Source: an uncultured Chloroflexia bacterium (GTDB lineage: Bacteria; Chloroflexota; Limnocylindria; Limnocylindrales; CSP1-4). Taken from it: a stretch of 64,000 nucleotides of DNA. The DNA is taken from contig CAWFBS010000016.1 in the NCBI GenBank assembly GCA_963814115.1, positions 256,431 through 320,430 on the forward strand. The letters run 5' to 3'. Positions 1 through 64,000 of this stretch are shown in pieces. The notes beneath the pieces were generated by a model. It searched no databases. It was not told the DNA's origin and saw only the letters and a list, made by a program, of their open reading frames with translations. Positions within the stretch are counted from its first letter, which is position 1, and each line of letters starts with the position of its first letter. The translations under genes and the position numbers were made by a program.

Positions 1-32
1 CCGGAACGCTCGACCGATCCCGGGGTGCGATC

Positions 33-2093
33 ATGGCCGACATGAGTGAGACGTTCGATTTCGACCGCATGTTGGCCCTTCCGCGCCTATCGTCCCTTCG
101 GCTCAGTCCGGACGGGAGCCGCCTCGTGGTGTCCGTGGCCCGGCCGGACCCGGAGGGCAAGAAGATGGCCGCCTCGCTGTGGCAGGTGGACCCGGCCGAC
201 TCCCGGCCGGCCCGCCGGCTGACCCGTTCCGTCGCGGGCGAGGCTGGTGCGACGGCGTTCCTCCCGGACGGCTCGCTCTTGTTCACCTCGAGCCGGCCGG
301 ATCCCGATGCAAAGCCCAACCCGGGGCCGTCCGCATCGGACAAGCCGATCCACGCGCTGTGGCTGCTGCCGCCCGACGGGGGCGAGGCGCGTCTCCTCGT
401 CGCGCCCGAGGGGGGCGTGGAAGGTCTGGCGGTGGCCCGCCGGGCACCGGTCGTGGCGTTCGGAAGCAGGCTGCACGTCGGGGCGGCCACGTTCGCCGAG
501 GACGCCGAGCGCACGAAGGCCCGCCGCGAGGCCGGCGTGACCGCCCTGCTCTTCGAGGACGACTACCCGGTCCGTCACTGGGACCACTGGCTCGATCCGC
601 GTCGCCATCTCTTCGCCGCCGGCCTGCCCGCCGGGCCCGAGGCACGCCTTGCGGACGCCCGCGACCTGGAGCCCGGTGCGTCGACGCTGGCATTCGAAGA
701 GACCGGCGCCGACCTCACGCCCGACGGCCGGACGGTGATCGCCGCGCGCCACGACACGGGCAGGATCCCCGAGATCGGGGAGGACCTTGTCGTGTACGAC
801 CTCGCGACGGGCGAGTCACGCGTCCTGACGCCGGGCGACGCCTGGTACGACGCGCCTGCCTGCTCCCCGGACGGGCGCAGCGTGGCCGCCATCCGGGTGA
901 CCCGGGGCGCCTCGGACACCGCCCAGCGCGCCTGGCTTGTGGTCGTCGACATCGCGACCGGATCCCAACGAACGCTCGCCGGGGACCTCGACCGCTGGCC
1001 CAGCGAGCAGGTCTGGGCGCCCGATGGCCGCGCGATCTTCTTCACGGCCGACGACGAGGGGTACGCGGCGGTCTACCGGGTGGAGATCGGCGGCGACGAC
1101 GACGGCCGGGTCTCACGCCTTGCGTTCGAGGGTGCCTACTCCGACCTCTGCCCCGCACCGGACGGCGGCGCGCTCTACGCGCTGCGCTCGACGATCGGGA
1201 CGCCGCCGCGGATCGTCCGGCTCGATGCCCACGCGGTCGACCAGGTCCCGGTGGAGCTCGTCAACTCGATCGACGAGGGCGGGTTCGCCACCCCTGGCAT
1301 CGTGGAGCGGCTGACCGCGACCGCTGCCGACGGCACCCGGATCGGTTCCTGGCTGGTCCGTCCCCCCGACGCGTCCGCCGGGAAGCCGGCGCCGCTCGTC
1401 GTGTTCGTGCACGGCGGTCCGCTCGGCTCGTGGAACTCGTGGCACTGGCGCTGGAACGCGCACATCCTCGTGGCTCGCGGGTACGCCGTGCTCGGCCCGG
1501 ACCCGGCGATCTCCCTCGGCTATGGCCAGGCGATGATCCAGCGCGGCTGGGTGGACTGGAGCGGCGCGCCGTTCACGGACGTCATGGCGGCAATCGACGG
1601 GGCGCTGGAGCGGCCGGACCTGGACGCCTCGAGGACGGCGCTCATGGGCGGCTCGTTCGGCGGCTACATGGCCAACTGGGTCGCGGGGCACACGGACCGG
1701 TTCCGGGCGATCGTGACCCACGCCAGCCTGTGGGAGCTGCGCGGCTTCCACGGCACCACCGACACCGGGGCGTTCATGGAATACGAGCTGGGCGACCCCT
1801 ACCGCGACCCGGCGCGCTACATCCGCGAGTCGCCCAGCGAGCACATCGGGACGATCCGGACGCCGATGCTGGTGATCCACGGCGAACAGGATTTCCGCGT
1901 CCCGGTCAGCGAGGCGCTCCGCCTGTGGACGGACCTGCGGCGCCACGGGGTGACCGCGAAGTTCCTCTATTTCCCCGACGAGAACCACTGGATCCTGAAG
2001 CCGGCCAACGCGCGCATCTGGTACGCGACGGTCCTGGCATTCCTCGACGAGCACATCCTCGGGATCCCGTTCGAACGTCCCGCCCTGCTCTGA
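33..2093 (+). CDS. S9-family serine peptidase (prolyl oligopeptidase / acylaminoacyl-peptidase-like) with an N-terminal TolB-like beta-propeller
   Basis: 686-aa ORF. Catalytic GGSFGGYM motif and a C-terminal alpha/beta-hydrolase region (HGEQDFRVP). The N-terminal part has propeller-like repeats. Confidence 0.8.
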   Translation: MADMSETFDFDRMLALPRLSSLRLSPDGSRLVVSVARPDPEGKKMAASLWQVDPADSRPARRLTRSVAGEAGATAFLPDGSLLFTSSRPDPDAKPNPGPSASDKPIHALWLLPPDGGEARLLVAPEGGVEGLAVARRAPVVAFGSRLHVGAATFAEDAERTKARREAGVTALLFEDDYPVRHWDHWLDPRRHLFAAGLPAGPEARLADARDLEPGASTLAFEETGADLTPDGRTVIAARHDTGRIPEIGEDLVVYDLATGESRVLTPGDAWYDAPACSPDGRSVAAIRVTRGASDTAQRAWLVVVDIATGSQRTLAGDLDRWPSEQVWAPDGRAIFFTADDEGYAAVYRVEIGGDDDGRVSRLAFEGAYSDLCPAPDGGALYALRSTIGTPPRIVRLDAHAVDQVPVELVNSIDEGGFATPGIVERLTATAADGTRIGSWLVRPPDASAGKPAPLVVFVHGGPLGSWNSWHWRWNAHILVARGYAVLGPDPAISLGYGQAMIQRGWVDWSGAPFTDVMAAIDGALERPDLDASRTALMGGSFGGYMANWVAGHTDRFRAIVTHASLWELRGFHGTTDTGAFMEYELGDPYRDPARYIRESPSEHIGTIRTPMLVIHGEQDFRVPVSEALRLWTDLRRHGVTAKFLYFPDENHWILKPANARIWYATVLAFLDEHILGIPFERPALL

Positions 2094-2109
2094 AGCGGCC
2101 GAGTGCGAC

Positions 2110-2141
2110 GAGCGGCCGTCCCAGCGATCAGGACGGCCGAC
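2110..2141. terminator. GC-rich hairpin between convergent genes; candidate bidirectional terminator
   Basis: Inverted repeat GCGGCCGTCC...GGACGGCCG with a 9-nt loop, in the 110-bp gap between the peptidase (+) and the moaD-like gene (-). Confidence 0.3.
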
Positions 2142-2203
2142 GGGCAGCCGGCCGCGGGGTCAGGTCCCGAGCCGGGCGCCCCGAGCCGGCACGTCCAGGG
2201 GCC

Positions 2204-2434
2204 TTACCCGCCGCTCATCGGCGGGTAGAGGTCCAGGCGGTCGGTGTCGTCCACCTGCGCGTCGTCGAGCGGGACGACCGCCTGGTTGACTGCCGCGAGC
2301 GCGATCTCCGCCTCCGGGATCCCGAGCGCGCGGACCAGCTCGAGAAGCCCGGTGCGGGCCGCCAGGTGCACCTGGAAACGCGACCGCTTCTCTCGCTCGT
2401 AGAAGGCGAGGTGGCCGCCGAGGTGGACCTCCAT
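2204..2434 (-). CDS. MoaD/ThiS-family small sulfur-carrier-like protein
   Basis: The likely true start is MEVHLGG... (76 aa), ending in the diagnostic C-terminal Gly-Gly (..YPPMSGG). Its ATG overlaps the upstream AOR stop as TGATG. Confidence 0.6.
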   Translation of the reverse strand: MEVHLGGHLAFYEREKRSRFQVHLAARTGLLELVRALGIPEAEIALAAVNQAVVPLDDAQVDDTDRLDLYPPMSGG

Positions 2435-4395
2435 CACCCGCCGAGACCGGGTTCGCCGCCGGTCCTCGCCTGGGCGCTCCCGCCCGCGAGCGCGCCGGCG
2501 TCCGGCGGGGGGACCGTCCACTCGAGCCCGAGCGCGCGAAGGCGCTCCCCGGTGGGGGCGCCAGTGACGGGATCCCAGCCCTTGAGCAGGTACAGGTCGG
2601 TGAGCGCCTGCTCGAAGTCGGCCCGCGGGATGGATGTGCCCTCGAGCGCGCCGTTCTCCAGCGGGCTGAACATGCGGTCGGGGAGACGGTCATCGGACCG
2701 CGTAAAGCCCTCCCGGACATTGAAGACGCGCGCGAGATTGACCGCCCGCTCGCCCACGTCCAGCAGCTCGTCGGTCGTCACGTCCCAGCCGGTCGCGGCC
2801 CGCACGGCCGTCACCACGTCCGCAACCTGGATCATCGACCGCGGCGCAGGCCCGAAGAAGCACAGGCCCAGGACCTTCTCCGCGCTGTTCCAGCGCTCGC
2901 TCGTGTGCCAGATCCGGACCTTCTTCTCGCCGAGGTCCAGCACGCCGGTGGGCTCGTTGATCCCGAGGTCGGCGACGGACTGGAACGGCACCGAATCCGG
3001 CTTCACGAACAGTGGGTCGTGGAAGCCGACCAGGTGGTCGGCCCCGGCCTCGTTGGTGGCGTACCCGAGGCCGACCCCCACCTTGCCCCTGGGGTCGTGC
3101 ATGGGCAGCTCCTGGCCCTTCACGTGCATGGCGAAGGCCGGGGCATCGCCGCCGATCGACTCGGCCGCCCGCCGCGATCCCTGGGCCAGCAGGTCACCGA
3201 ATCCGCTGCGCTCCGCGATGCGGACCACCAGCTCCAGCACCGCCTCAGCGTTCCCGAAGCGCAGCTCGAGGCCGTCCGTGTCGGCCGGGCCGATCAGGCC
3301 GTGCTCGAAGCACTCCATCGCGAAAGCGATCGTTCCGGCCGTGGAGATCACGTCGAGGCCAAGCTCGTTGCACAGCTCGTTCGCGCGGGCGACCGCCTGG
3401 AGGTCGCCGATGGCGCAGTCGGACCCGAATCCGGCGACCGCCTCGTATTCGGGTCCGTCGTAGGCGTTGGCGACGGTGTAACGGTCGCTGAACGCCATCT
3501 CGGGCTTGCAGCGCACGGCACACGCGTAGCAGGAGCGCGTCCCGCTGCGCAGGCCCAGGTAGGCGTCGAAGTTGATCTCCTCGACGCGCTCGAAGGAGCC
3601 CTGCCGGAAGTTGCGGGTGGGGAGGATCCCGCCGGCGTTCATGGCGTCGGTCAGCCCGGGTGTGCCCTTCGTGCGCAGGTCCCAGCTCTGGGCGTGATCC
3701 GGGACCCGCTTCGCCAGGCGCCTGCCGAGCTCGGCCAGGGCCGCCGGGTCGTGCGCCAGGTCCGCGTACCGGCGACTGCCACGCACTGCGATGGCACGCA
3801 GGTTCTTCGAGCCCATCACGGCACCCATGCCGGTCCGCCCGTTGTAGTGGCGGAGCTCGTTCATGAGCATCGCGTAGCGGACCTGGTGCTCGCCGGCGCG
3901 CCCGATCTGCAGGACGCGGACCAGGCGGTCGTCCAGCTCCGCGCGGATCGCCTCCTGCACCGCGGCAGGATCCCGGCCCCAGAGGTGGCGCGCGTCGCGG
4001 ATCTCGGCCGCACCATCCTGTAGCGCGAGATAGACGGGATCGGGCGACCGGCCCGTGATGATGATGGCGTCGAGGCCGGCCATCTTGAGCTCCGGGCCCC
4101 AGTACCCGCCCGCCTCCGATTCCCCGAACCCGCCGGTGAGCGGCGAGCGGGCGATCGCGTTGAAGCGCGTCGCGGTCGAGATCGGCGCACCGGTCAGCAG
4201 CCCGGTCGCGAGGATCAGGACGTTCTCCGGGCCCAGCGGATCGCTTCCCGGTTGGAGCTCCCGGAGCAGGTGGTAGGCGGCCAGCGCCTTGCCGCCCGGA
4301 TAGCGGCGGTAGAAGTCCTCGTCGAAGGAGTCCGTTGAGATCGACCCGGTCGTGAGGTCGACCCGCAGGATCGTCCCGTTGGTCCCGTGGCGCAT
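2434..4395 (-). CDS. Tungsten-type aldehyde:ferredoxin oxidoreductase (AOR family)
   Basis: The N-terminus MRHGTNGTILRVDLTTGSIS... is a typical AOR N-terminal domain, with full-length similarity pattern. There is a GGAG ribosome-binding site upstream of the ATG at 4395. The longer ORF extension to 4512 looks like non-coding read-through. Confidence 0.85.
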   Translation of the reverse strand: MRHGTNGTILRVDLTTGSISTDSFDEDFYRRYPGGKALAAYHLLRELQPGSDPLGPENVLILATGLLTGAPISTATRFNAIARSPLTGGFGESEAGGYWGPELKMAGLDAIIITGRSPDPVYLALQDGAAEIRDARHLWGRDPAAVQEAIRAELDDRLVRVLQIGRAGEHQVRYAMLMNELRHYNGRTGMGAVMGSKNLRAIAVRGSRRYADLAHDPAALAELGRRLAKRVPDHAQSWDLRTKGTPGLTDAMNAGGILPTRNFRQGSFERVEEINFDAYLGLRSGTRSCYACAVRCKPEMAFSDRYTVANAYDGPEYEAVAGFGSDCAIGDLQAVARANELCNELGLDVISTAGTIAFAMECFEHGLIGPADTDGLELRFGNAEAVLELVVRIAERSGFGDLLAQGSRRAAESIGGDAPAFAMHVKGQELPMHDPRGKVGVGLGYATNEAGADHLVGFHDPLFVKPDSVPFQSVADLGINEPTGVLDLGEKKVRIWHTSERWNSAEKVLGLCFFGPAPRSMIQVADVVTAVRAATGWDVTTDELLDVGERAVNLARVFNVREGFTRSDDRLPDRMFSPLENGALEGTSIPRADFEQALTDLYLLKGWDPVTGAPTGERLRALGLEWTVPPPDAGALAGGSAQARTGGEPGLGG

Positions 4396-4489
4396 CGGCA
4401 GGCTCCATCGCCTCGGCTCGTGGGCCGGTGGATCATCAGCCGAGCACGCCTGCGGATCCCGACCCGGACCGGGCTCGCCGCCCATTGTG

Positions 4490-5140
4490 TCAGCCGGCGG
4501 GGAGCGGCGCACCCTCCAGCGGGGTTCCGAGCCGCGTGTCCGCCCGGTCCGGGTGGCCGGCTTCCCACGCCCGGATCTCCCCGAGCTTGTCCATCACGTA
4601 GCCGATCTCGTCCGTGCCGGCGAGCAGCATCCGCTTGGCGAACGGGTCGATCGTGAACTCGATCGTGGTGCCGTCGGGAAGGAGGATGCCCTCCTCGGCC
4701 AGGTCCACCGTGAGCTGGGCTTCGGGGTCGGCCGCGACCAGTTCGAAGAGCCGGGCGTGGGTGGCCACATCCACGACCACGGGCAGGACGCCGTTCTTCA
4801 GCGCGTTGCTGCGGAAGATGTCGGCGTAGGAGGTGGACAGGATCGTCCGGATCCCCCACGCGGCGAGCGCCCACGGGGCGTGCTCGCGGGAGGAGCCGGC
4901 CCCGAAATTGCCACCGACCAGCAGGATCTGGCGGCCTGCCATACCTGGCTGGTCCAGAACGAAGCGGGGCTCGCGGAGCGTGCCGTCCTCGTTGAAGCGC
5001 CAGTCGCGGAAGAGCGCATCCGCGAGGCCGGCCTTGTCGGTGACCTTCAGGTAGCGGGCGGGGACCACCTGGTCCGTGTCGACGTTCTCCTCGCGCAGCG
5101 GGACGACCCGGCTGGTGAACTGGCGGAACGGCTCGCTCAT
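4490..5140 (-). CDS. leuD: 3-isopropylmalate dehydratase small subunit
   Basis: MSEPFRQFTSRVVPLREENVDTDQVVPARYLK... is a classic LeuD N-terminus. The gene starts 3 nt after the leuC stop. Confidence 0.85.
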   Translation of the reverse strand: MSEPFRQFTSRVVPLREENVDTDQVVPARYLKVTDKAGLADALFRDWRFNEDGTLREPRFVLDQPGMAGRQILLVGGNFGAGSSREHAPWALAAWGIRTILSTSYADIFRSNALKNGVLPVVVDVATHARLFELVAADPEAQLTVDLAEEGILLPDGTTIEFTIDPFAKRMLLAGTDEIGYVMDKLGEIRAWEAGHPDRADTRLGTPLEGAPLPAG

Positions 5141-5142
5141 CC

Positions 5143-6592
5143 TCAATACCCTCGGCCGACCGCGACCGGCTGCTCCAAACCAGGGAGCGTGCGCGGATCG
5201 GTCACGACGCCGCTGAGCGCGCTGGCGGCGGCGGTCATCGGCGAGGCGAGGAACGTCCGGCCGCCCTTCCCTTGGCGTCCCTCGAAGTTGCGGTTGCTGG
5301 TGCTGATGGCGTACTGGCCGGGCCGCAGCTGGTCCCCGTTCATGGCGATGCACATGGAACAGCCGGCTTCGCGCCACTCCGCGCCGGCCGCGCGGAACAC
5401 GTCGTGGAGCCCCTCCCGTTCCGCCTGGGCCTTCACCTGCTGGGAGCCGGGGACGACCATGAGGCGCACGCCCTCGGCGACGTGCCGCCCGCGCAGGACG
5501 CCCGCCGCCAGCCGCAGGTCGCTGATCCGGCTGTTCGTGCAGCTGCCGATGAACACGACGTCAACCGGCTGGCCGGCGATGGCCTGGCCGGGCCGCAGAT
5601 CCATGTACGCCAGGGCGTGCTCCAGCGCGCGGCGGGCGGCAGGATCGGTGGCGTCCGCGGGATCCGGGACATGCCCGCTCACGGGGATCCCCATCCCGGG
5701 GTTCGTGCCGTAGGTGACCATCGGCTCGAGCGTGTCCGCGTCGAGGGTGATCGAGCGGTCGAAGACGGCGCCGTCGTCCGAGGGAAGGGTGCGCCAGCGT
5801 GCAACTGCCGCGTCCCAGGCGGGTCCCTGCGGGGCGTGCCGGCGGCCGTGGAGGTACGACGAACGTCGTGTCGTCCGGCGCGATGAGGCCGGCCCGCGCG
5901 CCGCCCTCGATGCTCATGTTGCAGATCGTCATCCGCTCCTCCATCGAGAGGGCTCGGATGGCGCCGCCGCGATACTCGAAGACGTGGCCCGTTCCGCCGC
6001 CGATCCCGATCCGGGCGATGAGCGCGAGGATGATGTCCTTGGCGCCGACGCCCGGCCGCAGGCGGCCGTCGACGCGGACCTCGTACGTCTTCGGATCGCG
6101 CTGGAGGAGTGTCTGGGTGGCGAGCACCATCTCCACTTCGCTCGTCCCGATCCCGAACGCGAGCGCCCCGAAGGCGCCATGGGTGGCCGTGTGGCTGTCG
6201 CCGCACACGATCGTCATGCCCGGCTGGGTCAGGCCCAGCTCCGGCCCGATCACGTGGACGATCCCCTGCGTGTCCGATCCCAGGGCGTGGAGCGGGATGC
6301 CGAACTGGGTGCAGTTGTCGGTGAGCTGCGCGATCTGGGCTGCGGCCATCTGGTCCACGATCGGGAGCCCGCGTGGCGTGGTGGGCGTGGAGTGGTCCGC
6401 GGTCGCCACCGTGCGATCCGGCCGGCGCACATGAAGGCCCCGCTCGCGCAGGCCGGTGAACGCCTGGGGGCTGGTGACCTCGTGGACGAGGTGGAGATCA
6501 ATCGCGAGGACGGCGGGTGAGCCTTCGTCCTGCGCGACGACGTGGTCGTCCCAGATCTTCTCGACGAGGGTGCGGGGTCGCAGGTCGGACAC
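5143..6592 (-). CDS. leuC: 3-isopropylmalate dehydratase large subunit, with an apparent +1 frameshift near 5855-5865
   Basis: The N-terminal part (EKIWDDHVV...[13 protein letters not shown]...APDDTTF) and the C-terminal part ([21 protein letters not shown]...[13 protein letters not shown]...CSMCIAMN) lie in different frames. Both are strongly LeuC-like. The break falls between TTF and YLHG. The GTG start at 6592 is tentative. Confidence 0.75.
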
Positions 6593-6781
6593 GATGCTCC
6601 ATCGGCTGCGGGTGCGGGGCAAGAGCGTAGCAAAGACGGCTCCTCCGGTCGCCGGGGACGTCCACGAGGGCTGCCGTACGAAAGTCCTGTCGCGGCAGGA
6701 CCATGGGGCGAGTGCCCGAACGCACCATTCCTGCGAGAACCTCGACGGCGGCCCGACGTCCGGGCCTCTCAGGATGTTCGA

Positions 6782-8512
6782 ATGCCGTTGCCTGCTGACC
6801 CCGCCGTCGCGCCCACGCTGCCCCCGCACGAGAGCGGGCATGTCCCCGAGCTTCGGCTCATGCGGATCCGGCTCCTGCTCGTCGTGGGAGCCACGTCCGT
6901 CATCGCCCTCTTTGTTGGGGCTGGGCTCGTGGCGCTCGGCGTGCCCGGCCTGGGTCCGCTCGTCGCGACGCTCTTCGGCGCCGCGCCAGGGGTGGCAGTC
7001 GTGGGTCTCCCCGTCGCGTTTGTGCTCGCGATCATCCTGGTCGCCTGGCTGGCTCGCGCGGTGATCCGGCCGGCGGAGCAGCTCGCCGCGTCGCGCCATG
7101 ACCTCGGCACGCTCTACGAATCGGCCCGGAACCGTGCGCTCGAGGACTCGCTCACGGGACTGGCGAACCACCGTGCCTTCCAGGAGGAGTTCGAGAGCCT
7201 GCTCGCACTCAGCGCCCGACACCGGCTGGACCTGGCCCTTCTTCTCATCGACGTGGACGATTTCAAGACTGTCAACGACTCGGCCGGTCACGCCGTCGGC
7301 GACGACCTGCTGGTGGAGATGGGCCGAATCCTGCGGAGCCAGCTCCGCGCCTCCGATCGACCGTTCCGGATCGGGGGAGATGAGTTCGCCGTTCTCCTGC
7401 CGCATACGGACGCGGATAACGCGAAGCTCGTCGCGAACCGGCTCCTCGCCGCGTGCGTCGAGCCGCGCGCTACGGGGGAGTTCCGCCGCGGTTTCGCCTT
7501 CTCAGCCGGGGTCACCGCGGCACCCTCGTTCGCGACCGGTCGCGACCAGCTCCTGGGCCAGGCGGACGAGGCCCTCTACCGGGCGAAGCGAGATGGGCGC
7601 TGCCTGGTCCAAGTCTTCGACCCGGCCGCGAGCAAGGCGACGCTCAGCATCCGTGTCCTCAACGAGCGCTCGGCGGCCGTCGCCGACGTGCTGAACGGCG
7701 GCGGCCTGCGACCGGTCTTCCAGCCCGTCATCGACCTCCGGAACGGCGAGGTGCTTGCCTTCGAGGGCCTCACTCGGCTCCCCGAGGGCGCGCCCTTCCG
7801 CGACCCAGGCGTGCTCTTCGAGGCGGCCGAGGCCGCCGGGCGAACCTACGAGCTGGACCTTGCCTGCATCGCGTCCATCCTCAACGGCGCCCGGACGATC
7901 GATCGCCGGATCGGGCTCAGCCTCAACCTGTCGCCGCGCACGCTCGAGACGCCCGAGTTTGCGCCAGAGCCGTTCGTGGCCCGACTGTCGATGGCCGGCT
8001 GGGACCCGCGTCGGATCATCATCGAGCTCACCGAGCGGGATGCGGTCCAGGACATCGACCGGCTGAGTCGCGTCCTGGACCGGCTGCGGGCGACCGGGCT
8101 GCGGATCGCCGCCGATGACGTCGGCGCCGGGAACGCCGGCCTGCGGCTGCTGAGCCAGATCCACTTCGACATCGTCAAGCTCGACCTGGCGCTGGTCCAG
8201 GACGGAGCCCGGAGGGGGACCTCGCTCGACGTGGTCCGGTCCATCGCGGACCTGGCGGCACGCTGGGGCGCAATGGTGATCGCGGAAGGCCTCGAGACCC
8301 CGCACCAGCTGCGGCTCATCCGGAGCCTCCCGATCGCGGCGGCGCAGGGGTATCTGCTGGGCCGTCCGGCGACGGTCCCCGAGCAACGCTCGATCGACCT
8401 CGACGCCCTCGAGGCCGGTGCCATAGGCGCCCCGGAAGCCTCGACCACGCCGGGGATCGGCGAGTTCGAGCGACTCGTGGCGCTGCGGCAGGCGGTCAGG
8501 AAGTCCGCGTAG
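6782..8512 (+). CDS. Membrane-anchored GGDEF-EAL protein (diguanylate cyclase / c-di-GMP phosphodiesterase)
   Basis: N-terminal transmembrane helices, then a GGDEF domain ([11 protein letters not shown]) and an EAL domain (FQPVIDL...[14 protein letters not shown]). The start at MPLPADP is tentative; the upstream part of the ORF is non-coding-like. Confidence 0.8.
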
Positions 8513-8520
8513 CATCGGCG

Positions 8521-8560
8521 CACCCGCGGTCAAGCGCACCCGCGCACCCGCGCACCCGCG
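8521..8560. repeat. Short direct repeat (GCGCACCCGC, three copies)
   Basis: The sequence cacccgcggtcaagcgcacccgcgcacccgcgcacccgcg lies just downstream of the GGDEF-EAL stop. Confidence 0.3.
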
Positions 8561-9009
8561 CCGTCCAGCTGTCACCTACGAACCGGGGCGCTGCGCTCGG
8601 GGTCCCGTGGCCAACACCTTGCCGTCGACGAACGGAGTTGCTGCCAACCTGACCCCGGCGCACCCTCCTGCCGTCGCCGTGAGCTGCAGTGCGTGTCCCC
8701 TCGCTCGCCACTCGCTCCGGCAGCGGGTGCGGGGACGGCACCATCTGTCGCATCGCGCTCCCGCAATCACTCCGTTCGTATTGGACACCAAGCGGCCGCT
8801 CGCGCCGTCGCCGAGCCGACGGTCGCGGACACGCATCCGGCGCCGAGTGACGCCGCGATGACGTCGATGCGTTGACGAAGTCGCGAAGCCTGCTATCCTT
8901 CGCGAACCGTCGCAGGCGCGTCGGACGAAGCCGGAGCCGCCAGTTGGGCTACCTCGATCGGCAGGATCGCCGCCCCGTCGCTGTCCTCGTGACGAGCGAT
9001 GGCCGCCGC

Positions 9010-9147
9010 GTGACCGTACCGCTCGACGAGCTCGAGCCCGATTCCGGCCAGGTATCTCTGCGCTCTCTTCTCCTCTCCCTTCTTGGCCTTCTGGGCCTTA
9101 TTACCGGCTCCCGGCAGGAGCCTGGAGGGCGAAGGACGGAGCGCTGA
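9010..9147 (+). promoter_or_regulatory. Candidate leader peptide (attenuator) rich in Leu codons
   Basis: The frame encodes ...VSLRSLLLSLLGLLGLITGS... There are 9 Leu and 1 Ile in 16 codons, and five of the Leu codons are CTT, which is normally disfavoured at this GC content. The frame ends at the TGA at 9145-9147, about 30 nt before a terminator hairpin. The start codon is uncertain (GTG at 9010?). Confidence 0.3.
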
Positions 9148-9175
9148 GGCGCAACGCCACCGAACCTACAGGACC

Positions 9176-9203
9176 CTCGCCGGGAGACCGGCGGGGGTTT
9201 TTC
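9176..9203 (+). terminator. Intrinsic terminator (attenuator) upstream of ilvB
   Basis: Stem CGCCGG, loop GAGA, stem CCGGCG, followed by GGGG and TTTTT on the + strand, 60 nt before the ilvB ATG. Confidence 0.5.
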
Positions 9204-9262
9204 ATTGTCGCCCGATCGGCGTGCCCGGCCCGGCGGCGGGATCCACGGAGGAAGCGAGGACC

Positions 9263-11233
9263 ATGGCTATGACGAAGCGGGACGGCGCACCCCGTCAACT
9301 GGCCGGCCACGCCGCCGGATCCGTGCCGGCCGGGACCGGCGATGGGCGCGCGGCCCGCGCCCCGGGCCCTGCCGATCTCGCCCCGGCGACCCGGCGCAGT
9401 CACCTCCCAGGCGCCGGGTCCCCGGCCGCGGAGGCGATCGAGCGGGCTCGGCGCGACATGCTCCACGAGGGTGGCCGCGTGCATGCGGAAGCCGCTGATC
9501 GGCGCGAGCATCGGGCGCGGATCGGTGCCGACGTGGTCTGCGAGGCGATCCTGCGCCAGGGCGTGGACGTCCTGTTCGGGTATCCGGGAGGGGTCATTCT
9601 CCCCCTCTACGACGTACTCGGCGACCATCCGGCCCTTCGCCACGTCCTGGTCCGGCACGAGCAGGGTGCCGCGCATGCCGCCGACGGCTATGCGCGGGCG
9701 ACCGGCAAGGTCGGCGTCTGTCTGGGCACCTCCGGCCCGGCGGCCACCAACCTCGTCACCGGCATCGCGACCGCGCAGCTGGATTCCGTGCCGATGGTCG
9801 CGATCACCGGCAACGTGGCCAGCGCGCTGCTCGGGAAGGACGCGTTCCAGGAGATCGACATCACCGGGATCACCCTCCCGATGACGAAGCACAACTACCT
9901 GGTCCGGGATGCCGATGACCTGCCCCGCGTGCTCGCCGAGGCGTTCTACATCGCCCGGACCGGCCGCCCGGGACCGGTCCACGTCGACATCACGAAGGAC
10001 GCGCTCCAGCAGGAGACGAATGCGCCCCATCCCTCGGACGAGGAGATCGCAGCAGGCCTGCCGGGCTTCCGCCCGAACCTCGCCGGCCACGCCCGCCAGC
10101 TTCGCCTGGTCACGGAGGAGATCAGCCGTGCCAAGCGGCCGATCATCTTCGCCGGCCACGGGGTGCTCATCTCAGACGGGATGACCGAGCTTCGCGAGCT
10201 TGCCGAGCGCACCCAGATCCCCGTGGCGTGGACGCTGCTGGGAATCGGTGCCTTCGACGAGACGCACCCCCTCGCCTACGGCTACATGGGAATGCACGGC
10301 TGGAAGCACGTGAACCGGGCGATACAGTCGGCCGACCTGATCCTGGCGATCGGGATGCGCTTCGACGACCGCGTGACGGGCAGCGTTAAGACGTATGCGC
10401 CGTTCGCCCGGATCGTCCACGTGGACATCGACCCGGCCGAGATCGGGAAGAACGTCGCCGTGGAGGTCCCCGTGGTGGGTGACGCCAAGCGCGTCATGGC
10501 TGCGCTCCTCGCGATGCTGCCCGTGACCGACCCGACATCGCGGGCCGACTACCACGCCCAGCTTGCCGAGTGGCGCCGCGAGTCGCTGGCCGGAAGCTGG
10601 CACGGCTCGGGCGCCTGGCGCGACGGATTGCTGTCGGCCGACTTCGTGATCTCGCAGATCGGCGAGGCCACCGGGCACGATGCAACAATGGTCGCCGACG
10701 TCGGGCAGAACCAGATGTGGATGGCGCGCTACGCGGGCTACCGCCGGCCCCACAGTCACCTCTCTTCCGGTGGTCTGGGGACGATGGGCTACGCCATGCC
10801 GGCGGCGATGGGGGCCGCCCTGGGTCGCCCGGACAAGTCGACCTGGGCCGTCTGCGGCGATGGCGGCTTCCAGATGACGGTCCAGGAACTGGCGACGCTC
10901 GTCCAGGACCGGATCCCGGTCCACATCGCGCTCATGGACAACCACAAGCTGGGCATGATCCGGCAGTGGCAGGAGCTCTTCTACGCGAGCAACTTCCAGT
11001 CGTCGCACCTCTTCGGACCGGACTTCCTGAAGCTCGCCGACGCCTACGGCATCCCGGCCTGGAAGGTCCGCTCTCCCGACGAGGTGCGGCCGGCCATCGA
11101 GGCGGCGAATGCCGTCGAGGGGCCGACGCTCGTCTGGTTCGAGATCGCCGAGGAGCAGAACGTCTTCCCGATCATGCCGGCCGGCAAGGGCCTCTCCGAC
11201 CTGATCGAGACATGGGGCGAGGTCGACGAATGA
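9263..11233 (+). CDS. ilvB: Acetolactate synthase (acetohydroxy-acid synthase) large subunit
   Basis: TPP-enzyme motifs ([35 protein letters not shown]). A GGAGG ribosome-binding site precedes the ATG at 9263. An alternative start at 9459 would remove about 65 aa of N-terminal extension. Confidence 0.85.
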
Positions 11234-11805
11234 GCGAAACTCAGCAGCCCGCGGCCCACGCCGCGCCGCCCCCGCGGACGATCCCCGGGACCGGCGCGCA
11301 GCGCCGTCACGTCCTCGTAGCCATCGTCAACAACCGTCCGGGTGTCCTGAACCGCGTGGCCAGCCTCATGCGAGCCCGCAACTTCAACATCGAGTCGCTC
11401 GCGGTCAGCCATCTCGACGACCCCGAGATCTCGCGCATGACCATCACGCTGCGCGGCGACGACGTGAACGTGGAGCAGGCCGCCAAGCAGCTCTACAAGC
11501 TGATCGACGTGCTCAAGGTGCAGGACGTCACGGACGACCCCACGGTCCAGCACGAGCTGCTGCTCGTGAAGGTCCGTGCCACGGATCGCAACCGGGGCGA
11601 GCTGATCTCGATCGTCGAGATGTACAAGGCCCGGATCGTGGACATGGCGCCGGAGTCGGTGATCGTGGAGGCGACCGGCACGGAGACCGAGGTGGACGCG
11701 CTCATCGCGCTTCTGCGCGGCTACGGCATCAAGGAGCTGGTGCGGACCGGGACGGTCGTGATGTCCCGCGGATCGCAGTCCATCGAGGAGGCCACGAAAC
11801 GATGA
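11230..11805 (+). CDS. ilvN: Acetolactate synthase small (regulatory) subunit
   Basis: [33 protein letters not shown]... is an ACT domain. The start overlaps the ilvB stop as ATGA. Confidence 0.85.
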
Positions 11806-12857
11806 CGGCGCGGATGTACTACGACGCGGACGCCGACCCGGCGGCGCTCGCCGGCCAGACGGTCGCGATCATCGGGTTCGGAAGCCAGGGCCACGCGCAC
11901 GCGCTCAACCTGCGGGAATCGGGCGTGGACATCGTGGTGGGGCTCCCTGCCACCTCGAAGAGCCGGCGCATCGCCGAGGATGCCGGGCTCCGCGTGGCCG
12001 ACGTGGCCGACGCGGTCCGCGGCGCCGACGTCGTGATGATCCTGGTCCCCGACACCGCCCAGAAGGCGGTCTTCGAGGCAGACATCGCGGAGAACCTGAA
12101 GCCCGGTGCCCTCCTCATGTTTGCCCACGGGTTCAACATCCGGTTCGCGCGGATCAGCCCTCCGGCCGGGATCGACGTCGGGATGGTCGCCCCGAAGGGG
12201 CCCGGCCACCTGGTCCGCTCCGTCTACCGTGCAGGCGGCGGCGTGCCCGCGCTCTTTGCGGTGGAGCAGGACGCCACCGGTACGGCGCGTGCCCGGACGC
12301 TTGCCTACGCGCGCGCGATCGGCGCGACGCGGGCCGGCGTCCTGGAGACCACGTTCAAGGAGGAGACCGAGACCGACCTGTTCGGCGAGCAGTCCGTCCT
12401 GTGCGGCGGGACCGCGGCCCTGGTGAAGATGGCCTTCGAGACGCTCGTGAAGGCCGGCTACCAGCCCGAGCTGGCCTATTTCGAGACACTTCACGAGCTC
12501 AAGCTGATCGTGGACCTGATGTACCGCGGCGGCCTCAACTTCATGCGCTTCAGCGTCAGCGACACGGCCGAGTACGGCGACTACGTGAGCGGTCCCCGGA
12601 TCATCGACGAGCGCACCCGCGCCACCATGGAGCAGGTCCTGCGCGAGATCCAGGACGGGACGTTCGCGGCGCGCTGGATCGCCGAGAACGACACCGGGCG
12701 CGCCGAGTTCGAGCGGCTGCGCGCCGTCGATCGCGACCACCAGATCGAGCAGGTCGGGGCACGCCTCCGGGCGGCCATGCCCTTCCTCGACCCGGTCACG
12801 GTCCAGGCAGGCCAGGCGCAGGCCGCGGCCTCGGGCGCGGCGGGGGAGGGTCACTGA
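11802..12857 (+). CDS. ilvC: Ketol-acid reductoisomerase
   Basis: The protein begins [41 protein letters not shown]... The start overlaps the ilvN stop as ATGA. Confidence 0.9.
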
Positions 12858-14482
12858 TGCCCGTCCCGGTACCGGCCGGCCCGTTCGTGCCCGCGGGCAC
12901 GGTCAGGGTCTTCGACACGACCCTCCGCGACGGGGAGCAGGCGCCCGGCGCAGGGCTCACCGCCGCCGAGAAGCTGGAGGTTGCGCGCCAGCTCGTCCGC
13001 CTCAACGTGGACGTCATCGAGGCTGGTTTCCCCGCCGCCTCGCCCGGCGACTGGGAGGCCGTCAACCGCATTGCGAAGGAGGTCCGGGGCGTCGCGGTCG
13101 CCGCGCTCGCCCGCTGCCGCGACGGCGATCCGCAGAAGGCGGTCGAGGCGATCCGGATCGCCGAGCGACCGCATCTCCACGTCTTCATCGCGACCTCGGA
13201 CATCCATCTCAAGCACAAGCTGCGGATCTCACGCGACGAGGCGCTCGCTGAGGCGGTCCGCTGGGTCCGCTACGGCCGGGAGCAGCTGGGCCGCGACGCC
13301 GAGATCGAGTTCTCCGCCGAGGACGCCTCACGCACCGACCCGGCCTTCCTCCTCGCCATTTACGAGGCCGTGGTGGGCGCCGGCGCGACGACGGTCAACA
13401 TCCCCGACACCGTCGGGTATGCGATCCCGTCCGAGTTCGCGGCGCTCGTAAGCCGGGTCGTCGACCTGGTCGGATCCGGCGCCACGATCTCCGTCCACTG
13501 CCACAACGACCTGGGGCTGGCGACCGCGAACACCCTTGCCGCCGTCCAGGCCGGCGCGCGCCAGGTGGAGGTCACGATCAACGGGCTCGGCGAGCGCGCC
13601 GGCAACGCTTCCCTCGAGGAAGTGGTCATGGCGCTCCGGACTCGTCCTACCCAGTTCCCGGAGCTGCTGAGCCGGGTCCAGACGGAGCACATCACCACCG
13701 CAAGCCGGCTGGTAAGCCACCTGACCGGCTTCGCGGTTCAGCCCAACAAGGCGGTGGTGGGCGCGAACGCGTTCGCCCATGAGTCGGGGATCCACCAGGA
13801 TGGCGTGATCAAGAACCCGCTGACCTACGAGATCATGACCCCGCAGTCGGTGGGCCTGTCCGGCAGCCAGCTCACCATCGGCAAGCTGTCAGGTCGCAAG
13901 GGGCTCCAGAAGAAGCTCGGCGATCTTGGTCACGATGTCTCCGGGGATGCCCTCGACATCGTGTACCGCGAGGCGATCGCCCTCGCGGACGTGAAGAAGG
14001 AGGTCACCGACGCCGACCTCCTCGCGCTCGTCCAGCAGCGCGCCGGTGACCTGCCGGCCTCGATCGTGCTCGACGGGTGGAGCGTCACGTCCTCGCACGG
14101 CGGCCGGTCCACCGGAAGCGTGCGGCTTGCGCTCGACGGCCAGGAACGGGCGGGCGAGTCGACCGGCAACGGCCCGGTGAACGCGCTCTACCGCGCGGTG
14201 GACGAGGCGATCCGGCCCGTCGTGGGCTGGGAGCCGACGCTGGTCGAGTACGAGATCAAGGCCGTCACCGAGGGCGAGGACGCCCAGGGGCGCGTCTTCC
14301 TCCGCTGTCGCCGCTCGACGGACGTGGGCGACGACGCGATCGTCGTGACGGGCCACGGCCTCTCCACGAACATCATCGAGGCATCCCTGGAGGCGTACAT
14401 CGTCGCCGCCAACAAGCTCTGGGCGGTCGAACGAGACCAGGCGTCGCTGCCCGTGCTACGGCCCTCGGAGCGGCTGCCGTGA
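12857..14482 (+). CDS. leuA: 2-isopropylmalate synthase
   Basis: [19 protein letters not shown]...HCHNDLGLA... The start overlaps the ilvC stop as TGATG. Confidence 0.85.
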
Positions 14483-15699
14483 CAGCGGAGGCCGACCTTC
14501 CCAGCTACCGGCTGGTCGCGATCCCGGGTGACGGTGTCGGCCCGGACGTCGTCGCCGCCGCGAAGCGCGTCCTCGCCGCGGTCGGCACGCGCTTCGGTTT
14601 CGCCATCGCCTGGCAGGACATCGTGGTGGGCGGGGCGGGGATCGACGCGTATGGCATGCCGATCCGCCCGGAAGACCTGGCCGTCTGCGCAGGGAGCGAC
14701 GCGGTCCTCCTCGGCGCCGTCGGCGGTCCGAAATGGGACGACCCGGCCGCATCGGTCCGGCCCGAGCAGGCACTGTTCGCCATGCGCGGCGGCCTGGGTC
14801 TGTTCGCCAACCTCCGCCCCGTGAGCGTCCACCCGGCCCTCGTGGCGGCCTCACCGCTCCGCCCGGAGCTGCTCGACGGCGTCGACATGCTGATCGTGCG
14901 CGAGCTGACCGGCGGCCTCTACTTTGGAGAGCGGGGCGAGCCAGCCGGTCCCGCCGGCGCGCGCGCGGCACACGACCTGCTCCCGTACTCCGAGCCGGAG
15001 ATCACCCGGGTCGCGCGCCTTGCGTTCGAGCTTGCCCGCGGACGCCGGAAGCGGCTCACGAGCGTGGACAAGGCAAACGTCCTGGCCACGTCGCGGCTCT
15101 GGCGCACCGTCGTCCACGAGCTTGCCGCCGAGTACCCGGATGTCGCGCTCGACGACCGGCTCGTCGATGCGTGTGCGATGCAGATCGTGCGCTCGCCGGC
15201 CTCGTTCGACGTGCTCGTCACGGAAAACCTCTTCGGCGACATCCTGTCGGACGAGGCGTCGGTCCTCGCCGGCTCGCTGGGGATGCTTCCGTCGGCATCG
15301 GTCGGGTCCCGCCGGACGGCCCACGGCCTGCTCGGCCTGTACGAGCCGATCCATGGCTCCGCGCCGGACATCGCCGGGAAGGATCTCGCGAACCCCATCG
15401 GCACGATCCTCTCCGCGGCGATGCTCCTGCGCTGGTCGCTGGGACAGACGGAAGCTGCGGACGCCGTTGAGCGAGCGGTGAGCGCTGCCCTCGACGCGGG
15501 CTTCCGCACCGTTGATCTCTGGCCGCGGGACGCGGCGGCCGCCGAGACCTGCGTGCGCGTGGGCACCGCTGGCATGGCCGACGCCATCGAAGCCCGCATC
15601 GAGGGGGCCTCGGAGCCTCCCGGGCGGGAGCCCCTGGGCGGCCCCGACCTGGACGTCCCCACGATGGTCGCCACCTCCCAGCTCCTGGGACTGCTGTGA
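14479..15699 (+). CDS. leuB: 3-isopropylmalate dehydrogenase (GTG start) with a roughly 30-aa C-terminal extension
   Basis: YRLVAIPGDGVGPDV...NLFGDILSDEAS...GSAPDIAGKDLANP. The GTG start overlaps the leuA stop as GTGA. Confidence 0.85.
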   Translation: MTAEADLPSYRLVAIPGDGVGPDVVAAAKRVLAAVGTRFGFAIAWQDIVVGGAGIDAYGMPIRPEDLAVCAGSDAVLLGAVGGPKWDDPAASVRPEQALFAMRGGLGLFANLRPVSVHPALVAASPLRPELLDGVDMLIVRELTGGLYFGERGEPAGPAGARAAHDLLPYSEPEITRVARLAFELARGRRKRLTSVDKANVLATSRLWRTVVHELAAEYPDVALDDRLVDACAMQIVRSPASFDVLVTENLFGDILSDEASVLAGSLGMLPSASVGSRRTAHGLLGLYEPIHGSAPDIAGKDLANPIGTILSAAMLLRWSLGQTEAADAVERAVSAALDAGFRTVDLWPRDAAAAETCVRVGTAGMADAIEARIEGASEPPGREPLGGPDLDVPTMVATSQLLGLL

Positions 15700-17429
15700 T
15701 GGACGGCCCGGCGCCGACAATCGCGGCAGCTCTGCCGGTGGTCCTCTACGACACGACGCTTCGGGATGGGACCCAGGGCGAGAACATCATCCTTTCCCTC
15801 GCCGACAAGCTGCGCATCGCCCGGATGCTCGACGAGTACGGGATGCCGTACATCGAGGGCGGCTGGCCGGGCTCCAACCCCAAGGACGTCGACTTCTTTG
15901 CGGCCGCCCGCTCGATCCACTGGGAACGGGCCAGGCTGGCCGCGTTCGGCTCCACCCGGCACCGGGCGAACCTGCCCGAGGCCGACCCGAACCTGCGGGA
16001 GCTCGTGGCGGCCGAGACGCCGGTCGTGACGATCTTCGGGAAGAGCTGGCTCCTCCACGTCACCGAGGTGCTTGGCGCGACGCCGGCCCAGAACCTGGAC
16101 ATGGTCGCGGAATCGATCGGGTTTCTCGTGGACCGCGGCCGGGAGGCGATCTACGACGCGGAGCATTATTTCGACGGGTATCGCACGGATGCCGGGTACG
16201 CGCTGGCCACCCTGCGTGCCGCCCGGCAGGCGGGGGCGCGGAGCCTGGTCCTGTGCGACACGAACGGCGGCACGCTGACCGACGACCTGCTCCGGATCGT
16301 GGGCGAGACGCGCGCCGCGCTGGAAGGCGACCCGGACGCCCCGGCCGTGACCTGGGGAATCCACACCCACAACGACGCGGAGCTCGCCGTCGCCAACTCC
16401 ATCGCCGCGGTGCAGGCCGGGATCCGCCACGTCCAGGCCACGATCAACGGGTACGGCGAGCGCTGCGGCAACGCGAACATGGTGAGCGTCCTCGCGAACC
16501 TCGCGCTCAAGACCGACCTCGCGCTGCTGCCCCACGGGGGCGGCGAGATCGCCAACCTGACCGAGCTGAGCCGGTCGGTCGCCGAGATCGCGAACGTCGC
16601 ACCCAGCGACTACCAGCCCTTCGTCGGGCGCAGCGCGTTCGCCCACAAGGGGGGCGTGCACGGCGCTGCGGTCGCGAAGGTCGAGCGAAGCTACCAGCAC
16701 GTGGACCCGGCACTGATCGGCAACCGGGGCCGGCTGGTCGTGTCCGAGCTGGGTGGCAAGGCGAACACGCAGCTCCGGGCCGAGCAGCTGGGCCACGGGC
16801 TGGAAGGGGTGGACCCGCGCGAGCTCTCGAGGCTGATCAAGCAGCTGGAGGCGGACGGCCTCGCGTTCGAGGGCGCCGAGGCGTCGTTCGAGCTGCTCAT
16901 CCACCGCCGCAGCGCCGGGTACGTCGCGCCGTTCCGGATCCTCGACTTCACGGTCCTGGTGGAGCAGCGCGAGGGCCGCGAGCTCCTGGCGGAGGCGACG
17001 GTCAAGGTGGAGGTTGCCGGGGAGGTGCTCCACACGGCGGCCGATGGGAACGGGCCGGTCAACGCCCTCGACGCCGCCCTGCGCAAGGCGCTCGGGGCCT
17101 TCTACCCGATCCTCGACGGGGTCCACCTGCGCGACTACAAGGTCCGCATCCTCGACGGCAACGAGGCGACCGCCGCCCGCACTCGCGTGGTCATCGATTC
17201 GGCCGAGGGCGCCCGCACGTGGTCCACGATGGGCTCGGACACGAACATCATCGCGGCTTCGGCCGCAGCGCTGGCGGACTCGCTGGAGTACGCGATCTGG
17301 AAGTCCGGGGGGAGCTCCGGCGGCGCGACGAGCGCCACTTCACCGCGCCGGCAGGCGGCGGCGCCCGATGAGCGACCTGGTCGACCGGGCGGATGCCGGG
17401 GCGCCCGGCACCCTGGCCGATGTCCCTGA
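15696..17429 (+). CDS. cimA: Citramalate synthase-like enzyme (LeuA family 2, CimA-type) with a C-terminal LeuA allosteric domain
   Basis: LYDTTLRDGTQGENIILSLADKLRIARMLDEYGMPYIEGGWPGSNPKD matches the CimA/LeuA-2 subfamily signature. The start overlaps the leuB stop as ATGA. The last roughly 40 aa look like read-through. Confidence 0.7.
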   Translation: MMDGPAPTIAAALPVVLYDTTLRDGTQGENIILSLADKLRIARMLDEYGMPYIEGGWPGSNPKDVDFFAAARSIHWERARLAAFGSTRHRANLPEADPNLRELVAAETPVVTIFGKSWLLHVTEVLGATPAQNLDMVAESIGFLVDRGREAIYDAEHYFDGYRTDAGYALATLRAARQAGARSLVLCDTNGGTLTDDLLRIVGETRAALEGDPDAPAVTWGIHTHNDAELAVANSIAAVQAGIRHVQATINGYGERCGNANMVSVLANLALKTDLALLPHGGGEIANLTELSRSVAEIANVAPSDYQPFVGRSAFAHKGGVHGAAVAKVERSYQHVDPALIGNRGRLVVSELGGKANTQLRAEQLGHGLEGVDPRELSRLIKQLEADGLAFEGAEASFELLIHRRSAGYVAPFRILDFTVLVEQREGRELLAEATVKVEVAGEVLHTAADGNGPVNALDAALRKALGAFYPILDGVHLRDYKVRILDGNEATAARTRVVIDSAEGARTWSTMGSDTNIIAASAAALADSLEYAIWKSGGSSGGATSATSPRRQAAAPDERPGRPGGCRGARHPGRCP

Positions 17430-17970
17430 TGGCCGGGCGGAGGTCGGTCTCCACCTCCGGCGCTGGACCATGACCACGGGGTCTGGATCCGAACGAGTGG
17501 CGGGGTCGCGGGCCGCGGTGGTCCTCGCGGCCGGGGATTCCCAGTGGGAGGGCACGGCGGAGAGCGAGGGCGCCATCGGCGCCGTCTTCGGCGCACTCGA
17601 TGCCGCGCTGGAGGAGGTGCTGGGTGGTCGGGTTCGGCTGGTGGCTTTCGACGTTCACGCGATTGGCGAGACCGCGGCCGCCGATGCCTTGGTGGAGCTT
17701 GCGATCGAGCCGCCGACCGGCGCGTCGGGCGAGCGGGCGGCCGGCCGTTACCCCGGTTCCGCACGGCACGTCAACCTCGTGGCCGCATGCGCCGACGCGT
17801 ACCTCGCGGCGCTCCGCGCCCTCCTCGCCGACGACGCCTGGGCGGGCGCCATGACGGCGGCCGGCAACGACCGGCTGGCCCGCGTGCGCGCGCAGGCGGC
17901 GAGATCGGCCGCCCGTGCCGAGATCCACGCCGACGCCGACCTGGATCCAGCGGACTGGTTCAACCCGTAG
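17368..17970 (+). CDS. Small protein consisting of a LeuA/CimA-type C-terminal allosteric (LeuA_dimer-like) domain; stand-alone or mis-framed
   Basis: AIGAVFGALDAAL...VRLVAFDVHAIGETAAADALVELAIE...ARHVNLVAACADAYLAALRALL follows the two-unit pattern of LeuA regulatory domains. It overlaps the cimA 3' end by 62 nt in the +1 frame. Confidence 0.45.
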   Translation: MSDLVDRADAGAPGTLADVPDGRAEVGLHLRRWTMTTGSGSERVAGSRAAVVLAAGDSQWEGTAESEGAIGAVFGALDAALEEVLGGRVRLVAFDVHAIGETAAADALVELAIEPPTGASGERAAGRYPGSARHVNLVAACADAYLAALRALLADDAWAGAMTAAGNDRLARVRAQAARSAARAEIHADADLDPADWFNP

Positions 17971-18053
17971 GCGTTCGGCCCGACATTTCCGACACCCGTG
18001 ACCCGGTGCTAGCCGACACGCCAGGTGCCGGCCAGCACCCCAGCAACCGTCCG

Positions 18054-19010
18054 ATGCGTCGCTCGCCGCGTATGCTCCGGGACATGGACGCGCACGAGCC
18101 GGACGACGCGCCGCGAACCCCGTCGCGCCGCGGCGCCCGCCCTGACGCGGCAGGCTCCGTGCCGCTTGCGGCCTTCTCCGGTGAGCCGGGTGCGTTCGCG
18201 GAGGACGCCGTCCACGCCTACTTCGGCCCCGCAACCACGACGCTCGCCGTGGGCGGCTTCCGCGCGGTATTCGAGGCCGTCCTCGCCCGGCGCGCGGCCG
18301 CAGGCGTCGTCCCCATCGAGAACCTCGTCAACGGCACAGTGCGCGAGAACTACGACCTGCTCCTCGAGTTTCCGCTGGAGATCCGCGGCGAGGTCGTGAT
18401 CCCCGTCCACCTGTGCCTCGCGGCGCTGCCGGGCGAGCGGCTCGAGACGATCGAGCGGGTCTACTCGCATGTCCAGGCGCTCGGCCAGGCGGACGCATTT
18501 CTGCGGACCCGGCCGTGGACGCTCCTGACCACGTACAACACGGCGGGCGCCGGCAAGTCGATCATCGAGCGTGAAGAACGAGGCGCCGCCGCCGTCCTCT
18601 CCCCGCGCGCCGCAGCCCGGTTCGGCCTGGAGATCCTCGCCGATGGGATCGAGAGCGTCCCCGAGAACCGGACGCGGTTTCTTGTGGTGGCGGCCCGCGG
18701 GATCGAGCTTCCCGCGGCGGCACCCGGCGCGACTGCCCCGGATGGTGCCATGCGCACCACCCTCGTGCTGGGCGTTCGCAACGAGCCGGGGACGCTCCTG
18801 CGCTGCCTGGCCGTGTTCGCCGCGCACGGGCTCAACCTGTCCAGCCTGGAGTCACGGCCGGCGCACGATCGGCCGTGGGACTACGTCTTCTGGGTGGACC
18901 TGGATGCCGACGCGGCAGCGCCCGCGACCCGCGCCACGCTCGCGGAGCTGGGCGCGGTCACGACGCTCGTGCGCGTCCTGGGGTCCTACCGGCAGGGAGC
19001 CGGCGGGTGA
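18054..19010 (+). CDS. pheA: Prephenate dehydratase (PDT domain plus C-terminal ACT domain)
   Basis: LAAFSGEPGAFAEDAV...TRFLVV...LLRCLAVFAAHGLNLSSLESRP. The start codon among 18054, 18072 and 18084 is uncertain. Confidence 0.8.
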   Translation: MRRSPRMLRDMDAHEPDDAPRTPSRRGARPDAAGSVPLAAFSGEPGAFAEDAVHAYFGPATTTLAVGGFRAVFEAVLARRAAAGVVPIENLVNGTVRENYDLLLEFPLEIRGEVVIPVHLCLAALPGERLETIERVYSHVQALGQADAFLRTRPWTLLTTYNTAGAGKSIIEREERGAAAVLSPRAAARFGLEILADGIESVPENRTRFLVVAARGIELPAAAPGATAPDGAMRTTLVLGVRNEPGTLLRCLAVFAAHGLNLSSLESRPAHDRPWDYVFWVDLDADAAAPATRATLAELGAVTTLVRVLGSYRQGAGG

Positions 19011-19034
19011 TCCGGATGGCGCCCTCGCCGGCTC

Positions 19035-19898
19035 TCACCGGCTGGTCGCCTCCACCTTGATCGGCGTTCCGTCGGGGACTGGCAAGGCCGGGGACCTTCG
19101 GGTCTGCGGCCAGGCGACGAACAGCGCCATCGGGACCAGGTAGAGCAGCCACCCGGCTACCTCGATCTGGACCGGGCGCGCCTGCAGGCCGAGGACGCCG
19201 GTCAGGAGCGCAGCGACCGTGGAGCCGGGCTGGATCAGCCAGCCCAGATCGGCCACCTGGGCCTGGCCGGCGCTGATCCAGCCTGCCTCGTGGGCCGTAT
19301 GGAACGACGTGGCGACGAGCCCAGCGGCGACCAGCACCAGCACGAGACCCGTCAGGCGAAAGAACCGGGCGAGGTTGAGACGGACGCCGCCCCGGTAGAT
19401 CCCGTAGCCGATGCCGGCAGCCACGCCGATCCCGAGCAGGGCCCCGACGCCGGCCGCCAGCGCCGAGCCGCTCGCGTTGAACGCCGCGAGCAGGAACACG
19501 GCTGTCTCGAACCCCTCGCGAAGCACGGCGAGGACCGCCATCCCGATGAGCGCCCAGGCGGTTCCCTCGGCGAGAGCCGTCGCGGCCGCGTCCTCGAGGT
19601 CACGCTTCATGCCGCGCGCATGGCGTCGCATCCACACGATCATGTAGGTGACCATCACCACGGCCGCCGCACCGACCACCGTCTCGAGGCCGTCCTGCTG
19701 CGTCTCCGGCAGGCTGGCGGACCAGACCTGCAGGGCAACGGCGACGGCGAGACAGATCGCGATCGCGATCGCCACGCCCGCCCACACGAGGCGCAGCGCG
19801 TCGGCGCGTCCCCGTTGGCGAAGGAACGCGGCGACGATCCCGACGATGAGCGCCCCCTCCAGGCCCTCGCGCAGGCCGATGACCAACGTCTCGAGCAC
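19035..19898 (-). CDS. FTR1/EfeU-family high-affinity iron (Fe2+/Pb2+) permease
   Basis: Two REXXE motifs (REGLEGALIV and REGFETAVF) and seven or more transmembrane helices. The GTG start at 19898 is preceded by an AGAGGGGG ribosome-binding site. Confidence 0.75.
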   Translation of the reverse strand: MLETLVIGLREGLEGALIVGIVAAFLRQRGRADALRLVWAGVAIAIAICLAVAVALQVWSASLPETQQDGLETVVGAAAVVMVTYMIVWMRRHARGMKRDLEDAAATALAEGTAWALIGMAVLAVLREGFETAVFLLAAFNASGSALAAGVGALLGIGVAAGIGYGIYRGGVRLNLARFFRLTGLVLVLVAAGLVATSFHTAHEAGWISAGQAQVADLGWLIQPGSTVAALLTGVLGLQARPVQIEVAGWLLYLVPMALFVAWPQTRRSPALPVPDGTPIKVEATSR

Positions 19899-20071
19899 GC
19901 TGCCCCCTCTTGCCCGCCGACGCGGCGGCCTCGAACGCCAGAGTACTGGCGCCTCAAGAGGGGTGTCAAGCGCACCTTCGTGAACGTCGAAGGTCACCTT
20001 GCATAGGCACCGTCGGCGCGCATGCTGATGCGCCCGAAGCGTTCCTTCGCCTCCTCGCGTAGAGTGCGCCG

Positions 20072-20728
20072 ATGATCGACCGGATCTGGCGCGATCGTGG
20101 CCGGCTTGGCATCCTCGTGGCCGTCACGTTCGTCCTCGCCCACGACCTTGCGTTCCTGCTGACCTTCGGCTCGTCGTGGGACGCGGTGCTCGCCCGGACC
20201 GGTCATGGCGATCGGTGGACCGAGACCGCACTCGTCGTCGTCGGCCTTGCCGGAGCCCTCGCCGTCGCCGGCATCGCGCGTCTTGCCTGGCTGGCCCGAA
20301 TGGCCCGTCGCCTCGACGGCGGTCGGTCCACCGCACCCCAGGTGGGCCGCGGCGCGCTGGTTCAGGGTCTTCGTCGCGCCTGGCTGGCCATCTTCCCGAT
20401 CTCGCTTGCGCTTTTCGTCGTGGTCGAGAACGTCGAGCGCATGTCGGTCGGCCTGCCGGCGCCCGGGCTCGACGTCATGGGCTCGCTCGGGTTCGCCGGC
20501 ATCGTGGCGCTCTTCGCGATCGTCGCCGGCGTCACGGCCCTGGTCGATGCGCTGTACCGCTGGCGGCGGGACGTCCTGCTCGCGCGCATCGAGGCTTCCC
20601 GCCGCCATCTGGCACGCCCGGCCGCGGTTGGAGCGCTTCCGAATGCGCCGTGGGTCGAGCACCGCCACGCGGCGATCGCCGGACACCGGATCGCGGGGCG
20701 GGCACCGCCGCGGGCGACCGCGGCTTGA
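20072..20728 (+). CDS. Hypothetical integral membrane protein
   Basis: 218-aa ORF with four or more hydrophobic helices, divergent from the efeU-like gene. No recognisable motif. Confidence 0.45.
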   Translation: MIDRIWRDRGRLGILVAVTFVLAHDLAFLLTFGSSWDAVLARTGHGDRWTETALVVVGLAGALAVAGIARLAWLARMARRLDGGRSTAPQVGRGALVQGLRRAWLAIFPISLALFVVVENVERMSVGLPAPGLDVMGSLGFAGIVALFAIVAGVTALVDALYRWRRDVLLARIEASRRHLARPAAVGALPNAPWVEHRHAAIAGHRIAGRAPPRATAA

Positions 20729-20808
20729 TATCAGGCGCCCGCAGGGCGCCTCCGTCTCGTCCCGCCTGCGCCGCGGTGCCGCGGCTCGCTTCACCTGGAG
20801 ATCAGCAG

Positions 20809-21585
20809 ATGCCCCATCGATTGCGATTTCGTTTGGCCGACTCCCTTACCGCGGTTGGCGCCGCCTCCCTCCTCGCGATGCTCGTCGTCGGGACCGCCGA
20901 GGCACACGTCGTCAAGAGCTTCGGCTCGTACAGCGTCGCGCTCGGTTGGGCGCATGAGCCCACGTACGTCGGCGCTGCGAACGCCGTCCAGGTGATCGTC
21001 AAGGACGCCAAGGGCGCGCCCGTCACGGACATCCCAGACGGCGACCTCTCGGTGGTCGTGAGCGTCTCCGGGCAGACGTCGTCCTCGTTGGCCCTGGACA
21101 ACGCGTTCGACAGCGACACCGGGCTCGGCATCCCCGGCGACTACGAGGCCCCGATTGCCCCCACGGTGCCGGGCGACTACACGTTCCATCTCACCGGCAC
21201 GATCCACGGGACGGTCGTTGACGAGACGGCCACCTCGAGCGAAGCGACCTTCAACTCGGTCGTCGACTCGAGCACGGCCGACTTCCCCTCGAAGCTCCCA
21301 TCGATCGCGGATATCGTCACCCGGCTCGATCGAATCGACGCGCGGACGTCGGCCTCAGGCGCGGCGAGCCCGGCTCCCACCGCCAGCGCGGCAACCGGTC
21401 TCGACGCGGTCGCGGTCGCCCAGTCGGCGCAGTCAGCCGCCGATGCGGCCTCCGCCGCTGCCGCCTCGGCCCAGAACGACGCGAGCACGGCCCTCCAGGT
21501 CGGCGTCCTCGTCGGGGCGCTCGGCGTCGTCCTCGGGGCGGTGGCCATCTTCCTTGCGGTCCGCCGGCGGCCTGGTACCGCGTGA
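20809..21585 (+). CDS. Secreted, C-terminally membrane-anchored protein in the YcnI position (possible copper-binding)
   Basis: Signal peptide ...GTAEA, then HVVKSF... Cleavage would leave an N-terminal His. The C-terminus has a transmembrane helix and an RRRP tail. A GGAG ribosome-binding site precedes the start. Its stop overlaps the start of the CopC-CopD gene as GTGA. Confidence 0.45.
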   Translation: MPHRLRFRLADSLTAVGAASLLAMLVVGTAEAHVVKSFGSYSVALGWAHEPTYVGAANAVQVIVKDAKGAPVTDIPDGDLSVVVSVSGQTSSSLALDNAFDSDTGLGIPGDYEAPIAPTVPGDYTFHLTGTIHGTVVDETATSSEATFNSVVDSSTADFPSKLPSIADIVTRLDRIDARTSASGAASPAPTASAATGLDAVAVAQSAQSAADAASAAAASAQNDASTALQVGVLVGALGVVLGAVAIFLAVRRRPGTA

Positions 21586-23624
21586 GGGGGGCGGGCGTGC
21601 GCCACGCCGGCCGGACGACGGTCCGCGCGGTCGTTCTCGCCATCTACGCGCTGGTGATCTTCGCTGGCGTGGCGTCCGCCCATGCCCTGCCCCAGTCGTC
21701 GGACCCGAGCCCCGGCGCGAGCCTGGCGAAGGCCCCGAGCCAGGTCTCCATCGTCTTCGGCGAGCGCCCGGACCTGAAGCTGTCGTCGATCAACGTGCTC
21801 GACTCGACCGGGACGTCCGTCACGTCGGGACCCACGGTCGCCGCACCCGGCAACGGCGCGGAGCTCGTCGTCCCGTTGAAGACGCTCGCCGCGGGCGTGT
21901 ACACGGTCGCGTGGCGGACCGTCTCGGCAGTCGACGGCCACCTCGCCGCCGGGTCGTTCGCGTTCGGGGTCGGCGGGGCAGCCCCGCCGGCGTCGACCAC
22001 AGGCGCTGGGCCGGGCACTTCGACATCATCCGTGGGCCCCACGCCCGCCGCGATCGCCGGCCGGGGGCTGCTCTATCTCGGCCTGGTCGCGCTGCTGGGG
22101 GCAGCGCTCTTCGGCGTCGTTGTCACGCAGGGTGTGGGGGCCATCTCGCGGCGACTCGTGCCGGTAGCCTGGCTGGTTGCGCTGGCTGGCACGGTCGCAG
22201 TGATCGCGGCCCAACTGGCCGATGCGGGCGTCGGCTTGTCGGACGCGTTCGGAACCTCGTTCGGGCCCGTGATCGTGGAACGGGCCGTTCCGCTCGGCGT
22301 GGCCGGGCTCGCGATCGCGACGCAGGTCGCATGGCCTGCCGCGTCGCGGCCGGCACTCATCCTTGCGGCGCTGGGTGCCGCCGGGGCGATGTTCGCCGAC
22401 GTCCTCGCGAGCCACGCTGCGGCGGGAGCGTTGCCGATCCTCGGCGTGGCCGTCCAGTGGCTCCACATCCTTGCCGTCGGCGCGTGGCTCGGCGGCCTTG
22501 GCGGACTGCTGCTGGCGATTCGGCGCCGAGCAGGCGACGCGACAGCTCGCGCCGCGAGGGGGTACGCGTACCTCGCCACGGCCGGCATCGCGACCGTCGG
22601 AGCGACCGGCCTGCTGCGCGCGATCGCTGAGGTCGGCACGTTCGACGGCCTTGTCTCAACTGACTTCGGCAGGCTCGTCATCGCCAAGACGGCCCTCTTC
22701 GGCGCGCTCGGAACGCTGGGTGCGGTGAACCACTTCGTGAACGTGCCGGCGGCCGGGCGACGGCTCGGAGGGCTGCGCCGCGTGGGATCGGTCGAGCTCC
22801 TCGTTGGCGCGACCGTGCTCGTGCTGTCCGCCTCGCTCGTCAACCTCGCTCCGCCGGTCGAAGCTGGCGGTGGCGGCGCGCCGGTCGCCCAGCCGGCGTC
22901 CCCCGCGCCGACCGCGGGCCCCCTCATCCTTGCCGGCAACGACTTCGGGACCTCGATTCGCCTGAGCCTCGCCGTCTCTCCGGGGACGGCCGGGTTCAAC
23001 ACGTTCACCGCCCGGGCGACGGACTTCGACACGGGCGCGCCGGTGCCGGCCACAGCCGTCTCGCTCCGCTTCTCGATCCCGGCCCGGACCGACATCGGCG
23101 AATCGCGCCTCGACCTTGCGCCTGCGGGAGACGGGACCGGCATCTTCAGCGCCAGCGGCCCCAACCTGTCAATCGACGGTACCTGGTCCGTGACCGCTCT
23201 GGTGGTCAATGGGCTTGCCTCCGTCGAAGTGCCCCTCACCGTCACGACCCGCTGCCCGCCGGTGGCGGCGGGCCCGGTCTCGTCGGTCTCGGTCAACGCC
23301 GTGCCGGGACTGCCCACCCTCTACACGGCGTCGCTCACTGCCGGTCGGACGGTCCAGGTCTATCTCGACCCAGGAGCCGCCGGCGCGAATGAGCTCCACG
23401 TCACGTTCTTCGACCAGACCGGCACCGAGCTCCCGGTGCAGCAGGTGACGACGCAGATCGGCCCGTCCGGCTGTGCGCTGGCGTCTCTGACCCCGCGCCA
23501 GCTCGAGCCCGGTCACTTCGTCTCCGATACGACGCTGCCGGCTGGCACCTACACGGTGTCGATCGCGGGACCGGCCCCGAACGGCGACCAGCTTTCCGCG
23601 CGGTTCGACGTGACCGTCAAGTGA
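21582..23624 (+). CDS. CopC-CopD fusion copper transport/resistance protein (YcnJ-like)
   Basis: Signal peptide, then a CopC domain (HALPQSSDP...GVYTVAWRTVSAVDGHLAAGSFAFGV), then an eight-or-more-helix CopD domain, then a C-terminal extracellular Ig-like region. Confidence 0.8.
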   Translation: MRGAGVRHAGRTTVRAVVLAIYALVIFAGVASAHALPQSSDPSPGASLAKAPSQVSIVFGERPDLKLSSINVLDSTGTSVTSGPTVAAPGNGAELVVPLKTLAAGVYTVAWRTVSAVDGHLAAGSFAFGVGGAAPPASTTGAGPGTSTSSVGPTPAAIAGRGLLYLGLVALLGAALFGVVVTQGVGAISRRLVPVAWLVALAGTVAVIAAQLADAGVGLSDAFGTSFGPVIVERAVPLGVAGLAIATQVAWPAASRPALILAALGAAGAMFADVLASHAAAGALPILGVAVQWLHILAVGAWLGGLGGLLLAIRRRAGDATARAARGYAYLATAGIATVGATGLLRAIAEVGTFDGLVSTDFGRLVIAKTALFGALGTLGAVNHFVNVPAAGRRLGGLRRVGSVELLVGATVLVLSASLVNLAPPVEAGGGGAPVAQPASPAPTAGPLILAGNDFGTSIRLSLAVSPGTAGFNTFTARATDFDTGAPVPATAVSLRFSIPARTDIGESRLDLAPAGDGTGIFSASGPNLSIDGTWSVTALVVNGLASVEVPLTVTTRCPPVAAGPVSSVSVNAVPGLPTLYTASLTAGRTVQVYLDPGAAGANELHVTFFDQTGTELPVQQVTTQIGPSGCALASLTPRQLEPGHFVSDTTLPAGTYTVSIAGPAPNGDQLSARFDVTVK

Positions 23625-23770
23625 GCGCGACCAGGTGGCTCGCGCGTCCCGAGGGTCCCCGGGCGGTTCTACCGCTCTCGGCGCCCGGGATGCTGTTCGC
23701 GCCTGCCCGCGCGCTCGATGGCGGTATCGTTGCGGCCTTCGCCGGCCGCGCCTGCGCGGCAGTACGGCAG

Positions 23771-24268
23771 ATGAGGACCAGCATGGGACACCTTTCGCGT
23801 GCGGGGCTCCGCGCGCTCCCTGTCATCGCGGCCATCGCCCTCGGCGGATGCACGACGGGCCCGTCCGGGACGGCGGCGTCCGTCGGCGCGGCGTCGCCTT
23901 CCGCCGCACCGGCATCCGCGGCAGCCCCGGGCTCCACGCCGAGCGCAGCCCGCCTGTCATCCTCCGCCCAGCTCTCCCTCGTGTCGCCGACCGCGAACGA
24001 GGTGGTTCACGGCACGACGCTGCACGTGGTCGTGGCGCTGACCGGCGCGACGATCGTTGCGGCCACGACGACCGCCATCCGTTCCGACCAGGGCCACATC
24101 CACCTCTATGTCGACAACAACCTCGTCTCCATGAACTACGGGACGACGCAGGATCTCGAGGTCGCTCCCGGCACCCACATCCTGCACGCTGAGTTCGTCG
24201 CCTCGGACCACTACCCCTTCGACCCGCGGGTCGTCACGCCCGACGTCGTCTTCACGGTGCAGCCGTGA
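23771..24268 (+). CDS. DUF4399-like lipoprotein (putative metal-binding)
   Basis: Lipobox ALGGC. QGHIHLYVDN...PGTHILHAEF resembles the GHHHL / PGTHTL pattern of DUF4399. An Ala/Ser/Pro-rich linker follows the lipobox. Confidence 0.5.
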   Translation: MRTSMGHLSRAGLRALPVIAAIALGGCTTGPSGTAASVGAASPSAAPASAAAPGSTPSAARLSSSAQLSLVSPTANEVVHGTTLHVVVALTGATIVAATTTAIRSDQGHIHLYVDNNLVSMNYGTTQDLEVAPGTHILHAEFVASDHYPFDPRVVTPDVVFTVQP

Positions 24269-24294
24269 GGCGGCGTGGATCGCGACCGGGTGCC

Positions 24295-25764
24295 ATGCTT
24301 GTCGGCCTGGTTGCAGCATCGCTGGCGCTCGCCGGCTGTGCCGCCAGTGCGACCACCGCACCGACGAGCCCTCCGCCGATCCGGATCGGTGCCGTCTTCC
24401 CGATCTCGGGCAGCGCCGCGTCGCTCGCGGGCCAGGAGCTCCGCGGCGTCCAGATCGCGGCCGACCTCGTGAACGCGGCCGGCGGCGTGGCGGGGCGGCG
24501 GATCGAGCTCGACGTACGCGACCTCGAGAGCGCGGACCAGGCGCCGGCCGTGATGGCCTCGCTGCGATCCGACGGGGTGAGCATCGTCATGGGCACCTAC
24601 TCGTCCGACCTCTCCGTCCCGGCCAGCACGGCAGCGCAGGCGGCCGGGATGCTCTACTGGGAGACGGGGGCGGTCGCCGACCGGCTCACCGGGCAGGGGC
24701 TCCCGCTCGTCTTCCGGGTGGGGGCGAGCGGCACGAACCTCGGCACGAACTCCGCCTCGTTCGCTGCGCAGGAGCTTGCGCCACGGCTCGGCCGGACGCT
24801 GTCGCAGCTCCGCCTCGCGATCGTCTCCGCGCGGGACGACTACGCATCCTCGGTCGCCGACGCGGCCGCCTCGACGGCGACCACCGCGGGCGTCCCGATC
24901 GTCGCGCGGATCAGCTACGACCTGGTCCTGCCCAGCTGGCCGGACGTGATGCGCCAGCTCGCGGCCGCGCGTCCCGACGTGATCATCCTGGCCTCCCATA
25001 TCCCGGACGGGGTCGCCTTCCGGCAGGCGATGATTGCGGCCGGCTTGCACGTCGGCGCGCTCATCGGCTCGACGATGGCCGAATGCGACCCGGACTTCGC
25101 CGGCGAGCTCGGGGCGGACGCGGTGGGCGTCTTCGCGTCGGACCGCCCGACCGGTGGTTTTCAGCCGACCGCGCTCGGTCCCGCGGCCCGGGCCACGTAC
25201 GATCGCCTCGCGGCGGCGTGGGCGTCCGGCCAGGATGCGCCGGCGGCCGGGTCGCCGGGATCCGCGGCCGGAGGTTCCGGAGGCTCCGGCGGCTCCGGCT
25301 CATCCCCGGGCGCGTACGGTGGGTACGGCTCATCGTCCGGCGGCTACGGCTCATCGTCCGGCGGCTACGGCTCGTCCCCCGGCGGGTACGGCTCCGCCTC
25401 GGGCACAGGCAGTGGCTACACGATCTCTGGCCCCGACACCGCGAGCGCGGGCACCGGGCCCACCGAGGAGGGCATCTCGGGGTTCTCGGCCGCATGGGCC
25501 CTGTTCGACGTCGTGCTCCCCGGGGTCCCGGGCGGCTCGTTCACGGCGGACGCGGTGGCGGCGGCGGCACGAGCCGTGGACCTGCCCGAGGGCGCCCTCC
25601 CGAACGGCGCGGGGCTGAAGTTCTCGAGCGACCTGGCCACGCTCGGCCAGAACGAGCGCGCCGCCGCGGTGATCTGGCAGTGGCAGGCGGTCCAGTCCTA
25701 CACGTTCGTCTGGCCGCCGACCTACGCGACCGGGACGATCGGTTTCGTGCCGCTGGCCCGATGA
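24295..25764 (+). CDS. ABC transporter substrate-binding lipoprotein (type I PBP, Leu/Ile/Val-binding-like) with an inserted G/S/Y-rich repeat
   Basis: Lipobox LALAGC. IRIGAVFPISGSAASLAGQELRGVQIAADLVNAAGGVAGRRIELDVRD is typical of Peripla_BP_6. No permease or ATPase genes are adjacent. Confidence 0.75.
   Translation: MLVGLVAASLALAGCAASATTAPTSPPPIRIGAVFPISGSAASLAGQELRGVQIAADLVNAAGGVAGRRIELDVRDLESADQAPAVMASLRSDGVSIVMGTYSSDLSVPASTAAQAAGMLYWETGAVADRLTGQGLPLVFRVGASGTNLGTNSASFAAQELAPRLGRTLSQLRLAIVSARDDYASSVADAAASTATTAGVPIVARISYDLVLPSWPDVMRQLAAARPDVIILASHIPDGVAFRQAMIAAGLHVGALIGSTMAECDPDFAGELGADAVGVFASDRPTGGFQPTALGPAARATYDRLAAAWASGQDAPAAGSPGSAAGGSGGSGGSGSSPGAYGGYGSSSGGYGSSSGGYGSSPGGYGSASGTGSGYTISGPDTASAGTGPTEEGISGFSAAWALFDVVLPGVPGGSFTADAVAAAARAVDLPEGALPNGAGLKFSSDLATLGQNERAAAVIWQWQAVQSYTFVWPPTYATGTIGFVPLAR
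25270..25420 (+). repeat. Tandem 21-bp repeats encoding a (GYGSSSG)n low-complexity insert inside the solute-binding protein
   Basis: Units such as ggctacggctcatcgtccggc repeat four or more times and encode SGGSGGSGSSPGAYGGYGSSSGGYGSSSGGYGSSPGGYGSASG. Confidence 0.6.
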
Positions 25765-25813
25765 CGTCCGCGGGCCGTCGGACCTCCCCGCCCTCCGTCC
25801 CGTCCGGCGCGGT

Positions 25814-25828
25814 GTGCATCGAATGCAC
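25814..25828. promoter_or_regulatory. Perfect-arm palindrome GTGCAT-CGA-ATGCAC (candidate operator)
   Basis: 6-bp inverted arms with a 3-bp spacer, in the intergenic region upstream of the CPBP protease gene. Confidence 0.3.
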
Positions 25829-25977
25829 GATCCTGACGGCCCCGGGCAGACCAGCCGGCCCCGTCGGTCGAAACCGTCCGTCCTATGCGCGAACTCGACC
25901 GATTCACGGCCGACCTCTCCTCCCCATGCTGTCCCGCGGCCGGGACGGGCAGTCGCGGGCCGCCGACCCGGCCGGAG

Positions 25978-25992
25978 CGTGCATTCAATGCA
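25978..25992. promoter_or_regulatory. Second copy of the palindrome, GTGCAT-TCA-ATGCAC (candidate operator)
   Basis: Same arms, 164 bp downstream of the first copy. A half-site ATGCACAA follows at 26018. Confidence 0.3.
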
Positions 25993-26017
25993 CAACGACG
26001 CTCGTTTGGTGAGCCTG

Positions 26018-26833
26018 ATGCACAAAACTGACAGCCAAGCGGTGCTCGTACGCCCGGCGCCCGGAGGTCACAGCCAAGCGGTGCTCGTGCGCCCGGCGCC
26101 CGGAGATCACAGCCAAGCGGCGCTCGTGCGCTTCGCGCCCGGAAGTGACGCTCAAGCCGCCTTGGCGCGCCCAGCGCACGGCCCTGACGGGACCATCGCG
26201 GCCCTGGGGCTCGCCCGGCCGTCGGGGCTGGTGGGTGCGCCCCTTGCCCGGGCCGCGCTCGTCGGGTTCGTGCTCGCCGGCGCCGTCGGCGCGCGCTGGG
26301 CGGCGACCGTCGGCGGCAGCGCGGATGGGGTCACGGTCGGCGCGGCCTTCGGGGTGCTCCTGTTCGCCGGCGCTGCCGTCGTGGGCTGGCGCCCGGTGTT
26401 CCTCTCGGGAGGGTCGCTTGCCCGGGCCGGCGGGATCGGGCTCGCGATCAGCCTCGCGATCGGGCTGGCGGGCGGCACAGCGCTCCTTACCCTGGCACTC
26501 GCGACGCGCTGGCCAGGCCCGTGGCTCCCGTTTCATCCGGCCGTCTCCTTCCTTCCCTGGGCGGCCGCCACTGTGCTCGTCGCGAGCGCCGAGGAGGTCG
26601 TCCTCCGCGGCGCCCTTTTCGACGCGCTCGACGAGGCGGGCGGCACGCTCATCGCGCTCGCCGCGACGTCCGTCGCGTTCGCGCTGTGGCACGTGCCCCT
26701 GTACGGCTGGCATGTCGTCCCGCTCGACCTGGGGGTCGGGCTCTTCCTGGGCGGGCTCCGCGTGCTGACAGGTGGGGTTGCGGCGCCCGCGGTCGCGCAC
26801 GTCGTGGCCGACCTCGCGACGTGGTGGATCTGA
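26018..26833 (+). CDS. CPBP-family intramembrane metalloprotease (CAAX protease / Abi family)
   Basis: EEVVLRGALF, then FALWH, then AVAHVVAD motifs on a multi-helix core. The N-terminus carries 13-aa tandem repeats. The start is uncertain. Confidence 0.6.
   Translation: MHKTDSQAVLVRPAPGGHSQAVLVRPAPGDHSQAALVRFAPGSDAQAALARPAHGPDGTIAALGLARPSGLVGAPLARAALVGFVLAGAVGARWAATVGGSADGVTVGAAFGVLLFAGAAVVGWRPVFLSGGSLARAGGIGLAISLAIGLAGGTALLTLALATRWPGPWLPFHPAVSFLPWAAATVLVASAEEVVLRGALFDALDEAGGTLIALAATSVAFALWHVPLYGWHVVPLDLGVGLFLGGLRVLTGGVAAPAVAHVVADLATWWI
26028..26185 (+). repeat. Tandem repeat of about 39 bp, 3.5 copies, in the N-terminal coding region of the CPBP protease
   Basis: cagccaagcggtgctcgt(a/g)cgcccggcgcccggag(g/a)tca units encode SQAVLVRPAPGGH / SQAVLVRPAPGDH / SQAALVRFAPGSD / AQAALARPAHGPD. 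Confidence 0.6.
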
Positions 26834-27660
26834 TGGTCCCGCGGCGGCTGCGACGCACCGGCCTTGCCGCGCTCGCTCTGGGCCTGGGGATCGCGGCCGC
26901 GGCCCAGCTCGCCGCGCCCCTCGCCACGCCACCGCTCTACGACGGTGTCGTCGTCGTCCAGCCGTACGTGTACGTCAACCCGCCTGCCGGTAAGCCCGGC
27001 GGTGCGAAGGGTGCCTCGGCGCAACTGGCGCTCAGCGGCTCCAAGAGCCCGCTGGTCGCGCTGGCAACCCCGGAGCAGCCGCCCCAGGCCCAGGTCGTGG
27101 CAGGCGACGGGACCCTCGTGCTGCCGGCCACGGCGACCGCGCTGGATGTCTCGATCACGCCTCTTGACCCATCGGTGGACGCGGCTGCGGCGAGCACGGC
27201 GCGCGTCCTGGGCAACGTCTACCGGTTCGCGCTGGCCGACCAGTCCGGCAACGCCGCGACAGCCCCCGCCTCGGCGCTCGTCACCGTCGTCGTGCGGGCG
27301 CCCGAGGACGCGCCGGGCGCGACGCTCGGCCAGCTCGTCGATGGGGTCTGGCACGCACTCAAGTCCGAGCCCATGTTCGGCTCGACCTATGTCGCAGTGG
27401 TCACGAGCTTCGGCGACTTCGCGGTCATCGTCCCAGGTGCGTCGACGCCGTCGTCGGGAGTGTCTGCCTCGTCTTCCCCGGGGACCTCGTCGTCCGCCCA
27501 GCCGGCAGCGACGACACCGTCGGGCCCGGGAGGCGGCACCGACTCCGGCGGACTCCCGTCGGAAGCCGTGCTCGGTGCCGTCGTGGTCCTGGGCCTGCTG
27601 GCCTTCATCGGGATCTCAGCCCTGCTCCGGGAACGTCGCGGCAGGAGCGCCCGTCGCTGA
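26833..27660 (+). CDS. Secreted protein with a C-terminal Ser/Thr/Pro-rich region, transmembrane helix and basic tail (sorting-signal-like)
   Basis: Signal peptide MVPRRLRRTGLAALALGLGIAAAAQLAAP. The C-terminus has ...GGLPSEAVLGAVVVLGLLAFIGISALLRERRGRSARR. The start overlaps the CPBP stop as TGATG. Confidence 0.5.
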   Translation: MVPRRLRRTGLAALALGLGIAAAAQLAAPLATPPLYDGVVVVQPYVYVNPPAGKPGGAKGASAQLALSGSKSPLVALATPEQPPQAQVVAGDGTLVLPATATALDVSITPLDPSVDAAAASTARVLGNVYRFALADQSGNAATAPASALVTVVVRAPEDAPGATLGQLVDGVWHALKSEPMFGSTYVAVVTSFGDFAVIVPGASTPSSGVSASSSPGTSSSAQPAATTPSGPGGGTDSGGLPSEAVLGAVVVLGLLAFIGISALLRERRGRSARR

Positions 27661-27753
27661 CGCGGTGGGATGCTACCCTCGGCCGGTGGCAGCTGGGCAC
27701 CCACGCGCCGCCACACCAGGGGGGTGACACGACAAGCTGGGAGGCTCCGCGCG

Positions 27754-29400
27754 ATGGCCAATTCGTTCCACGACGCGATGGTGGCCGGCTATGCGCTCGC
27801 CGAGCCGTCCCTGGTGATCGGCAGCCCGATGGATGGCACGACGGCCCTGCCCGACGTGCGGATCCAGGTCGGGCTGTCCATGCTCAACCGGCACGGCCTG
27901 ATCGCCGGCGCGACCGGGACCGGGAAGACGAAGACCCTCCAGCTCCTGGCGGGCCAGCTCTCCATGGCCGGCGTCCCGGTGCTCATCGCCGACATCAAGG
28001 GCGACCTGACCGGGCTCGCCCTGCCGGGCGACGCGACCAACGCGAAGGTGCTGGCGCGGGCGGCTGACCTGGGTCTGGATTTCAAGCCGGACGGCCACCC
28101 GGTCGAGTTCCTTTCACTGTCGGGGAACCTCGGCGCCCAGGTCCGGGCGACGGTCCACTCGTTCGGGCCGCTCCTGCTGGGCCGCGTCCTCGGTCTGAAC
28201 GACACCCAGACGAGCATCCTGGCGCTGGTGTTCAAGTACTGCGACGATCACCAGCTGCCCCTGCTCGACCTCGCGGATCTCACCACCACCCTCAAGTACC
28301 TGGGCAGCGACGACGGCAAGGCGATCCTGGCCGACTACGGTGGCATCTCCGCGGCGAGTCTCGGCGTCATGCTCCGCGCCATCATCACGCTGGAGCAGCA
28401 GGGCGCCGGCATCTTCTTCGGGGAGCCCGAGTTCGACGTCGACGACCTGATGCGTGTGACACCCGGCGGGCAGGGGATCATTAGCGTCCTGGAGCTCTCC
28501 GATGTCATGGACAAGCCCGCCCTGTTCAGCACATTCATGCTCTGGTTGCTTGCCCAGCTGTACCACGCGCTCCCGGAGGCGGGCGACCTTCCGAAGCCGA
28601 AGCTGTGCTTCTTCTTCGACGAGGCGCATCTTCTCTTCGATGGCGCGTCGAGCTCACTGCTGGCGCAGATCGAGCAGACGGTCCGCCTGATCCGCTCGAA
28701 GGGCGTGGGCGTCTACTTCGTAACCCAGGTCCCGACCGACGTGCCATCGTCGGTCCTTGCCCAGCTCGGCAACCGGGTCCAGCATGCGCTCCGGGTCTTC
28801 ACGCCGGAGGACGCCGACAGCCTGAAGAAGACGGTACGGACGTTCCCGATGACCGACTACTTCGAGACGGGAGCCACGCTCACCTCGCTCGGCATCGGGG
28901 AGGCCCTCGTCACGGTCCTCTCGCCGCGCGGCGTCCCGACGCCGCTCGCCCCGACGCGGCTTTTGCCCCCCGATTCGCTGATGGCCGCCCTGCCGGCGGA
29001 CGAGCTCGAGCGGCGGATCCAGGCGGGCGCGCTCTACGCCACGTACGCGACGGCGGTCGACCGGGAGAGCGCCCACGAGATCATCACCGCGCGTCTCCAG
29101 GCCGCTCAGGCCGCGGTCGCCGCCATGCAGCCGAACGCGGCGACCGGCGGATCGGCTGCGCCAGCCGGTCCCACCCCGGCGCAGGAGCGCGCCGAGATCG
29201 AACGGCGGGCCCGCGAGCTGGAGCGGATCCGGCAGTCTGCGGAGCGCGAGGCACGGGCCCAGGCCAGGGAGCAGGCCACCGCGCAGCGGGCCGCCGAACG
29301 CGTCCGCCTCCAGCGGGAGCGCGAGCTGTCGCAGGTCGGGAACACGGTCCTGCGCGGCGTGCTGGGGACGCTCTTCGGCGGGAGCAAGCGGCGCCGCTGA
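27754..29400 (+). CDS. DUF853 / HerA-like P-loop NTPase (YjgR family)
   Basis: Walker A motif GATGTGKTKT, a Walker B region CFFFDEAH, and a long C-terminal charged coiled-coil tail (...ERRARELERIRQSAEREARAQAREQ...). Confidence 0.75.
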   Translation: MANSFHDAMVAGYALAEPSLVIGSPMDGTTALPDVRIQVGLSMLNRHGLIAGATGTGKTKTLQLLAGQLSMAGVPVLIADIKGDLTGLALPGDATNAKVLARAADLGLDFKPDGHPVEFLSLSGNLGAQVRATVHSFGPLLLGRVLGLNDTQTSILALVFKYCDDHQLPLLDLADLTTTLKYLGSDDGKAILADYGGISAASLGVMLRAIITLEQQGAGIFFGEPEFDVDDLMRVTPGGQGIISVLELSDVMDKPALFSTFMLWLLAQLYHALPEAGDLPKPKLCFFFDEAHLLFDGASSSLLAQIEQTVRLIRSKGVGVYFVTQVPTDVPSSVLAQLGNRVQHALRVFTPEDADSLKKTVRTFPMTDYFETGATLTSLGIGEALVTVLSPRGVPTPLAPTRLLPPDSLMAALPADELERRIQAGALYATYATAVDRESAHEIITARLQAAQAAVAAMQPNAATGGSAAPAGPTPAQERAEIERRARELERIRQSAEREARAQAREQATAQRAAERVRLQRERELSQVGNTVLRGVLGTLFGGSKRRR

Positions 29401-29501
29401 GGGGCGCACGGATACGATCCTGGGAGTGGCCGGACGTCCTGGCTAGAATGGCGCTCGATCGCGGCCTGCGTCCCATCCGCCGCGATCCCGAGGAGCCGCC
29501 C

Positions 29502-30947
29502 ATGGCCACCGCCACGAACCTCGTCCCGCACCGGATCTTCCTTGCCGGGCACTGGGTGGACTCACCGGATCTCATGACGATCGACAACCCGGCCCGTCCC
29601 GGCGAGCCCGCCGGCTTCACCTACCAGGCGACGCCCGAGCAGTACGAGGAGGCTGTCCGGGCAGCCGTCGCGGCGTTCGAGGTGACTCGCAGGCTGCCCG
29701 CCTACGAGCGCGCCGCTACGCTCCGAAACATCAGCAGCGGCATCCGGGCGCGCCGCGAGGAGCTGGGCCGGCTGATCGCGCTCGAGGCCGGGAAGCCGAT
29801 CCGGGACGCGCTCGTCGAGGTTGACCGCGCGACCCTCACCTTCCGGTTGGGCGCGGAGGAGGCGGAACGGCTGGGCGGGGAGGTGATCCCGCTTGACCTG
29901 ATGGCGAGCAGCAGGGGTCGCATCGGGATCACCCGTCGCTACCCGGCCGGTCCGGTCGCCGCGATCAGCCCGTTCAACTTCCCGCTCAACCTCGCCGCCC
30001 ACAAGCTGGCCCCGGCGATCGCAGCCGGATGCTCCATCGTCCTCAAGCCCCCCTCCAAGGATCCCCTCACGATGCTCACCGTCGCGGAGATCGTGGAGGA
30101 GGCCGGGGCTCCGGCCGGCTCGGTGAGCATCCTCCCGATGAGCCGCACGCTCGGGGACCGGCTCGTCGCCGACGACCGTTTCGCCGTGCTGTCGTTCACC
30201 GGGTCGCCCGCGGTGGGCTGGCCGATGAAGGCGCGCGCCGGCAAGAAGCGGGTCGTCCTCGAGCTCGGCGGCAACGCCGGGGCGATCGTCGACCGGAGCG
30301 CGGACCTCGACTGGGCCGTCCGCCGGATCACCGTCGGCGCCTTCAGCTACTCCGGTCAGGTCTGCATCAGCGTCCAGCGCGTCTTCGTCCACGACGATGT
30401 CTTCGACGACTTCGCAGCCAGGCTCGTGGCTGCGGCGCGCGCGCTGCGGCTGGGCGACCCGCTCGACCCGGAGACGGATCTCGGCCCGATGGTCGACGCC
30501 AAGGCGGCGGCCCGCACGCAGGCCTGGGTGGACGAGGCAATAGCGGCTGGTGCGCGCGTCCTGCTCGGCGGGCACGCCGAGGACACGTTCTACCCGCCGA
30601 CGATCCTGGTGGACGCGCCGCTCGACGCGAAGGTGTGCTCGGAGGAGGCGTTCGCCCCGCTCGTCGTGCTCGCTCGTTTCTCGGACTTCGAGGCCGCCGT
30701 CGCGCAGGCCAACAACTCGCGGTTCGGGCTCCAGGCGGGCGTCTTCACGAACGACCTCGGCGACGCATTCCGGGCCTTCAACGGCCTGGAGGTCGGCGGC
30801 GTGATCCTCAACGACATCCCGACCTACCGGATCGACCACATGCCCTACGGCGGGGTGAAGGACTCCGGGCACGGCCGCGAGGGGCTGCGCTACGCGATCG
30901 AGGACATGACGGAGATCCGCATCCTGGTCATCGCCCAGCCCGAGTAG
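29502..30947 (+). CDS. NAD(P)-dependent aldehyde dehydrogenase
   Basis: ALDH motifs: VLELGGNAG (the ELGGK-type motif) and FSYSGQVCIS (the catalytic Cys region). An AGGAG ribosome-binding site precedes the ATG. Confidence 0.85.
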   Translation: MATATNLVPHRIFLAGHWVDSPDLMTIDNPARPGEPAGFTYQATPEQYEEAVRAAVAAFEVTRRLPAYERAATLRNISSGIRARREELGRLIALEAGKPIRDALVEVDRATLTFRLGAEEAERLGGEVIPLDLMASSRGRIGITRRYPAGPVAAISPFNFPLNLAAHKLAPAIAAGCSIVLKPPSKDPLTMLTVAEIVEEAGAPAGSVSILPMSRTLGDRLVADDRFAVLSFTGSPAVGWPMKARAGKKRVVLELGGNAGAIVDRSADLDWAVRRITVGAFSYSGQVCISVQRVFVHDDVFDDFAARLVAAARALRLGDPLDPETDLGPMVDAKAAARTQAWVDEAIAAGARVLLGGHAEDTFYPPTILVDAPLDAKVCSEEAFAPLVVLARFSDFEAAVAQANNSRFGLQAGVFTNDLGDAFRAFNGLEVGGVILNDIPTYRIDHMPYGGVKDSGHGREGLRYAIEDMTEIRILVIAQPE

Positions 30948-30995
30948 GGCGCCCGGAGGGCGCGACCCTGGCCCTGCGCCCGCCCGGGTCATGCG

Positions 30996-31430
30996 TCAGC
31001 CCGCGCGGTGGCCGAGCACGTTGAACGTCGTCTGCACGGCGTAGATCGCCGCGAAGGCGATCCACGCCACCCCGCTGATCCACCAGAGCGGAATCCAGAA
31101 CGCGAACTGCGCAGCCACGAACAGCCCGACGTACGCGCCGAAGATCGGTGGCCGGATGGGGCTTCGCCACTCGATGCGCAGCCGGAGGTCGACCAGCGCG
31201 CCGAAGGCGGCCCACGCCGCAAACAGGCCGAACGCAAGGACATGCTCCGGCGGTGCCGCCGTCCCCAGGCCGACGAGCGCCAGGCCCGCTGCCGGCAGGC
31301 CCAGTGCGTAGATGACCCAGCCCCAGCGCCGCTCGACCTCGGGGCGCCAGCGGCGCGCGGCGAAGTAGAGCAGCAGCCCGACCTGCGAGAACAACCCGAA
31401 GGCGACGAACGTCGCCGTCCACACACCCAT
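30996..31430 (-). CDS. Small tryptophan-rich integral membrane protein (hypothetical)
   Basis: 144 aa with four predicted helices (FWIPLWWISGVAWIAF). Confidence 0.4.
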   Translation of the reverse strand: MGVWTATFVAFGLFSQVGLLLYFAARRWRPEVERRWGWVIYALGLPAAGLALVGLGTAAPPEHVLAFGLFAAWAAFGALVDLRLRIEWRSPIRPPIFGAYVGLFVAAQFAFWIPLWWISGVAWIAFAAIYAVQTTFNVLGHRAG

Positions 31431-31505
31431 CGACCGGGTTTCAGGATCGCGGGTGCCGGGGACCCTGCCAACTGCCGAACGGCCGCCGGTCGCGGGCCGG
31501 CCGGA

Positions 31506-32448
31506 TCAGATCCCCCTGATCGACCGCGGCGCCATCCGCGGCCCGCGGCGCGGGGCATGGATTCCGGCGGCCTCGACGAGCCGGATCACCCGTGCTCGAT
31601 GGCCCGCATACGGCGCCAGGAGCTCCAGCATCCGCTCGTCGGTGCCGCGTGGCTCGCCCGCGAGCACCCAGCAGATCGCGTGGGAGAGGTGGAAGTCGCC
31701 GACGCTCACGGCGTCCGCGTCACCCAGCGCGCGGAGGCCCACTTCTGCCGCCGTCCAGGGCCCCACGAGCGGAAGGGCCCGCAGCCGCCCGTACGCCTCG
31801 GCCAGCGGCAGGTCCGACGCACTCCTCCACGCGGGCGGCGCGGGCGGCCGCAAAGCGGATCGCATCCGCGCGTCGTCGCTCCAGGCCGAGCGGGTGGTAC
31901 GCGTAGCCGGGCAGCCCGGCCAGCGTCTCCGGCGCCGGCGGCAGGCGCAGTGGTGCGGGGCGGCGGGAGGAGGGCTCGTCCCAGGGGCCCGGCGCCGGCT
32001 CGCCGTGCCGTCGGACAAGCGCCACGAACGCCGAGCGCGCCTCGTCGCCCGTCACCTTCTGCTCGATGATCGCCGGGACGAGTGCCTCAAAGACCCGGCG
32101 CGTCCGGCCGATCCGGACCCCAGCGAACCGCGCGTGCAGGTCGCGAAGCAGGGCGTGGCCGGCGACGAGTGCCGCGAACCCGGCGGCGTCGTCGTCGGCG
32201 CCGAGCAGCTCGGGCGCCTGTTCGATCGCCCAGCCCGCGCCCGGTCCCCACGCCTGCGCCCGGATCATGTCGCCGTCGGGGATTAGCCGCAGGGTGGCCG
32301 GCCCATCCGGCGTGCGCGTCGCCCGCCACGTCGAGCCATCCCGCGAGTAGCGCAGCGTCGGATCGCCGGGGCCGCGCCGGTGGATCGCGAGCGTCAGGCG
32401 CACGTCGACGGGAACCCCGGGCTCGATTCGACGGACGAGTGGCTCCAT
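31506..32448 (-). CDS. DNA-3-methyladenine glycosylase II-like protein (AlkA family, HhH-GPD), with an apparent frameshift near 31820-31830
   Basis: The N-terminal AlkA_N-like part (MEPLVRRIEPG...) and the HhH-GPD part (LPLVGPWTAAEVGLRALGDADAVSVGDFHL) lie in different frames. Confidence 0.6.
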
Positions 32449-32542
32449 CGCCGTGGAGCCTACCGCGTGCCTCGGCCCCCGACGGCCAGCCGAGCGCAAC
32501 CGGTCTTGCCCTCCCCGTACCGGAATGCTTATCATACTCGTG

Positions 32543-32848
32543 ATGCTTAGCGTGAAGATCAGCACCAAGCACCAGATCGCCGTGCCGAGCGAAGCGCGCA
32601 AGAAGCTTGGCCTCAAGGCGGGCGACCGGCTGGACGTCGAGATCGAGGGCGACGTCATCCACCTCCGCCGTCATGTGCCTGCCGGAACCCGGCTCCATGG
32701 CATCGGGGCCCACCTGTACGACGGGTCAGATCCCGCCGAGCGGATCCGAGCGATGCGCGATGCCGACGAGGCTCGCTGGGTCGAGCGGCAGGTAGAGATC
32801 GACGCCGACATTCGGGCCGAATATGCGGCTCGCCAGGAGCTCGGATGA
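32543..32848 (+). CDS. vapB: AbrB/MazE-type antitoxin (VapB-like)
   Basis: [43 protein letters not shown] is a SpoVT/AbrB swapped-hairpin domain. The local GC is low (about 50-55%). It overlaps the downstream toxin gene as ATGA. Confidence 0.65.
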
Positions 32849-33291
32849 CTGTCGACGAACTCTGCGAGCGACACGGTCGGGTCGCGTTCGACACGAACGT
32901 GTTCGTCTATCTCTTCGAGTCGACAGGCCCTCTTGCGGACGCGGCTACAGCCGTGGTGAACGCGGTCTCGGCACGCCGGATCGTCGGCATCGTCTCGACC
33001 GTTGCGCTGGCCGAGATGATCGTCGGCCCCGCTCAACTCGGCGACGACACGATGGGGGAGCGCTACGCGGACGCGATCCGGTCCATCGAGAACCTGCACG
33101 TTGTTCCGGCCACCGTCGAGATCGCCGAGGAATCGGGATTCGTGCGTGCACATACCAGCCTGACGCTTGCTGACTCCATGCACGTCGCGACGGCGCAAGT
33201 TGCTGGCGCCTCCGTTCTCATCACGAACAACCGAAGGATCCACTCCTTGCCGAAGCTCGACGTGATCCAGCTGGCCGACCTCGTCGCGTAA
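32845..33291 (+). CDS. vapC: PIN-domain ribonuclease toxin (VapC-like)
   Basis: [10 protein letters not shown]...[12 protein letters not shown]...ITNN carries PIN acidic residues. Confidence 0.75.
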
Positions 33292-33326
33292 GCGCAGTCG
33301 GCGCTGCTGCCGATTGACCCCGCAGC

Positions 33327-34333
33327 CTACTCGCCGATCCGGACGATCCAGCGGCCACGCGCGCGCCCGGCCAGGATCCCGTCGAGCGCCTCGGGGAGCG
33401 TGTCGAGCGTCACGTCCGTCAGGCCCTCGCCGAGGCCGTTGGGGCGCAGGTCGCCGCCGAGCCGCGCCCAGATCGCGCGTCGCTCGGCGATCGGGACCTG
33501 GGCGGAGTCGATGCCGAGCAGCGCCGCGCCGCGCAGGATGAACGGGAAGACCGTCGTCGCGAAACCCGGCCCACCCGCGTTGCCGGAGGCCGCGACCGAC
33601 GCGTCGCGCCGGAGCGTGCGAAGGATGTAGGGGAGCGTGGCGCCGCCCACGCAGTCCACGGCACCCGCCCAGCGCTCCGCCTCGAGGGCGCGCGGGCTCT
33701 CGGCAGTCACCTCCGCGCGGTCGATCACCGTCGGCGGCGCCCAGCCCGCGCAGCCGGTCCGCCTCGTCCGGCTTCCCGGTCGCCGCGACGACCTCGTAGC
33801 CGCGCGCGGCCAGGATCCCGACCGCGACGCTTCCCAGCCCGCCAGACGCGCCGGTCACGAGGACCGGCCCCGTTCCCGGGCCGCAGGCCGCGCTCCTCGA
33901 GCCGGATCACCGAATGCGCGGCGGTGAAGCCGGCCGTCCCGAGCGCCATCGCCAGCCGCGGCGTCAGCGCCTGGGGCAGCGGCACCACCCAGCCGGCCGG
34001 CACCCGCGCGTATTCCGCGAAGCCGCCGTGCCGGCTGACGCCCAGCTCGTAGCCGTGGGCAAGCACTGCGCTGCCCGGCGGGATGGCCGCGTCCGCGCTG
34101 GCGACGACCTCCCCGGCCATGTCGATCCCCGGGATGAGCGGGCTGATCCGGGCAACCTTGCCGCCGGCGATCGCCGCGAGGGCATCCTTGTAGTTGACGC
34201 CCGACCAGAGGACCCGGATCTCCACTTCGCCGGGAGGCAGGTCGGCCTCCCCGAACTGCCGGACGCCGCGAGTGACGGTGTCACCGTCCTTCTCGGCGAT
34301 GAAGGCGCGGAACGTGGCGGGGATCGCGGTCAT
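33327..34333 (-). CDS. MDR-family NADPH:quinone / enoyl reductase (YhdH/AcuI-like), with two apparent single-base frameshifts
   Basis: Three consecutive frames carry contiguous homologous segments: ...GVNYKDALA...GIDMAGEV..., then [33 protein letters not shown], then ...VDCVGGATL... One shift sits in a G run (cccgggaacgggg). Confidence 0.6.
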
Positions 34334-34384
34334 CGGCGGCTCCCGGTGATGTGGCGTCCGTGGATGCGGCGAGCTCGGTTCCCG

Positions 34385-34933
34385 TCAGCGAGCCCGACGA
34401 TACACCGCGGCTGCGAGCCAGCCGACCAGCGAACCACCGGCCAGCCCAAGCACCAGACCGGTCAGGTTGTCGATGACGTCCGCGCTCTCGCAGGCTCGAT
34501 CGAGGACCGGGAGGAGCAGCTGCGCGGTCTCGATCGCGAACGGAAGGGCGATCGCCGCGATGAGCACGACCCATCTGAGACGCGATCGTGGCAGCAACGC
34601 GATCGAGACTCCCAGCGGCATGAACAGCAGGACGTTGAGGCTCGTGTCGTTGAACCCAAAGAGCTCGCTGAGCGGCGCAAGGCCCATTCTCGAGAGGTCA
34701 CACGACCCGGTTCCAACAGCGCCAGACTGGATGGCTCCGCGGAGCGGCGTGAGGGTCGCCGACAGGATGATCCCTAGGCTCACGATCAGTGCGGTGGCCA
34801 CGGCACGCCGGAGGCCCAATACCCGGCCGATCCGGCCGCCCACCGCAAGGCCGATCCCGACGGAGATGGCGACTGCAGGGAGAAGCCACGGAAGCACCCG
34901 GGCCTCGCCGAGATGGACCAGCGCGAAAAGCAA
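34385..34933 (-). CDS. VanZ-family membrane protein
   Basis: Four transmembrane helices and a VanZ-like motif region (FAIETAQLLLPVLDRACESADVIDNLTGLVLG). Confidence 0.6.
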   Translation of the reverse strand: MLFALVHLGEARVLPWLLPAVAISVGIGLAVGGRIGRVLGLRRAVATALIVSLGIILSATLTPLRGAIQSGAVGTGSCDLSRMGLAPLSELFGFNDTSLNVLLFMPLGVSIALLPRSRLRWVVLIAAIALPFAIETAQLLLPVLDRACESADVIDNLTGLVLGLAGGSLVGWLAAAVYRRAR

Positions 34934-34972
34934 GCGCCTATCCGGCGGTGTGTCGCCGGCGGCGCGGATCCG

Positions 34973-37060
34973 TCAACCGGCGGCAGCGCCCGAGGCACCC
35001 CCGAGCTGGCTCTGGGTGGCGTCGATCGCGGCGAGGTAGCTCCATCGTGTCGCGTCCGCCCGCTCCGTGGCCGCCGGCGATTCGCCGAGGCGTCGAGCGT
35101 AGCCTAGCAGCGCCTCGCGGAGGGCGTCCTCGTCCGCACCGGTGGCCATGCCCAGCAGCCGCCGGACGCATTGCTGGACGTCCACGGGAGCGGGCGGCGC
35201 GATCGCCCGGAGGACCTTGGCACTTGCAGTCGGTTCCACCTGCTCTTCGGCGTAGAAGAGCTGCTCGTGGAGCTTCTCTCCTGGTCGCAGGCCGACCGTT
35301 TCCATCGGCTGGCTCTCGGGGTCGCGCCCGGCGAGCCGAACCAGGTCGCGGGCGAGATCAAGGACCCGCACGGGGTCGCCCATGTCGAGCACGAACAGGT
35401 CGCCGGCGCCGTCCCGGCCGAGCGCGGCCGCGTCAAGGATGAGCCACGCGGCCTCGGGGATGGTCATGAAGAAGCGGGTCATCTCTGGGTGCGTGATCGT
35501 GAGCGGCTCGCCGTTCTCCAGCTGCTCCTGGAAGATCGGCACGACACTCCCGGTGGAGCCAAGGACGTTTCCGAAGCGGACCGACACGTACGGACGGCCG
35601 GTGCGCCGGGCGGCGTCCGCCACCAGCATCTCGGCGATGCGCTTGCTGGCTCCCATGACGCTTGACGGACGGACGGCCTTGTCGGTGGACACGAACACGA
35701 ACCGGCCAACGCCCGCAGCCGCGGCTGCGTCGAGCATCACTAGTGTGCCGCCGATGTTCACGTGTGTCGCGTCGGACGGGTGTGTCTCCATCATCGGCAC
35801 GTGCTTGTAGGCCGCCGCGTGGAAGATCACGCCGGGGGCTTCGGACGCGACCAGCCGCTCCATCGTGGCCCGGCTGGCCACGTTCGCCAGGTGAACGCGC
35901 AGCTCGCCGCCCCCCTTTCCATGGTTCCTCCGGGTCTCGAGGTCCCGCTCCACCAGGTACAGCGGACTCTCCGCCCGGTCCACGAGGATCAGGCGGCGCG
36001 GCCTGAGCGCGAACACCTGGCGGGCGAGCTCCGACCCGATGGAGCCGCCGCCACCGGTGATGAGCACCGTCTGCTCCCGGATGATCTCCTCGACACCAGC
36101 CGCGTGCTGGGTGACCATGGGCCGGCGGAGGAGGTCTTCGACACGCACCTTACGGACGCGGTTCGCATCCACGGTTCCGTCCAGCAGATCGGTCATCGAG
36201 GGGACGGTCCGCACCTCGAGCCCCAGGGCCAGCGCGGCATCGACGGCACGTCGGACAGCGCTGCCCGCGGCGCTCGGCATCGTGATGAGCAAGGTCTTGG
36301 CTCCCGTCTTGGCTACAGCCCGGTTCATCGACTCGACGCCGCCGAAGACGGGGATTCCATCGACCACGCCACCGATCAGCGAGGGATCGTCGTCGAGGAA
36401 CCCGACCGGCACCACACCGGAGCGGGGATCCCGTCGGGCCGAGCGAGCAAGGAGAACGCCGGTTTGTCCTGCACCGTAGAGGAGCGTCGCACGCTGGTCG
36501 GTCGCGGCGACGTGGCTCGGATCCGCCCGCCGCTCGGATGCCGCCCGGATGCCGAAGCGAACTCCGCCAAGGATCGCGACGCTCAGGAGCAACTCTGCCA
36601 GCCAGAACGACCGTGGGAACCCGTCTGCCCACGACGCTCTGCCGACTGAACACGCCCCGTAGAAGATGACCAGGGTGATGAGCGATCCGAGCGCAACGGC
36701 CGCGACGATCCGCTCGAGGTCGGGCACGCTTGCGAACCGCCAGCGGCGGCTGTACAAGCCGAGCCTGATGTTGGTGATCGTGCGGACCGCGAGGAGCAGG
36801 CCGACCACCACGGGGAACGCCGGAACCAAGACCGGCCCCGTGATCCGGTCGAAGCGAAGCGCGAGCGCGACATAGGCAGCGATGACAATTCCGACCAGGT
36901 CGATCGCCAGGAGGTACCGGCCGCGGATCTCGGTCGTGAGCCGGCGGATCGAGGGATATGGGGGCGCGAGGGACGCGTCCTCGATCAACGCGGTCCGCGC
37001 CGGCGCGGAAGGGTGGAAGGCGGGAACGAATCTGGGCCGGGACAGGCGGCGGACGGCCAA
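34973..37060 (-). CDS. Membrane-bound nucleotide-sugar 4,6-dehydratase (CapD/WbpM/PglF family)
   Basis: N-terminal transmembrane helices, then a Rossmann fold (LITGGGGSIGSELARQ), then a catalytic region (HAAAYKHVPMME...FVFVSTDKAV). The exact start is uncertain. Confidence 0.8.
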   Translation of the reverse strand: MAVRRLSRPRFVPAFHPSAPARTALIEDASLAPPYPSIRRLTTEIRGRYLLAIDLVGIVIAAYVALALRFDRITGPVLVPAFPVVVGLLLAVRTITNIRLGLYSRRWRFASVPDLERIVAAVALGSLITLVIFYGACSVGRASWADGFPRSFWLAELLLSVAILGGVRFGIRAASERRADPSHVAATDQRATLLYGAGQTGVLLARSARRDPRSGVVPVGFLDDDPSLIGGVVDGIPVFGGVESMNRAVAKTGAKTLLITMPSAAGSAVRRAVDAALALGLEVRTVPSMTDLLDGTVDANRVRKVRVEDLLRRPMVTQHAAGVEEIIREQTVLITGGGGSIGSELARQVFALRPRRLILVDRAESPLYLVERDLETRRNHGKGGGELRVHLANVASRATMERLVASEAPGVIFHAAAYKHVPMMETHPSDATHVNIGGTLVMLDAAAAAGVGRFVFVSTDKAVRPSSVMGASKRIAEMLVADAARRTGRPYVSVRFGNVLGSTGSVVPIFQEQLENGEPLTITHPEMTRFFMTIPEAAWLILDAAALGRDGAGDLFVLDMGDPVRVLDLARDLVRLAGRDPESQPMETVGLRPGEKLHEQLFYAEEQVEPTASAKVLRAIAPPAPVDVQQCVRRLLGMATGADEDALREALLGYARRLGESPAATERADATRWSYLAAIDATQSQLGGASGAAAG

Positions 37061-37900
37061 TAGACTCCCTCACTCGGACATCAAAGTCGCCGACGTAGGT
37101 GCCTTCACGACCACGTCAACCCCGCCGATTCAGCGAGGGCACGCGGAAGGCGCGAAATCCGCGGCATCGGCCGGTTCCGAGCCGGACCTTGAACGGTAAG
37201 ACAACCGGCGCAGCGTGCCTAGTACCAATGGGTCCCCACTCCGTGCCCTCACGGTCATCGATGTTGCGCAGACGCACCAGTATCTGGCATCCCGGTCGCC
37301 CGGCCTGCGGCTTCGCGCCTCGTCCTCTCCGTGGACGGTGGACGGAAGCGGCTGGCGTCTGTCGAGGCGGGCGCGCCACCGGAGCTATGATCGGCCGGAT
37401 GGCCCGTGTCGAACTCGACGTCCCGGATGCACCCGGCTGCCCGATGCTCGGCCTGGCAGCCGACCGACGCACCCGATACACATTCCCGCACGCGGACCAC
37501 CGGTGCCACGTCAGGGATGTTCCAGGTGCGGTTGAGCCAGGTCACCAGTCGGCCTACTGCCTGAGCCTCGACTATCCGTCCTGCGATCGGTACGACAGCA
37601 GCCGACGACGGGCGGAGGACAAAGGACCGCCCAAGTTCGGTCGACCTGTGTGAAGGAGCAGCGATTCGGTAGGACAGTCCGGCAACAAGCATGCAGCGGC
37701 GGGTGTTCCCGCCGGGTTGACGGCCACGACCTCCTGGTCGATGATCCTCGCCACCGGCGCCGCCGTCGCACGGAGAGCCCAACGCTGAAGGCGCCATTCA
37801 ATGGCTCTGCGCTTGAGCCGGCGCTCGGGTCCGGCCGAACCTAGCCTGACCGAAGCCGGGACCCGCCCGCCGGAGGCGAACCTACAAGGAGAGACACTGG

Positions 37901-39490
37901 GTGGCTCCGCAACGTCTGCTTCGCATCGCGCGCCGTTGGCTACCTCTGCTGATCCTGGGCATGATCCTGCCGGGCGTCGCGACATACGTACTCACGAGTG
38001 TCCAGCCGCAGGTCTACCAAGTATCCGCGATATTGCTCCCGGCGCAGTTGCGGCTGGCCGGCAACCCCGACTTCAACACGGTGGCGATGAGCCGGCTGGT
38101 CGGCCTCGCGACGAACTATTCGTACACGGCCAAGAGCCACGATCTGCTTTCCAACGTTGGCCGGGAGCTCAATCTCACGGATGGCGTGGAGCAGCTCTCC
38201 AAGCGAGTCGATGCCACGGTCGACGCGAACGCCGCGGCACTTACGATCACCGCCAGGGCGGGCAGCGCGGCGGCAGCCGCATTACTCGCAAATGCAGTCG
38301 CCAACGCGGTCGAGACGCAGTCGTCTGCCGTTCAGGACAACCCGTCTCTCCTCGGTGACGTCGCGACGGTCCGCCAGCGGATACTGGAGACCGAGGCGGA
38401 GTACCAGCGCCTTCTTGCGCTTCCTCCGCCTCGGACCGTGGAGAACACGCAAGCCCTCAATTCGTCGCTCTCTCTCCTGCAGAACCTGACGAACGTCTAC
38501 AACTCCTTGACCGCATCCATCAACAGCACGCCCGGCGGGCTCACCGTCGTCGACCAAGCCGACGCCCAACTTGCCCAGATGATCGCGCCTCGCACGCTCT
38601 ACTACACTCTGCTCGCCGTGGTCGCGGGTCTGCTCATCGCGGCCGGCATCGCCTCCCTCCTCGAGTATTTCGATGACAGCGTGAAGGATTCCGAAGATCT
38701 CGAGGAGGTGGCAGACCTAAGGCTGCTGGGCACGATCGCTCCCACAAGAGCAGAGCGGGGCCGAGCGGTGATTCGCCCGCTTGCCACGCTCGTTTCACCA
38801 CGCTCTGGTGTCGCCGAGGCGTTCCGGATGCTCCGCAGCAGCATCGACTTCGCTTCCGTCGACGCGCCTATCCGGACCCTCCTGGTGACCAGCTCCCTAC
38901 CGGGGGAGGGCAAGACCATCACGGCCGCCAACCTTGCCGTGGCGTTCGCGCAGGCTGGTCGCCAGGTCCTTCTCGTGGATGCAGACCTCCGGCGCCCGGG
39001 CGTCCACCTCGTGTTCGACGTGCCCAATGCGCACGGCCTCACGACCCTCCTGCGGAGCGACGAGGTCGGTCTCGACACGATCACGCAGGTGTCAGAACAG
39101 GCCAACCTGCGGATTCTCACGACCGGTCCGCTGCCACCCAACCCCGCCGAGCTCCTCGGAACCAAGCGGATGCAGACGATCCTCGACCGGCTCAAGGCAG
39201 GAGGCGACCTGGTCATCTTCGACGGACCTCCGCTCCAGGCGGTCACGGACTCGGCAATCCTCGGGTCGTTCCTGGACGGGACGCTGTACGTGATCGCGGC
39301 TGGTCGCAGCCGCAGAGGCGCTGTCCGACTCGGCATCGAAGCACTCGCCATGGCCCATGCCAATGTCCTCGGGGTCGTGATGTTCGACGCGCCCCGAGGT
39401 TCCGTCACCGGGTACCACGAAAACGCAAGAGTATCCCCGGAGACGCCGGTCATCGCCGGGCGCGCCGTCGAGCCCGCCAACCCCACCTAG
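37901..39490 (+). CDS. Polysaccharide co-polymerase / BY-family tyrosine kinase fusion (Wzz-Wzc-like)
   Basis: GTG start with an AAGGAGAG ribosome-binding site. Transmembrane helix, Wzz-like periplasmic region, second transmembrane helix, then a P-loop (SSLPGEGKTITAANLAVAFAQAGRQVLLVDADLRRP). Confidence 0.75.
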   Translation: MAPQRLLRIARRWLPLLILGMILPGVATYVLTSVQPQVYQVSAILLPAQLRLAGNPDFNTVAMSRLVGLATNYSYTAKSHDLLSNVGRELNLTDGVEQLSKRVDATVDANAAALTITARAGSAAAAALLANAVANAVETQSSAVQDNPSLLGDVATVRQRILETEAEYQRLLALPPPRTVENTQALNSSLSLLQNLTNVYNSLTASINSTPGGLTVVDQADAQLAQMIAPRTLYYTLLAVVAGLLIAAGIASLLEYFDDSVKDSEDLEEVADLRLLGTIAPTRAERGRAVIRPLATLVSPRSGVAEAFRMLRSSIDFASVDAPIRTLLVTSSLPGEGKTITAANLAVAFAQAGRQVLLVDADLRRPGVHLVFDVPNAHGLTTLLRSDEVGLDTITQVSEQANLRILTTGPLPPNPAELLGTKRMQTILDRLKAGGDLVIFDGPPLQAVTDSAILGSFLDGTLYVIAAGRSRRGAVRLGIEALAMAHANVLGVVMFDAPRGSVTGYHENARVSPETPVIAGRAVEPANPT

Positions 39491-40975
39491 GTGGGCGTCG
39501 CGGCGGCAAGCGCGGCAGACCAGCGGCACGCATCACGCGTCGTACGTGACGCGGCAGGTGCTGACCTGCAGAGGGACTCGCGGCTGCTTCTCGCCGGCAT
39601 GGCGATCGCGGGCGGGGTCGTGGTCGGGATGTTCCTCGAATCTGGAACCCTGATGGGGGTCGCGGCGTTCGCGGCCTTCGGCGCCGGCATCGTCAACCCT
39701 GCACTCGGACTCGTCATCCTGGCCTTCATGGGACCGCTCCGACCACCACCTGCGATCCCAGCACCGGGCTTTGACATCATCCTTGTCGGCGCGATCCTGC
39801 TCGGGAGCGTCTACCGGCTGCCGGTCAGTCGGGCTCGAGTGCGGGTCAGCCCGCCGCTGCTCCTCCTCTTCGCGTTCGTCCTATACGCGTTCGTCCAGCA
39901 ACTCCCGGACATGGCTTCGGGGTATGCCGGGGCCCAGGCCCACGACGTGGGGTTCCTGTTCTACCAGCTCCTCACGGGACTTGGGACGGTCGTCGCCGCC
40001 GGGTTCGTAATGCGGGGCCGGTCTCCGTACCCATTCCTCGTCGCCCTCCTGGCGTCTGCCACGCTGGCCGCCCTCCTCGGCATCGTCACCGCCGACGGGG
40101 TCCCCTATGCGCGGCTCGCGAACCTCATGCCGCCCGCGGATGTCGCCAGCCGCGCGACCGGTCCGTTCGGCAACCCGAACTCGTTCGGCCAGCTCCTCGC
40201 GTACGCGATTGCAGCGGCCGCGGCGTGGTTCGCAGCCACTCATACGGTCCGCGTTCGGGTGGGGTTGCTCGCCGCCATCGGGATCATGCTGTTGGCCGTT
40301 TCGCTCTCGTTGTCGCGCGGAGCCGCCGCCACCCTGCTTGCCGGCCTGGTCGCACTTGCATTCGCGCGCGGGAGAGCGATCGGGTTCGCGGCCGTGGCGG
40401 GCGCCCTGGCCCTGGTGGTCGTCGGTTATCCGCTCCTCGTCGATTGGCGGCTCACCACCGAGGCCGGCTCGGCCTCGTCGGCAGCGGCCGCGCAGCTCGC
40501 CGCCAGTGACGCAGGCAGGCTCGGCGCCATCCTCGCCGGCCCGGCGCTCTTCGCGACGTCCCCGATCTTCGGCATCGGTTTCGGCCAGTACAAGTACCTG
40601 AGCGGCCTCGTGACCGACCAGGGCGCCGGCCTTGTCGCCCACAACTGGTACGGGACGGTCCTCGCGGAGCAGGGCATGCTCGGGATCGCTCTGTGGCTGC
40701 TGCTGCTGGTCACGGTGGGGCTCTGGCTTTGGTCACGCCCGGCTCGCCCTCGGCTCGTCGGATTCGCCACGTTCGGGGCGGTGATTGTCGGCTGCCTGTT
40801 TCTCGAGCCCCCAACGTCCTTCCAGACCTCGGCCCTGCCGGCGATGGTCCTGACGGCGGCCCTGGTCGGAAACTGGGCGCCGTCCGCCGGACCCGCATGC
40901 GCAGAGTCGCGGAGGATACGCCCCGGAGCGTCCAGACGACCCACGGAGGCTGCGGGCCTTTCGGCGGGCGGATGA
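39491..40975 (+). CDS. Wzy_C-superfamily membrane protein (O-antigen polymerase/ligase-like, or an O-oligosaccharyltransferase)
   Basis: At least ten transmembrane helices and an LSLSRGAAATLLAGLVALAFARG loop region characteristic of the Wzy_C/WaaL/PglL family. The start is uncertain. Confidence 0.6.
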   Translation: MGVAAASAADQRHASRVVRDAAGADLQRDSRLLLAGMAIAGGVVVGMFLESGTLMGVAAFAAFGAGIVNPALGLVILAFMGPLRPPPAIPAPGFDIILVGAILLGSVYRLPVSRARVRVSPPLLLLFAFVLYAFVQQLPDMASGYAGAQAHDVGFLFYQLLTGLGTVVAAGFVMRGRSPYPFLVALLASATLAALLGIVTADGVPYARLANLMPPADVASRATGPFGNPNSFGQLLAYAIAAAAAWFAATHTVRVRVGLLAAIGIMLLAVSLSLSRGAAATLLAGLVALAFARGRAIGFAAVAGALALVVVGYPLLVDWRLTTEAGSASSAAAAQLAASDAGRLGAILAGPALFATSPIFGIGFGQYKYLSGLVTDQGAGLVAHNWYGTVLAEQGMLGIALWLLLLVTVGLWLWSRPARPRLVGFATFGAVIVGCLFLEPPTSFQTSALPAMVLTAALVGNWAPSAGPACAESRRIRPGASRRPTEAAGLSAGG

Positions 40976-42207
40976 ACAGGGCGTCGCGTGCCCAGGGCGC
41001 CCGGGGAGCCTCGGTCGACGATCGGCTTCGCGTCGCGTTCCTGGCACCGTCCCTTCATCCGGGAGGCGCCGAACGTCAGATGCTGATCCTTGCGGCGGCG
41101 TTGCCGAAGGCCACGTTCGATCTCCGCTTTCTCCTTCTCTCGGAGCCGGGCGATCTTGCCGCCGAAGCAGCAGCCCTTGGCGTGCCGGTCCACGTCCTGG
41201 GCCTCCGGCGCGAGACGTGCCGGACGTTCACCCCTCGCTGCCTCGGGGATGCTGCACGCGCTCTCCGCGCATACCGGGGGCTCACCCGGGACGTCGACAT
41301 CGTCGATGCGTGGTTGGTGCCTGCCTACACATTTGCCGGGTTGGTCCAGCCTCTCGCTCGGGTCCCCGTTCTCCTGGCCGGCCGCCGATCGACCGTCGAT
41401 GTCAACCGCACGCGGACGTGGTACCGGGAGGCAGCAGGGCGTCTCGCCATGCGTGGCATCGACGCGATCGTCGCCAATTCACAGGCCGCCGCGAACAACG
41501 CAATTGCCGTCGAGCGGATCGATCCGGCGCGCATCCACGTGATTCGGAACGCGGCGGTCCCGATCGAGACGACAGACGCCGAGCGGCTTCGACTGCGGCA
41601 CGCGTGGGGCTTCTTACCGCAGGACGTCGTGGTGGGATGCGTCGGCAACTTCAAGCCGGGCAAGGGCCACCTCGCGCTCGTCGAGGTGGCAGGTCGCCTC
41701 CGAGATCAGTGCCCGAGCCTCCGCTGGTGCTTCGTCGGCGATGGCCCGCTGCGACCAGAGCTCGAGGACGACATTCGCCGCCTTGGCCTCGACACGATCG
41801 TCCGGCTCCATTCCGGGGAACCGGATGCTCGCCGGGTCTACGGTGCCTTCGACATCGACGTCCAGGCGTCCGACAGCGAGGGACTTCCGAATGCCGTCCT
41901 CGAGGCGGCTTCGGCAGGCCTTCCGATCGTCGCCACGGCCGTTGGCGGGACCGCGGAGGTCTTGACCGATGGTGCGGATGGGCTCCTTGTGCCGAAGGGC
42001 GACCGACCCGCGCTTCTGGCGGCGATCGGGCGTCTGGCGGAGGACCGCGAGCTGCGCCATCGCCTCGGCAGGGCGGCCCAGGCGAGGGCAATGGACTTCT
42101 CGCCCGCGCGCCTGGCCGAGCAGACCGGAGAGCTCTACCTGCGACTCGCCCGCGGGGTCTCAGGCGCGGTCGCCGCCCTGGAGCCTCCACTCGGCAGGCA
42201 GTCTTGA
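40972..42207 (+). CDS. GT1 (GT4-like) glycosyltransferase
   Basis: ASDSEGLPNAVLEAASAGLPIVAT is the E-x7-E-containing C-terminal domain. The start overlaps the upstream stop as ATGA. Confidence 0.75.
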   Translation: MNRASRAQGARGASVDDRLRVAFLAPSLHPGGAERQMLILAAALPKATFDLRFLLLSEPGDLAAEAAALGVPVHVLGLRRETCRTFTPRCLGDAARALRAYRGLTRDVDIVDAWLVPAYTFAGLVQPLARVPVLLAGRRSTVDVNRTRTWYREAAGRLAMRGIDAIVANSQAAANNAIAVERIDPARIHVIRNAAVPIETTDAERLRLRHAWGFLPQDVVVGCVGNFKPGKGHLALVEVAGRLRDQCPSLRWCFVGDGPLRPELEDDIRRLGLDTIVRLHSGEPDARRVYGAFDIDVQASDSEGLPNAVLEAASAGLPIVATAVGGTAEVLTDGADGLLVPKGDRPALLAAIGRLAEDRELRHRLGRAAQARAMDFSPARLAEQTGELYLRLARGVSGAVAALEPPLGRQS

Positions 42208-43070
42208 TTGAGCAGCAACGCCGGTAAGCCCCGCGCCGGCGTCGAGAACCGTGATGCTGCCCGGCTTGGCCACCATGCCCAGCTCGACACCCGCCTGGGC
42301 CAGTCCAGGCTCGGTGGCGAACAGGAAGAGCTGTCGTCCAGCCCGGACGGCTCGCGCCAGGAGAGCCGCCACCGCAGGCGACGGATTCTGGCCCTCGATC
42401 CACAGGACCCGATCGGAGGCGGCGGCGCGCTCCACCAGACAGTGACAGCCGGCCGCGACCAGTACCTCGACCGGCAGCGGCCGGTCCAGGTACTGTGAGA
42501 TCCACACATCGAGCTTCGGATACACGACGTAGGCGCCCGTGCCTTCAGCTTGCCAGCGCCTGTGGGCGCGGCGCAGCTCATCGACCGTCAACGTGCTTGG
42601 CTCGACCGCGCTGGCCGTGGTGGGGGGGAGGTTTCCGCGTTCGACGCCACGTACCAGGTCGGGACTTCCAGGCACCCGGCCGCGACCAGGCGCCGTCGAC
42701 TGGCATTCTCTCGGGTCACGAAGGCCGTCAGCACGGTCCCGCCGCGGTCGGCGACGAGCCGCCTGGACTCTTCGATCACCAGGGAGAACGCACCGTGCCC
42801 GCGGGCCTCGGGGAGCGTCCACGAACCGGTCATGATCCCGACGAGGAGCACCTCGTCCCGGTAGCGCACCGTCCGATATGAGACCGCCGAACCCGCCACG
42901 ATCCTGCCCTGATCCCGCAGGACCATGAGGTCGGCGACGCGGGCACCCACCTGGCGCTCGAAGTCCCACGAGTACATCGAGCGGTCTCCCCAGCGGCCGA
43001 AGCTGCGGTTCAGGCCGGCGAGGTAGTCATCCTCCAGCCCGCGCGGGTTCACCTCGATGTCCAGAACCAT
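42160..43070 (-). CDS. GNAT-fold acyltransferase (FemAB/CelD-like, Acetyltransf_6), with an apparent frameshift near 42640
   Basis: The N-terminal 160 aa in one frame (..IVAGSAVSYRTVRYRDEVLLVGIMTGSWTLPEARGHGAFS..) continue in another frame (..STLTVDELRRAHRRWQAEG..). Confidence 0.45.
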
Positions 43071-44029
43071 CAGGGGCTGCCATTCGGTGCAAGAGGGTCC
43101 CCGAGCGCGGCGCGGGTGCGCTCGGACAACTCGGCCATCGTCGCGAACCAGAGGTGGTCGCCGTAGCGATCCTCGAGCGCGGACAGGACGACATCGAGGT
43201 AGTTCCGGTACAGAGCATCGATGCCGTCGAGCATGACGTGGCCGAACGCCACCTTGATGATGTGGGCCTTGATGCTCACCAGTCCCCCGGCCGCAACCAA
43301 CTCCTCAGCCCGGTCCAGCGGGTTCGTCGCTGAGAAGTTGGACGGAACATGAACAAGACGACCGCCGTACACCAACATGGGGTGGAGCAGCGAGACGCCT
43401 CGCAAGCCCGACATGGCAGTCGTGGCATCGCGGGTCACCGGCGTGATGAGGTCGCGGGCGGACGCCACGTACTCCAACCCCACGGTTGCCATCGCCGCGG
43501 CGAGGTCTTCATTCACGTCCCAGCCCGGGGGCGACATGCCGCGCGGCCTGGGGAGACCGGCCGCCTCGAAAATCTCGAGTCCGCGGGTGAGCATCTCGGT
43601 GCACTCGGCCAGGCCCCGTCCACGGAACTCGACCGGGATCCGCAATCCACGATTGACGTGGTGAAGGCCGTGCAGTCCGATCTCGGTCCGCGGAAGCTCG
43701 CCCAGGTAGGCGACGAAGTCCGGATGACGATCGAGACGCATCGTTCCAGGTGGGAGCGTGGGAGCGAGCATGACCCGGTCGCGCAACCACGGGACGCGGG
43801 CGAGCAGCCTGCGCGTAGGAAAGGCCGATAGCTCGCGCCAGTCCGGCGCAGTGAAAAGGGTGACGCGGAGCCGGGGGTGACGATCGAGCAGCCACGCGAC
43901 GTGGCCGAGCGCCCCTCCGCCAAGATCGCCGCCCGCCTCGTAGGCATCTGACGAGCGGCCCGGGTGGATGTCGTCGATGCTGAACGTGACCGCCGCCTCA
44001 TAGGAGTCGGGGAGCCAGGGCGCTCTCAT
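43070..44029 (-). CDS. Polysaccharide deacetylase-like (NodB / CE4-like) protein
   Basis: TFSIDDIHPG (a TFDDG-like motif) and HGLHH (an HxxHH-like motif). Confidence 0.45.
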   Translation of the reverse strand: MRAPWLPDSYEAAVTFSIDDIHPGRSSDAYEAGGDLGGGALGHVAWLLDRHPRLRVTLFTAPDWRELSAFPTRRLLARVPWLRDRVMLAPTLPPGTMRLDRHPDFVAYLGELPRTEIGLHGLHHVNRGLRIPVEFRGRGLAECTEMLTRGLEIFEAAGLPRPRGMSPPGWDVNEDLAAAMATVGLEYVASARDLITPVTRDATTAMSGLRGVSLLHPMLVYGGRLVHVPSNFSATNPLDRAEELVAAGGLVSIKAHIIKVAFGHVMLDGIDALYRNYLDVVLSALEDRYGDHLWFATMAELSERTRAALGDPLAPNGSP

Positions 44030-44147
44030 CTCGGAGAGATCCTCGTGTCAGCACGGCCAGGCAGCGGGCGGTGCGTGGCCGCTTGCGCGAACGTCGACTC
44101 CACCGGGGAGCAACGATCGGGATGAACCTCGCCGCAGCCGGCTCGCA

Positions 44148-45338
44148 TTATCGGTCTCGCTCAGCCAGAAGGTCGCGGTAGAGGATCTCGTGTTGGGCGA
44201 TGAGGGTCGAGAGCTCGTAGTGCTCGACCATCCGCTTCCGCCCGCGCTCGGCCATCGCCCGAGCCTCTCTCGGATCATCCAGGATCCGGTCCATCGCCCG
44301 GGCAAGCGCGGGGACATCACCGACCGGGACGATGATCCCGGCGTCCGGCGCGACGAGGTCCGGACTCCCCCGAGCGTCCGTCACGACCACCGGAACCTCC
44401 AAGCTCAGGGCTTCCATGACGCACCGAGGTAGGCCTTCCGTCCTGCTGGCGAGCACCAGCGCCGTCGACCCGGCGATGGTCGGGCGTACATCCTGAAGGA
44501 CCCCAAGCAGGTGTACGCGGTCCCCAACGCCTGCATCGCGGATGGCTGCCTCGACGCGCGGGCGCTCCGGGCCGTCGCCCACCACGACGAGATGGCACTG
44601 GCGGTGCTCCATCCGCCCAAAGGCGGCCACGATGTCGAACGGCCGCTTTCGAAGTGTCAGCTCGCCCACGACCACGAACAGCGGGGTTTCCGGGTCGATC
44701 CCCAACCGAGTCCGGGTCGAGTCGATCTCGTCCGCCGGCACGTTGGAGCGGGAATACCACCGCGTGTCCACTCCAATTCCTGGCATCTGCCGGAGGCGAG
44801 GCCGGGGAACAATCCGATGCTTCAGCGCTGCGGCATGATCCTCATCGTTGATGACGATGAGCCGGTCGGTCCACCGGCCCGCGATTCGCTCCACGCCCAC
44901 AAACAGCGCGTTCCGGGCGCGCCCCCCCCTCTCATAGAACGGCAACCCATGCGCCGTGTAGACGGCAGCGGGCCGCGAGCGTGCGGGAAGTCGCCGGATT
45001 GCCGCCCGCGTCACGAACGCGGCGATCGGTGTGTGCACGTGGACGATGTCGAAGCCGGACTCGAGGATCCGGGACAGGCTGTTGAGTGTGCGCAGGATCC
45101 CGGGTGCATCGAGGATCGAACGCGACAGGGGCAGCTCATGCAGCTCGTCGAAGATCCCATCGAGCCCCGGATCGACCGTCGCTCCGTTTGCGGCCGCTTC
45201 GACGTGCCAACCCATGTGGCGAAAGTGGGACGCATATGGGACCAGGAAGCCCCGGATGGTGGCGGAGACCGTCGCCACCATGAGAAGGGAAGGCCCGGTC
45301 CTGGCGCTGGCACCAGGATCGAGTTCGTGACCGGTCAT
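44148..45338 (-). CDS. GT1 (GT4-like) glycosyltransferase
   Basis: LVLASRTEGLPRCVMEALSLEVPVVVTDARG. The start at MTGHELD is tentative. Confidence 0.75.
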   Translation of the reverse strand: MTGHELDPGASARTGPSLLMVATVSATIRGFLVPYASHFRHMGWHVEAAANGATVDPGLDGIFDELHELPLSRSILDAPGILRTLNSLSRILESGFDIVHVHTPIAAFVTRAAIRRLPARSRPAAVYTAHGLPFYERGGRARNALFVGVERIAGRWTDRLIVINDEDHAAALKHRIVPRPRLRQMPGIGVDTRWYSRSNVPADEIDSTRTRLGIDPETPLFVVVGELTLRKRPFDIVAAFGRMEHRQCHLVVVGDGPERPRVEAAIRDAGVGDRVHLLGVLQDVRPTIAGSTALVLASRTEGLPRCVMEALSLEVPVVVTDARGSPDLVAPDAGIIVPVGDVPALARAMDRILDDPREARAMAERGRKRMVEHYELSTLIAQHEILYRDLLAERDR

Positions 45339-45582
45339 CGATCCGAACAGCGATTGTGGGGCGAGCGGACCCTGGCCTCGCGAACCCGGCTGACTGGGCG
45401 CTGCGGATCCCGCGTCCGGCCCGGTCACAGGGGTGCACGAGAACACTGCGCTGCTTCTCCTGCCGTCGTTCCGCATCGTATGGTAGGTTGCCGTACGCGC
45501 CGAGCCTTCCCCGGCGCGGTGGGCTCTGCTTGCCCCCGGGCGACCGTAGCGTAGCGCGCAACCGATTGGCGAGGAGAGGTTC

Positions 45583-46524
45583 TTGAGAGCGCTGGTTACG
45601 GGCGGGGGCGGCTTCATCGGCCACCACTTGGTCAAGGGCCTTCTCGCTCTCGGCCACGACGTCCGCGTCATCGACGATTTCTCCACGGGCGACAGGGCGC
45701 GCCTCGAACCCATCCGCGACCGGATCTCGCTGATCGAGGGGACCATCCTCGACCCGGCGACCCTCGATCTCGCCGCTGCTTCGTGCGAGGTGATCTTCCA
45801 CGAGGCTGCCATCCCGTCCGTCGCCCGATCCCTCGCGAACCCGCATCTCTCGAACCGCGTCAATGTGGACGGGACGATCGAGGTGATGCTGGCGGCTGCC
45901 CGAAACGGCGTCCGCAGGGTCGTATACGCGGGCTCTTCATCGGTCTACGGCGTCCCGGAATCACTGCCCTGCCGGGAGTCCTATCGGCCCGCCCCGGAGT
46001 CGCCATACGGCGTGAGCAAGCTCGCCGCGGAGCACTACGTTCGAGCCCTCGGGAAGCTCCACGGCGTGGAAACGGTGACGCTCCGCTACTTCAATGTGTT
46101 CGGCCCGGGGCAGGACCCTGCGTCGGAGTACGCAGCCGTCGTGCCGCGTTTCGTGACGGCCGTGCTTGAAGACCGCCGGCCCACGGTCTACGGGACCGGC
46201 GAGGTGTCGCGGGACTTCACGTATGTCGACAACGTCGTCGACGCTAACCTCCTGGCAGCCCGGGCTTCGAGCCCCAGCGGCGTCACCTGCAACATCGCCT
46301 GTGGTGACCGCCACACCTTGCTCGAGCTCCTCGACGCCATCTGCTTGGCGGCCGGCCGCCAAGCAGACCCGATCTTCGGACCGCCGCGCCCGGGCGACAT
46401 CGTCCACTCCCTGGCGGACATCTCGGTCGCGGAGCAGCTGCTCGGTTTCAAGGTTGGCGTGCCGTTCGCCGAAGGGATCGCACGGACGGTCGCCTGGTAT
46501 CGCGATTCAGTTGCCGCTCGGTGA
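45583..46524 (+). CDS. NAD-dependent nucleotide-sugar epimerase (UDP-Glc/GlcNAc 4-epimerase-like, SDR)
   Basis: A TTG start after a GGAGAGG ribosome-binding site. LVTGGGGFIGHHLV, then YGVSK. Confidence 0.85.
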   Translation: MRALVTGGGGFIGHHLVKGLLALGHDVRVIDDFSTGDRARLEPIRDRISLIEGTILDPATLDLAAASCEVIFHEAAIPSVARSLANPHLSNRVNVDGTIEVMLAAARNGVRRVVYAGSSSVYGVPESLPCRESYRPAPESPYGVSKLAAEHYVRALGKLHGVETVTLRYFNVFGPGQDPASEYAAVVPRFVTAVLEDRRPTVYGTGEVSRDFTYVDNVVDANLLAARASSPSGVTCNIACGDRHTLLELLDAICLAAGRQADPIFGPPRPGDIVHSLADISVAEQLLGFKVGVPFAEGIARTVAWYRDSVAAR

Positions 46525-46530
46525 CGGTGC

Positions 46531-48147
46531 GTGCCGCCGACCGTCCGGCCTGAAGTGAGCGATTCGCCCGAGGGAGGCATCTCCCTCGAGTCCGTCGGCC
46601 GATCCGCCGTCCTGCTCACCGGGGCCGCCGTGGTTGTCCAGCTGATCGCGATCGTCCGCGAGCTGTTCCTGGCCGCAAACATTGGCATCTCGCCCGATCT
46701 CGACGCGCTGCTGATCGGGCTCGTGCTGCCCACGACGCTCGGGAACATCCTGACCACCGGTCCCACGACGGCGCTCGTCCCGGCCTATCTCGACGCTCAT
46801 GCCGCCGGAGGCAGCGGCGATGCTCGCCGCCTTGCGGGCACGATCCTCGTCTGGCTTGGGCTTATGGGCTTGGCGTTGACTCTCCTGCTCGAGCTGATCG
46901 CCCCGGCTGCCGTCGCCGTGACGGGACCTGGCTTGAGCGCAGCCGGGCGAGCAAGTGCGACCGACTACCTGAGGCTTCTTGCCCCGACAGTCTTCGTGTC
47001 CAGCCTGGACGGGACGCTGTGGGGCGTGTGCCAGGCCGAGCAGCGGTTCGCGACGATCGCGATTGCGACGATCGCTGGAGGCGCCGCCACCCTCGTGACG
47101 ATGCTCGCGCTGTGGGGCTGGCTCGGTCTCGGGGCCTTCGCGCTCGGCAATATCGTCGGCCCGGTCGTTACTCTGGCGATCCTCTTCGTGGACACGTTTC
47201 GAGGCTCGATCACACCGCGCCCGCACCTCGTCTCGCGAGGGCTCGGGCTCGGCGCCTTCACGCGCCACGCCGCCCCCCTGACCCTCAGCTCGGCGATCCT
47301 CCAGCTCAACGCCATCTTCGATCGTGCCGTTGCCTCGCTGCTCGGACCGGGTGCCGTCAGCGCGCTGCGGTACGGGGACACGTTGGTACGCGTCCCGACG
47401 GGAGCGATCAGCCCGGCCTGGGGCGCGGCGATCTACCCGGCCCTGGTCCGGTCCACGCAACGGACCGACGGGACCAGCCTCGCTTCCTCGGCCGAGCGGT
47501 CGTTGCGCTATGTCGTCGCCGTGTTCATGCCCGTGTCCCTGCTGACGCTTGCAGTCGCCCCACTCGCGGTCTCCACCGCGTACGGCCGTGGAGCCTTCAC
47601 GCCCGATGCCCTCCGCGAGACGGCGCTCGTCGTCGCCGGCTTCGCCCCCCTGGTCGTCACGCTGATGCTTTCGCAGACGCTCACTGGAGCCCTCAACGCC
47701 CGCCGCCGCGGCACCATCCTGCTCACAGCCGGGGCGATGAACGTGGTCTTGAACTGCGTGCTCGACATCGTGCTTGGCTTTCCTCTCGGCGTGGCCGGGG
47801 TCGCCCTTTCGTCGGCCGTCACGGCCCTGATCGTGGTGACCTTCAAGTCCCGGCGCCTCGCGCAGCTGGAACACGCGTACCGCGAACGGCCCCTGGCCCG
47901 GTACATTGGCAAGTCGGCGGTCGCGTCGCTTCCCGGTGCTCTTGTGTGCGGCGTGCTTTGCTGGGCCGGCTTCTTCCCGGCGGGACTCGTCCCGGGGCTC
48001 GCCACCCTCGCCGCGTTCGGCGCAGTCGGAGTTGGGATCTACGCCCTCCTGGCGAACTGGCTCGGGATCGGGGAGCCCCTGGCGCTCCTGCGCCTGGCAT
48101 GGAGCCGGGTCACTCGCCGGGGATCCACCTCCGGATCCGCGGTGTGA
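46531..48147 (+). CDS. MOP-superfamily flippase (MurJ/MviN-Wzx-like)
   Basis: About 14 transmembrane helices. The N-terminus VRELFLAANIGISPDLDALLIGLVLP resembles the MurJ N-terminal motif. Confidence 0.7.
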   Translation: MPPTVRPEVSDSPEGGISLESVGRSAVLLTGAAVVVQLIAIVRELFLAANIGISPDLDALLIGLVLPTTLGNILTTGPTTALVPAYLDAHAAGGSGDARRLAGTILVWLGLMGLALTLLLELIAPAAVAVTGPGLSAAGRASATDYLRLLAPTVFVSSLDGTLWGVCQAEQRFATIAIATIAGGAATLVTMLALWGWLGLGAFALGNIVGPVVTLAILFVDTFRGSITPRPHLVSRGLGLGAFTRHAAPLTLSSAILQLNAIFDRAVASLLGPGAVSALRYGDTLVRVPTGAISPAWGAAIYPALVRSTQRTDGTSLASSAERSLRYVVAVFMPVSLLTLAVAPLAVSTAYGRGAFTPDALRETALVVAGFAPLVVTLMLSQTLTGALNARRRGTILLTAGAMNVVLNCVLDIVLGFPLGVAGVALSSAVTALIVVTFKSRRLAQLEHAYRERPLARYIGKSAVASLPGALVCGVLCWAGFFPAGLVPGLATLAAFGAVGVGIYALLANWLGIGEPLALLRLAWSRVTRRGSTSGSAV

Positions 48148-49307
48148 GGCCCCTCCGCATCGCCCACGTCATCGCCAGCCTCGACCCGGGCGGGGCCGAG
48201 CTCCAGGAGCTGGCGCTCGCCGAACGGCTCCCTCGCGATCGATTCCGGCTCGATTTCCTCGCGGTGGCGGGTGCAGGCGAGTACGACGCTCGGGCGAGGG
48301 CCGCCGGGTGTCGGGTCTTCCAGATCGGAGTGCGTGCGCGGGCGAACGAATCCATCCCGACGGCACAGCAACGGCGGACCCAGATGGCGCTGCACTATGC
48401 GCGCGCGGCACGCTTCGGGCGGTACGACATCGTCGATGCCTGGCTGTACCCGGGCGACGTCCTCGCTGCCCTGGGGCGCGTCGTCACGAGCACCCCGGTC
48501 GTGATCTCCGGAAGGAGAAACATCCAGCCACACGACCGGTTCGGACCGTTCGCGGGCACGGTGGACAGGCTCGTGGCCAGGCTGACCGACGCCGTCGTGG
48601 CCAACTCGACCGCGGCGGCGGAGTTTGCGGTTCGATCTCACCACACCGACCCGTCCAAGCTTCGGGTGATCAGGAATGGCGTCGAGCTGATCCCTCCTCT
48701 CGCGCCCACGGAGCGTTCCGCCTGGCGGCGGAAGATGGGCGCCGGCGACGAGGACTTCGTTATCGGCTGCGTCGGCAACTACCGAGACATCAAGCGCCAC
48801 GCCCTGTTGATCGAGGCGTTTGCGGCGCTCGCGCGCGAGCGCTCCGACCTTCGCTTGGTGTTGGTCGGTGAAGGTCCGATGCGACCCGACCTGGAACGCC
48901 AGGTCGCGGCCCTCGGGCTGGAGGGGCGTGTCCGGCTGCACGGCACAGAGCTGGATCCTCGCCCGATGTACGGCGCGTTTGACCTCGTGGCTCAGTCGTC
49001 GATGAGCGAGGGGATGCCAAACGTGCTCCTCGAGGCTGCGTCGGCAGGGCGACCCGTGGTCGCGACGGCGGCAGGCGGATCAGGCGAGATTGTCATCGAC
49101 GGCGAGACCGGGCTTCTCGTCCCCATCGAGGATCTCGACTCCCTCGTGGGTGCATTTCGGCGCGCGATCGGTGACCCGGACCTTCGCCGGCGGTTGGGTG
49201 CCGCAGCTCGATCTCACGTCGACGCGAGGTTCGGGATGGCTCGCTACGTGCGGGAGTTCGGGGATCTCTACGAGGAGCTGGCACAATCGAAGGGCATCCG
49301 ACGTTGA
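48144..49307 (+). CDS. GT1 (GT4-like) glycosyltransferase
   Basis: The GTG start overlaps the flippase stop. SSMSEGMPNVLLEAASAGRPVVATAAGG. Confidence 0.8.
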   Translation: MRPLRIAHVIASLDPGGAELQELALAERLPRDRFRLDFLAVAGAGEYDARARAAGCRVFQIGVRARANESIPTAQQRRTQMALHYARAARFGRYDIVDAWLYPGDVLAALGRVVTSTPVVISGRRNIQPHDRFGPFAGTVDRLVARLTDAVVANSTAAAEFAVRSHHTDPSKLRVIRNGVELIPPLAPTERSAWRRKMGAGDEDFVIGCVGNYRDIKRHALLIEAFAALARERSDLRLVLVGEGPMRPDLERQVAALGLEGRVRLHGTELDPRPMYGAFDLVAQSSMSEGMPNVLLEAASAGRPVVATAAGGSGEIVIDGETGLLVPIEDLDSLVGAFRRAIGDPDLRRRLGAAARSHVDARFGMARYVREFGDLYEELAQSKGIRR

Positions 49308-49353
49308 GGTGCACGCGGCCACGAGAGAAACGCCGGAACCGGGCCCCTCTCCC

Positions 49354-51066
49354 TCAGGCGTGCAGGCGCCGGCGAATCGCCCGCACCGTCGCCGAGCTGC
49401 TCCAGGCCCATCGCTTGCCATCCACCAGCGTCACATCCCCGACGCCGGTCAACGTGTGGAGTCCAGCGGGGAACGAGCCCCCACGCTCTGCCTCCAGGAA
49501 GCAGACGAACTCCTCCTCGAACGACGCCGTTGTCAGGGTGTGGATCCGCTTGACCGCCAGGCGATCGCCATACCCGGTCGAGCAATCCTGGGCGGGGCGG
49601 TAGAGCTGCCCGTCCACGCTGAAGAACGGCCCCGCGGGGCGGGCCGATCGAACGTCGACCAGGATAGGGTTGAGCGGATGCTCCTGCCAGGGACCCTCCG
49701 GCTGGTCGGCAAACCAGAGGAACAGCTCCGTCGCCGGGTTCAGGCGGTCGGCGCGGACGGCGAACAGCCACCACCGGTCCGCGTGGTGGAGCAGCGTCGA
49801 ATCGGCCAGGTCCATGCCCAGCCCAAGCTCGGCCGAGTGACGCCAGGCGCCACCGGTTCGGTCAGCTTCGTACAGCGCGAGCTTCCCCGAGGCGCGCGAC
49901 TCCGGGAGCATCATCCGGCGGCCGTCGTGCTCGAACAGGAACGGGTAGGAGAGGTGGCTGCCGATCTCGAGCACCGGCTCGGGTGCCGCCCACCCCTCGT
50001 CCCGGGTCCACCGCCTCCGCGCGATCGACGCGAAGCCTCGCGGGCGAGAGTAATCCTCGTAGAACACGTCCAGCGACGCGCCGTCCCATCGGCCGAACGG
50101 GTCGGCCGCGTAGTGGCCTCGGCGCGCCGGGGCCCAACGCACCGCCGGGATCGAGCGGCGTGCAAGGATGGATGCAACCGGAGCGTCGACGACTCCTATG
50201 TTCCAGTCGTCGTGGCGCAGGCCGTGGTGCCAGTACTTCAGCAGTCGCGCCCTGCCCGTACCGGCGAGGAACCGCAGGATCGGGACCACTGTGAGGGTCC
50301 TGCCGGGGGCCGCTGCCGTCGACGCTGACGACTGTCCTTGCACGCTCGCCGTCCCCAACCGGATCGCACGGCAAATCTGGGCGGGCCAGGCCGCCGGCCC
50401 CAGCAAGAGCCGGTCGCGCGTCAAGGCGTAGCTTTCTGGAGCCACGGCGAACCAACCCTTCCGCAGGACCACTCCGCTGATCCCTTCGGCCTCGCGTCGC
50501 AGAACCGCCCCAACAGTCGACTGCCCGTCCACGAGCTCCCAGAAGCCCGGAGGTTGGCCTCGATAGAGCGCTCCGTCTCCGTGATGGAACCTCCAAACCC
50601 CGAGGTTGGATGCTTCGAGGGCACCACCGCCGAGGTCCTCGAAGCCGAAGGCGATCAGGAACTCCAAACGGTATGCCCGGATAGCCTCGATATCCTCGGC
50701 ACGCAAGACGAGCCCGAGCTCGGCCCGCAAGGGTGACACCCGCATGACGGGAACGGTCTGCGACCATGGCATGGCCGTGGACGGCCGGAGGGCGCGGGGG
50801 CGCGACATGCGGGTCGAGTACGCATGGAATGCAGCCGTTTCGGCTCGCGCGCTCGTCGAGCGTCGAGGGCGCGCCCGTCGATATCCCGTACCCACGCCCC
50901 GGCTCGTGCCGGAGCGAACGACGACCAGAGCGAGCTCGGCATCGCCCGACGCCCGCAGGTGCTCGATGACGGACGCCTGCCAACCATTGACCGCTGCCGA
51001 GTCGAGCAGCACGCCGTAGCGCAACGGAGGGAGGGCCACCGGGTCCACTTCGCTCACCTCGCTCAC
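49354..51066 (-). CDS. Two-domain protein: formyltransferase-like N-domain plus GH43-like beta-propeller C-domain (function unknown; possibly a glycan-modifying enzyme)
   Basis: The N-terminal LGVWRFHHGDGALYRGQPPGFWE resembles the formyltransferase catalytic motif. The C-terminal half has WxxF/DG repeats typical of 5-bladed propellers. Confidence 0.4.
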   Translation of the reverse strand: MSEVSEVDPVALPPLRYGVLLDSAAVNGWQASVIEHLRASGDAELALVVVRSGTSRGVGTGYRRARPRRSTSARAETAAFHAYSTRMSRPRALRPSTAMPWSQTVPVMRVSPLRAELGLVLRAEDIEAIRAYRLEFLIAFGFEDLGGGALEASNLGVWRFHHGDGALYRGQPPGFWELVDGQSTVGAVLRREAEGISGVVLRKGWFAVAPESYALTRDRLLLGPAAWPAQICRAIRLGTASVQGQSSASTAAAPGRTLTVVPILRFLAGTGRARLLKYWHHGLRHDDWNIGVVDAPVASILARRSIPAVRWAPARRGHYAADPFGRWDGASLDVFYEDYSRPRGFASIARRRWTRDEGWAAPEPVLEIGSHLSYPFLFEHDGRRMMLPESRASGKLALYEADRTGGAWRHSAELGLGMDLADSTLLHHADRWWLFAVRADRLNPATELFLWFADQPEGPWQEHPLNPILVDVRSARPAGPFFSVDGQLYRPAQDCSTGYGDRLAVKRIHTLTTASFEEEFVCFLEAERGGSFPAGLHTLTGVGDVTLVDGKRWAWSSSATVRAIRRRLHA

Positions 51067-51236
51067 CCTCTTGTCGGCGCGCCTTCGGGCCGCCCTGCCG
51101 GATCTTCGTCGTTACCGCCGCCGGTCGCTCGGGGAGCCCCGGCCACAGTGGCGTCCGCTCCTCACGTTATCTCATCGACGGTCGAATCCGCCCCAAGGCC
51201 GAGCGCCGGGTCGCCGCCCTCCCCGCCGCCCGGCGC

Positions 51237-52458
51237 TCAGAGCGCGATGTCGTTGCCGCTGACCGTCCGGGTGCCCGTGGTTCCCGTGTCGCGGAGGAGC
51301 GCCGCGCCGCTGGCGGTGGGCTGGGGGTTGCCCGTGACGGTGAGATTCTGCACGTTGGCGAGGTAGATGACGGCGGTGCTCGATGGGCGGGTATCGTCGT
51401 CGGCGGTGGTGTTGTTCGTGATGACCACGTTCGTCTTGCGGTTGGTCTTGTCGGCCCGGATCCCGAGGCCGCCGAGGCCGTCGGCGTTGCCGTTGTCGGC
51501 GGTCGCCGCGCCGAAGTGGACGCGGTTCCCGTCGATCGTGAGGCCGTCCATGGGCGCCGTCGCCGAGGACGGCGTCCTGGGGGTTGGCCGCCACGAACCA
51601 GCTCGTCAGCGTCTGGCCCCAGCCGTAGTGCGTGACGTCGTTGTTCGAGATCGAGCACGTTCTGGAAGCCGCCGCCGGCGGATTGGCTCGAGTCCGGCTC
51701 GAGGTCGATGGCGCTGTCCACGGAGTCGTTGATCGGCGTTGTGGACGATCTGCACGTTCTGCGCGGCGACGATGCCGATGCCCATCTCGCCGCCCCGGAT
51801 CACCGAGTCGTGGATCGAGATGTTGGTCGGCCAGGTGGTCCCGCCGTCGGCGCTGAGCAACGGGCCGAAGCCGCGCAGGCGGTCCAAGGTGACGTGGTCG
51901 AACTCGATGAACGAGCAGCCCGCGCGGATGACGGCCGCGTTCATGTGCTCGTTGACGGCCGAGCCCGCCGCCGTCGTGCCGGTGGCCGGGTTGCCCCCGT
52001 CGACGGCGAAGCCGCGGACCAGGATGTGGGTGCTGTTCTGGAGGAAGAAGCGCGGAGGAGAAGTTGGTGGCCCCGCTGGTCCGCAGCTGGAGCGTGCCCC
52101 CGGTGCCGATCAGGGACAGGCCGGTCCGCCCGGTGAGGTTCAGGCCGGCATCGCCGCCGAGCTGGTAGCACGAGCCGGCCGGGAAGATCAGCGTGCTCCC
52201 GTTCTGCTGCGCCGCGATCCAGGCGTTGAGCGCCGGGCTCGCGTTCGTCGCGCAGGTCGCGTCGATCGAGGCGGGCACGGTGACGCCGACGGGCGACGGC
52301 GACGGGCTCGGGCTGGCCGACGGCGACGGGCTCGGGCTGGGCGTCGCCGAGGGGCTCGGGCTCGGTGTGAGAATGACGATAGTGGATGCCACGAGCGCGA
52401 CGAAGGCAGCCATCTCGGGCACCAGGCTGCGCTTGGACAATAGACGTCCGAATCTCAT
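51237..52458 (-). pseudogene. Decayed copy (copy 1) of the tandem beta-helix surface protein gene
   Basis: The N-terminus (membrane anchor, SPSPS linker, start of the beta-helix) matches copies 2 and 3. After that, four or more single-base insertions relative to copies 2 and 3 break the frame into ORF fragments (51237-51551, 51606-51944, 51941-52171). Confidence 0.6.
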
Positions 52459-52639
52459 GAATGCGCCATCAACACCCCTCTGCCGTCGAATTGGCGTCAG
52501 GGCCCGTACGGGAGCACCGAGGTTCAGCTACCACACCTTGGCCGACCAATGGACCGGACGATCTCCGCCGCGAGCCACCCGGACTCGTCCTTCCTGAGCG
52601 GACGTTCATGTCGTTGGGATCATGGCCGTCGCCCGGCGC

Positions 52640-54160
52640 TCAGAGCGCGATGTTGTTGCCGCTGACCGTCCGGGTGCCCGTGGTTCCCGTGTCGCGGAGG
52701 AGCGCCGCGCCGCTGGCGGTGGGCTGGCGGTTGCCCGTGACGGTGAGATTCTCGACGTTGGCGAGGTTGATGACGGCGGTGCTCGAGGGGCGGGTATCGT
52801 CGTCGGTGGTGGTGTTGTTCGTGATGACCACGTTCGTCTTGCGGTTGCTCTTGTCGGCCCGGATCCCGAGGCCGCCCAGGCCGTCGGCGTTGCCGTTGTT
52901 GGCGGTCGCCGCGCCGATGTGGACCCGGTTCCCGTCGATCGTGAGGCCGTCCATGGTCGCCGTCGCGAGGACGGCGTCCTGGGGGTTGGCCGCCACGAAC
53001 CAGCTCGTGAGCGTCTGGCCCCAGCCGTAGTTCGTGACGTCGTTGTTCGAGATGAGCACGTTCTGGAAGCCGCCGCCGTAGCCGGGCTCGCCGTTGGTCC
53101 CTGGCTGGGTGAAGTCCGGCTCGAGGTCGATGGCGCTGTCCACGGAGTCGTTGATGGCGTTGTGGACGATCTGCACGTTCCGCGCGGCGACGATGCCGAT
53201 GCCCATCTCGCCGCCCCGGATCACCGAGTCGTGGATCGAGATGTTGGTCGGCCAGGTGGTCCCGCCGTCGGCGCTGAGCAACGGGCCGAAGCCGCGCAGG
53301 CGGTCCCAGGTGACGTGGTCGAACTCGATGAACGAGCAGCCCGCGCGGATGACGGCCGCGTTCATGTGCTCGTTGACGGCCGAGCCCGCCGCCGTCGTGC
53401 CGGTGGCCGGGTTGCCCCCGTCGACGGCGAAGCCGCGGACCAGGATGTGGGTGCTGTTCTGGAGGAAGAACGCGGAGGAGAAGTTGGTGGCCCCGCTGGT
53501 CCGCAGCTGGAGCGTGCTGCCGGTCCCGATCAGGGACAGGCCGGTCCGCCCGGTGAGGTTCAGACCGGCATCGCCGCCGAGCTGGTAGCACGAGCCGGCC
53601 GGGAAGATCAGCGTGCTCCCGTTCTGCTGCGCCGCGATCCAGGCGTTGAGCGCCGGGCTCGCGTTCGTCGCGCAGGTCGCGTCGATCGAGGCGGGCACGG
53701 TGGATCGGACGATCACCGAGATCCGAACGTGTGCCGTCGTGGCAGGTGGGCTGATCCGGGAGTTGGCCCGGTACAGCGCTACGGCGGCGGCCGTGATGTA
53801 GCCGAAGGTAACGGTGTGGCTCCCGGCGGTCGCTTCACGAGGGATCCGAAGTTGGGCTACGAACCGACCGGCGCGGTCCACCGAGATGAAACGGAGGTGC
53901 GCGGTCGCCGCGTCCCAGCGAGCCTCGAGGATCGTGGTCGCCCTGAAGCCGGTCCCGCTCATCGTGACGAGCAGTCCGGGCTGCGCCTCGCCCTGCACTG
54001 TGACCCGGTAGGTGGTCGCGTCGACGTCGGGGGCGGCAAGCGCGGCGAATGCCGGGGTGGCGAGGACAACCGCCAGCAGCACGACGCGGACAGGTCGTCC
54101 TAGCCTGCCGCGACGGGCAGTCGTCCATCGGCCGACCTCGGTCGCCGTCCGGTCCACCAT
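52640..54160 (-). CDS. Secreted right-handed parallel beta-helix (pectin-lyase-fold) protein, copy 2 (N-terminal Ig-like domain)
   Basis: Signal peptide. Beta-helix repeats (IHDSVIRGGEMGIGIVAARNVQIVHNAINDSVDSAIDLE...). The C-terminal roughly 400 aa are near-identical to copy 3. Confidence 0.7.
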   Translation of the reverse strand: MVDRTATEVGRWTTARRGRLGRPVRVVLLAVVLATPAFAALAAPDVDATTYRVTVQGEAQPGLLVTMSGTGFRATTILEARWDAATAHLRFISVDRAGRFVAQLRIPREATAGSHTVTFGYITAAAVALYRANSRISPPATTAHVRISVIVRSTVPASIDATCATNASPALNAWIAAQQNGSTLIFPAGSCYQLGGDAGLNLTGRTGLSLIGTGSTLQLRTSGATNFSSAFFLQNSTHILVRGFAVDGGNPATGTTAAGSAVNEHMNAAVIRAGCSFIEFDHVTWDRLRGFGPLLSADGGTTWPTNISIHDSVIRGGEMGIGIVAARNVQIVHNAINDSVDSAIDLEPDFTQPGTNGEPGYGGGFQNVLISNNDVTNYGWGQTLTSWFVAANPQDAVLATATMDGLTIDGNRVHIGAATANNGNADGLGGLGIRADKSNRKTNVVITNNTTTDDDTRPSSTAVINLANVENLTVTGNRQPTASGAALLRDTGTTGTRTVSGNNIAL

Positions 54161-54389
54161 GCTCAGCCACCCTCAACTGATGGGCCGCCTTCTGGTCCCG
54201 AGTACCGCGACCGCACGGCCGCGCAAAACGGACTCGGAGACTGTGGGGCCGGCCCGGGGCCGGCCCATTGCAGTAGCCAACCGCCCGAGTCTACCGGGGA
54301 ATGCGAGGAATGGCGACCCGAGGGTCTGACGCAATCTCCGGCACCACGCGCTCACATCGAGGCCTGCCGCCCTCCCCGCCGCCCGGCGC

Positions 54390-56144
54390 TCAGAGCGCGA
54401 TGTTGTTGCCGCTGACCGTCCGGGTGCCCGTGGTTCCCGTGTCGCGGAGGAGCGCCGCGCCGCTGGCGGTGGGCTGGCGGTTGCCCGTGACGGTGAGATT
54501 CTCGACGTTGGCGAGGTTGATGACGGCGGTGCTCGAGGGGCGGGTATCGTCGTCGGTGGTGGTGTTGTTCGTGATGACCACGTTCGTCTTGCGGTTGCTC
54601 TTGTCGGCCCGGATCCCGAGGCCGCCCAGGCCGTCGGCGTTGCCGTTGTTGGCGGTCGCCGCGCCGATGTGGACCCGGTTCCCGTCGATCGTGAGGCCGT
54701 CCATGGTCGCCGTCGCGAGGACGGCGTCCTGGGGGTTGGCCGCCACGAACCAGCTCGTGAGCGTCTGGCCCCAGCCGTAGTTCGTGACGTCGTTGTTCGA
54801 GATGAGCACGTTCTGGAAGCCGCCGCCGGCGGATTGGCTCGAGTCCGGCTCGAGGTCGATGGCGCTGTCCACGGAGTCGTTGATGGCGTTGTGGACGATC
54901 TGCACGTTCCGCGCGGCGACGATGCCGATGCCCATCTCGCCGCCCCGGATCACCGAGTCGTGGATCGAGATGTTGGTCGGCCAGGTGGTCCCGCCGTCGG
55001 CGCTGAGCAACGGGCCGAAGCCGCGCAGGCGGTCCCAGGTGACGTGGTCGAACTCGATGAACGAGCAGCCCGCGCGGATGACGGCCGCGTTCATGTGCTC
55101 GTTGACGGCCGAGCCCGCCGCCGTCGTGCCGGTGGCCGGGTTGCCCCCGTCGACGGCGAAGCCGCGGACCAGGATGTGGGTGCTGTTCTGGAGGAAGAAC
55201 GCGGAGGAGAAGTTGGTGGCCCCGCTGGTCCGCAGCTGGAGCGTGCTGCCGGTCCCGATCAGGGACAGGCCGGTCCGCCCGGTGAGGTTCAGACCGGCAT
55301 CGCCGCCGAGCTGGTAGCACGAGCCGGCCGGGAAGATCAGCGTGCTCCCGTTCTGCTGCGCCGCGATCCAGGCGTTGAGCGCCGGGCTCGCGTTCGTCGC
55401 GCAGGTCGCGTCGATCGAGGCGGGCACGGTGACGCCGACGGGCGACGGCGACGGGCTCGGGCTGGCCGACGGCGACGGGCTCGGGCTGGGCGTCGCCGAG
55501 GGGCTCGGGCTCGGCGTCGCCGAGGGGCTCGGGCTGGGCGTCGCCGAGGGGCTCGGGCTGAGCGACGGCGCGAGCGTGGTGAGCGTGAAGTCAGCGGATA
55601 CCGACGTATACCCGGCTGCATCCCGGGACTTCACGCGATAGTGATACAAGGCGCCCGCATCGAGGCCGGCCACCTGTTGCGTGTGAAGAGAGGATGTGAG
55701 GGAGAGGTCTGGAGCCGTCATGCTGCCGTAACCACTGGTGAGGCCGTATTCCACCTGCCCCGTGGTGGGCTCGTTCACGCTCCACGAGATCTGGGCGCTC
55801 TTCTGGGTAATCGCGCTTGCCCTGACGGCGCTGATCGTGGGACCAAACGGCGTTGGCGTCGGCGTGGGGGTGGGCTTCGGAGTCCGGGTAGGCTGCGGGC
55901 TTGGCGCGGCGGTTGGTTTCGGGTGCTGGTGGCCACCCCGACCAGCCGACGGGCCCCACTGTGCCGCGATGGCCTGATTGGGGGATCTGGACGCGGCGTT
56001 CGTCGCCACAAAGGGGATCGCAAGGGCAATGATCCCGGTGATCATGACTCCGGTCGCGATCCAGTCGCGCGCCCGGCGGCGGCTTGCGGTGGAAGGGGTC
56101 TCGGACGCAAGACTGTCCGTCCAGCGTGTTCCGTTCCAGAACAT
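54390..56144 (-). CDS. Membrane-anchored beta-helix protein, copy 3 (N-terminal transmembrane helix, FN3 domain, (SPSPSATP)n linker, beta-helix)
   Basis: FN3-like ISWSVNEPTTGQVEYG...YHYRVKSRDAAGYTS, then SPSPSATPSPSPSATPSPSPSATPSPSPSPSASPSPSPSP, then a beta-helix identical to copy 2. Confidence 0.7.
   Translation of the reverse strand: MFWNGTRWTDSLASETPSTASRRRARDWIATGVMITGIIALAIPFVATNAASRSPNQAIAAQWGPSAGRGGHQHPKPTAAPSPQPTRTPKPTPTPTPTPFGPTISAVRASAITQKSAQISWSVNEPTTGQVEYGLTSGYGSMTAPDLSLTSSLHTQQVAGLDAGALYHYRVKSRDAAGYTSVSADFTLTTLAPSLSPSPSATPSPSPSATPSPSPSATPSPSPSPSASPSPSPSPVGVTVPASIDATCATNASPALNAWIAAQQNGSTLIFPAGSCYQLGGDAGLNLTGRTGLSLIGTGSTLQLRTSGATNFSSAFFLQNSTHILVRGFAVDGGNPATGTTAAGSAVNEHMNAAVIRAGCSFIEFDHVTWDRLRGFGPLLSADGGTTWPTNISIHDSVIRGGEMGIGIVAARNVQIVHNAINDSVDSAIDLEPDSSQSAGGGFQNVLISNNDVTNYGWGQTLTSWFVAANPQDAVLATATMDGLTIDGNRVHIGAATANNGNADGLGGLGIRADKSNRKTNVVITNNTTTDDDTRPSSTAVINLANVENLTVTGNRQPTASGAALLRDTGTTGTRTVSGNNIAL
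55437..55565 (-). repeat. Ser/Pro/Thr/Ala-rich repeat linker ((SPSPSATP)n) within beta-helix copy 3
   Basis: A ggcgacggcgacgggctcgggctg-type 24-bp repeat in the DNA. The same linker occurs in copy 1. Confidence 0.5.
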
Positions 56145-56528
56145 GACGCGGCTCCGTTCGGCAACCCGGCTGACTCGGAGAGTCCCGTGGCTTTGCGGCC
56201 CCGCCTCGCGACGGGTGTGCTATTTCGTGGATGCCGGCCGGATGAAGACAGGTCAGCCAGCGCGGCGCAGACACCAGCCAGGGTACGTCAGTGAGCTCCG
56301 ATGGACTACAGGGCGATTCGTACCGTGCTCAATGAGTCGGTCACATCACCAGCGGGCCCACAGGGTCCCCGCAGCACACTCGACCCCCCTCCGAATCCGT
56401 GTTCAAATGCCCGGGCGGGCCTTCGCGCGTGCGCGTGCGCACCACTTCGCGGGGCGATTGACCAGGCCGCCTGTGGGCCTGGGCGTCGTCGACCCGTCCG
56501 CCGCCGACCGGACTCCCAGGGCTCCGCG

Positions 56529-57551
56529 CTACGGTCGCCGGTACAACGGGAAGTACCCGCTCCGGTCAGCCGGATCGAGGGCTGGGTCGACGGCCTCGAC
56601 AAGGCGCCGGTACGCCTGCTCATCGATGACGATCCGGAGCGTGCTGAACGGGTGGTGAAGCGGCGAGAAGCCATCCTTGAAGTGCAGGAGCGAGTCACTG
56701 CCGGCGCCGACGCCCCCCCCGAGGTGCAGGTACCGATCGCCCCGGGCTTTCGCCCAGCCAATCACGAACTGCATCATCAGCTTCGTCGGCTGGGCGTTCA
56801 TTGCCGCGTCGCTCGTCCCCGAGAGATGGTATTGCACGATGCGACAGGTCTCCGCGTACAGGCCCGCCGCGGCAATCTCGCCTTCCCGCTCGACTAGGCA
56901 CAGGTGGAGCCGATCGCGGAGCGCGTCACGCAACCCGTCGAAGTACGCATCGTCGAAGAAGTAGAACTGGTTCGCGGAGCGACGTTCCATCGTCGCCCGG
57001 TACAGTTCCTTGAACGAATTGAGGTGGGTCCACGTCTCGTCCATCCGGGCGACATACCCGAGTCGCACAGCCCGCTTGATGCCACGCCGATGATCGACGC
57101 GCATCTGTTCCCGCAAGACTTCGCCAGGCAGGGAAAGGTCGACGCTGACCGTGTCACCGTGGTACACGACCGTGCCGATCCCGGAAGGGGGCACCGGGTT
57201 GAGCAGTGGGTGAAGGCGTACGAAGGCCGACACCACACCGGCTGCGCGGAGCACCTGGACGCCGGCGGCAAGGGCTTCGCGAAGAAAGGTCGCATCCCCG
57301 GTTCCGCGCACCAGGGGTCCCGGATACCCGTACGGCGACGTCGCGTCGAGGCCGCCGCCGGGAATGCTCCGAGTGATGAGCGGGAGCAGCATCGCGTTGC
57401 CGTTGGCGGCGACCAACAGTCCCCGCGGCTCCCCACGTTCCTGCGCCGCGCACAGGGCGACGTAGGGCGGGAGGTGGTAGAAGTCGTGGTCCGTCTCCTC
57501 CAGGAAGGATGTCCACGCCGGTGCGTTGACATCCAGAAGCTCACCCTTCAT
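56529..57551 (-). CDS. FemAB-family / GNAT-fold aminoacyl- or acyl-transferase (Acetyltransf_6)
   Basis: 340 aa with a two-GNAT-lobe organisation: ...NAMLLPLITRSIPGGGLDATSPYGYPGP... and LHLGGGVGAGSDSLLHFKDGFS. Confidence 0.55.
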   Translation of the reverse strand: MKGELLDVNAPAWTSFLEETDHDFYHLPPYVALCAAQERGEPRGLLVAANGNAMLLPLITRSIPGGGLDATSPYGYPGPLVRGTGDATFLREALAAGVQVLRAAGVVSAFVRLHPLLNPVPPSGIGTVVYHGDTVSVDLSLPGEVLREQMRVDHRRGIKRAVRLGYVARMDETWTHLNSFKELYRATMERRSANQFYFFDDAYFDGLRDALRDRLHLCLVEREGEIAAAGLYAETCRIVQYHLSGTSDAAMNAQPTKLMMQFVIGWAKARGDRYLHLGGGVGAGSDSLLHFKDGFSPLHHPFSTLRIVIDEQAYRRLVEAVDPALDPADRSGYFPLYRRP

Positions 57552-57590
57552 CGCAGGTCGGGCAAAGGGAGTGGGCAGGGCGGCGATTGG

Positions 57591-58538
57591 TCATCGAGTG
57601 CCTCGCCCAGACGATTCACGGATGGCGCGGAAGAAGAGCGATGGCCCGGGAGTCACCGAGGCGAGGCGCGATTGGAGTGGTCGCTCCAATGCCGCGAGGA
57701 TCCCCGGGGGCACGCGGCGGCTTACGACGGGAAGTCGGAAGATCGACGCCGTGCGTGTCGTCTCGACCCGGAAGCCGGCCGAGCGCAGCCACGTTCGGAC
57801 GTCGGCGGGCGCATGGTCGAAATCCGTTCCGGGGCTCCTCCACTGCGGCTTCGATCGAAGCTCGTCGGACCGGGCGGAGGGCCTGCGTCTGCGGATCACA
57901 TCGGGGAGAAGGTAGACGCCGTCGTTGCGCTCCGAACCCCGCGTGAACGGCGACCGTTCGTGCCGTCGCATCAGGTAGGCAGCAATCGCCTTGAGGTTGC
58001 GCTTGTTCGCGGACTCCAGCACGAGCACGCCGTCCGGGCGGAGCACGCGGGCGAGCTCTCGAATTGCGGGCCTCGGGTCCTGGAAATGGTGCAGGACCCG
58101 GATGCACACGGCCGTGTCGAAGGTGGCATCCGGGAACGGGAGCGAGAATGCGTCACCCGATACGAACTGGTACCGGTCATCGCCCTCGAGCCGTTCTCGG
58201 GCCGCCTGGAGCATCGTCTCGGAGGCATCCAGCAGTACGACCTCGCGATAGCCTCGATACTCGCCGGCCAGGCGCCCGAAGCCGGCGCCGACCTCGATCA
58301 CGCGCACGCCTACCGCGGGCATCAACGCGCGGAGCGCAAGGCGGTCACAGGCGTCCTCGTAGACACGGACCGGCCAGAAGGCGTCGCGGTACGAGAGATC
58401 GGCGAATGCGCGCAACGTCTTCTGGAGTCCCGGATCGGCCCTCGTCGCCGGCGCTCCGCGTGGCTCGCCGTTCGGGTCTCGACCCAGCGGATCTGACGCC
58501 GGAGTCGTTACCAGTTCGGCGTTCGGTGGGATGCTCAC
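57591..58538 (-). CDS. Class I SAM-dependent methyltransferase
   Basis: VIEVGAGFGRL (motif I), DASETML, and AFSLPFPDATFDTAVCIRVLHH. Confidence 0.75.
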   Translation of the reverse strand: MSIPPNAELVTTPASDPLGRDPNGEPRGAPATRADPGLQKTLRAFADLSYRDAFWPVRVYEDACDRLALRALMPAVGVRVIEVGAGFGRLAGEYRGYREVVLLDASETMLQAARERLEGDDRYQFVSGDAFSLPFPDATFDTAVCIRVLHHFQDPRPAIRELARVLRPDGVLVLESANKRNLKAIAAYLMRRHERSPFTRGSERNDGVYLLPDVIRRRRPSARSDELRSKPQWRSPGTDFDHAPADVRTWLRSAGFRVETTRTASIFRLPVVSRRVPPGILAALERPLQSRLASVTPGPSLFFRAIRESSGRGTR

Positions 58539-58753
58539 GGTTGGTTCACGTGACGGCGCATGCCGTCATCCTATCGGTCGCCACGGGCTCGTGGGAGGGC
58601 GAGCCCGACGATGGGGCCCCATCGAGCGTGCGTGGTGCTGCAAGGCACCATTGCCTCTGGCTAGCCCGCAAGTACCGGGAGCCGCGTGGTAACGTGCGAG
58701 GCTCGCCCGGGTCCCCAGGGGCACCTGCCCGCCGCGCCAATGTCGGAGACCTC

Positions 58754-59884
58754 ATGACTTCGTTGCCCGAGCCTCATCGATGGATCGTGCCGCTGGCGAG
58801 GCCGGACATCGGCGACCGCGAGATCGACCTCGTAACCCAGGTCCTGCGCAGCGACGTTCTCGCGATGGGCCAGTTCACCAAGCGCTTCGAAGCTGGCATC
58901 GCGTCCTTGGCCGGCCGCCACGAAGGGGTTGCATGCTCAAGCGGGACGGCCGGGCTGCATCTCGGCGTCGACGCCATGGGGATCGGCGAGGGTGACGAGG
59001 TCATCACCACGCCCTTCAGCTTCGTCGCCTCCTCCAATTGCCTCCTGTACGAGCGCGCCGTCCCGCGCTTCGTCGACATCGAGGAGGACAGCCTTGGGAT
59101 CGACCCCGATCTAGTCGACAACGCCGCAACGAAGCGGACGCGGGCGGTCCTGCCGGTCCACGTGTTTGGCCGTCCGTGCCGGATCGAGGCGATCGAGGCG
59201 CTCGCTCGGCGGCGCGGTTGGTCGATCATCGAGGACGCCTGTGAGGGGCTCGGCTCGTCGGTCGGCGGACGGCCGCTGGGCAGCTTCGGCGACGTCGCCG
59301 TCTTCGCTTTCTACCCGAACAAGCAGATCACGACGGGCGAGGGCGGGATGGTCGTCACCGACGATCCCGCAGTCGCCGAGACGATGCGCAGCCTCCGCAA
59401 CCAGGGACGGGATGCGGACGGCACCTGGCTTCGTCACGTTCGCCTAGGTTACAATTACCGGCTCGACGAGATGTCGGCTGCCGTCGGCGTGGCACAGCTC
59501 GAGCGGATCGACGAGCTGCGCGCCGGGCGGGCCCGCGTGGTGGCCGTCTACGAGTCGGTGCTCGCCGACCAGGACTGGCTTCGCCTCCCCCGCGCTGGGG
59601 CCGGGGAGACGGTCGACTGGTTCGTCTACGTGGTGCGACTCCATCCCGAGATCGACCGTGACCGGGTGATCGGCCGACTGGCCGCGCTCGGAGTTCCCTC
59701 GCGTCCGTACTTCTCGCCGATCCACCTCCAGCCCTTCTATCGCTCGATGTTCGGGTTCAAGCTGGGTGACTTCCCGGTGACCGAGAGGATCGCCGCGTCC
59801 ACGCTTGCGCTTCCGTTCTCGAGCCGGCTGACGGACGCGGATGTTGGGTTCGTGGCCGACAGCCTGCGGGAGGCGGTCGAATGA
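58754..59884 (+). CDS. DegT/DnrJ/EryC1/StrS-family PLP-dependent sugar aminotransferase (PglE-like)
   Basis: GTAGLHLG, FSFVASSN, and the Lys region FAFYPNKQITTGEGGMVVTDD. Confidence 0.85.
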   Translation: MTSLPEPHRWIVPLARPDIGDREIDLVTQVLRSDVLAMGQFTKRFEAGIASLAGRHEGVACSSGTAGLHLGVDAMGIGEGDEVITTPFSFVASSNCLLYERAVPRFVDIEEDSLGIDPDLVDNAATKRTRAVLPVHVFGRPCRIEAIEALARRRGWSIIEDACEGLGSSVGGRPLGSFGDVAVFAFYPNKQITTGEGGMVVTDDPAVAETMRSLRNQGRDADGTWLRHVRLGYNYRLDEMSAAVGVAQLERIDELRAGRARVVAVYESVLADQDWLRLPRAGAGETVDWFVYVVRLHPEIDRDRVIGRLAALGVPSRPYFSPIHLQPFYRSMFGFKLGDFPVTERIAASTLALPFSSRLTDADVGFVADSLREAVE

Positions 59885-61071
59885 CAGCGGCCGCGCGCCC
59901 GCCCGCGGTCGTCGTTTCAGGTCACACGATGGCGCTCGCCGTGGTGCGAGCCCTCGGCGAGGCGGGCGTGCCGGTCGCGGTCCTCCACTACGACGCGCGT
60001 GATATGGCCCAGGCCTCGAGATACGTGGTCGCCAACGTCCGGATCCCCCATCCGCTGCGCGACGAGGAAGGGTTCATCCAGGCGCTGTTGGATCAGGGTG
60101 AGCAGCTCGGGGGAGGAATCCTGATACCGGCGTCCGACGAGAGCACGGTCGCCGTCTCGCGCCACAAGGGGCGCCTGCAGGCGCGCTACATCGTCGCCTG
60201 TCCTGAGTGGGAGATCACCGAGCGGTTCATCGACAAGGCGAAGACCCACGCGCTGGCTCGAGCGAACGAGGTCCCGACTCCGCGGACGGTGGTTCCGTCC
60301 GGCCCGGAGGATCTCGCGGACCAGGCGGCCCAGATCGGCTTCCCCCTCCTGCTCAAGCCGGCGGAGAGCCACCTGTTCTTCGAGCATTTCAAGCGGAAGA
60401 TGTTCCGCGTAGAGACGCTTGCGGAGCTCAGGAGCTGCTTCCTGAGCTCACGCGACGCCGGGCTGACGGTCGTCCTGCAGGAGATCATTCCCGGCCCGGA
60501 CTCGTCGGTCGTCAACTACAACGCCTACACGTCGGACGGCCAGGCCCTGGTCGAGTTCACGGCTCGCCAGCTCAGGAAGGCACCGCCCGCCATGGGCTCG
60601 CCCCGCGTGGCGATCAGCGAGTGGATCCCCGAAGTGGTCGAACCTGGCCGGAGGATCCTGGCGGCCATGGGCTTCTACGGCTTCGCGTGCACGGAATTCA
60701 AGCTGGACGAGCGTGACGGCCGCTACAAGCTCCTCGAGGTCAACGGGCGCCACAATCTCTCGGGGATGCTTGCAGTCCGATGCGGAGTCAACTTCCCGCT
60801 GATCCAGTACCTGCACCTCTCGGAGGGTGTGACACCATTAGGGGGAACATATCGGAGTGGAATGTACTGGATCGACGTGTTCCGGGACGTTGGATACAGC
60901 CTCGCCTACCTGCGCCGCGAGCAATTCAGCGCATCGGATTACGTGGCCCCGTACGCCCGGCGGCACTGCGACGCCATCCTTGATCGCGGCGACATGGGCC
61001 CCTTCTGGACCCGCTTGCGGTACCTCGTCCGGAACGCCCGATCGACGGCACGAGTCACGTCAGCCGGCTGA
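59881..61071 (+). CDS. ATP-grasp-domain protein (carboxylate-amine ligase-like)
   Basis: The overall organisation is a pre-ATP-grasp Rossmann fold plus an ATP-grasp (IGFPLLLKPAESHLFFEHFKRKMFRV...EFKLDERDGRYKLLEVNGR). The start overlaps the DegT stop. Confidence 0.6.
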   Translation: MTAAARPPAVVVSGHTMALAVVRALGEAGVPVAVLHYDARDMAQASRYVVANVRIPHPLRDEEGFIQALLDQGEQLGGGILIPASDESTVAVSRHKGRLQARYIVACPEWEITERFIDKAKTHALARANEVPTPRTVVPSGPEDLADQAAQIGFPLLLKPAESHLFFEHFKRKMFRVETLAELRSCFLSSRDAGLTVVLQEIIPGPDSSVVNYNAYTSDGQALVEFTARQLRKAPPAMGSPRVAISEWIPEVVEPGRRILAAMGFYGFACTEFKLDERDGRYKLLEVNGRHNLSGMLAVRCGVNFPLIQYLHLSEGVTPLGGTYRSGMYWIDVFRDVGYSLAYLRREQFSASDYVAPYARRHCDAILDRGDMGPFWTRLRYLVRNARSTARVTSAG

Positions 61072-61154
61072 ACACGGGGAACCCAGCAGTCTGGTCCATT
61101 CGAGAGCACGTCGCGGCCTGTTGTGCCGTCTTAGGGAGACGAGGAGCTATATCG

Positions 61155-62042
61155 ATGGAGTCGCGCCGGATCGCATGCAACGCGTGCGGAGCCGACAACT
61201 TCGCGCCGATCTCGACGGTCGACAGCTGGACGATCGGACGTTGCCGGGCATGCGGCCTGGTGTTCGTGAACCCCGCGCCGTTCTTCGGCGCGACCGACGA
61301 GTTCTCGGAGATGTCGCGTGCGTTCGAGTACACGGAGTACATGCACCAGCCCATCAGCCCTGAGATCCTCGCCTTCGAACGTCAGCAACTCCTCGCCAAT
61401 GCCGGTGAGGTGGCCCGCCTGAACGGGAGCAGCGCGGGCCCCGGGCGACCGATGCGGTTTCTCGACATCGGTTGCGGGTCGGGAGCCTCGGTCGGGGCTG
61501 CGTCGGGCCTGGGCTGGGACGCGATCGGGATCGACATCGATCCCCAGCTGATCGCGGAAGGGAGAGCCCAGCTGAAGGTGGACCTGCGGTGCGTGCCCAT
61601 CCTCGAGTGTGGCCTCCCGCCCGGCGAGTTCGACTTCATCAAGCTCCGCGACGTCATCGAGCATGTGCCCAATCCACTCGAGGTCCTCGTCAAAGTCCGG
61701 GAGCTCCTGGCGCCTGGCGGCAACGTCCTCCTCGTCACGCCCAACGAACGCAGCCTGGCAACCCAGGCACGCGTCGTCCTCCGACGCAGGCGCACGCTCG
61801 TCGCAACCGTGCCACCGCCCCACCATCTCCACTCGTTCGGAACGGAGACGCTCGTGCGGACGCTGCACCGTGCGGGTCTCCGCCCGGACACGACGTTCAC
61901 GACGACGCCAACGGACGCCCGCTACGTGACGTCGAGCAATATGGCTCGGGCGAGCCGTCTGACTCTCGTTCGGCCCCTTTGGGCCGCCGGCCGGGCACTG
62001 GGGATGGGGGCCGTGCTGGTGAGCTGGGCGCGGGCGCAGTAA
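61155..62042 (+). CDS. SAM-dependent methyltransferase with an N-terminal CxxC...CxxC zinc ribbon
   Basis: CNACGADN...CRACGLVFVNP, then LDIGCGSGAS, then a methyltransferase fold. Confidence 0.7.
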   Translation: MESRRIACNACGADNFAPISTVDSWTIGRCRACGLVFVNPAPFFGATDEFSEMSRAFEYTEYMHQPISPEILAFERQQLLANAGEVARLNGSSAGPGRPMRFLDIGCGSGASVGAASGLGWDAIGIDIDPQLIAEGRAQLKVDLRCVPILECGLPPGEFDFIKLRDVIEHVPNPLEVLVKVRELLAPGGNVLLVTPNERSLATQARVVLRRRRTLVATVPPPHHLHSFGTETLVRTLHRAGLRPDTTFTTTPTDARYVTSSNMARASRLTLVRPLWAAGRALGMGAVLVSWARAQ

Positions 62043-62056
62043 CGGGATCGCCCGAC

Positions 62057-62746
62057 ATGGGCAGCCACGCGAGTCGAAGACGGACCCGGCTCGGTATCAA
62101 GCGGCTCATCGACGTCGCGGGCGCGGCGACGGTCGCTGTCGTCCTGTTGCCCGTGGTGGTCTGGGTGGCGCTGGGCGTGGCCCTCACCGAGGGGTTCCCG
62201 ATCCTCTTCCGCCAGGAGCGGCCCGGTCTCCGCGGCAAGTCGTTCACGATCTTCAAGTTCCGGACAATGCGCTCTCCCCGACCGGACGAAGTGTGGTACC
62301 TCACGGATGACCAACGCGTCACCCGGTTCGGTCGGTTCCTCCGCACGACGAGCCTCGACGAGCTGCCGGAACTTTGGAACGTCCTGCGCGGGGAGATGAG
62401 CCTCGTGGGACCGCGTCCGCTCCTGACCGAGTATTTGGCGACCTACGCGCCTGACGAGCGGCGGCGACACGACATGCGGCCGGGTATCACGGGCTGGACC
62501 GCCGTGAACGGACGCAATGTGCTCCAGTTCCGTGACCGGCTCGAGCTCGACCTCTGGTACGTCGACCATTGGAGCCTCGGGCTGGACATGCAGATCCTGG
62601 GAATGACCGCGATCCAGGTGCTGCGGCGAACCAACGTCTCGGCTACCGAGGACAAAGGCCTGGGGTTTCCGCTGCCCGGGGTCGAGACCGGCGCGGCCGG
62701 CCAGCCCGATACGCTTGGCGATCCGACCGACGGTGCCAAGTCCTAG
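62057..62746 (+). CDS. Small bacterial sugar transferase (initiating phosphoglycosyltransferase, PglC/WbaP C-terminal-like)
   Basis: A single N-terminal membrane helix. IFKFRTM...DELPELWNVLRGEMSLVGPRP is the Bac_transf signature. Confidence 0.8.
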   Translation: MGSHASRRRTRLGIKRLIDVAGAATVAVVLLPVVVWVALGVALTEGFPILFRQERPGLRGKSFTIFKFRTMRSPRPDEVWYLTDDQRVTRFGRFLRTTSLDELPELWNVLRGEMSLVGPRPLLTEYLATYAPDERRRHDMRPGITGWTAVNGRNVLQFRDRLELDLWYVDHWSLGLDMQILGMTAIQVLRRTNVSATEDKGLGFPLPGVETGAAGQPDTLGDPTDGAKS

Positions 62747-63279
62747 CGGGCACGCGGCGCGGCTGCTCGTGGAAACGAGCTCACGGTCCCTCGGTCGGCC
62801 GCAGCGTTCCCCACCTACGGGTCGTCGAGCACGGCCTGACGTTCGGAAGGCCGGCTGCTACGCATTCCTGCCGATTGAGCCGGGTTGTGCCCAGCACCTA
62901 GGCTGTGCGTCGTCGTCGCCCGCCGTTCAGGTTTCGGTGCAGGATGCCGCTCGATGTGTTCTACGAATGGGGCCGGCTTCTCGCCGCGATGGTCGCCGGC
63001 TTCGCGCTCAGCGCCTCTGTCGGGCTGGTGGTCGCATCGCTCGCAGGTGACCCGCGCCGCTGCCAACAGAGCCGGAGGAGTTCGGGTTCGCGGGCTTCGT
63101 GGGACGGACCCACGGCGCCGGACCCGCGGCGCCGGCCGCCGGCCGGACGCCGTCCAAGAGCCTCGCCTGGGTGACTGACCCGGTCGCCTGGCGCGCCCGT
63201 CCGTGCTCTGACCTGCCGCCCGCCAGGTTGCACGTTGGACCGCGGAGGCACTCAAAGCGGCGACCTGGGCCGCGTTCGG

Positions 63280-64000
63280 TCAGGAGCTCAGGTCGCCCAG
63301 TCGGTCGAGGAGCTCGTCGGCGACAGCCCGGTAGTCGTTGGCCACGAGGCTGGTTGAAGCGTACTGGGTGATCGGCAGCTGGAACGCCGGCGCCTCGGCG
63401 ACCCGGATCGCCTCGCGAACGGCGTGCTCGAGCACGACCGCGCCGAACTGCGCGCGGAGGCGCGAGACGACCTCGCGCGTGTGGACGGTGGCGTTCACGC
63501 GGCAGGCGACGATGCCAAGCAGGCTCATGTTCGGGTTGACCTGGCGTCGAGCACGTTCGATCGAGGCGATGACGCTTGTCACCCCCGGGATCGCGAGCGC
63601 GTGGGCTTCGACCGGGATCACGATGTGGTCGCTGGCGACAAGTGGAGCCAGCGACAGGTACCCGAGTGTCGGTGGCGTGTCGACGAGGATGAGGTCCCAA
63701 TAGTCGGGCAGCCGACGGAACGCGCGCACGATCGCGAGTCCCGTGTTGTTCTCGCTCGCGTCGCCTGACGGCACCAAGCTCGGGCTGGTCGGGACGAGGT
63801 CCACGCCGCGAGCCGTCGACGACTTGACGAGCTCCGAAACACGGATCCCGCCCGCCGAGAACTCGACCAGCCCGATGGGCGACTCGCGGCCGCCGAGCCA
63901 CCTCGTGGCCGACCCCTGCGGATCGAGATCGATTACGAGGATGCGAAGGCCGCGCTCGGCAAGCGCGGCCGCGAAGCTTACCGTGGTCGTTGTCTTGCCG
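63280..64000 (-). CDS. ParA/MinD-family P-loop ATPase (partial; the 5' end lies beyond the window)
   Basis: GKTTTTVSFAAALAERGLRILVIDLDPQG near the window edge; LILVDTPPTLGYLSLAP... The M printed at 63804 in the ORF track is an internal Val. Confidence 0.7.
   Translation of the reverse strand, partial: GKTTTTVSFAAALAERGLRILVIDLDPQGSATRWLGGRESPIGLVEFSAGGIRVSELVKSSTARGVDLVPTSPSLVPSGDASENNTGLAIVRAFRRLPDYWDLILVDTPPTLGYLSLAPLVASDHIVIPVEAHALAIPGVTSVIASIERARRQVNPNMSLLGIVACRVNATVHTREVVSRLRAQFGAVVLEHAVREAIRVAEAPAFQLPITQYASTSLVANDYRAVADELLDRLGDLSS

Follow-up and report, generated by a model that had tools for sequence, protein, structure and literature searches.

A probable Wzx/Wzy/Wzc-dependent polysaccharide locus with riboswitch-led beta-helix genes in an uncultured soil Chloroflexota

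Genes for a bacillosamine-type sugar, a membrane protein of the Wzy_C superfamily and surface beta-helix proteins lie together in a 28-kb stretch of DNA from an uncultured soil Chloroflexota, which raises the question of whether this locus glycosylates proteins or assembles a polysaccharide. The original prediction for the window (the whole 64,000-nucleotide stretch analysed) favoured O-linked protein glycosylation. Our analyses indicate that an ordinary polysaccharide assembly line is the most likely reading, and that the locus probably directs the Wzx/Wzy/Wzc-dependent synthesis of a heteropolysaccharide that is secreted or lies at the cell surface. Every component that a Wzy-dependent pathway needs was found, either above curated cutoffs or as strong Pfam/NCBIfam family matches (Table 1). 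Every gene family originally named, including the Wzc-like tyrosine kinase co-polymerase, the epimerase, the MurJ/Wzx flippase and the Wzy_C protein, was recovered at or very near its predicted position. The list had omitted a GNAT acetyltransferase, a DUF2334 protein, a GINT1_N-domain protein and a c-di-GMP-I riboswitch upstream of a beta-helix gene, the last being a new finding. The predicted boundaries also held, since genes to the left of ~34.4 kb belong to unrelated metabolism and the right flank carries a ParA/BcsQ-like ATPase gene, as it does in relative L048. At the left edge, tblastn places a homolog of the VanZ-like protein beside the gene for either the PglF-like or the Wzc protein in L001, L004, L005, L008, L015, L016, L018 and L022. 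The same gene set, with its order largely kept, co-occurs in many Chloroflexota MAGs, so these genes have not come together by chance; the relatives bear the labels 'Chloroflexia' or Ca. Limnocylindrales.

Table 1. Coordinates of the locus features in the window, with the matches that identify them
Feature	Position	Strand	Matches and remarks
VanZ-like membrane protein	34385..34933	-	PF04892 47.7 bits; recurrent neighbour at locus edge
PglF/CapD/WbpM-like membrane-anchored UDP-HexNAc 4,6-dehydratase, 695 aa	34973..37060	-	PF02719 (Polysacc_synt_2) 328 bits; CoA_binding_3
Wzc-like polysaccharide co-polymerase fused to BY-kinase ATPase domain, 529 aa	37901..39490	+	TIGR01007 161.8 bits, cutoff 108
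Wzy_C-family polytopic membrane protein, proposed repeat-unit polymerase (Wzy)	39491..40975	+	PF04932 42.4 bits, cutoff 31.7
GT4 glycosyltransferase a	40972..42207	+	Glycos_transf_1, Glyco_trans_1_4, Glyco_transf_4
GNAT acetyltransferase, accessory	42588..43070	-	weak match, PF13527 E 1.9e-4, under curated cutoff
DUF2334 protein, accessory	43070..44029	-	PF10096 38.7 bits
GT4 glycosyltransferase b	44148..45338	-	Glycos_transf_1 106 bits; start uncertain (45338, 45428 or 45476)
NAD-dependent sugar epimerase/dehydratase, 313 aa	45583..46524	+	PF01370 191 bits
MurJ/MOP-family flippase, Wzx role	46531..48147	+	PF03023 171 bits; weaker Polysacc_synt matches
GT4 glycosyltransferase c	48144..49307	+	Glycos_transf_1 118 bits
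Cytoplasmic GINT1_N-domain protein	49354..51066	-	PF24793 110 bits; formyltransferase-fold N-terminal domain
Beta-helix paralog 3, frame broken	51172..52458	-	TM anchor, SP linker, beta-helix
Beta-helix paralog 2, 506 aa	52640..54160	-	TM anchor, non-linker N-terminal module, beta-helix; no SP-rich linker
Beta-helix paralog 1, 584 aa	54390..56144	-	N-terminal FWNGTRW motif, TM anchor, FN3, SPSPSATP linker, beta-helix
c-di-GMP-I (GEMM-I) riboswitch aptamer, leader of beta-helix gene 1	56157..56231	-	RF01051 59.6 bits, gathering score 35
FemAB-like / Acetyltransf_6 acyl- or aminoacyl-transferase	56529..57551	-	PF02388, PF13480
SAM-dependent methyltransferase 1	57591..58538	-	PF08241 89 bits; L048 ortholog
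DegT/PglE-like PLP sugar aminotransferase	58754..59884	+	PF01041 368 bits
ATP-grasp ligase	59881..61071	+	weak ATP-grasp matches; start overlaps DegT stop codon
SAM-dependent methyltransferase 2	61155..62042	+	PF13489 79 bits; orthologs in L047, L048
Small monotopic phosphoglycosyltransferase, PglC/WbaP-C-terminal type, 229 aa	62057..62746	+	PF02397 (Bac_transf) 211 bits

The Wzc-like protein combines a GNVR domain and two transmembrane segments with the motifs PGEGKT (Walker A), LLVDADLRRP (A') and LVIFDGPP (B). Most of its orthologs resemble true BY-kinases in having two to five clustered tyrosines in their C-terminal tails; the window protein has just one, which counts against the reading. 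The Wzy_C gene begins one base past the wzc stop codon (39490/39491), and in a comparison of 23 Chloroflexota loci, with Wzy_C proteins at 33-66% identity to that of the window, a Wzc homolog lay directly upstream in 19. A Wzc co-polymerase requires a polymerase partner, and a hydrophobic-segment scan left the Wzy_C protein as the sole polytopic membrane protein of the locus eligible for that role. We therefore find no support for the earlier claim that it is a PglL-type O-oligosaccharyltransferase, and propose that it is the polymerase, although neither sequence nor fold tells Wzy polymerases apart from O-oligosaccharyltransferases or other ligases of the superfamily. The PglL-specific model PF15864 (PglL_A; PMC3643930), built from Gram-negative PglLs, matched none of 38 Wzy_C family members at E <= 10, and a fold search with the Wzy_C protein returned neither a PglL nor a Wzy_C-type Wzy structure among its matches.

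The remaining assembly genes fit this arrangement. The flippase, with at least 11 hydrophobic segments, scored 195 bits against TIGR01695, under the MurJ equivalog cutoff of 235. Three glycosyltransferases are present as predicted, but their CAZy class is GT4 (Pfam Glycos_transf_1/Glyco_transf_4) and not GT1. The ATG of glycosyltransferase a (40972) overlaps the Wzy_C stop codon, and the gene is kept downstream of Wzy_C in relatives; the GTG of glycosyltransferase c (48144) overlaps the flippase stop codon, and orthologs of glycosyltransferase b span 381-398 aa. These GT4 enzymes would finish a repeat unit of about four sugars, which the MurJ-family protein would carry across the membrane and the Wzy_C protein would polymerise, with the adjacent Wzc-like co-polymerase/BY-kinase setting chain length. 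The locus encodes no LCP-type ligase, no Wzb/CpsB phosphatase and no export component.

What sugar would start this unit? The predicted bacillosamine-type trio of dehydratase, aminotransferase and small phosphoglycosyltransferase was recovered at the family level, PF01041 and PF02397 matching exactly where they had been expected, but the locus contains no PglD-type hexapeptide acetyltransferase. The dehydratase has four to five hydrophobic segments at its N-terminus and homologs of 63-76% identity in relatives. For the DegT protein (homologs of 65-76% identity), PseC-like (295 bits) and LegC-like (272 bits) scores both fell under the equivalog cutoffs. The phosphoglycosyltransferase, which carries a single strong hydrophobic segment (residues 25-43) and has orthologs of 218-221 aa, likewise scored 251 bits, under cutoff, against TIGR03025. 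Because the trio occurs at the family level, a 4-amino-4,6-dideoxy-HexNAc (bacillosamine/AAT-like, of the 2,4-diamino-2,4,6-trideoxyhexose type) is plausible as the sugar first attached to undecaprenyl phosphate; the same trio also begins ordinary capsules and O-antigens of the Wzy-dependent kind. The dehydratase and aminotransferase would convert UDP-HexNAc into UDP-4-amino-4,6-dideoxy-HexNAc, its 4-amino group would be acylated, probably by an enzyme not of the PglD type (the ATP-grasp ligase, the FemAB-like transferase or the GNAT protein could serve), and the phosphoglycosyltransferase would load the amino sugar onto undecaprenyl phosphate. Further decoration may come from the two methyltransferases.

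Several of these tailoring genes recur in relatives. We propose that the ATP-grasp ligase is translationally coupled to DegT; L047 has a 66% identical ortholog at the same place, and L048 an equivalent gene of 396 aa. FemAB-like homologs (37-55% identity) accompany DegT and the phosphoglycosyltransferase in L007, L008, L011 and L018, with Pfam-annotated counterparts at the same position in L047-L049. Nearly every relative has a homolog of the NAD-dependent epimerase (58-79% identity). GNAT homologs (70-78% identity) occur in L001, L004 and L005 only, and these loci also carry 79% identical homologs of the DUF2334 protein, a family that we take to be polysaccharide-deacetylase-like. The GINT1_N-domain gene is kept beside the beta-helix array in L047-L049. 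A scan found no hydrophobic segment in its product, and its family profile matched the ArnA formyltransferase domain (E 5e-5), with S and R aligned to ArnA N102 and H104.

Three tandem beta-helix genes were found as predicted, but copy 2 has no SPSPSATP linker and the frame of copy 3 is broken. The copies share 96-98% nucleotide identity across ~1.1 kb and differ at their N-termini. Copy 2 is 97% identical to the domain of copy 1. Copy 3, at 97.7% nucleotide identity to copy 1, carries four single-base insertions; its tblastn matches are split among three frames and its translation runs out of frame past ~residue 130. Only copy 1 is thus intact with the FN3 module and the linker. In each of the three closest relatives (L047-L049) a triple tandem array is found at the corresponding position, and 12 loci have a beta-helix homolog no more than 10 kb from the Wzy_C gene. 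Most homologs have a Pro/Thr/Ser/Ala-rich low-complexity linker beside the membrane anchor; besides copy 2, several lack the Ser/Pro form, and PT, PA or PPV repeats occur elsewhere. This absence and varying composition suggest the behaviour of a generic spacer, which argues against the earlier view of the linkers as glycosylation targets.

The domain itself resembles carbohydrate-active enzymes. Its model has a pectin-lyase fold (pLDDT 97), and the best structural matches were alginate epimerase/lyase, the Vibrio biofilm lyase RbmB, AlgE4, GH28 enzymes and phage capsule depolymerases, together with the non-enzymatic adhesin PfbA and phi29 gp12. The family profile matched a GH28 endopolygalacturonase (E 4.7e-6), E167 aligning to D173, a catalytic Asp of that enzyme. 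Carboxylate residues placed on successive coils show 85-100% conservation even when homologs of ~30% identity are included, and an IDLEPD motif is also conserved in the family. GH28 enzymes carry the motifs NTD, DD, GHG and RIK and AlgE the motif YG(F/I)DPH(D/E); none of these canonical motifs was found in the family, and together with the PfbA match this makes catalysis less certain. We propose the beta-helix proteins as candidate polysaccharide lyases, hydrolases or C5-epimerases that may cut or modify sugar chains. The lyase and epimerase assignments are weakened because both need uronic acids, and the window locus encodes no UDP-sugar dehydrogenase, while relatives encode one inside the locus.

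The riboswitch aptamer is followed directly by a GGAG Shine-Dalgarno sequence, the ATG of beta-helix gene 1 lying 13 nt downstream of the aptamer. A GEMM-I element also precedes a beta-helix gene in six related loci. In the alignment, read by eye, the P3 stem varies in sequence and length between loci and its two arms are still complementary. The position aligned to Vc2 G20 is an A in five of the seven, the window included; G occurs there in two related loci and C in one. An A here, with A47 and C92 kept as in the window aptamer, is the GEMM-Ib pattern (PMC6140456) and may mark a 3',3'-cGAMP-type or bispecific aptamer. Like Vc2 and Geobacter Gs1761, the element is a full-length RF01051 match in a 5' leader beside the ribosome-binding site; here, in contrast, the host is a Chloroflexota and the element precedes a beta-helix gene of an EPS locus. 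The window also contains a gene for a GGDEF-EAL protein.

Could the same genes nevertheless glycosylate proteins? In a general or dedicated O-glycosylation system, the Wzy_C protein would be a PglL/WsaB-type oligosaccharyltransferase moving a bacillosamine-initiated glycan to the Ser/Pro/Ala linkers. The initiating trio, the low-complexity linkers, the conserved place of the beta-helix genes in the locus and the membership of O-OTases in the Wzy_C superfamily (PMC3643930) all agree with this, and a WaaL-type role for the Wzy_C protein is unlikely. The last point follows from Chloroflexota generally having no LPS. As in Neisseria/Acinetobacter PglL and Campylobacter Pgl systems, there is a PglF-, PglE- and PglC-like module, a flippase and a Wzy_C-superfamily protein. 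Unlike them, this locus has no PglD-type acetyltransferase and no PglL_A motif (a weak test, given the origin of the model), and it has a Wzc co-polymerase with a conserved adjoining Wzy_C gene, for which we know of no counterpart in described pgl loci. An oligosaccharyltransferase role would leave that co-polymerase without a polymerase in the locus, the linkers are unconserved, and the beta-helix proteins, with enzyme-like carboxylates and a lyase/hydrolase/epimerase fold, do not resemble pilin-like or lipoprotein-like acceptors. We consider this reading very unlikely. It is also improbable, if slightly less so, that the pathway bifurcates, with a Wzy-polymerised polysaccharide made alongside single or polymerised units that an O-OTase with its gene elsewhere would move to proteins, the beta-helix linkers possibly among them. 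The initiating module is of a type used in many O-glycosylation systems, the linkers are exposed outside the membrane, and in Acinetobacter K-locus units feed both capsule and PglL. Related papers are PMC3369928 and PMC3628348. However, neither the window nor the 10-kb surroundings of the relatives' loci contained a second Wzy_C gene or another OTase gene, and none of the data require a branch.

A further alternative concerns the fate of the polymer, which might be a cell-wall-anchored anionic secondary polymer, comparable to the teichuronic acid of B. subtilis tua, with the beta-helix proteins as remodelling enzymes or adhesins, and not a released EPS. The gene set parallels tuaA-H, which comprises a small phosphoglycosyltransferase, a flippase, GT4s, a Wzy_C-type polymerase and a chain-length protein. 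Weak TuaC matches of the locus GT4s, the UDP-sugar dehydrogenases of relatives, and PfbA and phi29 gp12 (which degrades teichoic acid) among the top structural matches point the same way. Even so, the missing LCP-family ligase and UDP-sugar dehydrogenase, and control by a riboswitch for a biofilm second messenger, which suits a facultative matrix polymer over a constitutive wall component, make a wall polymer unlikely. The Wzy-dependent polysaccharide route, which the original prediction had flagged beside Wzc as an alternative, is the better-supported reading.

Among such routes, stewartan, amylovoran and colanic-acid loci (WceF/AmsF/WcaM) are also Wzy-dependent, with a Wzc BY-kinase co-polymerase, several glycosyltransferases and a flippase. 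Those systems are diderm, with Wza, Wzb and a large WbaP/WcaJ-type phosphoglycosyltransferase, whereas the present locus lacks Wza and Wzb, has a small phosphoglycosyltransferase, probably uses a diamino-trideoxyhexose as its starter sugar and would have its beta-helix genes under riboswitch control. AlgE1-7 mannuronan C5-epimerases of Azotobacter vinelandii are secreted, while the proteins described here are membrane-tethered, have the conserved IDLEPD in place of YG(F/I)DPH(D/E) and are not accompanied by alginate genes. In Vibrio, c-di-GMP acts via transcription factors and not through a riboswitch on a lyase mRNA. Compared with the V. cholerae vps/rbm system, RbmB is just 16% identical to the beta-helix proteins, and its proposed catalytic Lys (K227) could not be mapped onto them; here, three tandem membrane-tethered paralogs occur in a Chloroflexota genome with a riboswitch on the beta-helix mRNA. 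Glycanases encoded within EPS loci have precedents in RbmB (PMC11637428, PMC12993940) and in the tailspike-like beta-helix glycanase WceF of the stewartan cluster (PMC7949094), and the beta-helix genes likewise lie inside the locus here.

Altogether, an N-terminal anchor followed by a Pro-rich spacer would hold the three beta-helix proteins outside the membrane, where they may cut or modify the polymer of their own locus, as do RbmB on Vibrio VPS, WceF on stewartan and AlgE/AlgG on alginate. The GEMM-I riboswitch would control translation of the first beta-helix gene, and the run of three may share this control if co-transcribed. Tentatively, it would be an OFF switch, because the Shine-Dalgarno sequence pairs into the aptamer-closing helix in the model, a single MFE fold with an energy no better than that of shuffled controls (z = -0.6). 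The matrix-processing enzymes would then be repressed when cyclic dinucleotide is high, as in a matrix-building state.

Genes were called in the window (about 70% G+C) from third-position GC and length, and assigned to families with Pfam and NCBIfam. All the families named in the original prediction were recovered at or near the positions it gave, with the correction that the glycosyltransferases it called GT1 belong to GT4, and a GNAT, a DUF2334 protein and a GINT1_N-domain protein that it had not listed were also present. Besides the tabulated genes, the locus encodes three GT4 glycosyltransferases, an NAD-dependent epimerase, a MurJ-family flippase, a DegT aminotransferase, a FemAB-like transferase and two methyltransferases. 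Its proposed borders hold, since the left flank consists of unrelated genes (metabolism, a PIN toxin and a HerA-like ATPase) and the right flank carries a ParA/BcsQ-like ATPase, as it does in the related Chloroflexota locus L048. The 840 bp between the divergent PglF-like and wzc genes contained no convincing ORF and gave no Rfam match at E <= 1; this stretch may be a regulatory region. Elsewhere in the window, a pair of neighbouring LeuA/homocitrate-synthase-like paralogs (HMGL-like plus LeuA_dimer) is found near a TPP enzyme and a prephenate dehydratase, an amino-acid biosynthesis neighbourhood that is unrelated to the polysaccharide locus. ARAGORN also called a tRNA-Met inside and antisense to an aldehyde ferredoxin oxidoreductase gene, which is probably a false positive.

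Features of the window and of related Chloroflexota loci (L-numbers), with their positions
Feature	Sequence	Position	Strand	Remark
Aldehyde ferredoxin oxidoreductase gene	window	2434-4512	minus	
tRNA-Met call	window	3610-3700	plus	91 nt
GGDEF-EAL protein	window	6542-8512	plus	26 kb upstream of the locus
TPP enzyme	window	9083-11233		
LeuA-like paralogs	window	12401-14482, 15696-17429	plus	
Prephenate dehydratase	window	17544-19010		
PglF/CapD-like dehydratase	window	34973-37060	minus	695 aa, membrane-anchored N-terminus
Stretch between PglF-like and wzc genes	window	37061-37900		
Wzc-like co-polymerase/BY-kinase	window	37901-39490		TIGR01007
Wzc tail	window	39370-39490		single Tyr
Wzy_C protein	window	39491-40975		begins at the base right after wzc
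GINT1_N protein	window	49354-51066	minus	
Beta-helix copy 3	window	51172-52458	minus	
Beta-helix copy 2	window	52640-54160	minus	
Beta-helix copy 1	window	54390-56144	minus	
N-terminal motif MFWNGTRW	window	56121-56144	minus	
c-di-GMP-I riboswitch (RF01051)	window	56157-56231	minus	
RAGATH-31 match	window	58518-58582		rejected
ATP-grasp protein	window			start codon overlaps DegT stop codon
Bac_transf phosphoglycosyltransferase	window	62057-62746		229 aa
Riboswitch	L047	8904-8978		
Riboswitch	L048	7819-7892		
Riboswitch	L049	8695-8770		
Riboswitch	L007	5940-6014		
Riboswitch	L015	20424-20499		
Riboswitch	L026	1358-1438		
Riboswitch	L006	5482-5578		
Dehydrogenase/GT87 observation	L001	8555-9637		
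Dehydrogenase/GT87 observation	L049	40-1434, 15032-16366		
Dehydrogenase/GT87 observation	L047	1396-2781		

The gene set is best explained as a Wzx/Wzy/Wzc-dependent polysaccharide locus. The Wzc-like protein scored 161.8 bits against TIGR01007 (cutoff 108), as a PCP-2 co-polymerase with a BY-kinase domain, and carries Walker A, A' and B motifs, so that by its sequence it appears to be a real BY-kinase type. Most of its orthologs have C-terminal clusters of two to five Tyr, with none in L010 and one in L019, L020 and L024; given that the tail of the window's Wzc has a single Tyr, this genome may have weakened or lost control by autophosphorylation. The wzc gene lies immediately upstream of that for the Wzy_C protein, which has about 12 hydrophobic segments and, by hydropathy, is the sole polytopic membrane protein of the locus besides the flippase and the dehydratase and Wzc anchors, so no other protein of the locus is a candidate partner for the co-polymerase. 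The flippase matched PF03023 (171 bits) as well as Polysacc_synt and Polysacc_synt_3, falls short of the MurJ equivalog cutoff, belongs to the MOP superfamily and is kept inside the locus in relatives. An initiating polyprenyl-phosphate phosphoglycosyltransferase is encoded at the right end. A conserved, translationally coupled Wzc/Wzy_C pair together with a flippase, a phosphoglycosyltransferase and three glycosyltransferases is the signature of a Wzy-dependent polymer and not of en bloc protein glycosylation. By what is established for such pathways, repeat units of some four sugars would be flipped across the membrane and polymerised by Wzy_C, with Wzc in control.

A genome scan with the single flippase sequence returned no relatives. 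The Wzy_C protein had many homologs, and an alignment-based scan of species-representative genomes with this family yielded 23 loci. Each came from a Chloroflexota MAG that carries the label 'Chloroflexia' or Candidatus Limnocylindrales, and a single series of soil MAGs supplied most of them. All window locus proteins were compared with these loci by tblastn. The core order in the closer relatives was PglF-like, Wzc, Wzy_C, GT4, an optional GNAT and DUF2334, GT4, epimerase, flippase, GT4 and GINT1_N. Wzc stood directly upstream of Wzy_C in 19 of the 23, including relatives whose Wzy_C was just 33-45% identical to that of the window. A module of DegT, phosphoglycosyltransferase and FemAB-like genes recurred in variable positions, and 12 loci had beta-helix homologs at a distance of at most 10 kb. 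L047, L048 and L049, the closest MAGs, were retrieved through the beta-helix proteins and matched the second half of the window locus gene for gene, with phosphoglycosyltransferase, methyltransferase, ATP-grasp and DegT genes, divergent from acyltransferase genes, and next three beta-helix genes and GINT1_N; by tblastn, their three tandem beta-helix genes were full-length. L047 and L049 had a split first beta-helix gene and L001 a split MurJ gene, which is suggestive of indel errors.

The trio expected for a 2,4-diamino-2,4,6-trideoxyhexose starter was indeed present (PF02719, 328 bits; PF01041, 368 bits; PF02397, 211 bits), an assignment that holds at the level of family and not of substrate stereochemistry. 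No locus protein matched a hexapeptide-repeat family, the type of the PglD/PglB left-handed-helix N-acetyltransferase, and the acyl-transfer candidates were limited to the GNAT, FemAB-like and ATP-grasp proteins. The starter would be a UDP-4-amino-4,6-dideoxy-HexNAc with a non-acetyl or unusual N-acylation introduced by these proteins, and it might be methylated. The GINT1_N gene adjoins the beta-helix array in a conserved position. Its product has a formyltransferase-fold-like N-terminal domain (ArnA profile, E 5e-5) and a C-terminal part in which numerous acidic residues are invariant and which gave a very weak GH43-like match. The proposal that the N-terminal domain is a sugar N-formyltransferase replacing PglD was rejected as stated, given that the catalytic Asn102 and His104 of ArnA align to Ser and Arg.

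Over about 1.1 kb, the nucleotide sequences of the three beta-helix genes are 96-98% identical. SPSPSATP linkers had been ascribed to all three, and this was borne out for copies 1 and 3 but not for copy 2. Copy 1 combines a transmembrane anchor, an FN3 module and the linker, while copy 2 has a different N-terminal module. The frame of copy 3 is broken by four single-base insertions relative to copy 1, three of them G and none in a long homopolymer run; either it became a pseudogene recently or the consensus of this repeated region is in error. More than 100 homologs were found for the conserved C-terminal 348 residues. Most often an N-terminal anchor or signal is followed by a Pro-rich spacer (SP, PT, PA or PPV) and then the beta-helix; FN3, collagen or TSP3-like modules occur in some homologs, and in several the spacer is missing. 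The linkers are compatible with glycosylation and not diagnostic of it.

The predicted structure is a right-handed parallel beta-helix. It matched the alginate epimerase/lyase 8ja4, the Vibrio VPS lyase RbmB (9ozd), AlgE4, phi29 gp12, GH28 polygalacturonases, GH110 enzymes, many phage capsule depolymerases and the adhesin PfbA. From sequence alone, the family profile matched the GH28 endopolygalacturonase 1k5c (E 4.7e-6), with E167 opposite D173 of that enzyme, a catalytic Asp. GH28 enzymes are marked by NTD/DD/GHG/RIK and AlgE by YG(F/I)DPH(D/E). The alignment to 1k5c contained no DD, GHG or RIK equivalents, and the canonical GH28 motifs were absent. Filing the family under GH28 or AlgE was therefore rejected, the family-specific catalytic motifs being missing; it has a conserved motif of its own, IDLEPD, and may be distinct from both. 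Conservation of ten residues (E113, D160, E167, D194, E196, D198, D237, R276, D278 and K283) is 85-100% and extends to homologs as distant as about 30% identity. Pfam gave no match in the window beta-helix domains, some homologs carrying precomputed PF13229 matches, and a PDB sequence-profile search with the full-length protein returned just FN3 and low-complexity noise. We read these proteins as probable polysaccharide-processing enzymes of an unassigned family. Enzymes of the same fold are encoded inside other EPS loci, such as WceF (PMC7949094) and RbmB (PMC11637428, PMC12993940).

Rfam yielded a single element in the window, a c-di-GMP-I riboswitch (59.6 bits; gathering score 35) covering model positions 1-87 of 87. 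A GGAG Shine-Dalgarno sequence lies directly 3' of the aptamer and the ATG of beta-helix gene 1 lies 13 nt downstream. A RAGATH-31 match (26 bits; gathering score 71.8; E 0.42) was dismissed as chance. In L047, L048 and L049 the riboswitch likewise stands ahead of the first beta-helix gene, and in L007, L015 and L026 ahead of more distant beta-helix homologs, so that the association occurs in seven loci. The P3 stem varies among loci in sequence and length while its arms stay complementary, as read by eye from the alignment. A short cytoplasmic motif at the N-terminus is common to the riboswitch-controlled proteins; it reads MFWNGTRW in the window and YWTGTHW or FWDGTRW in orthologs, and it resembles the 'YWDGxxW' of DUF2510. 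In L006 the element precedes the gene for a 164-aa membrane protein that has no beta-helix and shares the N-terminal W-x-G-T-x-W motif.

Five of the seven beta-helix loci (the window, L015, L047, L048 and L049) have A where Vc2 has G20, whereas L007 has C and L026 has G, as does L006; we mapped the Vc2 numbering ourselves, taking G20 as the unpaired base that immediately precedes, on the 5' side, the first paired GC in the RF01051 alignment. A47 and C92 are kept, and the window element thus has the A for G20 of the GEMM-Ib sequence. This change is the hallmark of cGAMP-sensing GEMM-Ib riboswitches, and G20A variants can bind both ligands (PMC6140456). The A20 riboswitch may sense 3',3'-cGAMP rather than c-di-GMP, or may bind both. 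The window encodes a membrane-associated GGDEF-EAL protein that has a canonical GGDEF motif and might be where the ligand is made or removed. Its specificity residue, read by the PleD-D344 rule, is the canonical acidic one and not the Ser/Thr of Hypr enzymes, which gives no support for this protein as a Hypr-type cGAMP maker; other cyclases may exist elsewhere. In the minimum free energy fold the Shine-Dalgarno sequence pairs into the aptamer-closing helix, which suggests, with low confidence because the energy was no better than that of shuffled controls, that the riboswitch might be an OFF switch. The tethered beta-helix enzymes would process the polymer outside the cell under cyclic-dinucleotide control.

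The original prediction had interpreted the locus as a bacillosamine-type protein O-glycosylation system, and it was compared here with the PglL type of Neisseria or Acinetobacter. The trio and a Wzy_C protein are not enough to call protein glycosylation. The Wzy_C superfamily is not resolvable by sequence and the linkers are plausible acceptors; polymerase, ligase and OTase activities cannot be separated by sequence or fold, the fold search matching WaaL and SEDS and a PDB sequence-profile search with the family giving no match even at E <= 10. The Wzy_C domain was present in 38 of 38 family members and is frequent in Wzy polymerases (PMC12502699). PF15864, derived to tell PglL from WaaL, matched none of the 38 even at E <= 10, so the anticipated PglL-specific match did not appear, a weak negative given that Gram-negative PglLs were the source of the model (PMC3643930). 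Transfer en bloc, which would have no co-polymerase of its own, does not agree with the place of Wzc directly upstream of Wzy_C, here and in most of the relatives. An O-glycosylation system would leave Wzc without a polymerase and turn enzyme-like proteins into passive targets, and we consider it improbable.

A bifurcated pathway, in which a Wzy polymer is made and an O-oligosaccharyltransferase encoded elsewhere performs transfer to protein, is unlikely. It is similarly doubtful that the beta-helix proteins are both riboswitch-controlled and acceptors of the locus glycan; Wzy_C or an OTase elsewhere would then attach Wzc-sized, diamino-sugar-initiated chains to the Ser/Pro linkers. A wall-anchored teichuronic-acid-like polymer is also rather unlikely. 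UDP-glucose/GDP-mannose dehydrogenase genes lie inside relatives' loci, where they would imply uronic acids, and the window locus has no such gene; in one relative a GT87 family membrane glycosyltransferase adjoins the phosphoglycosyltransferase, and the window locus has none. No cognate phosphatase, exporter or LCP ligase was found in 34.4-62.7 kb; an OPX exporter is not to be expected if the cell is monoderm.

The Wzy-dependent type of pathway preferred here is already well known. What is new is the occurrence in this phylum, the retention of an unassigned family of beta-helix enzymes as three tandem genes, the direct control of this array by a riboswitch inside an EPS locus and the GEMM-Ib-like nucleotide. 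In the collection searched, no paper joined Chloroflexota, Wzy loci and c-di-GMP riboswitches. Limnocylindria-type soil Chloroflexota are abundant and uncultured, and to our knowledge their cell surface is almost uncharacterised; the locus provides a concrete, conserved surface-polysaccharide gene set for them. It is unusual for the mRNA of a tandem membrane-tethered beta-helix array to carry a riboswitch itself, and for that riboswitch to have a cGAMP-type nucleotide at its specificity position in five of the seven loci. If the element does sense cGAMP, riboswitch signalling by this nucleotide would extend to matrix control in Chloroflexota, and if the beta-helix proteins are glycan acceptors, the phylum would have a cyclic-dinucleotide-regulated glycoprotein surface layer. 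Should they instead be lyases or hydrolases switched at the RNA level, they would form a compact link between second messenger and matrix turnover in a poorly known phylum, and a source of new polysaccharide-active enzymes without Pfam family assignment.

Follow-up and report, generated by a model that had tools for sequence, protein, structure and literature searches.

The three beta-helix genes between positions 51237 and 56144 of the window (the whole 64,000-nt stretch that was analysed) form a tandem array in long-running concerted evolution, for which we infer gene conversion as the mechanism. The array belongs to a surface-glycan or exopolysaccharide locus of the Wzx/Wzy type in an uncultured, high-GC Chloroflexia bacterium from soil. 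The explanation that best fits the data, with a probability of about 70%, is that the array is old and conserved, that conversion has homogenised modules which process a surface glycan, and that the frameshifts in one copy are likelier errors than decay.

The presence of three head-to-tail units on the minus strand, as proposed in the initial annotation, was confirmed by the open reading frame listing, a repeat finder, a three-way MAFFT alignment and self-BLASTN, which all agreed. The near-identical 3' region described there was also recovered in all three units, with identity running through the stop codon, but its length was 1.05–1.16 kb instead of 1.2 kb. The 5' modules were unlike one another, in the modular arrangement that had been described, and all features of the array given below lie on the minus strand. 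Copy 3 (54390–56144) is an intact 584-aa ORF equal to database protein P0001 and consists of an N-terminal 'MFWNGTRW' motif, a transmembrane (TM) anchor, an FN3 domain, an SP linker and the beta-helix. Its FN3 domain (aa ~105–190; 55575–55832; Pfam stretch 105–184/111–190) gave sub-threshold Pfam matches to fn3 and Pur_ac_phosph_N, and fn3 was above threshold in the ortholog P0035. The Ser/Pro(/Thr/Ala) linker (55437–55574) is built from 24-nt periodic repeats (repeat family D4) with a GC3 of 1.0, and is followed by the 349-aa beta-helix domain (54393–55439; GC3 0.983), which was used as the reference domain.

Copy 2 (52640–54160), an intact 506-aa ORF equal to P0002, has a signal-like N-terminus, an Ig-like beta-sandwich and the beta-helix, and the long Ser/Pro repeat linker is absent. 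In its full-length AF2 model, residues 1–48 were disordered, residues 50–122 formed a beta-sandwich (pLDDT ~90) and the remainder formed the beta-helix. The sandwich is IPT/TIG-like (~75 residues, aa ~50–122, AF2 strands E52–122; 53795–54013); homologs of this N-terminal module were found in P0098 (63%), P0010, P0032, P0026 and P0020, and Pfam TIG matched P0020 and P0021 below threshold. The beta-helix domains of copies 2 and 3 differ in one region only, the loop after the D-x-E-P-D motif, where copy 2 carries the long variant FTQPGTNGEPGY (53078–53113) directly after this motif. Copy 1 (51237–52458) has a short TM anchor, a shorter SP linker and the beta-helix, and its frame is broken by four +1 insertions.

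The glycan setting suggested by the initial annotation was supported by Pfam assignments of the surrounding genes, which include Bac_transf, DegT, methyltransferases, GT4s, a flippase and a BY-kinase-like gene. The gene that follows the array directly downstream is GINT1_N-like (49354–51066, minus strand; PF24793, E = 1.3e-31) and syntenic in L001, L002, L004, L005 and L006, and the one directly upstream is FemAB/GNAT-like (56529–57551, minus strand; Pfam FemAB and Acetyltransf_6) and syntenic in L002 and L005. With regard to an acidic (uronic-acid) polymer, the kind of substrate that an RbmB-type lyase would require, a UDP-sugar dehydrogenase adjoins the array in L001 and L004, but the window and the remaining loci yielded none. 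The array occurs at the same syntenic site in these five other assemblies, flanked at one end by DegT/MT/FemAB-like genes and at the other by genes for GINT1_N-like, GT4, MurJ-like flippase and epimerase proteins. Five copies were counted by tblastn in L001 and three in each of L002, L004, L005 and L006. In L005, the closest relative, the three genes recur with the same architectures in the same order, including a third copy with the same short anchor and PT/SP linker, and its N-terminal modules are 56–65% identical to those of the window (64% for copy 3, 56% for copy 2; N-terminal dS ~0.9–1.0). Positional orthologs of the copy 3 FN3 domain occur in the first array gene of L001 (56%), L004 (40%) and L005 (64%). 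The shared site and the positional orthologs in L005 thus indicate that the array predates these lineages and was homogenised within each genome.

Gene conversion between the copies, which had been suspected earlier, was supported by the identity matrices, by clustered differences and by a step in GC3. Within a genome, the beta-helix block of the window and L005 is 97–100% identical (97–99% in the nucleotide comparison of the two), versus 89–90% at the nucleotide level between the genomes, and the proteins among the arrays are 87–100% identical within and 70–77% between genomes. Paralogs of one genome therefore resemble each other more than orthologs of different genomes do, and the N-terminal modules and the flanks stay orthologous. 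The block shared by copies 1 and 3 (51213–52368 versus 54366–55517) covers 1,156 nt at 97.75% identity in BLASTN, with 22 mismatches and 4 gaps, and includes part of the SP linker and about 25 nt past the stop codon. The block shared by copies 2 and 3 (52626–53702 versus 54376–55431) has 4 mismatches and one 21-nt loop indel, with identity continuing 10 nt past the stop codon. The differences between copies 1 and 3 are clustered, 15 of 21 lying in the last 393 nt (p = 0.0016). The block has a GC3 of ~0.98, versus 0.77–0.82 in the N-termini of the same genes and 0.79–0.86 in neighbouring genes. This step is sharp at the block boundary and recurs in four other genomes, and in L004c, the only copy that has escaped homogenisation (55% identity), GC3 is just 0.88. 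Mosaic tracts and GC enrichment are thus limited to the converted segment. Furthermore, dS between the window and L005 is 0.22–0.25 in the block and 0.62–0.85 in flanking genes, that is, 3–4 times lower in the block, which may be explained by GC-biased conversion or by recent exchange of the block between lineages.

Taken as a mechanism, the three paralogous genes (three to five in relatives) would each encode a product tethered or exported via its N-terminus, followed in copies 3 and 1 by a Pro/Ser/Thr-rich spacer and ending in a right-handed parallel beta-helix of ~345 residues that would act on the polymer made by the locus. One catalytic module would then be displayed in three ways: on an anchor with FN3 and a long linker (copy 3), behind a signal peptide and an Ig-like domain (copy 2), and on a short anchor with a short linker (copy 1). 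Homology-dependent gene conversion would repeatedly even out the beta-helix block among the paralogs, together with part of the linker between copies 1 and 3, until its tracts are stopped by the non-homologous N-terminal modules, and conversion may have driven the GC3 of the block to ~0.98.

Copy 1 had been described as carrying at least four single-base insertions and extra substitutions. The DNA-level alignment with copies 2 and 3 gave exactly four insertions: a C at 52050 (GCG[C]TTC), and a G at each of 51734 (GCC[G]ATC), 51652 (CTC[G]ATC) and 51564 (CTC[G]GCG). It also gave 21 substitutions in the 1,050-nt domain, 8 synonymous and 13 non-synonymous. The decay of this copy proposed in the initial annotation appears doubtful, and the frameshifts are somewhat more likely to be consensus errors of long-read assembly than true pseudogenisation. 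Similar +1 insertions were found elsewhere in the window, at 5857 in a leuC-like gene and at 33865 and 33729 in a Zn-dehydrogenase gene (Zn-ADH), whose repair restored continuous Pfam matches (Aconitase 1–463/463; ADH_N and ADH_zinc_N). Each of the seven frameshifts in the window adds a single G or C, and six of them lie outside homopolymer runs, the exception being 33865 in a G run. The array copies of L005 carry two to five such insertions each, including GTC[G]ATC, the type of two of the copy 1 insertions, and the flanking DegT, methyltransferase and GT genes of L005 are split across frames. The related MFD MAGs were assembled from Nanopore reads alone, using Flye and a single Medaka round (PMC12313526), and +1 insertions abound in related assemblies of this type.

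A less probable but serious alternative is that the array is conserved and homogenised as above and copy 1 is a true pseudogene, recently inactivated in this strain. It remains plausible because insertions are ~80 times denser in copy 1 (4 in 490 nt) than in the background of the window (~3 per 60 kb), and because copies 2 and 3 are insertion-free in identical local contexts. A few non-synonymous changes unique to copy 1 also fall at conserved positions (R321P in GNRQP, S65G, R177Q and I258F). However, the mutational signature is that of the evident errors in the leuC-like and Zn-ADH genes, and L002 and L004 have intact orthologs of this short-anchored last copy. The repaired translation is full-length and free of stop codons, and retains E114 and D195-L-E197-P-D199, that is, all conserved catalytic-candidate residues. 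Of the substitutions, 15 of 21 match states in homologs elsewhere, leaving about six unique to copy 1, and four indels against six unique substitutions would be implausibly indel-rich for decay.

The beta-helix fold assigned in the initial annotation was borne out by structure prediction. The domain of copy 3 was modelled by AF2 with a pLDDT of 97.7 and a pTM of 0.94 as an all-beta protein with regular short strands, and was a right-handed parallel beta-helix by its Foldseek matches, 140 in the PDB at E ≤ 1e-3, of which those listed were all beta-helix proteins. The top match was RbmB (E = 8e-9, TM ~0.6), which was best for both models (E ~1e-8), followed by GH110, PfbA, GH28, AlgE4, GH87, the HK620 tailspike, VexL and K1 lyase; a viral structure library returned phage glycosidases and tailspikes. 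Similarity to characterised enzymes is at the level of fold alone (11–15% identity). No Pfam or NCBIfam model matched the beta-helix domain of the window directly, and the earlier suggestion of PF13229 or PF12708 found no match in the window proteins (for PF13229, none at E ≤ 0.1 in copies 2 and 3), but PF13229 did match 42 of 64 aligned family members (best E = 3.7e-17), and NosD matched 11. The subfamily is narrow, with 808 cluster representatives at a cut-off of E ≤ 1e-3 and 32 at a cut-off of E ≤ 1e-30, and its N-terminal modules include FN3, Ig-like, collagen-like (PF01391) and TSP3 domains and long PT/SP stalks.

The search for catalytic Asp/Glu residues that had been proposed yielded a conserved acidic cluster of candidates, E114, D161 and D195-x-E197-P-D199. 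E197 and P198 never vary, >93% of members retain D195 and E114, and the motif (E197, with D195, D199 and E114) is kept across members as distant as 31–38% identity. Asn-ladder positions N216, N254, N292 and N320 are conserved as well. A profile search of PDB sequences gave weak matches to GH110 (1e-4), the endopolygalacturonase 1k5c (2e-3) and AlgE4 (0.11). Assignment to GH28 polygalacturonases, judged by the catalytic Asp motifs NTD, G/QDD, GHG and RIK, was rejected, since in the 1k5c alignment QDD lies opposite GGEMG and GHG opposite AID; across the family, the Glu of GGEMG falls short of 75% conservation. Similarly, an AlgG/AlgE mannuronan C5-epimerase was rejected, as the DPH(D/E) motif is absent and DLEPD is found instead, with the AlgE4 profile match at E = 0.11. 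The conserved acidic cluster and the structural neighbours suggest a glycan-processing enzyme, and an omega of 0.27–0.31 between the window and L005 is in keeping with a functional domain. The domain is probably a surface-tethered enzyme acting on the glycan of its own locus, with a depolymerase (lyase or hydrolase) as the most likely predicted activity and an epimerase as a less likely one.

A joint reading of conversion and function, which is tentative and rather doubtful as a whole, would see the array as an enzyme set whose specificity is kept in step. GC-biased conversion would keep the glycan-recognising module identical across three displayed surface proteins, so that a specificity change tracking the fast-evolving polymer of the locus would spread to all copies, and selection would preserve the dimorphic loop beside D-x-E-P-D as a balanced functional difference. 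Long/short loop dimorphism was observed in L004 and L006 besides the window; the window and L006 each have both forms, and the long one was also seen in L004. The 3–4-fold synonymous deficit could also mean cassette exchange between related lineages.

It is unlikely, returning to the reading as enzymes, that the proteins are instead non-catalytic surface structures such as adhesins, fibres, or sheath or S-layer-like components. In favour of such a role, the adhesin PfbA ranks high among the fold matches, and the FN3, Ig-like, collagen-like and TSP3 modules with PT/SP stalks are typical of surface fibres. However, conservation of the acidic motif down to 31–38% identity argues for enzymes, as do the fixed position of the array inside a glycan biosynthesis operon and the matches, the best and the majority of which are EPS/capsule depolymerases, glycosidases and epimerases, in several cases with genes inside polysaccharide loci.

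The initial annotation explained the array by a recent local triplication, followed by N-terminal shuffling and genuine decay of copy 1. Such a history would fit the near-identical 3' blocks, the restriction of the four frameshifts and 21 substitutions to copy 1 with copies 2 and 3 clean, the unique changes at conserved sites, and an omega of 0.56 for copy 1 versus copy 3, from just 21 changes, above the 0.27–0.31 between the window and L005. It is nevertheless improbable. The recent timing is contradicted by the array at one syntenic site in all five other assemblies: L005 has the same architectures in order with N-termini only 56–65% identical, so the duplication is older than the split of the genomes, and arrays of three to five copies occur in four further assemblies. 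The N-terminal modules, being orthologous between genomes, are likewise old, which argues against shuffling after duplication. As for decay, the occurrence of 15 of the 21 differences as states in homologs stands against it, and all four lesions are +1 insertions outside homopolymers, atypical of natural decay and matching the leuC and ADH insertions in the same window. That the array is an artefact, with one or two real genes expanded or collapsed by mis-assembly, is very improbable despite the difficulty of assembling near-identical 1-kb repeats and the consensus errors elsewhere in the assembly, since each unit has its own unique 5' module, the inter-unit spacers are unique, copy 2 has a private loop variant, and the same three-gene order recurs in the independent assembly L005, with multi-copy arrays in four others; a collapse in which more than three real copies exist is conceivable.

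Among known systems, Dickeya has pectate-lyase clusters (pelADE and pelBC) that, like the array, are tandem secreted beta-helix paralogs cleaving a polysaccharide. The Dickeya paralogs, however, have diverged in sequence and specificity instead of being homogenised, degrade host pectin and not a self-made polymer, and are without variable N-terminal display modules. VexL acts on the Vi antigen as RbmB does on VPS, the substrate in each case being the polymer that the locus makes. RbmB, the VPS lyase of Vibrio cholerae (PDB 9ozl/9ozd), is proposed to use a Lys general base, K227, which a partner Glu, E253, activates in the substrate groove, for beta-elimination of a uronate-containing polymer (PMC12993940, PMC11637428). 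Like the window domain, it is a right-handed beta-helix of ~350 residues, and its gene lies with those for the exopolysaccharide which it cleaves. RbmB differs in being single-copy in a Gram-negative host, without tandem array or TM/FN3/SP-linker display modules. Its identity in the structural alignment is 11–13%, with no HMM-level relationship: it was not retrieved by phmmer or by the profile search of PDB sequences, and K227/E253 could not be mapped onto the window's family. The PF13229/CASH-type proteins, including NosD-like PF05048, resemble the family in the matches given above and in the Asn ladder, but the window proteins fall below detection (E > 0.1) and have their own D-x-E-P-D motif. 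GH28, GH110, GH87 and AlgE4/AlgG share the fold and weak profile matches, but none of their family-defining catalytic motifs is found in the window domain.

Helicobacter pylori babA/babB and Neisseria opa are surface-protein paralogs in concerted evolution by gene conversion. For mammalian gene pairs, long-lived conversion with GC enrichment has been described (PMC2720389). As in the array, these paralogs are closer within a genome, conversion is confined to the homologous part, and the tracts are GC-enriched. The array differs in that it homogenises a putative catalytic domain, is arranged head-to-tail in a biosynthetic operon, and gave no evidence of phase or antigenic variation.

A frameshifted paralog in a long-read MAG should be classed as a pseudogene only where reads support it; in the window and its relatives, housekeeping genes bear +1 insertions. 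The array offers a clean bacterial case of concerted evolution limited to one domain, and, with GC3 stepping from 0.8 to 0.98 within individual genes, it lends itself naturally to testing GC-biased gene conversion in bacteria. Furthermore, an uncharacterised beta-helix subfamily of ~800 cluster representatives, mostly from soil metagenomes, was identified as a constant part of a surface-glycan locus in uncultured Chloroflexia, with E197, D195, D199 and E114 as targets for mutation.

Three head-to-tail units on the minus strand were recovered in the window by ORF listing, the repeat finder, alignment and self-BLASTN. Copy 3 (54390-56144, minus strand; 584 aa) and copy 2 (52640-54160, minus strand; 506 aa) are intact, and the public protein collection has them as P0001 and P0002; in copy 1 (51237-52458, minus strand) the start, anchor and linker are intact and the frame is broken. 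The block shared by copies 1 and 3 (51213-52368 versus 54366-55517) covers 1,156 nt in self-BLASTN at 97.75% identity, with 22 mismatches and 4 gaps, and the one shared by copies 2 and 3 (52626-53702 versus 54376-55431) has 4 mismatches and one 21-nt loop indel. The initial annotation had thus described the three units and their common, near-identical 3' block accurately, except that the block measures 1.05-1.16 kb and not about 1.2 kb. An expansion artefact of the assembly was rejected, since no two units have their 5' modules or junctions in common and the arrangement recurs in independent assemblies. A promoter and terminator scan gave nothing informative between the copies.

The array was compared with related loci (L001 to L006), taken from ENA metagenome contigs and from MAGs of uncultured Chloroflexia in the Microflora Danica (MFD) project. 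At the same syntenic site L001 has five copies, and L002, L004, L005 and L006 have three apiece; the beta-helix domains are 87-100% identical within a genome versus 70-77% between genomes, with one L004 copy (L004c) as an outlier at 55%. L005, the closest relative, has the same gene order as the window (methyltransferase, FemAB-like gene, FN3-bearing copy, Ig-like copy, short-anchor copy, GINT1_N-like gene), and its N-terminal modules are 64% (copy 3) and 56% (copy 2) identical to those of the window; the flanking genes share 59-90% amino acid identity. The block is 97-99% identical at the nucleotide level within the window and within L005 versus 89-90% between them. Since order and orthologous N-termini are retained and the block is more alike within than between genomes, the three-gene array is older than the split of these lineages, and its C-terminal block has evolved in concert after it. 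The recent duplication proposed at first is contradicted by the three to five copies at this site in relatives and by the matching order and N-terminal modules of L005; independent recent duplications in each genome were also rejected, because the N-terminal modules are positional orthologs. The gene conversion proposed with it was supported by the within-genome identity of the block and by the clustering of differences between copies 1 and 3: the final 393 nt contain 15 of the 21 (p = 0.0016), and no difference occurs in the linker or in the first ~146 nt of the domain, a pattern best described as a mosaic of putative conversion tracts. Recurrent gene conversion would in this way homogenise the putative catalytic module across the copies of the array.

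The homogenised part also differs in base composition. GC3 is 0.77-0.82 in the N-terminal modules, 0.79-0.86 in neighbouring locus genes and 0.96-1.0 (0.983 overall) in the linker and beta-helix, so that the step lies inside single genes (high-GC3 segments 54393-55574 and 52643-53702, minus strand). It is also found in L001, L002, L004 and L006, the non-homogenised L004c reaching only 0.884. Expression-linked codon bias was ruled out because the low- and high-GC3 halves share one transcript, and GC-biased gene conversion would explain the step most simply. Four-fold-site divergence from L005 is 0.21 in the block versus 0.39-0.45 elsewhere, and the block dS of 0.22-0.25 is 3-4 times below that of the flanking genes (0.62-0.85); the array's own N-terminal modules reach ~0.9-1.0. 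This low divergence may reflect a nearly two-state (G/C) third position, or lineages may recently have exchanged the block.

The domains of copies 2 and 3 differ solely in a loop directly after the D-L-E-P-D motif, which is short in copy 3 (SSQSAGGG, region 54780-54800) and in copy 1, and long in copy 2 (FTQPGTNGEPGYGGG, 53078-53113, minus strand). In L006 the loop is long in copies a and c and short in b, and L004 has the long form. That this dimorphism persists despite homogenised sequence on both sides suggests that it is either kept by selection or shielded from conversion by a heterology barrier.

The N-terminus of copy 3 consists of a conserved MFWNGTRW motif, a hydrophobic anchor, an FN3 domain (sub-threshold in Pfam, above threshold in the ortholog P0035) and an SP linker of 24-nt periodicity. 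In copy 2, a signal-like N-terminus (residues 1-48, AlphaFold2 pLDDT below 50) is followed by a beta-sandwich (residues 50-122, pLDDT about 90), and homologs carry related modules that match IPT/TIG below threshold. In copy 1 the anchor is short, and the SP linker is shorter than that of copy 3. The two linkers (55416-55589 and 52267-52392) are built of 24-nt (8-aa) units, ~5 in copy 3 and ~3 in copy 1, and are otherwise identical, which indicates repeat-number variation. Collagen-like, TSP3 or extensin-like N-termini are found elsewhere in the family. The motif M(T)FWNGT(R/A)W precedes the transmembrane anchor in copy 3 (56120-56144, minus strand), at 1730 and 8204 of L001 and in the homologs P0110, P0113, P0114, P0118 and P0021, even where beta-helix identity is down to ~35%; a part in sorting or in membrane topology is conceivable.

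When copies 2 and 3 were scanned directly with Pfam and NCBIfam, no beta-helix model matched, the only NCBIfam matches being rhamnogalacturonidase (E = 0.0036) and TonB (on the SP linker), both far under cut-offs, and a phmmer search of the domain against PDB sequences returned chance-level matches only. The suggested PF13229 (Beta_helix) therefore failed on the two copies themselves and matched 42 of 64 aligned family members. Metagenomes are rich in homologs of the domain, with 808 cluster representatives at E <= 1e-3 versus only 32 at E <= 1e-30 in an exhaustive search. The beta-helix fold itself, already proposed in the initial annotation, was corroborated by AlphaFold2 with the family alignment, which predicted a right-handed beta-helix (pLDDT 97.7, pTM 0.94), and by Foldseek against PDB, which placed RbmB, the VPS lyase of Vibrio cholerae, first (E = 8e-9, TM ~0.6), followed by GH110, the adhesin PfbA, GH28, AlgE4, GH87 and the HK620 tailspike. 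The full-length copy 2 model again gave RbmB at the top and also matched VexL, AlgG and K1 capsule lyase, and phage glycosidases and tailspikes were matched in a viral structure library. Across the family E197 and P198 (copy 3 domain numbering) are invariant, D195, E114, D199 and D161 are kept in 86-97% of members, and N216, N254, N292 and N320 form a conserved Asn ladder. The best-supported account is that the array encodes putative surface-displayed beta-helix glycan-processing proteins. The family is uncharacterised and belongs to a known kind, the carbohydrate-active beta-helix proteins of polysaccharide loci; the second known kind involved is concerted evolution of tandem paralogs.

Pfam annotation of the neighbours places the array within a Wzx/Wzy-type glycan locus. 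Near it lie a Bac_transf gene (62084-62746), a FemAB/GNAT-like gene (56529-57551, minus strand) and a GINT1_N-like gene (49354-51066, minus strand; 570 aa; PF24793, E = 1e-31), together with two methyltransferases, a DegT aminotransferase, three GT4 glycosyltransferases, a MurJ-like flippase, an epimerase/dehydratase and a BY-kinase-like gene. In all six loci with the array, namely the window, L001, L002, L004, L005 and L006, its downstream neighbour is the gene for this GINT1_N-like protein. A UDP-sugar dehydrogenase, sought as support for a lyase acting on an acidic polymer, was absent from the window and occurs directly after the array only in L001 (11860-13194) and L004 (12789-14108); therefore, polymer acidity may differ between lineages.

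Relative to copies 2 and 3, copy 1 carries exactly four one-base insertions (52050, 51734, 51652 and 51564) and 21 substitutions in 1,050 nt (8 synonymous, 13 non-synonymous). These lesions had been reported correctly, but their reading as decay became doubtful, as error-like lesions were found elsewhere. A codon-score dynamic-programming scan allowing frameshifts was used, a simple GC3 frame plot being too crude, and its hits to the antisense ('shadow') strand, as well as those where two genes overlap (11796, 48096, 40873, 17363), were dropped as not credible. The scan recovered all four insertions and further +1 insertions in two other genes. The leuC-like gene (5143-6640, minus strand; aconitase-family large subunit) has one at ~5857 (GTC[G]TAC), without which it gives a continuous Aconitase match (1-463/463, 578 bits); the adjoining leuD-like gene (4490-5140) is intact. 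The Zn-dependent dehydrogenase/quinone-oxidoreductase-like gene (33327-34342, minus strand) has two, at 33865 and 33729, 136 nt apart and dividing it among three frames, and matches ADH_N and ADH_zinc_N in Pfam when repaired. Candidates at ~31821 (31506-32409, minus strand) and ~42632 (42160-43064, minus strand) gave no confirming Pfam match after repair, a weak GNAT match aside. All seven lesions are +1 of G or C, most create CpG, and six lie outside homopolymer runs, the exception being 33865 in a G run.

Every beta-helix copy of L005 contains 2-5 such insertions, GTC[G]ATC recurring in two of the three copies and GGG[C]AAC in each of them, and the MFD MAGs are Nanopore-only, assembled with Flye and one Medaka round (PMC12313526). 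The L005 contig (ERZ25039489 contig_63234) also has frame splits in DegT, methyltransferase and GT genes, and frame breaks occur in L002 (14525-18250) and L003 (8373-9471); in related assemblies they hit conserved genes (DegT, GT4, flippase, methyltransferases). Genes predicted on these contigs cannot be trusted until they have been corrected. Furthermore, 15 of the 21 substitutions in copy 1 are states found in homologs of other genomes (e.g., W135L, N220H, N308Y, N346D) and only about six are private, which suggests that most of the 'extra substitutions' represent paralog variation missed by conversion rather than decay. Once repaired, copy 1 is free of stop codons and retains every conserved acidic residue, and the orthologous short-anchored last copies of L002 and L004 are intact. 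Assembly error is accordingly favoured for the frameshifts, with a probability of about 0.6. That copy 1 is a real pseudogene is nevertheless quite conceivable, as copies 2 and 3 share the local contexts yet lack the insertions, and four insertions in 490 nt far exceed the window background of ~3 per 60 kb.

On the whole, the initial observation stood and its interpretation held in part. The evidence best fits a multigene array that is conserved and has a conversion-homogenised putative catalytic module, and in which the consensus frameshifts of copy 1 are doubtful. The array is chiefly of value as a case study in evolution, and it calls for care with pseudogene calls in long-read MAGs.

Follow-up and report, generated by a model that had tools for sequence, protein, structure and literature searches.

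The sub-cluster at positions 56529–62746 of the window (the whole 64 kb stretch of DNA that was analysed) has exactly the gene layout described in the first-pass annotation. Its features are as follows, together with a dehydratase gene and a weak GNAT found elsewhere in the window.

56529–57551, minus strand: FemX-like double-GNAT transferase, 340 aa (Pfam FemAB and Acetyltransf_6, both above cutoff)
57591–58538, minus strand: class I SAM methyltransferase, MT1, 315 aa (Methyltransf_11, 3e-25)
58539–58753, no strand: divergent intergenic region of 215 bp that separates the MT1/FemX-like unit from the DegT operon (from gene coordinates)
58754–59884, plus strand: DegT-family PLP sugar aminotransferase, 376 aa, predicted C4 aminotransferase (PF01041, DegT_DnrJ_EryC1, E 2e-110)
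59881–61071, plus strand: ATP-grasp carboxylate-amine ligase, COG3919-like, 396 aa (weak Pfam and NCBIfam ATP-grasp matches)
61155–62042, plus strand: Zn-ribbon SAM methyltransferase, MT2zn, 295 aa (Methyltransf_23, 3e-22)
62057–62746, plus strand: small monotopic PglC-like phosphoglycosyltransferase (PGT), 229 aa (Bac_transf, 3e-63)
34973–37060, minus strand: PglF/WbpM-type membrane-anchored UDP-GlcNAc 4,6-dehydratase (Pfam Polysacc_synt_2, 5e-98, and CoA_binding_3)
42160–43070, minus strand: weak GNAT, apparently frameshifted (Acetyltransf_9, E 2e-4, below cutoff)

MT1 and the FemX-like gene form a two-gene unit, MT1 first, that is divergent from the DegT operon. The region between them presumably holds both promoters; these are inferred only, since a sigma-70 consensus was sought in 58539–58753 with no match. 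The ATG of the ATP-grasp gene overlaps the TGA of DegT (ATGA at 59881–59884), and the ligase is translationally coupled to the aminotransferase. The two genes also overlap or abut in loci L002, L008, L011, L012, and L013. The first-pass annotation had reported this stop/start overlap, which is present in the sequence; Pfam matches and coordinates likewise agree with the FemAB-family GNAT and two SAM methyltransferases, one with a zinc ribbon, that it placed beside the DegT/ATP-grasp pair. The PGT gene falls inside the coordinates that it gave but is unnamed in its text.

Family and motif evidence supports a bacillosamine-type setting for the surrounding pathway. The dehydratase contains STDKA...MGASK, which fits the PglF signature TDK...MxxxK (TDKxnMx3K; PMC8987622), and it is the predicted source of the 4-keto-6-deoxy-HexNAc substrate. 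For DegT, PseC ranks first among the NCBIfam models (297 bits, under that model's cutoff of 423), and the best PDB relatives, perosamine synthetase and ArnB, are both C4 aminotransferases; its PLP-lysine motif is FYPNKQ. The PGT displays the DE dyad (LDELP) and a PRP motif in SLDELPELWNVLRGEMSLVGPRP. Pfam scans of some 50 ORFs across the whole 64 kb window yielded no Hexapep/LbH family, nor did a hexad-periodicity heuristic find an LbH protein there, and the same heuristic did detect LbH genes in related loci. Both the bacillosamine-type setting and the lack of a visible LbH acetyltransferase had been proposed in the first-pass annotation.

The genes from 37901 to 48147, assigned by Pfam and NCBIfam scans, are the remainder of a Wzx/Wzy-type polysaccharide cluster:

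37901–39490, plus strand: chain-length regulator/AAA_31
39491–40975, plus strand: Wzy_C polymerase
40693–42207, plus strand: GT4
43070–44029, minus strand: DUF2334 deacetylase-like
44148–45863, minus strand: GT4
45583–46524, plus strand: TviC/GalE-like epimerase (UDP-GlcNAcA 4-epimerase-like)
46531–48147, plus strand: MurJ-type flippase

The weak GNAT of 42160–43070 had been taken for a second FemAB-like protein, and that claim falls. Its Acetyltransf_9 match is below threshold (E 2e-4 to 6e-4), and by codon-position GC the reading frame switches near 42650–42700, a sign of frameshift, pseudogene or misassembly. No similarity was seen to the acetyltransferase modules of the sister cassettes described below, and membership of this GNAT in the tailoring module is not supported.

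The FemAB kinship of the 56529–57551 protein, in contrast, holds. Pfam FemAB matches at 36.8 bits (cutoff 24) and Acetyltransf_6 at 36.1 bits (cutoff 22). With its AF2 model (pLDDT 92.8), the top 27 Foldseek PDB matches are all aminoacyl-tRNA-dependent transferases, the best being FemX (TM 0.71) and Sba18/Sbb17 (0.65), whereas CoA-dependent tandem GNATs rank after those 27, at TM 0.3–0.44. Residue K292 is invariant and aligns with the catalytic K305 of FemX. We regard the protein as a putative FemX-type aminoacyl-tRNA-dependent aminoacyl transferase.

GNAT-fold enzymes substitute for LbH N-acetyltransferases in some sugar pathways, e.g., PseH and WecD. By that analogy, the product here could be an ordinary di-N-acetyl sugar, with the GNAT serving as an acetyl-CoA-dependent N-acetyltransferase (PseH/WecD-like) and the ATP-grasp protein and methyltransferases unrelated or acting on other residues. 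The Acetyltransf_6 match is indeed generic, and the donor of HfsK, a FemAB-like GNAT of Caulobacter EPS, is undefined (PMC5362036). Nevertheless, this explanation is improbable in view of the structural neighbours, the retained FemX lysine and the retention of the cassette across phyla. It is further weakened by relatives: many FemX-like homologues, 60–69% identical, carry a fused acetyltransferase domain at the N terminus, and a separate bona fide domain would be redundant were the FemX-like protein itself the acetyltransferase.

The ATP-grasp protein (AF2 model pLDDT 86) has generic ATP-grasp matches in Foldseek, and K119, K159, Q200-E201, E272, N288, and R290 are invariant family-wide. The family is large (731 homologues; 2916 representatives at E<=1e-30). 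Both the genes around it and the domains to which it is fused are glycan-related. Rosetta-stone fusions are with Polysacc_deac_1, Formyl_trans_N, Wzx flippase, GT2 and WecG domains, and Polysacc_deac_1 generates sugar amines. The family sits in glycan loci and is not one of glutathionylspermidine or housekeeping enzymes; glutathionylspermidine enzymes had been named in the first-pass annotation as counting against its reading. Homologues about 50% identical also exist without DegT or PGT, one in an Anaerolineales locus (L051, see below) and one in Pricia antarctica, which stands alone amid glycoside hydrolases.

The ligase could instead amidate a carboxylate elsewhere in the glycan, e.g., by joining a uronic acid to an amine or amino acid, like Cj1438, reportedly an amide ligase that serves the C. 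jejuni capsule. That would leave the 4-amine to the FemX-like enzyme or to methylation. Such a role would suit an Anaerolineales locus (L051), in which the ATP-grasp, methyltransferase and FemX-like genes sit in a different polysaccharide locus with a UDP-GlcNAc 2-epimerase and no DegT; it would also suit the TviC-like gene at 45583–46524 and the UDP-sugar dehydrogenases that adjoin related cassettes L067 and L068. We consider it unlikely, as family scans of the ORFs found no UDP-sugar 6-dehydrogenase in the 64 kb window, the ATGA coupling to DegT is conserved, and the deacetylase and formyltransferase fusions indicate sugar amines over sugar carboxylates.

The co-occurrence of DegT and ATP-grasp, a check put forward with the first-pass annotation, was analyzed in 47 genome loci sampled by the presence of this ATP-grasp, with a neighbourhood of 10 kb. 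PGT is within reach in 26 loci, DegT in 22, MT2zn in 21, the FemX-like gene in 16, and all four in 12. DegT and PGT together are found in 22 of the 47 genomes, and the set includes Chloroflexota, Gamma- and Deltaproteobacteria, Cyanobacteria, and Acidobacteria. MT2zn, the most constant neighbour, is immediately 3′ of the ATP-grasp gene in its 21 loci, and the four cysteines of its N-terminal CxxC-x18-CxxC are invariant in all 24 homologues. MT1 adjoins the FemX-like gene in L002, L006, L012, L013, and L068.

Judging by gene content, the ATP-grasp protein is dispensable or replaceable even where sister cassettes retain DegT, PGT and the FemX-like gene. L062 lacks it, the PRK12767/PylC-like ATP-grasp of L061 and L067 is only 23% identical, and in L066 the activating enzyme is an AMP-binding ligase. 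In addition, sister loci have either an acetyltransferase domain, RimI-like or PglD-like, at the N terminus of the FemX-like protein or an LbH gene close by; these modules are no simple swap for the methyltransferases. Thus, the replacement of PglD claimed by the first-pass annotation is in keeping with the window, which has no LbH protein, but was put too strongly, because relatives are not strict in this respect. Where PglD- or RimI-like modules are present, N4 may be acetylated and the ligase may act elsewhere.

These variants bear on a possible, though rather doubtful, order of events in which the FemX-like enzyme draws on aminoacyl-tRNA to acylate the sugar 4-amine, just as Orf11 acts on streptothrisamine, and the ATP-grasp enzyme extends or caps the new α-amine with a second carboxylate. 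In the sister cassettes, that second step would fall to the fused acetyltransferase (RimI-like or PglD-like), to a different ATP-grasp or to the AMP-binding ligase. The fused acetyltransferase domains fit a free-amine product needing a cap, the wider family includes tandem ATP-grasp fusions that hint at chain extension, and the solved structures of the neighbours Sba18/Sbb17 contain a bound amino-sugar substrate. Chloroflexota cassettes also pair DegT and PGT more consistently with the FemX-like gene than with ATP-grasp, but this comparison is biased, because the proteobacterial and cyanobacterial loci were sampled via ATP-grasp, which is hence always present. Against this order, it is the ATP-grasp gene that is coupled to DegT, the FemX-like gene lying in the divergent unit, and the Pat/Pyl and PglB2 precedents (see below) place an ATP-grasp enzyme directly at N4.

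The reading that we favour, at about even confidence, has the ligase act on N4, with the sub-cluster tailoring the first, lipid-linked sugar of the Wzx/Wzy polysaccharide. By family assignment, the PglF-type dehydratase and DegT would convert UDP-GlcNAc to UDP-4-amino-4,6-dideoxy-HexNAc. Instead of a PglD-type acetylation, the coupled ATP-grasp enzyme would acylate the 4-amino group, taking a carboxylate through an acyl phosphate to an amide, as do Pyl and PglB2; that carboxylate may be an amino acid, a dicarboxylic acid or a 2-oxo acid. Next, the FemX-like enzyme would attach an aminoacyl residue from aminoacyl-tRNA to an amine of the substituent, and the two methyltransferases would act on the side chain or on the sugar, e.g., by adding N-methyl caps. 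The PglC-like PGT, again by family, would pass the completed sugar phosphate on to undecaprenyl phosphate. This predicts a sugar of the bacillosamine type whose N4 bears a short substituent, peptide-like and methylated. DegT coupling, the same-order Pat/Pyl/PGT precedent, PglB2, co-occurrence, the fusions and kinship with a probable D-aspartate ligase (see below) argue for the ligase at N4, whereas its replaceability, the homologues without DegT or PGT and the acetyltransferase modules of relatives argue against it. Fold, catalytic lysine and Orf11 argue for the FemX-like aminoacylation step.

Among known systems, D-aspartate ligase (Asl-type, COG3919) of Lys-D-Asp peptidoglycan is in the same ATP-grasp clade. 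As Bellais reportedly found in 2006, it acylates an amine on a UDP-linked precursor, which the window's enzyme would also do. The latter is 24% identical (E 2e-23) to a racemase-adjacent ligase of Latilactobacillus curvatus, probably a D-aspartate ligase, but the window has no racemase or mur context. The shared clade accounts for JGI labels on its homologues, and at so low an identity the D-aspartate ligase label is a family-level over-annotation.

FemX of Weissella viridescens and the Orf11/Sba18/Sbb17 group share the double-GNAT fold and catalytic lysine with the window's protein. The substrate of FemX is a UDP-linked precursor; that of Orf11 is an amino sugar, whose amine it aminoacylates using Gly-tRNA (PMC12945691). 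Identity is only about 18%, and the NCBIfam FemX equivalog gives 30 bits against a cutoff of 500; the context here is surface polysaccharide rather than peptidoglycan or antibiotic, and tRNA use is putative. HfsK, likened by description, is a FemAB-related GNAT tied genetically to EPS biosynthesis; it modifies holdfast EPS, and its suspected acceptor is a deacetylase-generated or other sugar amine.

Neisseria PglB2, an ATP-grasp/phosphoglycosyltransferase, leads to GATDH, with a glycerate-derived group, instead of diNAcBac. By description, both systems use an ATP-grasp module for a PglD-type acetyltransferase in a bacillosamine pathway, and in Neisseria this alters the N4 acyl group. There, module and PGT are joined in one protein; the window encodes its ATP-grasp enzyme by a gene of its own, coupled to that of the aminotransferase and followed by a methyltransferase gene before the PGT. 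The Neisseria pathway has no FemX-like enzyme and no methyltransferases, and the window has both.

As far as the account of Hwang et al. 2014 in PMC11626204 extends, Pat (Bc5273) and Pyl (Bc5272) of B. cereus ATCC 14579 belong to a UDP-yelosamine pathway, in which Pyl acylates with 2-oxoglutarate. On that account, the two systems share a UDP-GlcNAc 4,6-dehydratase, a DegT-type C4 aminotransferase and then an ATP-grasp ligase instead of an acetyltransferase. The order aminotransferase, ATP-grasp, small PGT is also common to the BC5273/BC5272 locus, with the PGT directly downstream in B. cereus and the Zn-ribbon methyltransferase intervening in the window. The ligases are alike in size (41.9 kDa for Pyl, 396 aa here), and the likeness is drawn from gene order, size and description. 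The window adds the divergent methyltransferase and FemX-like unit, and its host is Chloroflexota-like, whereas B. cereus is a member of the Bacillota. Thus, of the unusual decoration with PglD displaced that the first-pass annotation had proposed, a conserved predicted variant survives but the novelty does not, as an ATP-grasp enzyme displacing PglD has these precedents. The comparison points to a peptide-like, methylated sugar decoration of the kind known from Bacillus cereus and Neisseria, and the cassette is a real, conserved variant of that theme.

With a G+C content of ~70%, the window lends itself to gene calling by third-position GC, and genes were therefore called in this way first and then by family scans. 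The layout of the sub-cluster at 56529-62746, including the overlap of the DegT and ATP-grasp genes read from the sequence in the first-pass annotation, is borne out by these calls. The features are as follows.

56529-57551, minus strand: FemX-like GNAT, FemAB/Acetyltransf_6 family (Pfam)
57591-58538, minus strand: MT1, a class I SAM methyltransferase
Between MT1 and DegT: divergent spacer of 215 bp
58754-59884, plus strand: DegT aminotransferase
59881-61071, plus strand: ATP-grasp protein, its own ATG overlapping the DegT stop codon (ATGA)
61155-62042, plus strand: MT2zn, a Methyltransf_23 enzyme with an N-terminal CxxC...CxxC
62057-62746, plus strand: Bac_transf phosphoglycosyltransferase (PGT), 229 aa (Bac_transf, 3e-63)

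The two predicted SAM methyltransferases, one with a zinc ribbon, are thus present as MT1 and MT2zn; all four MT2zn cysteines are invariant in 24/24 homologues. A promoter and terminator scan of 56200-63400 gave no signal beyond shuffled expectation.

The wider cluster spans 34.9-62.7 kb of the window, and housekeeping genes occupy the DNA upstream of ~34 kb throughout. It also encodes a chain-length regulator, a Wzy_C polymerase, two GT4 glycosyltransferases, a DUF2334 deacetylase-like protein, an epimerase, and a MurJ-type flippase. The 570-aa protein encoded at 49354-51066 (minus strand) carries a GINT1_N domain (E 1e-31). This domain takes its name from a eukaryotic glucosamine inositolphosphorylceramide transferase, and its presence among bacterial polysaccharide genes is unusual. 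Three large ORFs of 428, 506, and 584 aa at 51172-56144 (minus strand) have third-position GC of 0.91-0.93 and unusually low first-position GC. Scans against Pfam and NCBIfam assigned them to no family except for a weak Pur_ac_phosph_N match, and similar-sized proteins with weak Beta_helix matches occupy the matching position in the related locus L002. One possibility is that these are secreted or surface-located proteins associated with the polysaccharide. A ParA/AAA_31 ATPase (63280-63999, minus strand) lies immediately downstream of the PGT gene, a position conserved in loci L001, L002, and L068, and a GGDEF-EAL protein is encoded ~26 kb upstream of the cluster (6521-8512, plus strand).

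The genes for making a 4-amino sugar are recognizable. The PglF-type dehydratase of the wider cluster has the TDK...MxxxK signature (PMC8987622). Membership of the aminotransferase in the DegT family is certain, and it reaches no equivalog cutoff, the best being PseC at 297 against 423; in the PDB it matches perosamine synthetase at 3e-73 and PglE (1o61) at only E 2e-39. The PGT is of the small monotopic type, with the DE dyad in an LDELP motif, and so has the canonical PglC feature. Read from their families, these genes show a pathway predicted to lead to a UDP-4-amino-4,6-dideoxy-HexNAc and then to its loading onto polyprenyl phosphate. The usual N-acetyltransferase of this pathway, the LbH protein PglD, was said to be lacking, and this holds for the window: no Hexapep/LbH protein was detected among its ~50 ORFs, and a hexad-periodicity heuristic, which picked up such genes in related loci, found none either. 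To say that PglD has been replaced is too strict, as a PglD-type LbH is present in some relatives (loci L008, L066, and L067, and homologous protein P0227).

The ATP-grasp protein, whose gene is coupled to DegT, gives weak, generic matches to Pfam and NCBIfam models, among them PRK06849 (9e-13) and PRK12767, 'carbamoyl phosphate synthase-like' (2e-10, under the cutoff). Its best sequence match in the PDB is 2pn1 (7e-6). The family is large, with 2916 representatives (50% identity) at E<=1e-30. The catalytic and nucleotide/Mg residues are intact, with K159, Q200-E201, E272, N288, and R290 invariant, and the AF2 model (pLDDT 86) has a standard ATP-grasp fold, with Foldseek ATP-grasp matches at E 1e-16 to 1e-18. 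These structural relatives are generic, namely biotin carboxylases, L-amino-acid ligases, and PurK, with no close solved relative; the fold therefore does not hint at the substrate. Some of the 731 homologue matches carry the JGI labels 'D-aspartate ligase' or COG3919. Latilactobacillus curvatus has a racemase-adjacent carboxylate-amine ligase that is probably the genuine D-aspartate ligase; its identity to the window protein, whose context is a polysaccharide cluster without an aspartate racemase, is no more than 24%. D-aspartate ligase orthology was rejected on these two grounds, and because of the low identity we take the JGI label to be a family-level name.

Fusions and plasmid neighbors say more about the family. 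The fusion partners are Wzx flippase, WecG, GH113 (with dockerin), GT2, formyltransferase, polysaccharide deacetylase, and further ATP-grasp modules, the last in tandem arrays of 2-3 (homologous proteins P0242, P0244, P0245, P0283, P0314, P0382, P0246, P0331, and P0336). A Bac_transf domain was sought in 10 scanned fusion proteins and found in none. Plasmid relatives of 25-30% identity, found by tblastn, adjoin PIG-L or polysaccharide deacetylases and glycosyltransferases. Taken together, genome contexts, fusions, and plasmid neighbors indicate that the family modifies glycans, its most plausible role being the acylation of sugar amines. The interpretation thus came through the refutation tests set in the first-pass annotation, one of which asked whether the ATP-grasp or GNAT proteins would fall into families unrelated to sugar modification.

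Among the plasmid relatives, the Bacillaceae homologues (26% identity) have a PIG-L/GT4 context unlike that of the window. Bacillus, Priestia, and Cytobacillus plasmids (loci L053, L054, and L055) share a conserved operon that encodes a PIG-L deacetylase, a GT4, an ATP-grasp protein, and a phosphotransferase. Here the ATP-grasp protein is annotated 'carbamoyl-phosphate synthase', and the Priestia copy is close to spore-coat genes. The operon's apparent logic resembles that of mycothiol/bacillithiol synthesis: a sugar is attached and de-N-acetylated, and its amine then receives a carboxylate by ligation. An Azospirillum ramasamyi plasmid (L058, 4696-7143) has a 30%-identical ATP-grasp gene with the gene for a 414-aa GNAT immediately upstream; by BLAST, this GNAT is not similar to the FemX-like protein of the window.

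When one genome for each GTDB species was scanned with the ATP-grasp protein as seed, 47 loci were obtained, from Chloroflexota, Gamma- and Deltaproteobacteria, Cyanobacteria, Acidobacteria, Bacteroidota, and others, the closest (60-76% identity) being from 'Ca. Limnocylindrales', Chloroflexota. Partners were counted by tblastn with the window proteins at <=10 kb from the ATP-grasp gene, and the counts carry a seeding bias, the loci having been chosen by ATP-grasp presence: small PGT in 26/47, DegT in 22/47, Zn-ribbon methyltransferase in 21/47, FemX-like GNAT in 16/47, and PglF in 13/47. The co-occurrence of DegT with the ATP-grasp gene, proposed for follow-up, is thus found, and PGT, DegT, MT2zn, and the FemX-like gene all accompany the ATP-grasp gene in 12 of the 47 loci. 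The association is not universal; five of the loci without any partner are <6 kb. Some Anaerolineales and Bacteroidota have, in another polysaccharide locus without DegT, the order ATP-grasp, methyltransferase, FemX-like, methyltransferase. In Flavobacteriaceae (L049, L025, L029, and L046), a 52%-identical ATP-grasp gene has no window cassette genes within 10 kb, and in Pricia antarctica DSM 23421 (L049, 9989-11176), the one isolate among the 47 loci, it sits amid genes for fucosidase, GH109, GH3, and 3-keto-disaccharide hydrolase and lacks biosynthetic partners. Locus L068 has three short ORFs (59, 205, and 106 aa; 4556-5727) between DegT and the Zn-ribbon methyltransferase, at the expected ATP-grasp position; they are probably a frameshifted ATP-grasp gene in a long-read assembly.

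The GNAT at 56529-57551 was called FemAB-like, which its fold and catalytic lysine bear out. Its curated family scores differ: it reaches 36.8 against a Pfam FemAB cutoff of 24, and is far below the cutoff of the NCBIfam FemX equivalog (30 against 500), with pepcterm_femAB at 18 against 260. Its sequence-level matches are to FemX only. The model (pLDDT 92.8) is a double-GNAT fold with a substrate cleft between the domains. Its nearest structure is Weissella viridescens FemX (1ne9; TM 0.71), followed by Sba18/Sbb17, solved with the amino-sugar substrate streptothrisamine (TM ~0.65), FemA, and the MprF synthase domain. In a profile alignment, F291-K292 falls on the catalytic F-K305 of FemX (role of K305 from PMC12945691), and K292 is invariant in 30 sequences. 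A lesser rival explanation is that the GNAT is a plain acetyltransferase; the best 27 structural matches are all aminoacyl-tRNA-dependent enzymes, and CoA-dependent tandem GNATs reach TM values of 0.3-0.44. The confident model thus puts the protein closest to the aminoacyl-tRNA-dependent transferases. Many close homologues (60-69% identity) are ~500 aa long, with an N-terminal RimI-like acetyltransferase domain, and one has an N-terminal PglD/NeuD-type LbH domain.

A second FemAB-like GNAT had been proposed at 42160-43070 (minus strand). This was not upheld: the only family match, to Acetyltransf_9, is sub-threshold, and the N-terminal GNAT domain and a ~150-aa C-terminal domain are in different reading frames, with the switch near 42650-42700. 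The gene is a pseudogene, a case of real frameshift, or an assembly error. Identity with a RimI-like module, or with the ~290-aa GNAT module of the sister cassettes, was rejected, there being no similarity.

The sister cassettes keep DegT, PGT, and the FemX-like gene, and the carboxylate-activating partner varies. It is a COG3919-type ATP-grasp protein in the window and L002-L015, a bona fide PRK12767/PylC-like ATP-grasp protein in L061 and L067 (284 bits against a cutoff of 218; 23% identical to the window's), and an AMP-binding ligase, its gene overlapping the FemX-like gene, in L066; L062 has none within 8 kb. This variability favors the main rival to our proposal, in which the order of action is reversed, the FemX-like enzyme acting on N4 (the sugar's 4-amino group) as Orf11 does and the ATP-grasp protein extending or capping. 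The coupling of DegT to ATP-grasp and both published precedents, Bacillus cereus Pyl and Neisseria PglB2, speak against it.

Other modules also vary. Proteins of ~290 aa with a marginal Acetyltransf_1 match and no NCBIfam match take the place of MT2zn in L023 and L034 and lie beside PGT in L003 and L062. We also considered whether MT1 and the acetyltransferase domain of the FemX-like fusions exclude each other as caps; this was rejected because L006, L013, and L052 carry both. A proline-dehydrogenase-like (Pro_dh) gene lies inside the cassettes of L003 (11116-12024), L062 (7138-8004), and L067 (7186-8052), overlapping the fused acetyltransferase/FemX-like gene in the latter two; it could be a clue to where these lineages obtain the acyl group. 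In Chloroflexota cassettes (L061, 5405-6295; L067, 649-1554) and on pSymB of S. meliloti (L064, 8264-9993), the PRK12767-type ATP-grasp protein has a PHP-domain protein as its partner, next to cysDNQ-like sulfate-activation genes and polysaccharide genes.

The order we favor begins with the ATP-grasp protein, which would acylate N4; this step is assigned to it, with PglD absent, following the logic of Pyl and PglB2. The FemX-like enzyme would then add an aminoacyl residue, and the methyltransferases would methylate, relatives carrying acetyltransferase modules as well. N4 would thereby come to bear a short, methylated substituent resembling a peptide. A further, lesser rival has the ATP-grasp protein amidating a uronate, as in Cj1438-type uronate amide ligases. 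A uronic acid supply would then be expected in the cluster, and family scans found no UDP-sugar 6-dehydrogenase (UDPG_MGDP_dh) in the window. The tailoring interpretation as a whole is plausible, and the earlier observation was essentially right. In its most far-reaching form, the proposal is that a conserved, multi-phylum cassette, combining an ATP-grasp protein and a FemX-like enzyme drawing on aminoacyl-tRNA, equips the priming-sugar N4 of a surface polysaccharide with a short chain that is peptide-like and capped by methyl groups, with lineage-variable acetyl and methyl capping modules; we offer this tentatively, rating it as less likely than not.

Differences in the N-acyl groups of bacillosamine-type and related amino sugars shape antigenicity and surface chemistry, and we know of no enzymes for most of the amino-acid-acylated sugars of O-antigens. 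The cassette is a concrete, widely distributed candidate gene set, i.e., ATP-grasp, FemX-like transferase, and methyltransferases beside DegT and PGT, that can be assayed with chemoenzymatically accessible UDP-4-amino sugars. It offers a possible function for the very common FemAB-like GNATs of EPS loci, of which HfsK is a known example, and it flags small PGTs likely to have an unusual N4-acylated sugar substrate. The cassette would also extend the Pyl/PglB2 principle to Chloroflexota, Proteobacteria, Cyanobacteria, and Acidobacteria. The most interesting prospect is that sugars of a surface polysaccharide may be aminoacylated in a tRNA-dependent way. If true, this would be the first such case, outside peptidoglycan and antibiotics, in the making of nucleotide- or lipid-linked sugars for cell-surface glycans.

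A literature search for the combined cassette found no description of it in the papers covered; its parts can be compared with known systems. The window has a PglF-type dehydratase and small PGT in common with the canonical diNAcBac pathway (PglF/PglE/PglD/PglC), and PglD was not found there. One likeness is to the B. cereus locus, where the order is also C4 aminotransferase, ATP-grasp, and small PGT (Q814Z7, directly downstream), with a UDP-GlcNAc 4,6-dehydratase in the cluster (PMC11626204). Pyl itself (BC5272, NP_834935.1, 41.9 kDa) is annotated as a carbamoylphosphate synthase; the activity that defines it is the ATP/Mg-dependent ligation of 2-oxoglutarate to UDP-4-amino-FucNAc. The likeness is one of ATP-grasp fold, intact residues, and operon order. 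Neisseria PglB2 is an ATP-grasp/PGT fusion leading to a glyceramido-acetamido-trideoxyhexose instead of diNAcBac (PMC11130364, PMC6959607). As with PglB2, an ATP-grasp protein is present in the window and a PglD-type acetyltransferase module is absent; whereas PglB2 joins ATP-grasp and PGT in one polypeptide, the window has separate genes (59881-61071 and 62057-62746) with a methyltransferase gene between them. The unusual decoration first envisaged, with ATP-grasp in place of PglD, thus remains plausible, but its principle was already known: published work gives two precedents, Pyl and PglB2, for an ATP-grasp protein in the role of PglD, and the cassette, conserved across phyla, is a variant of that known kind.
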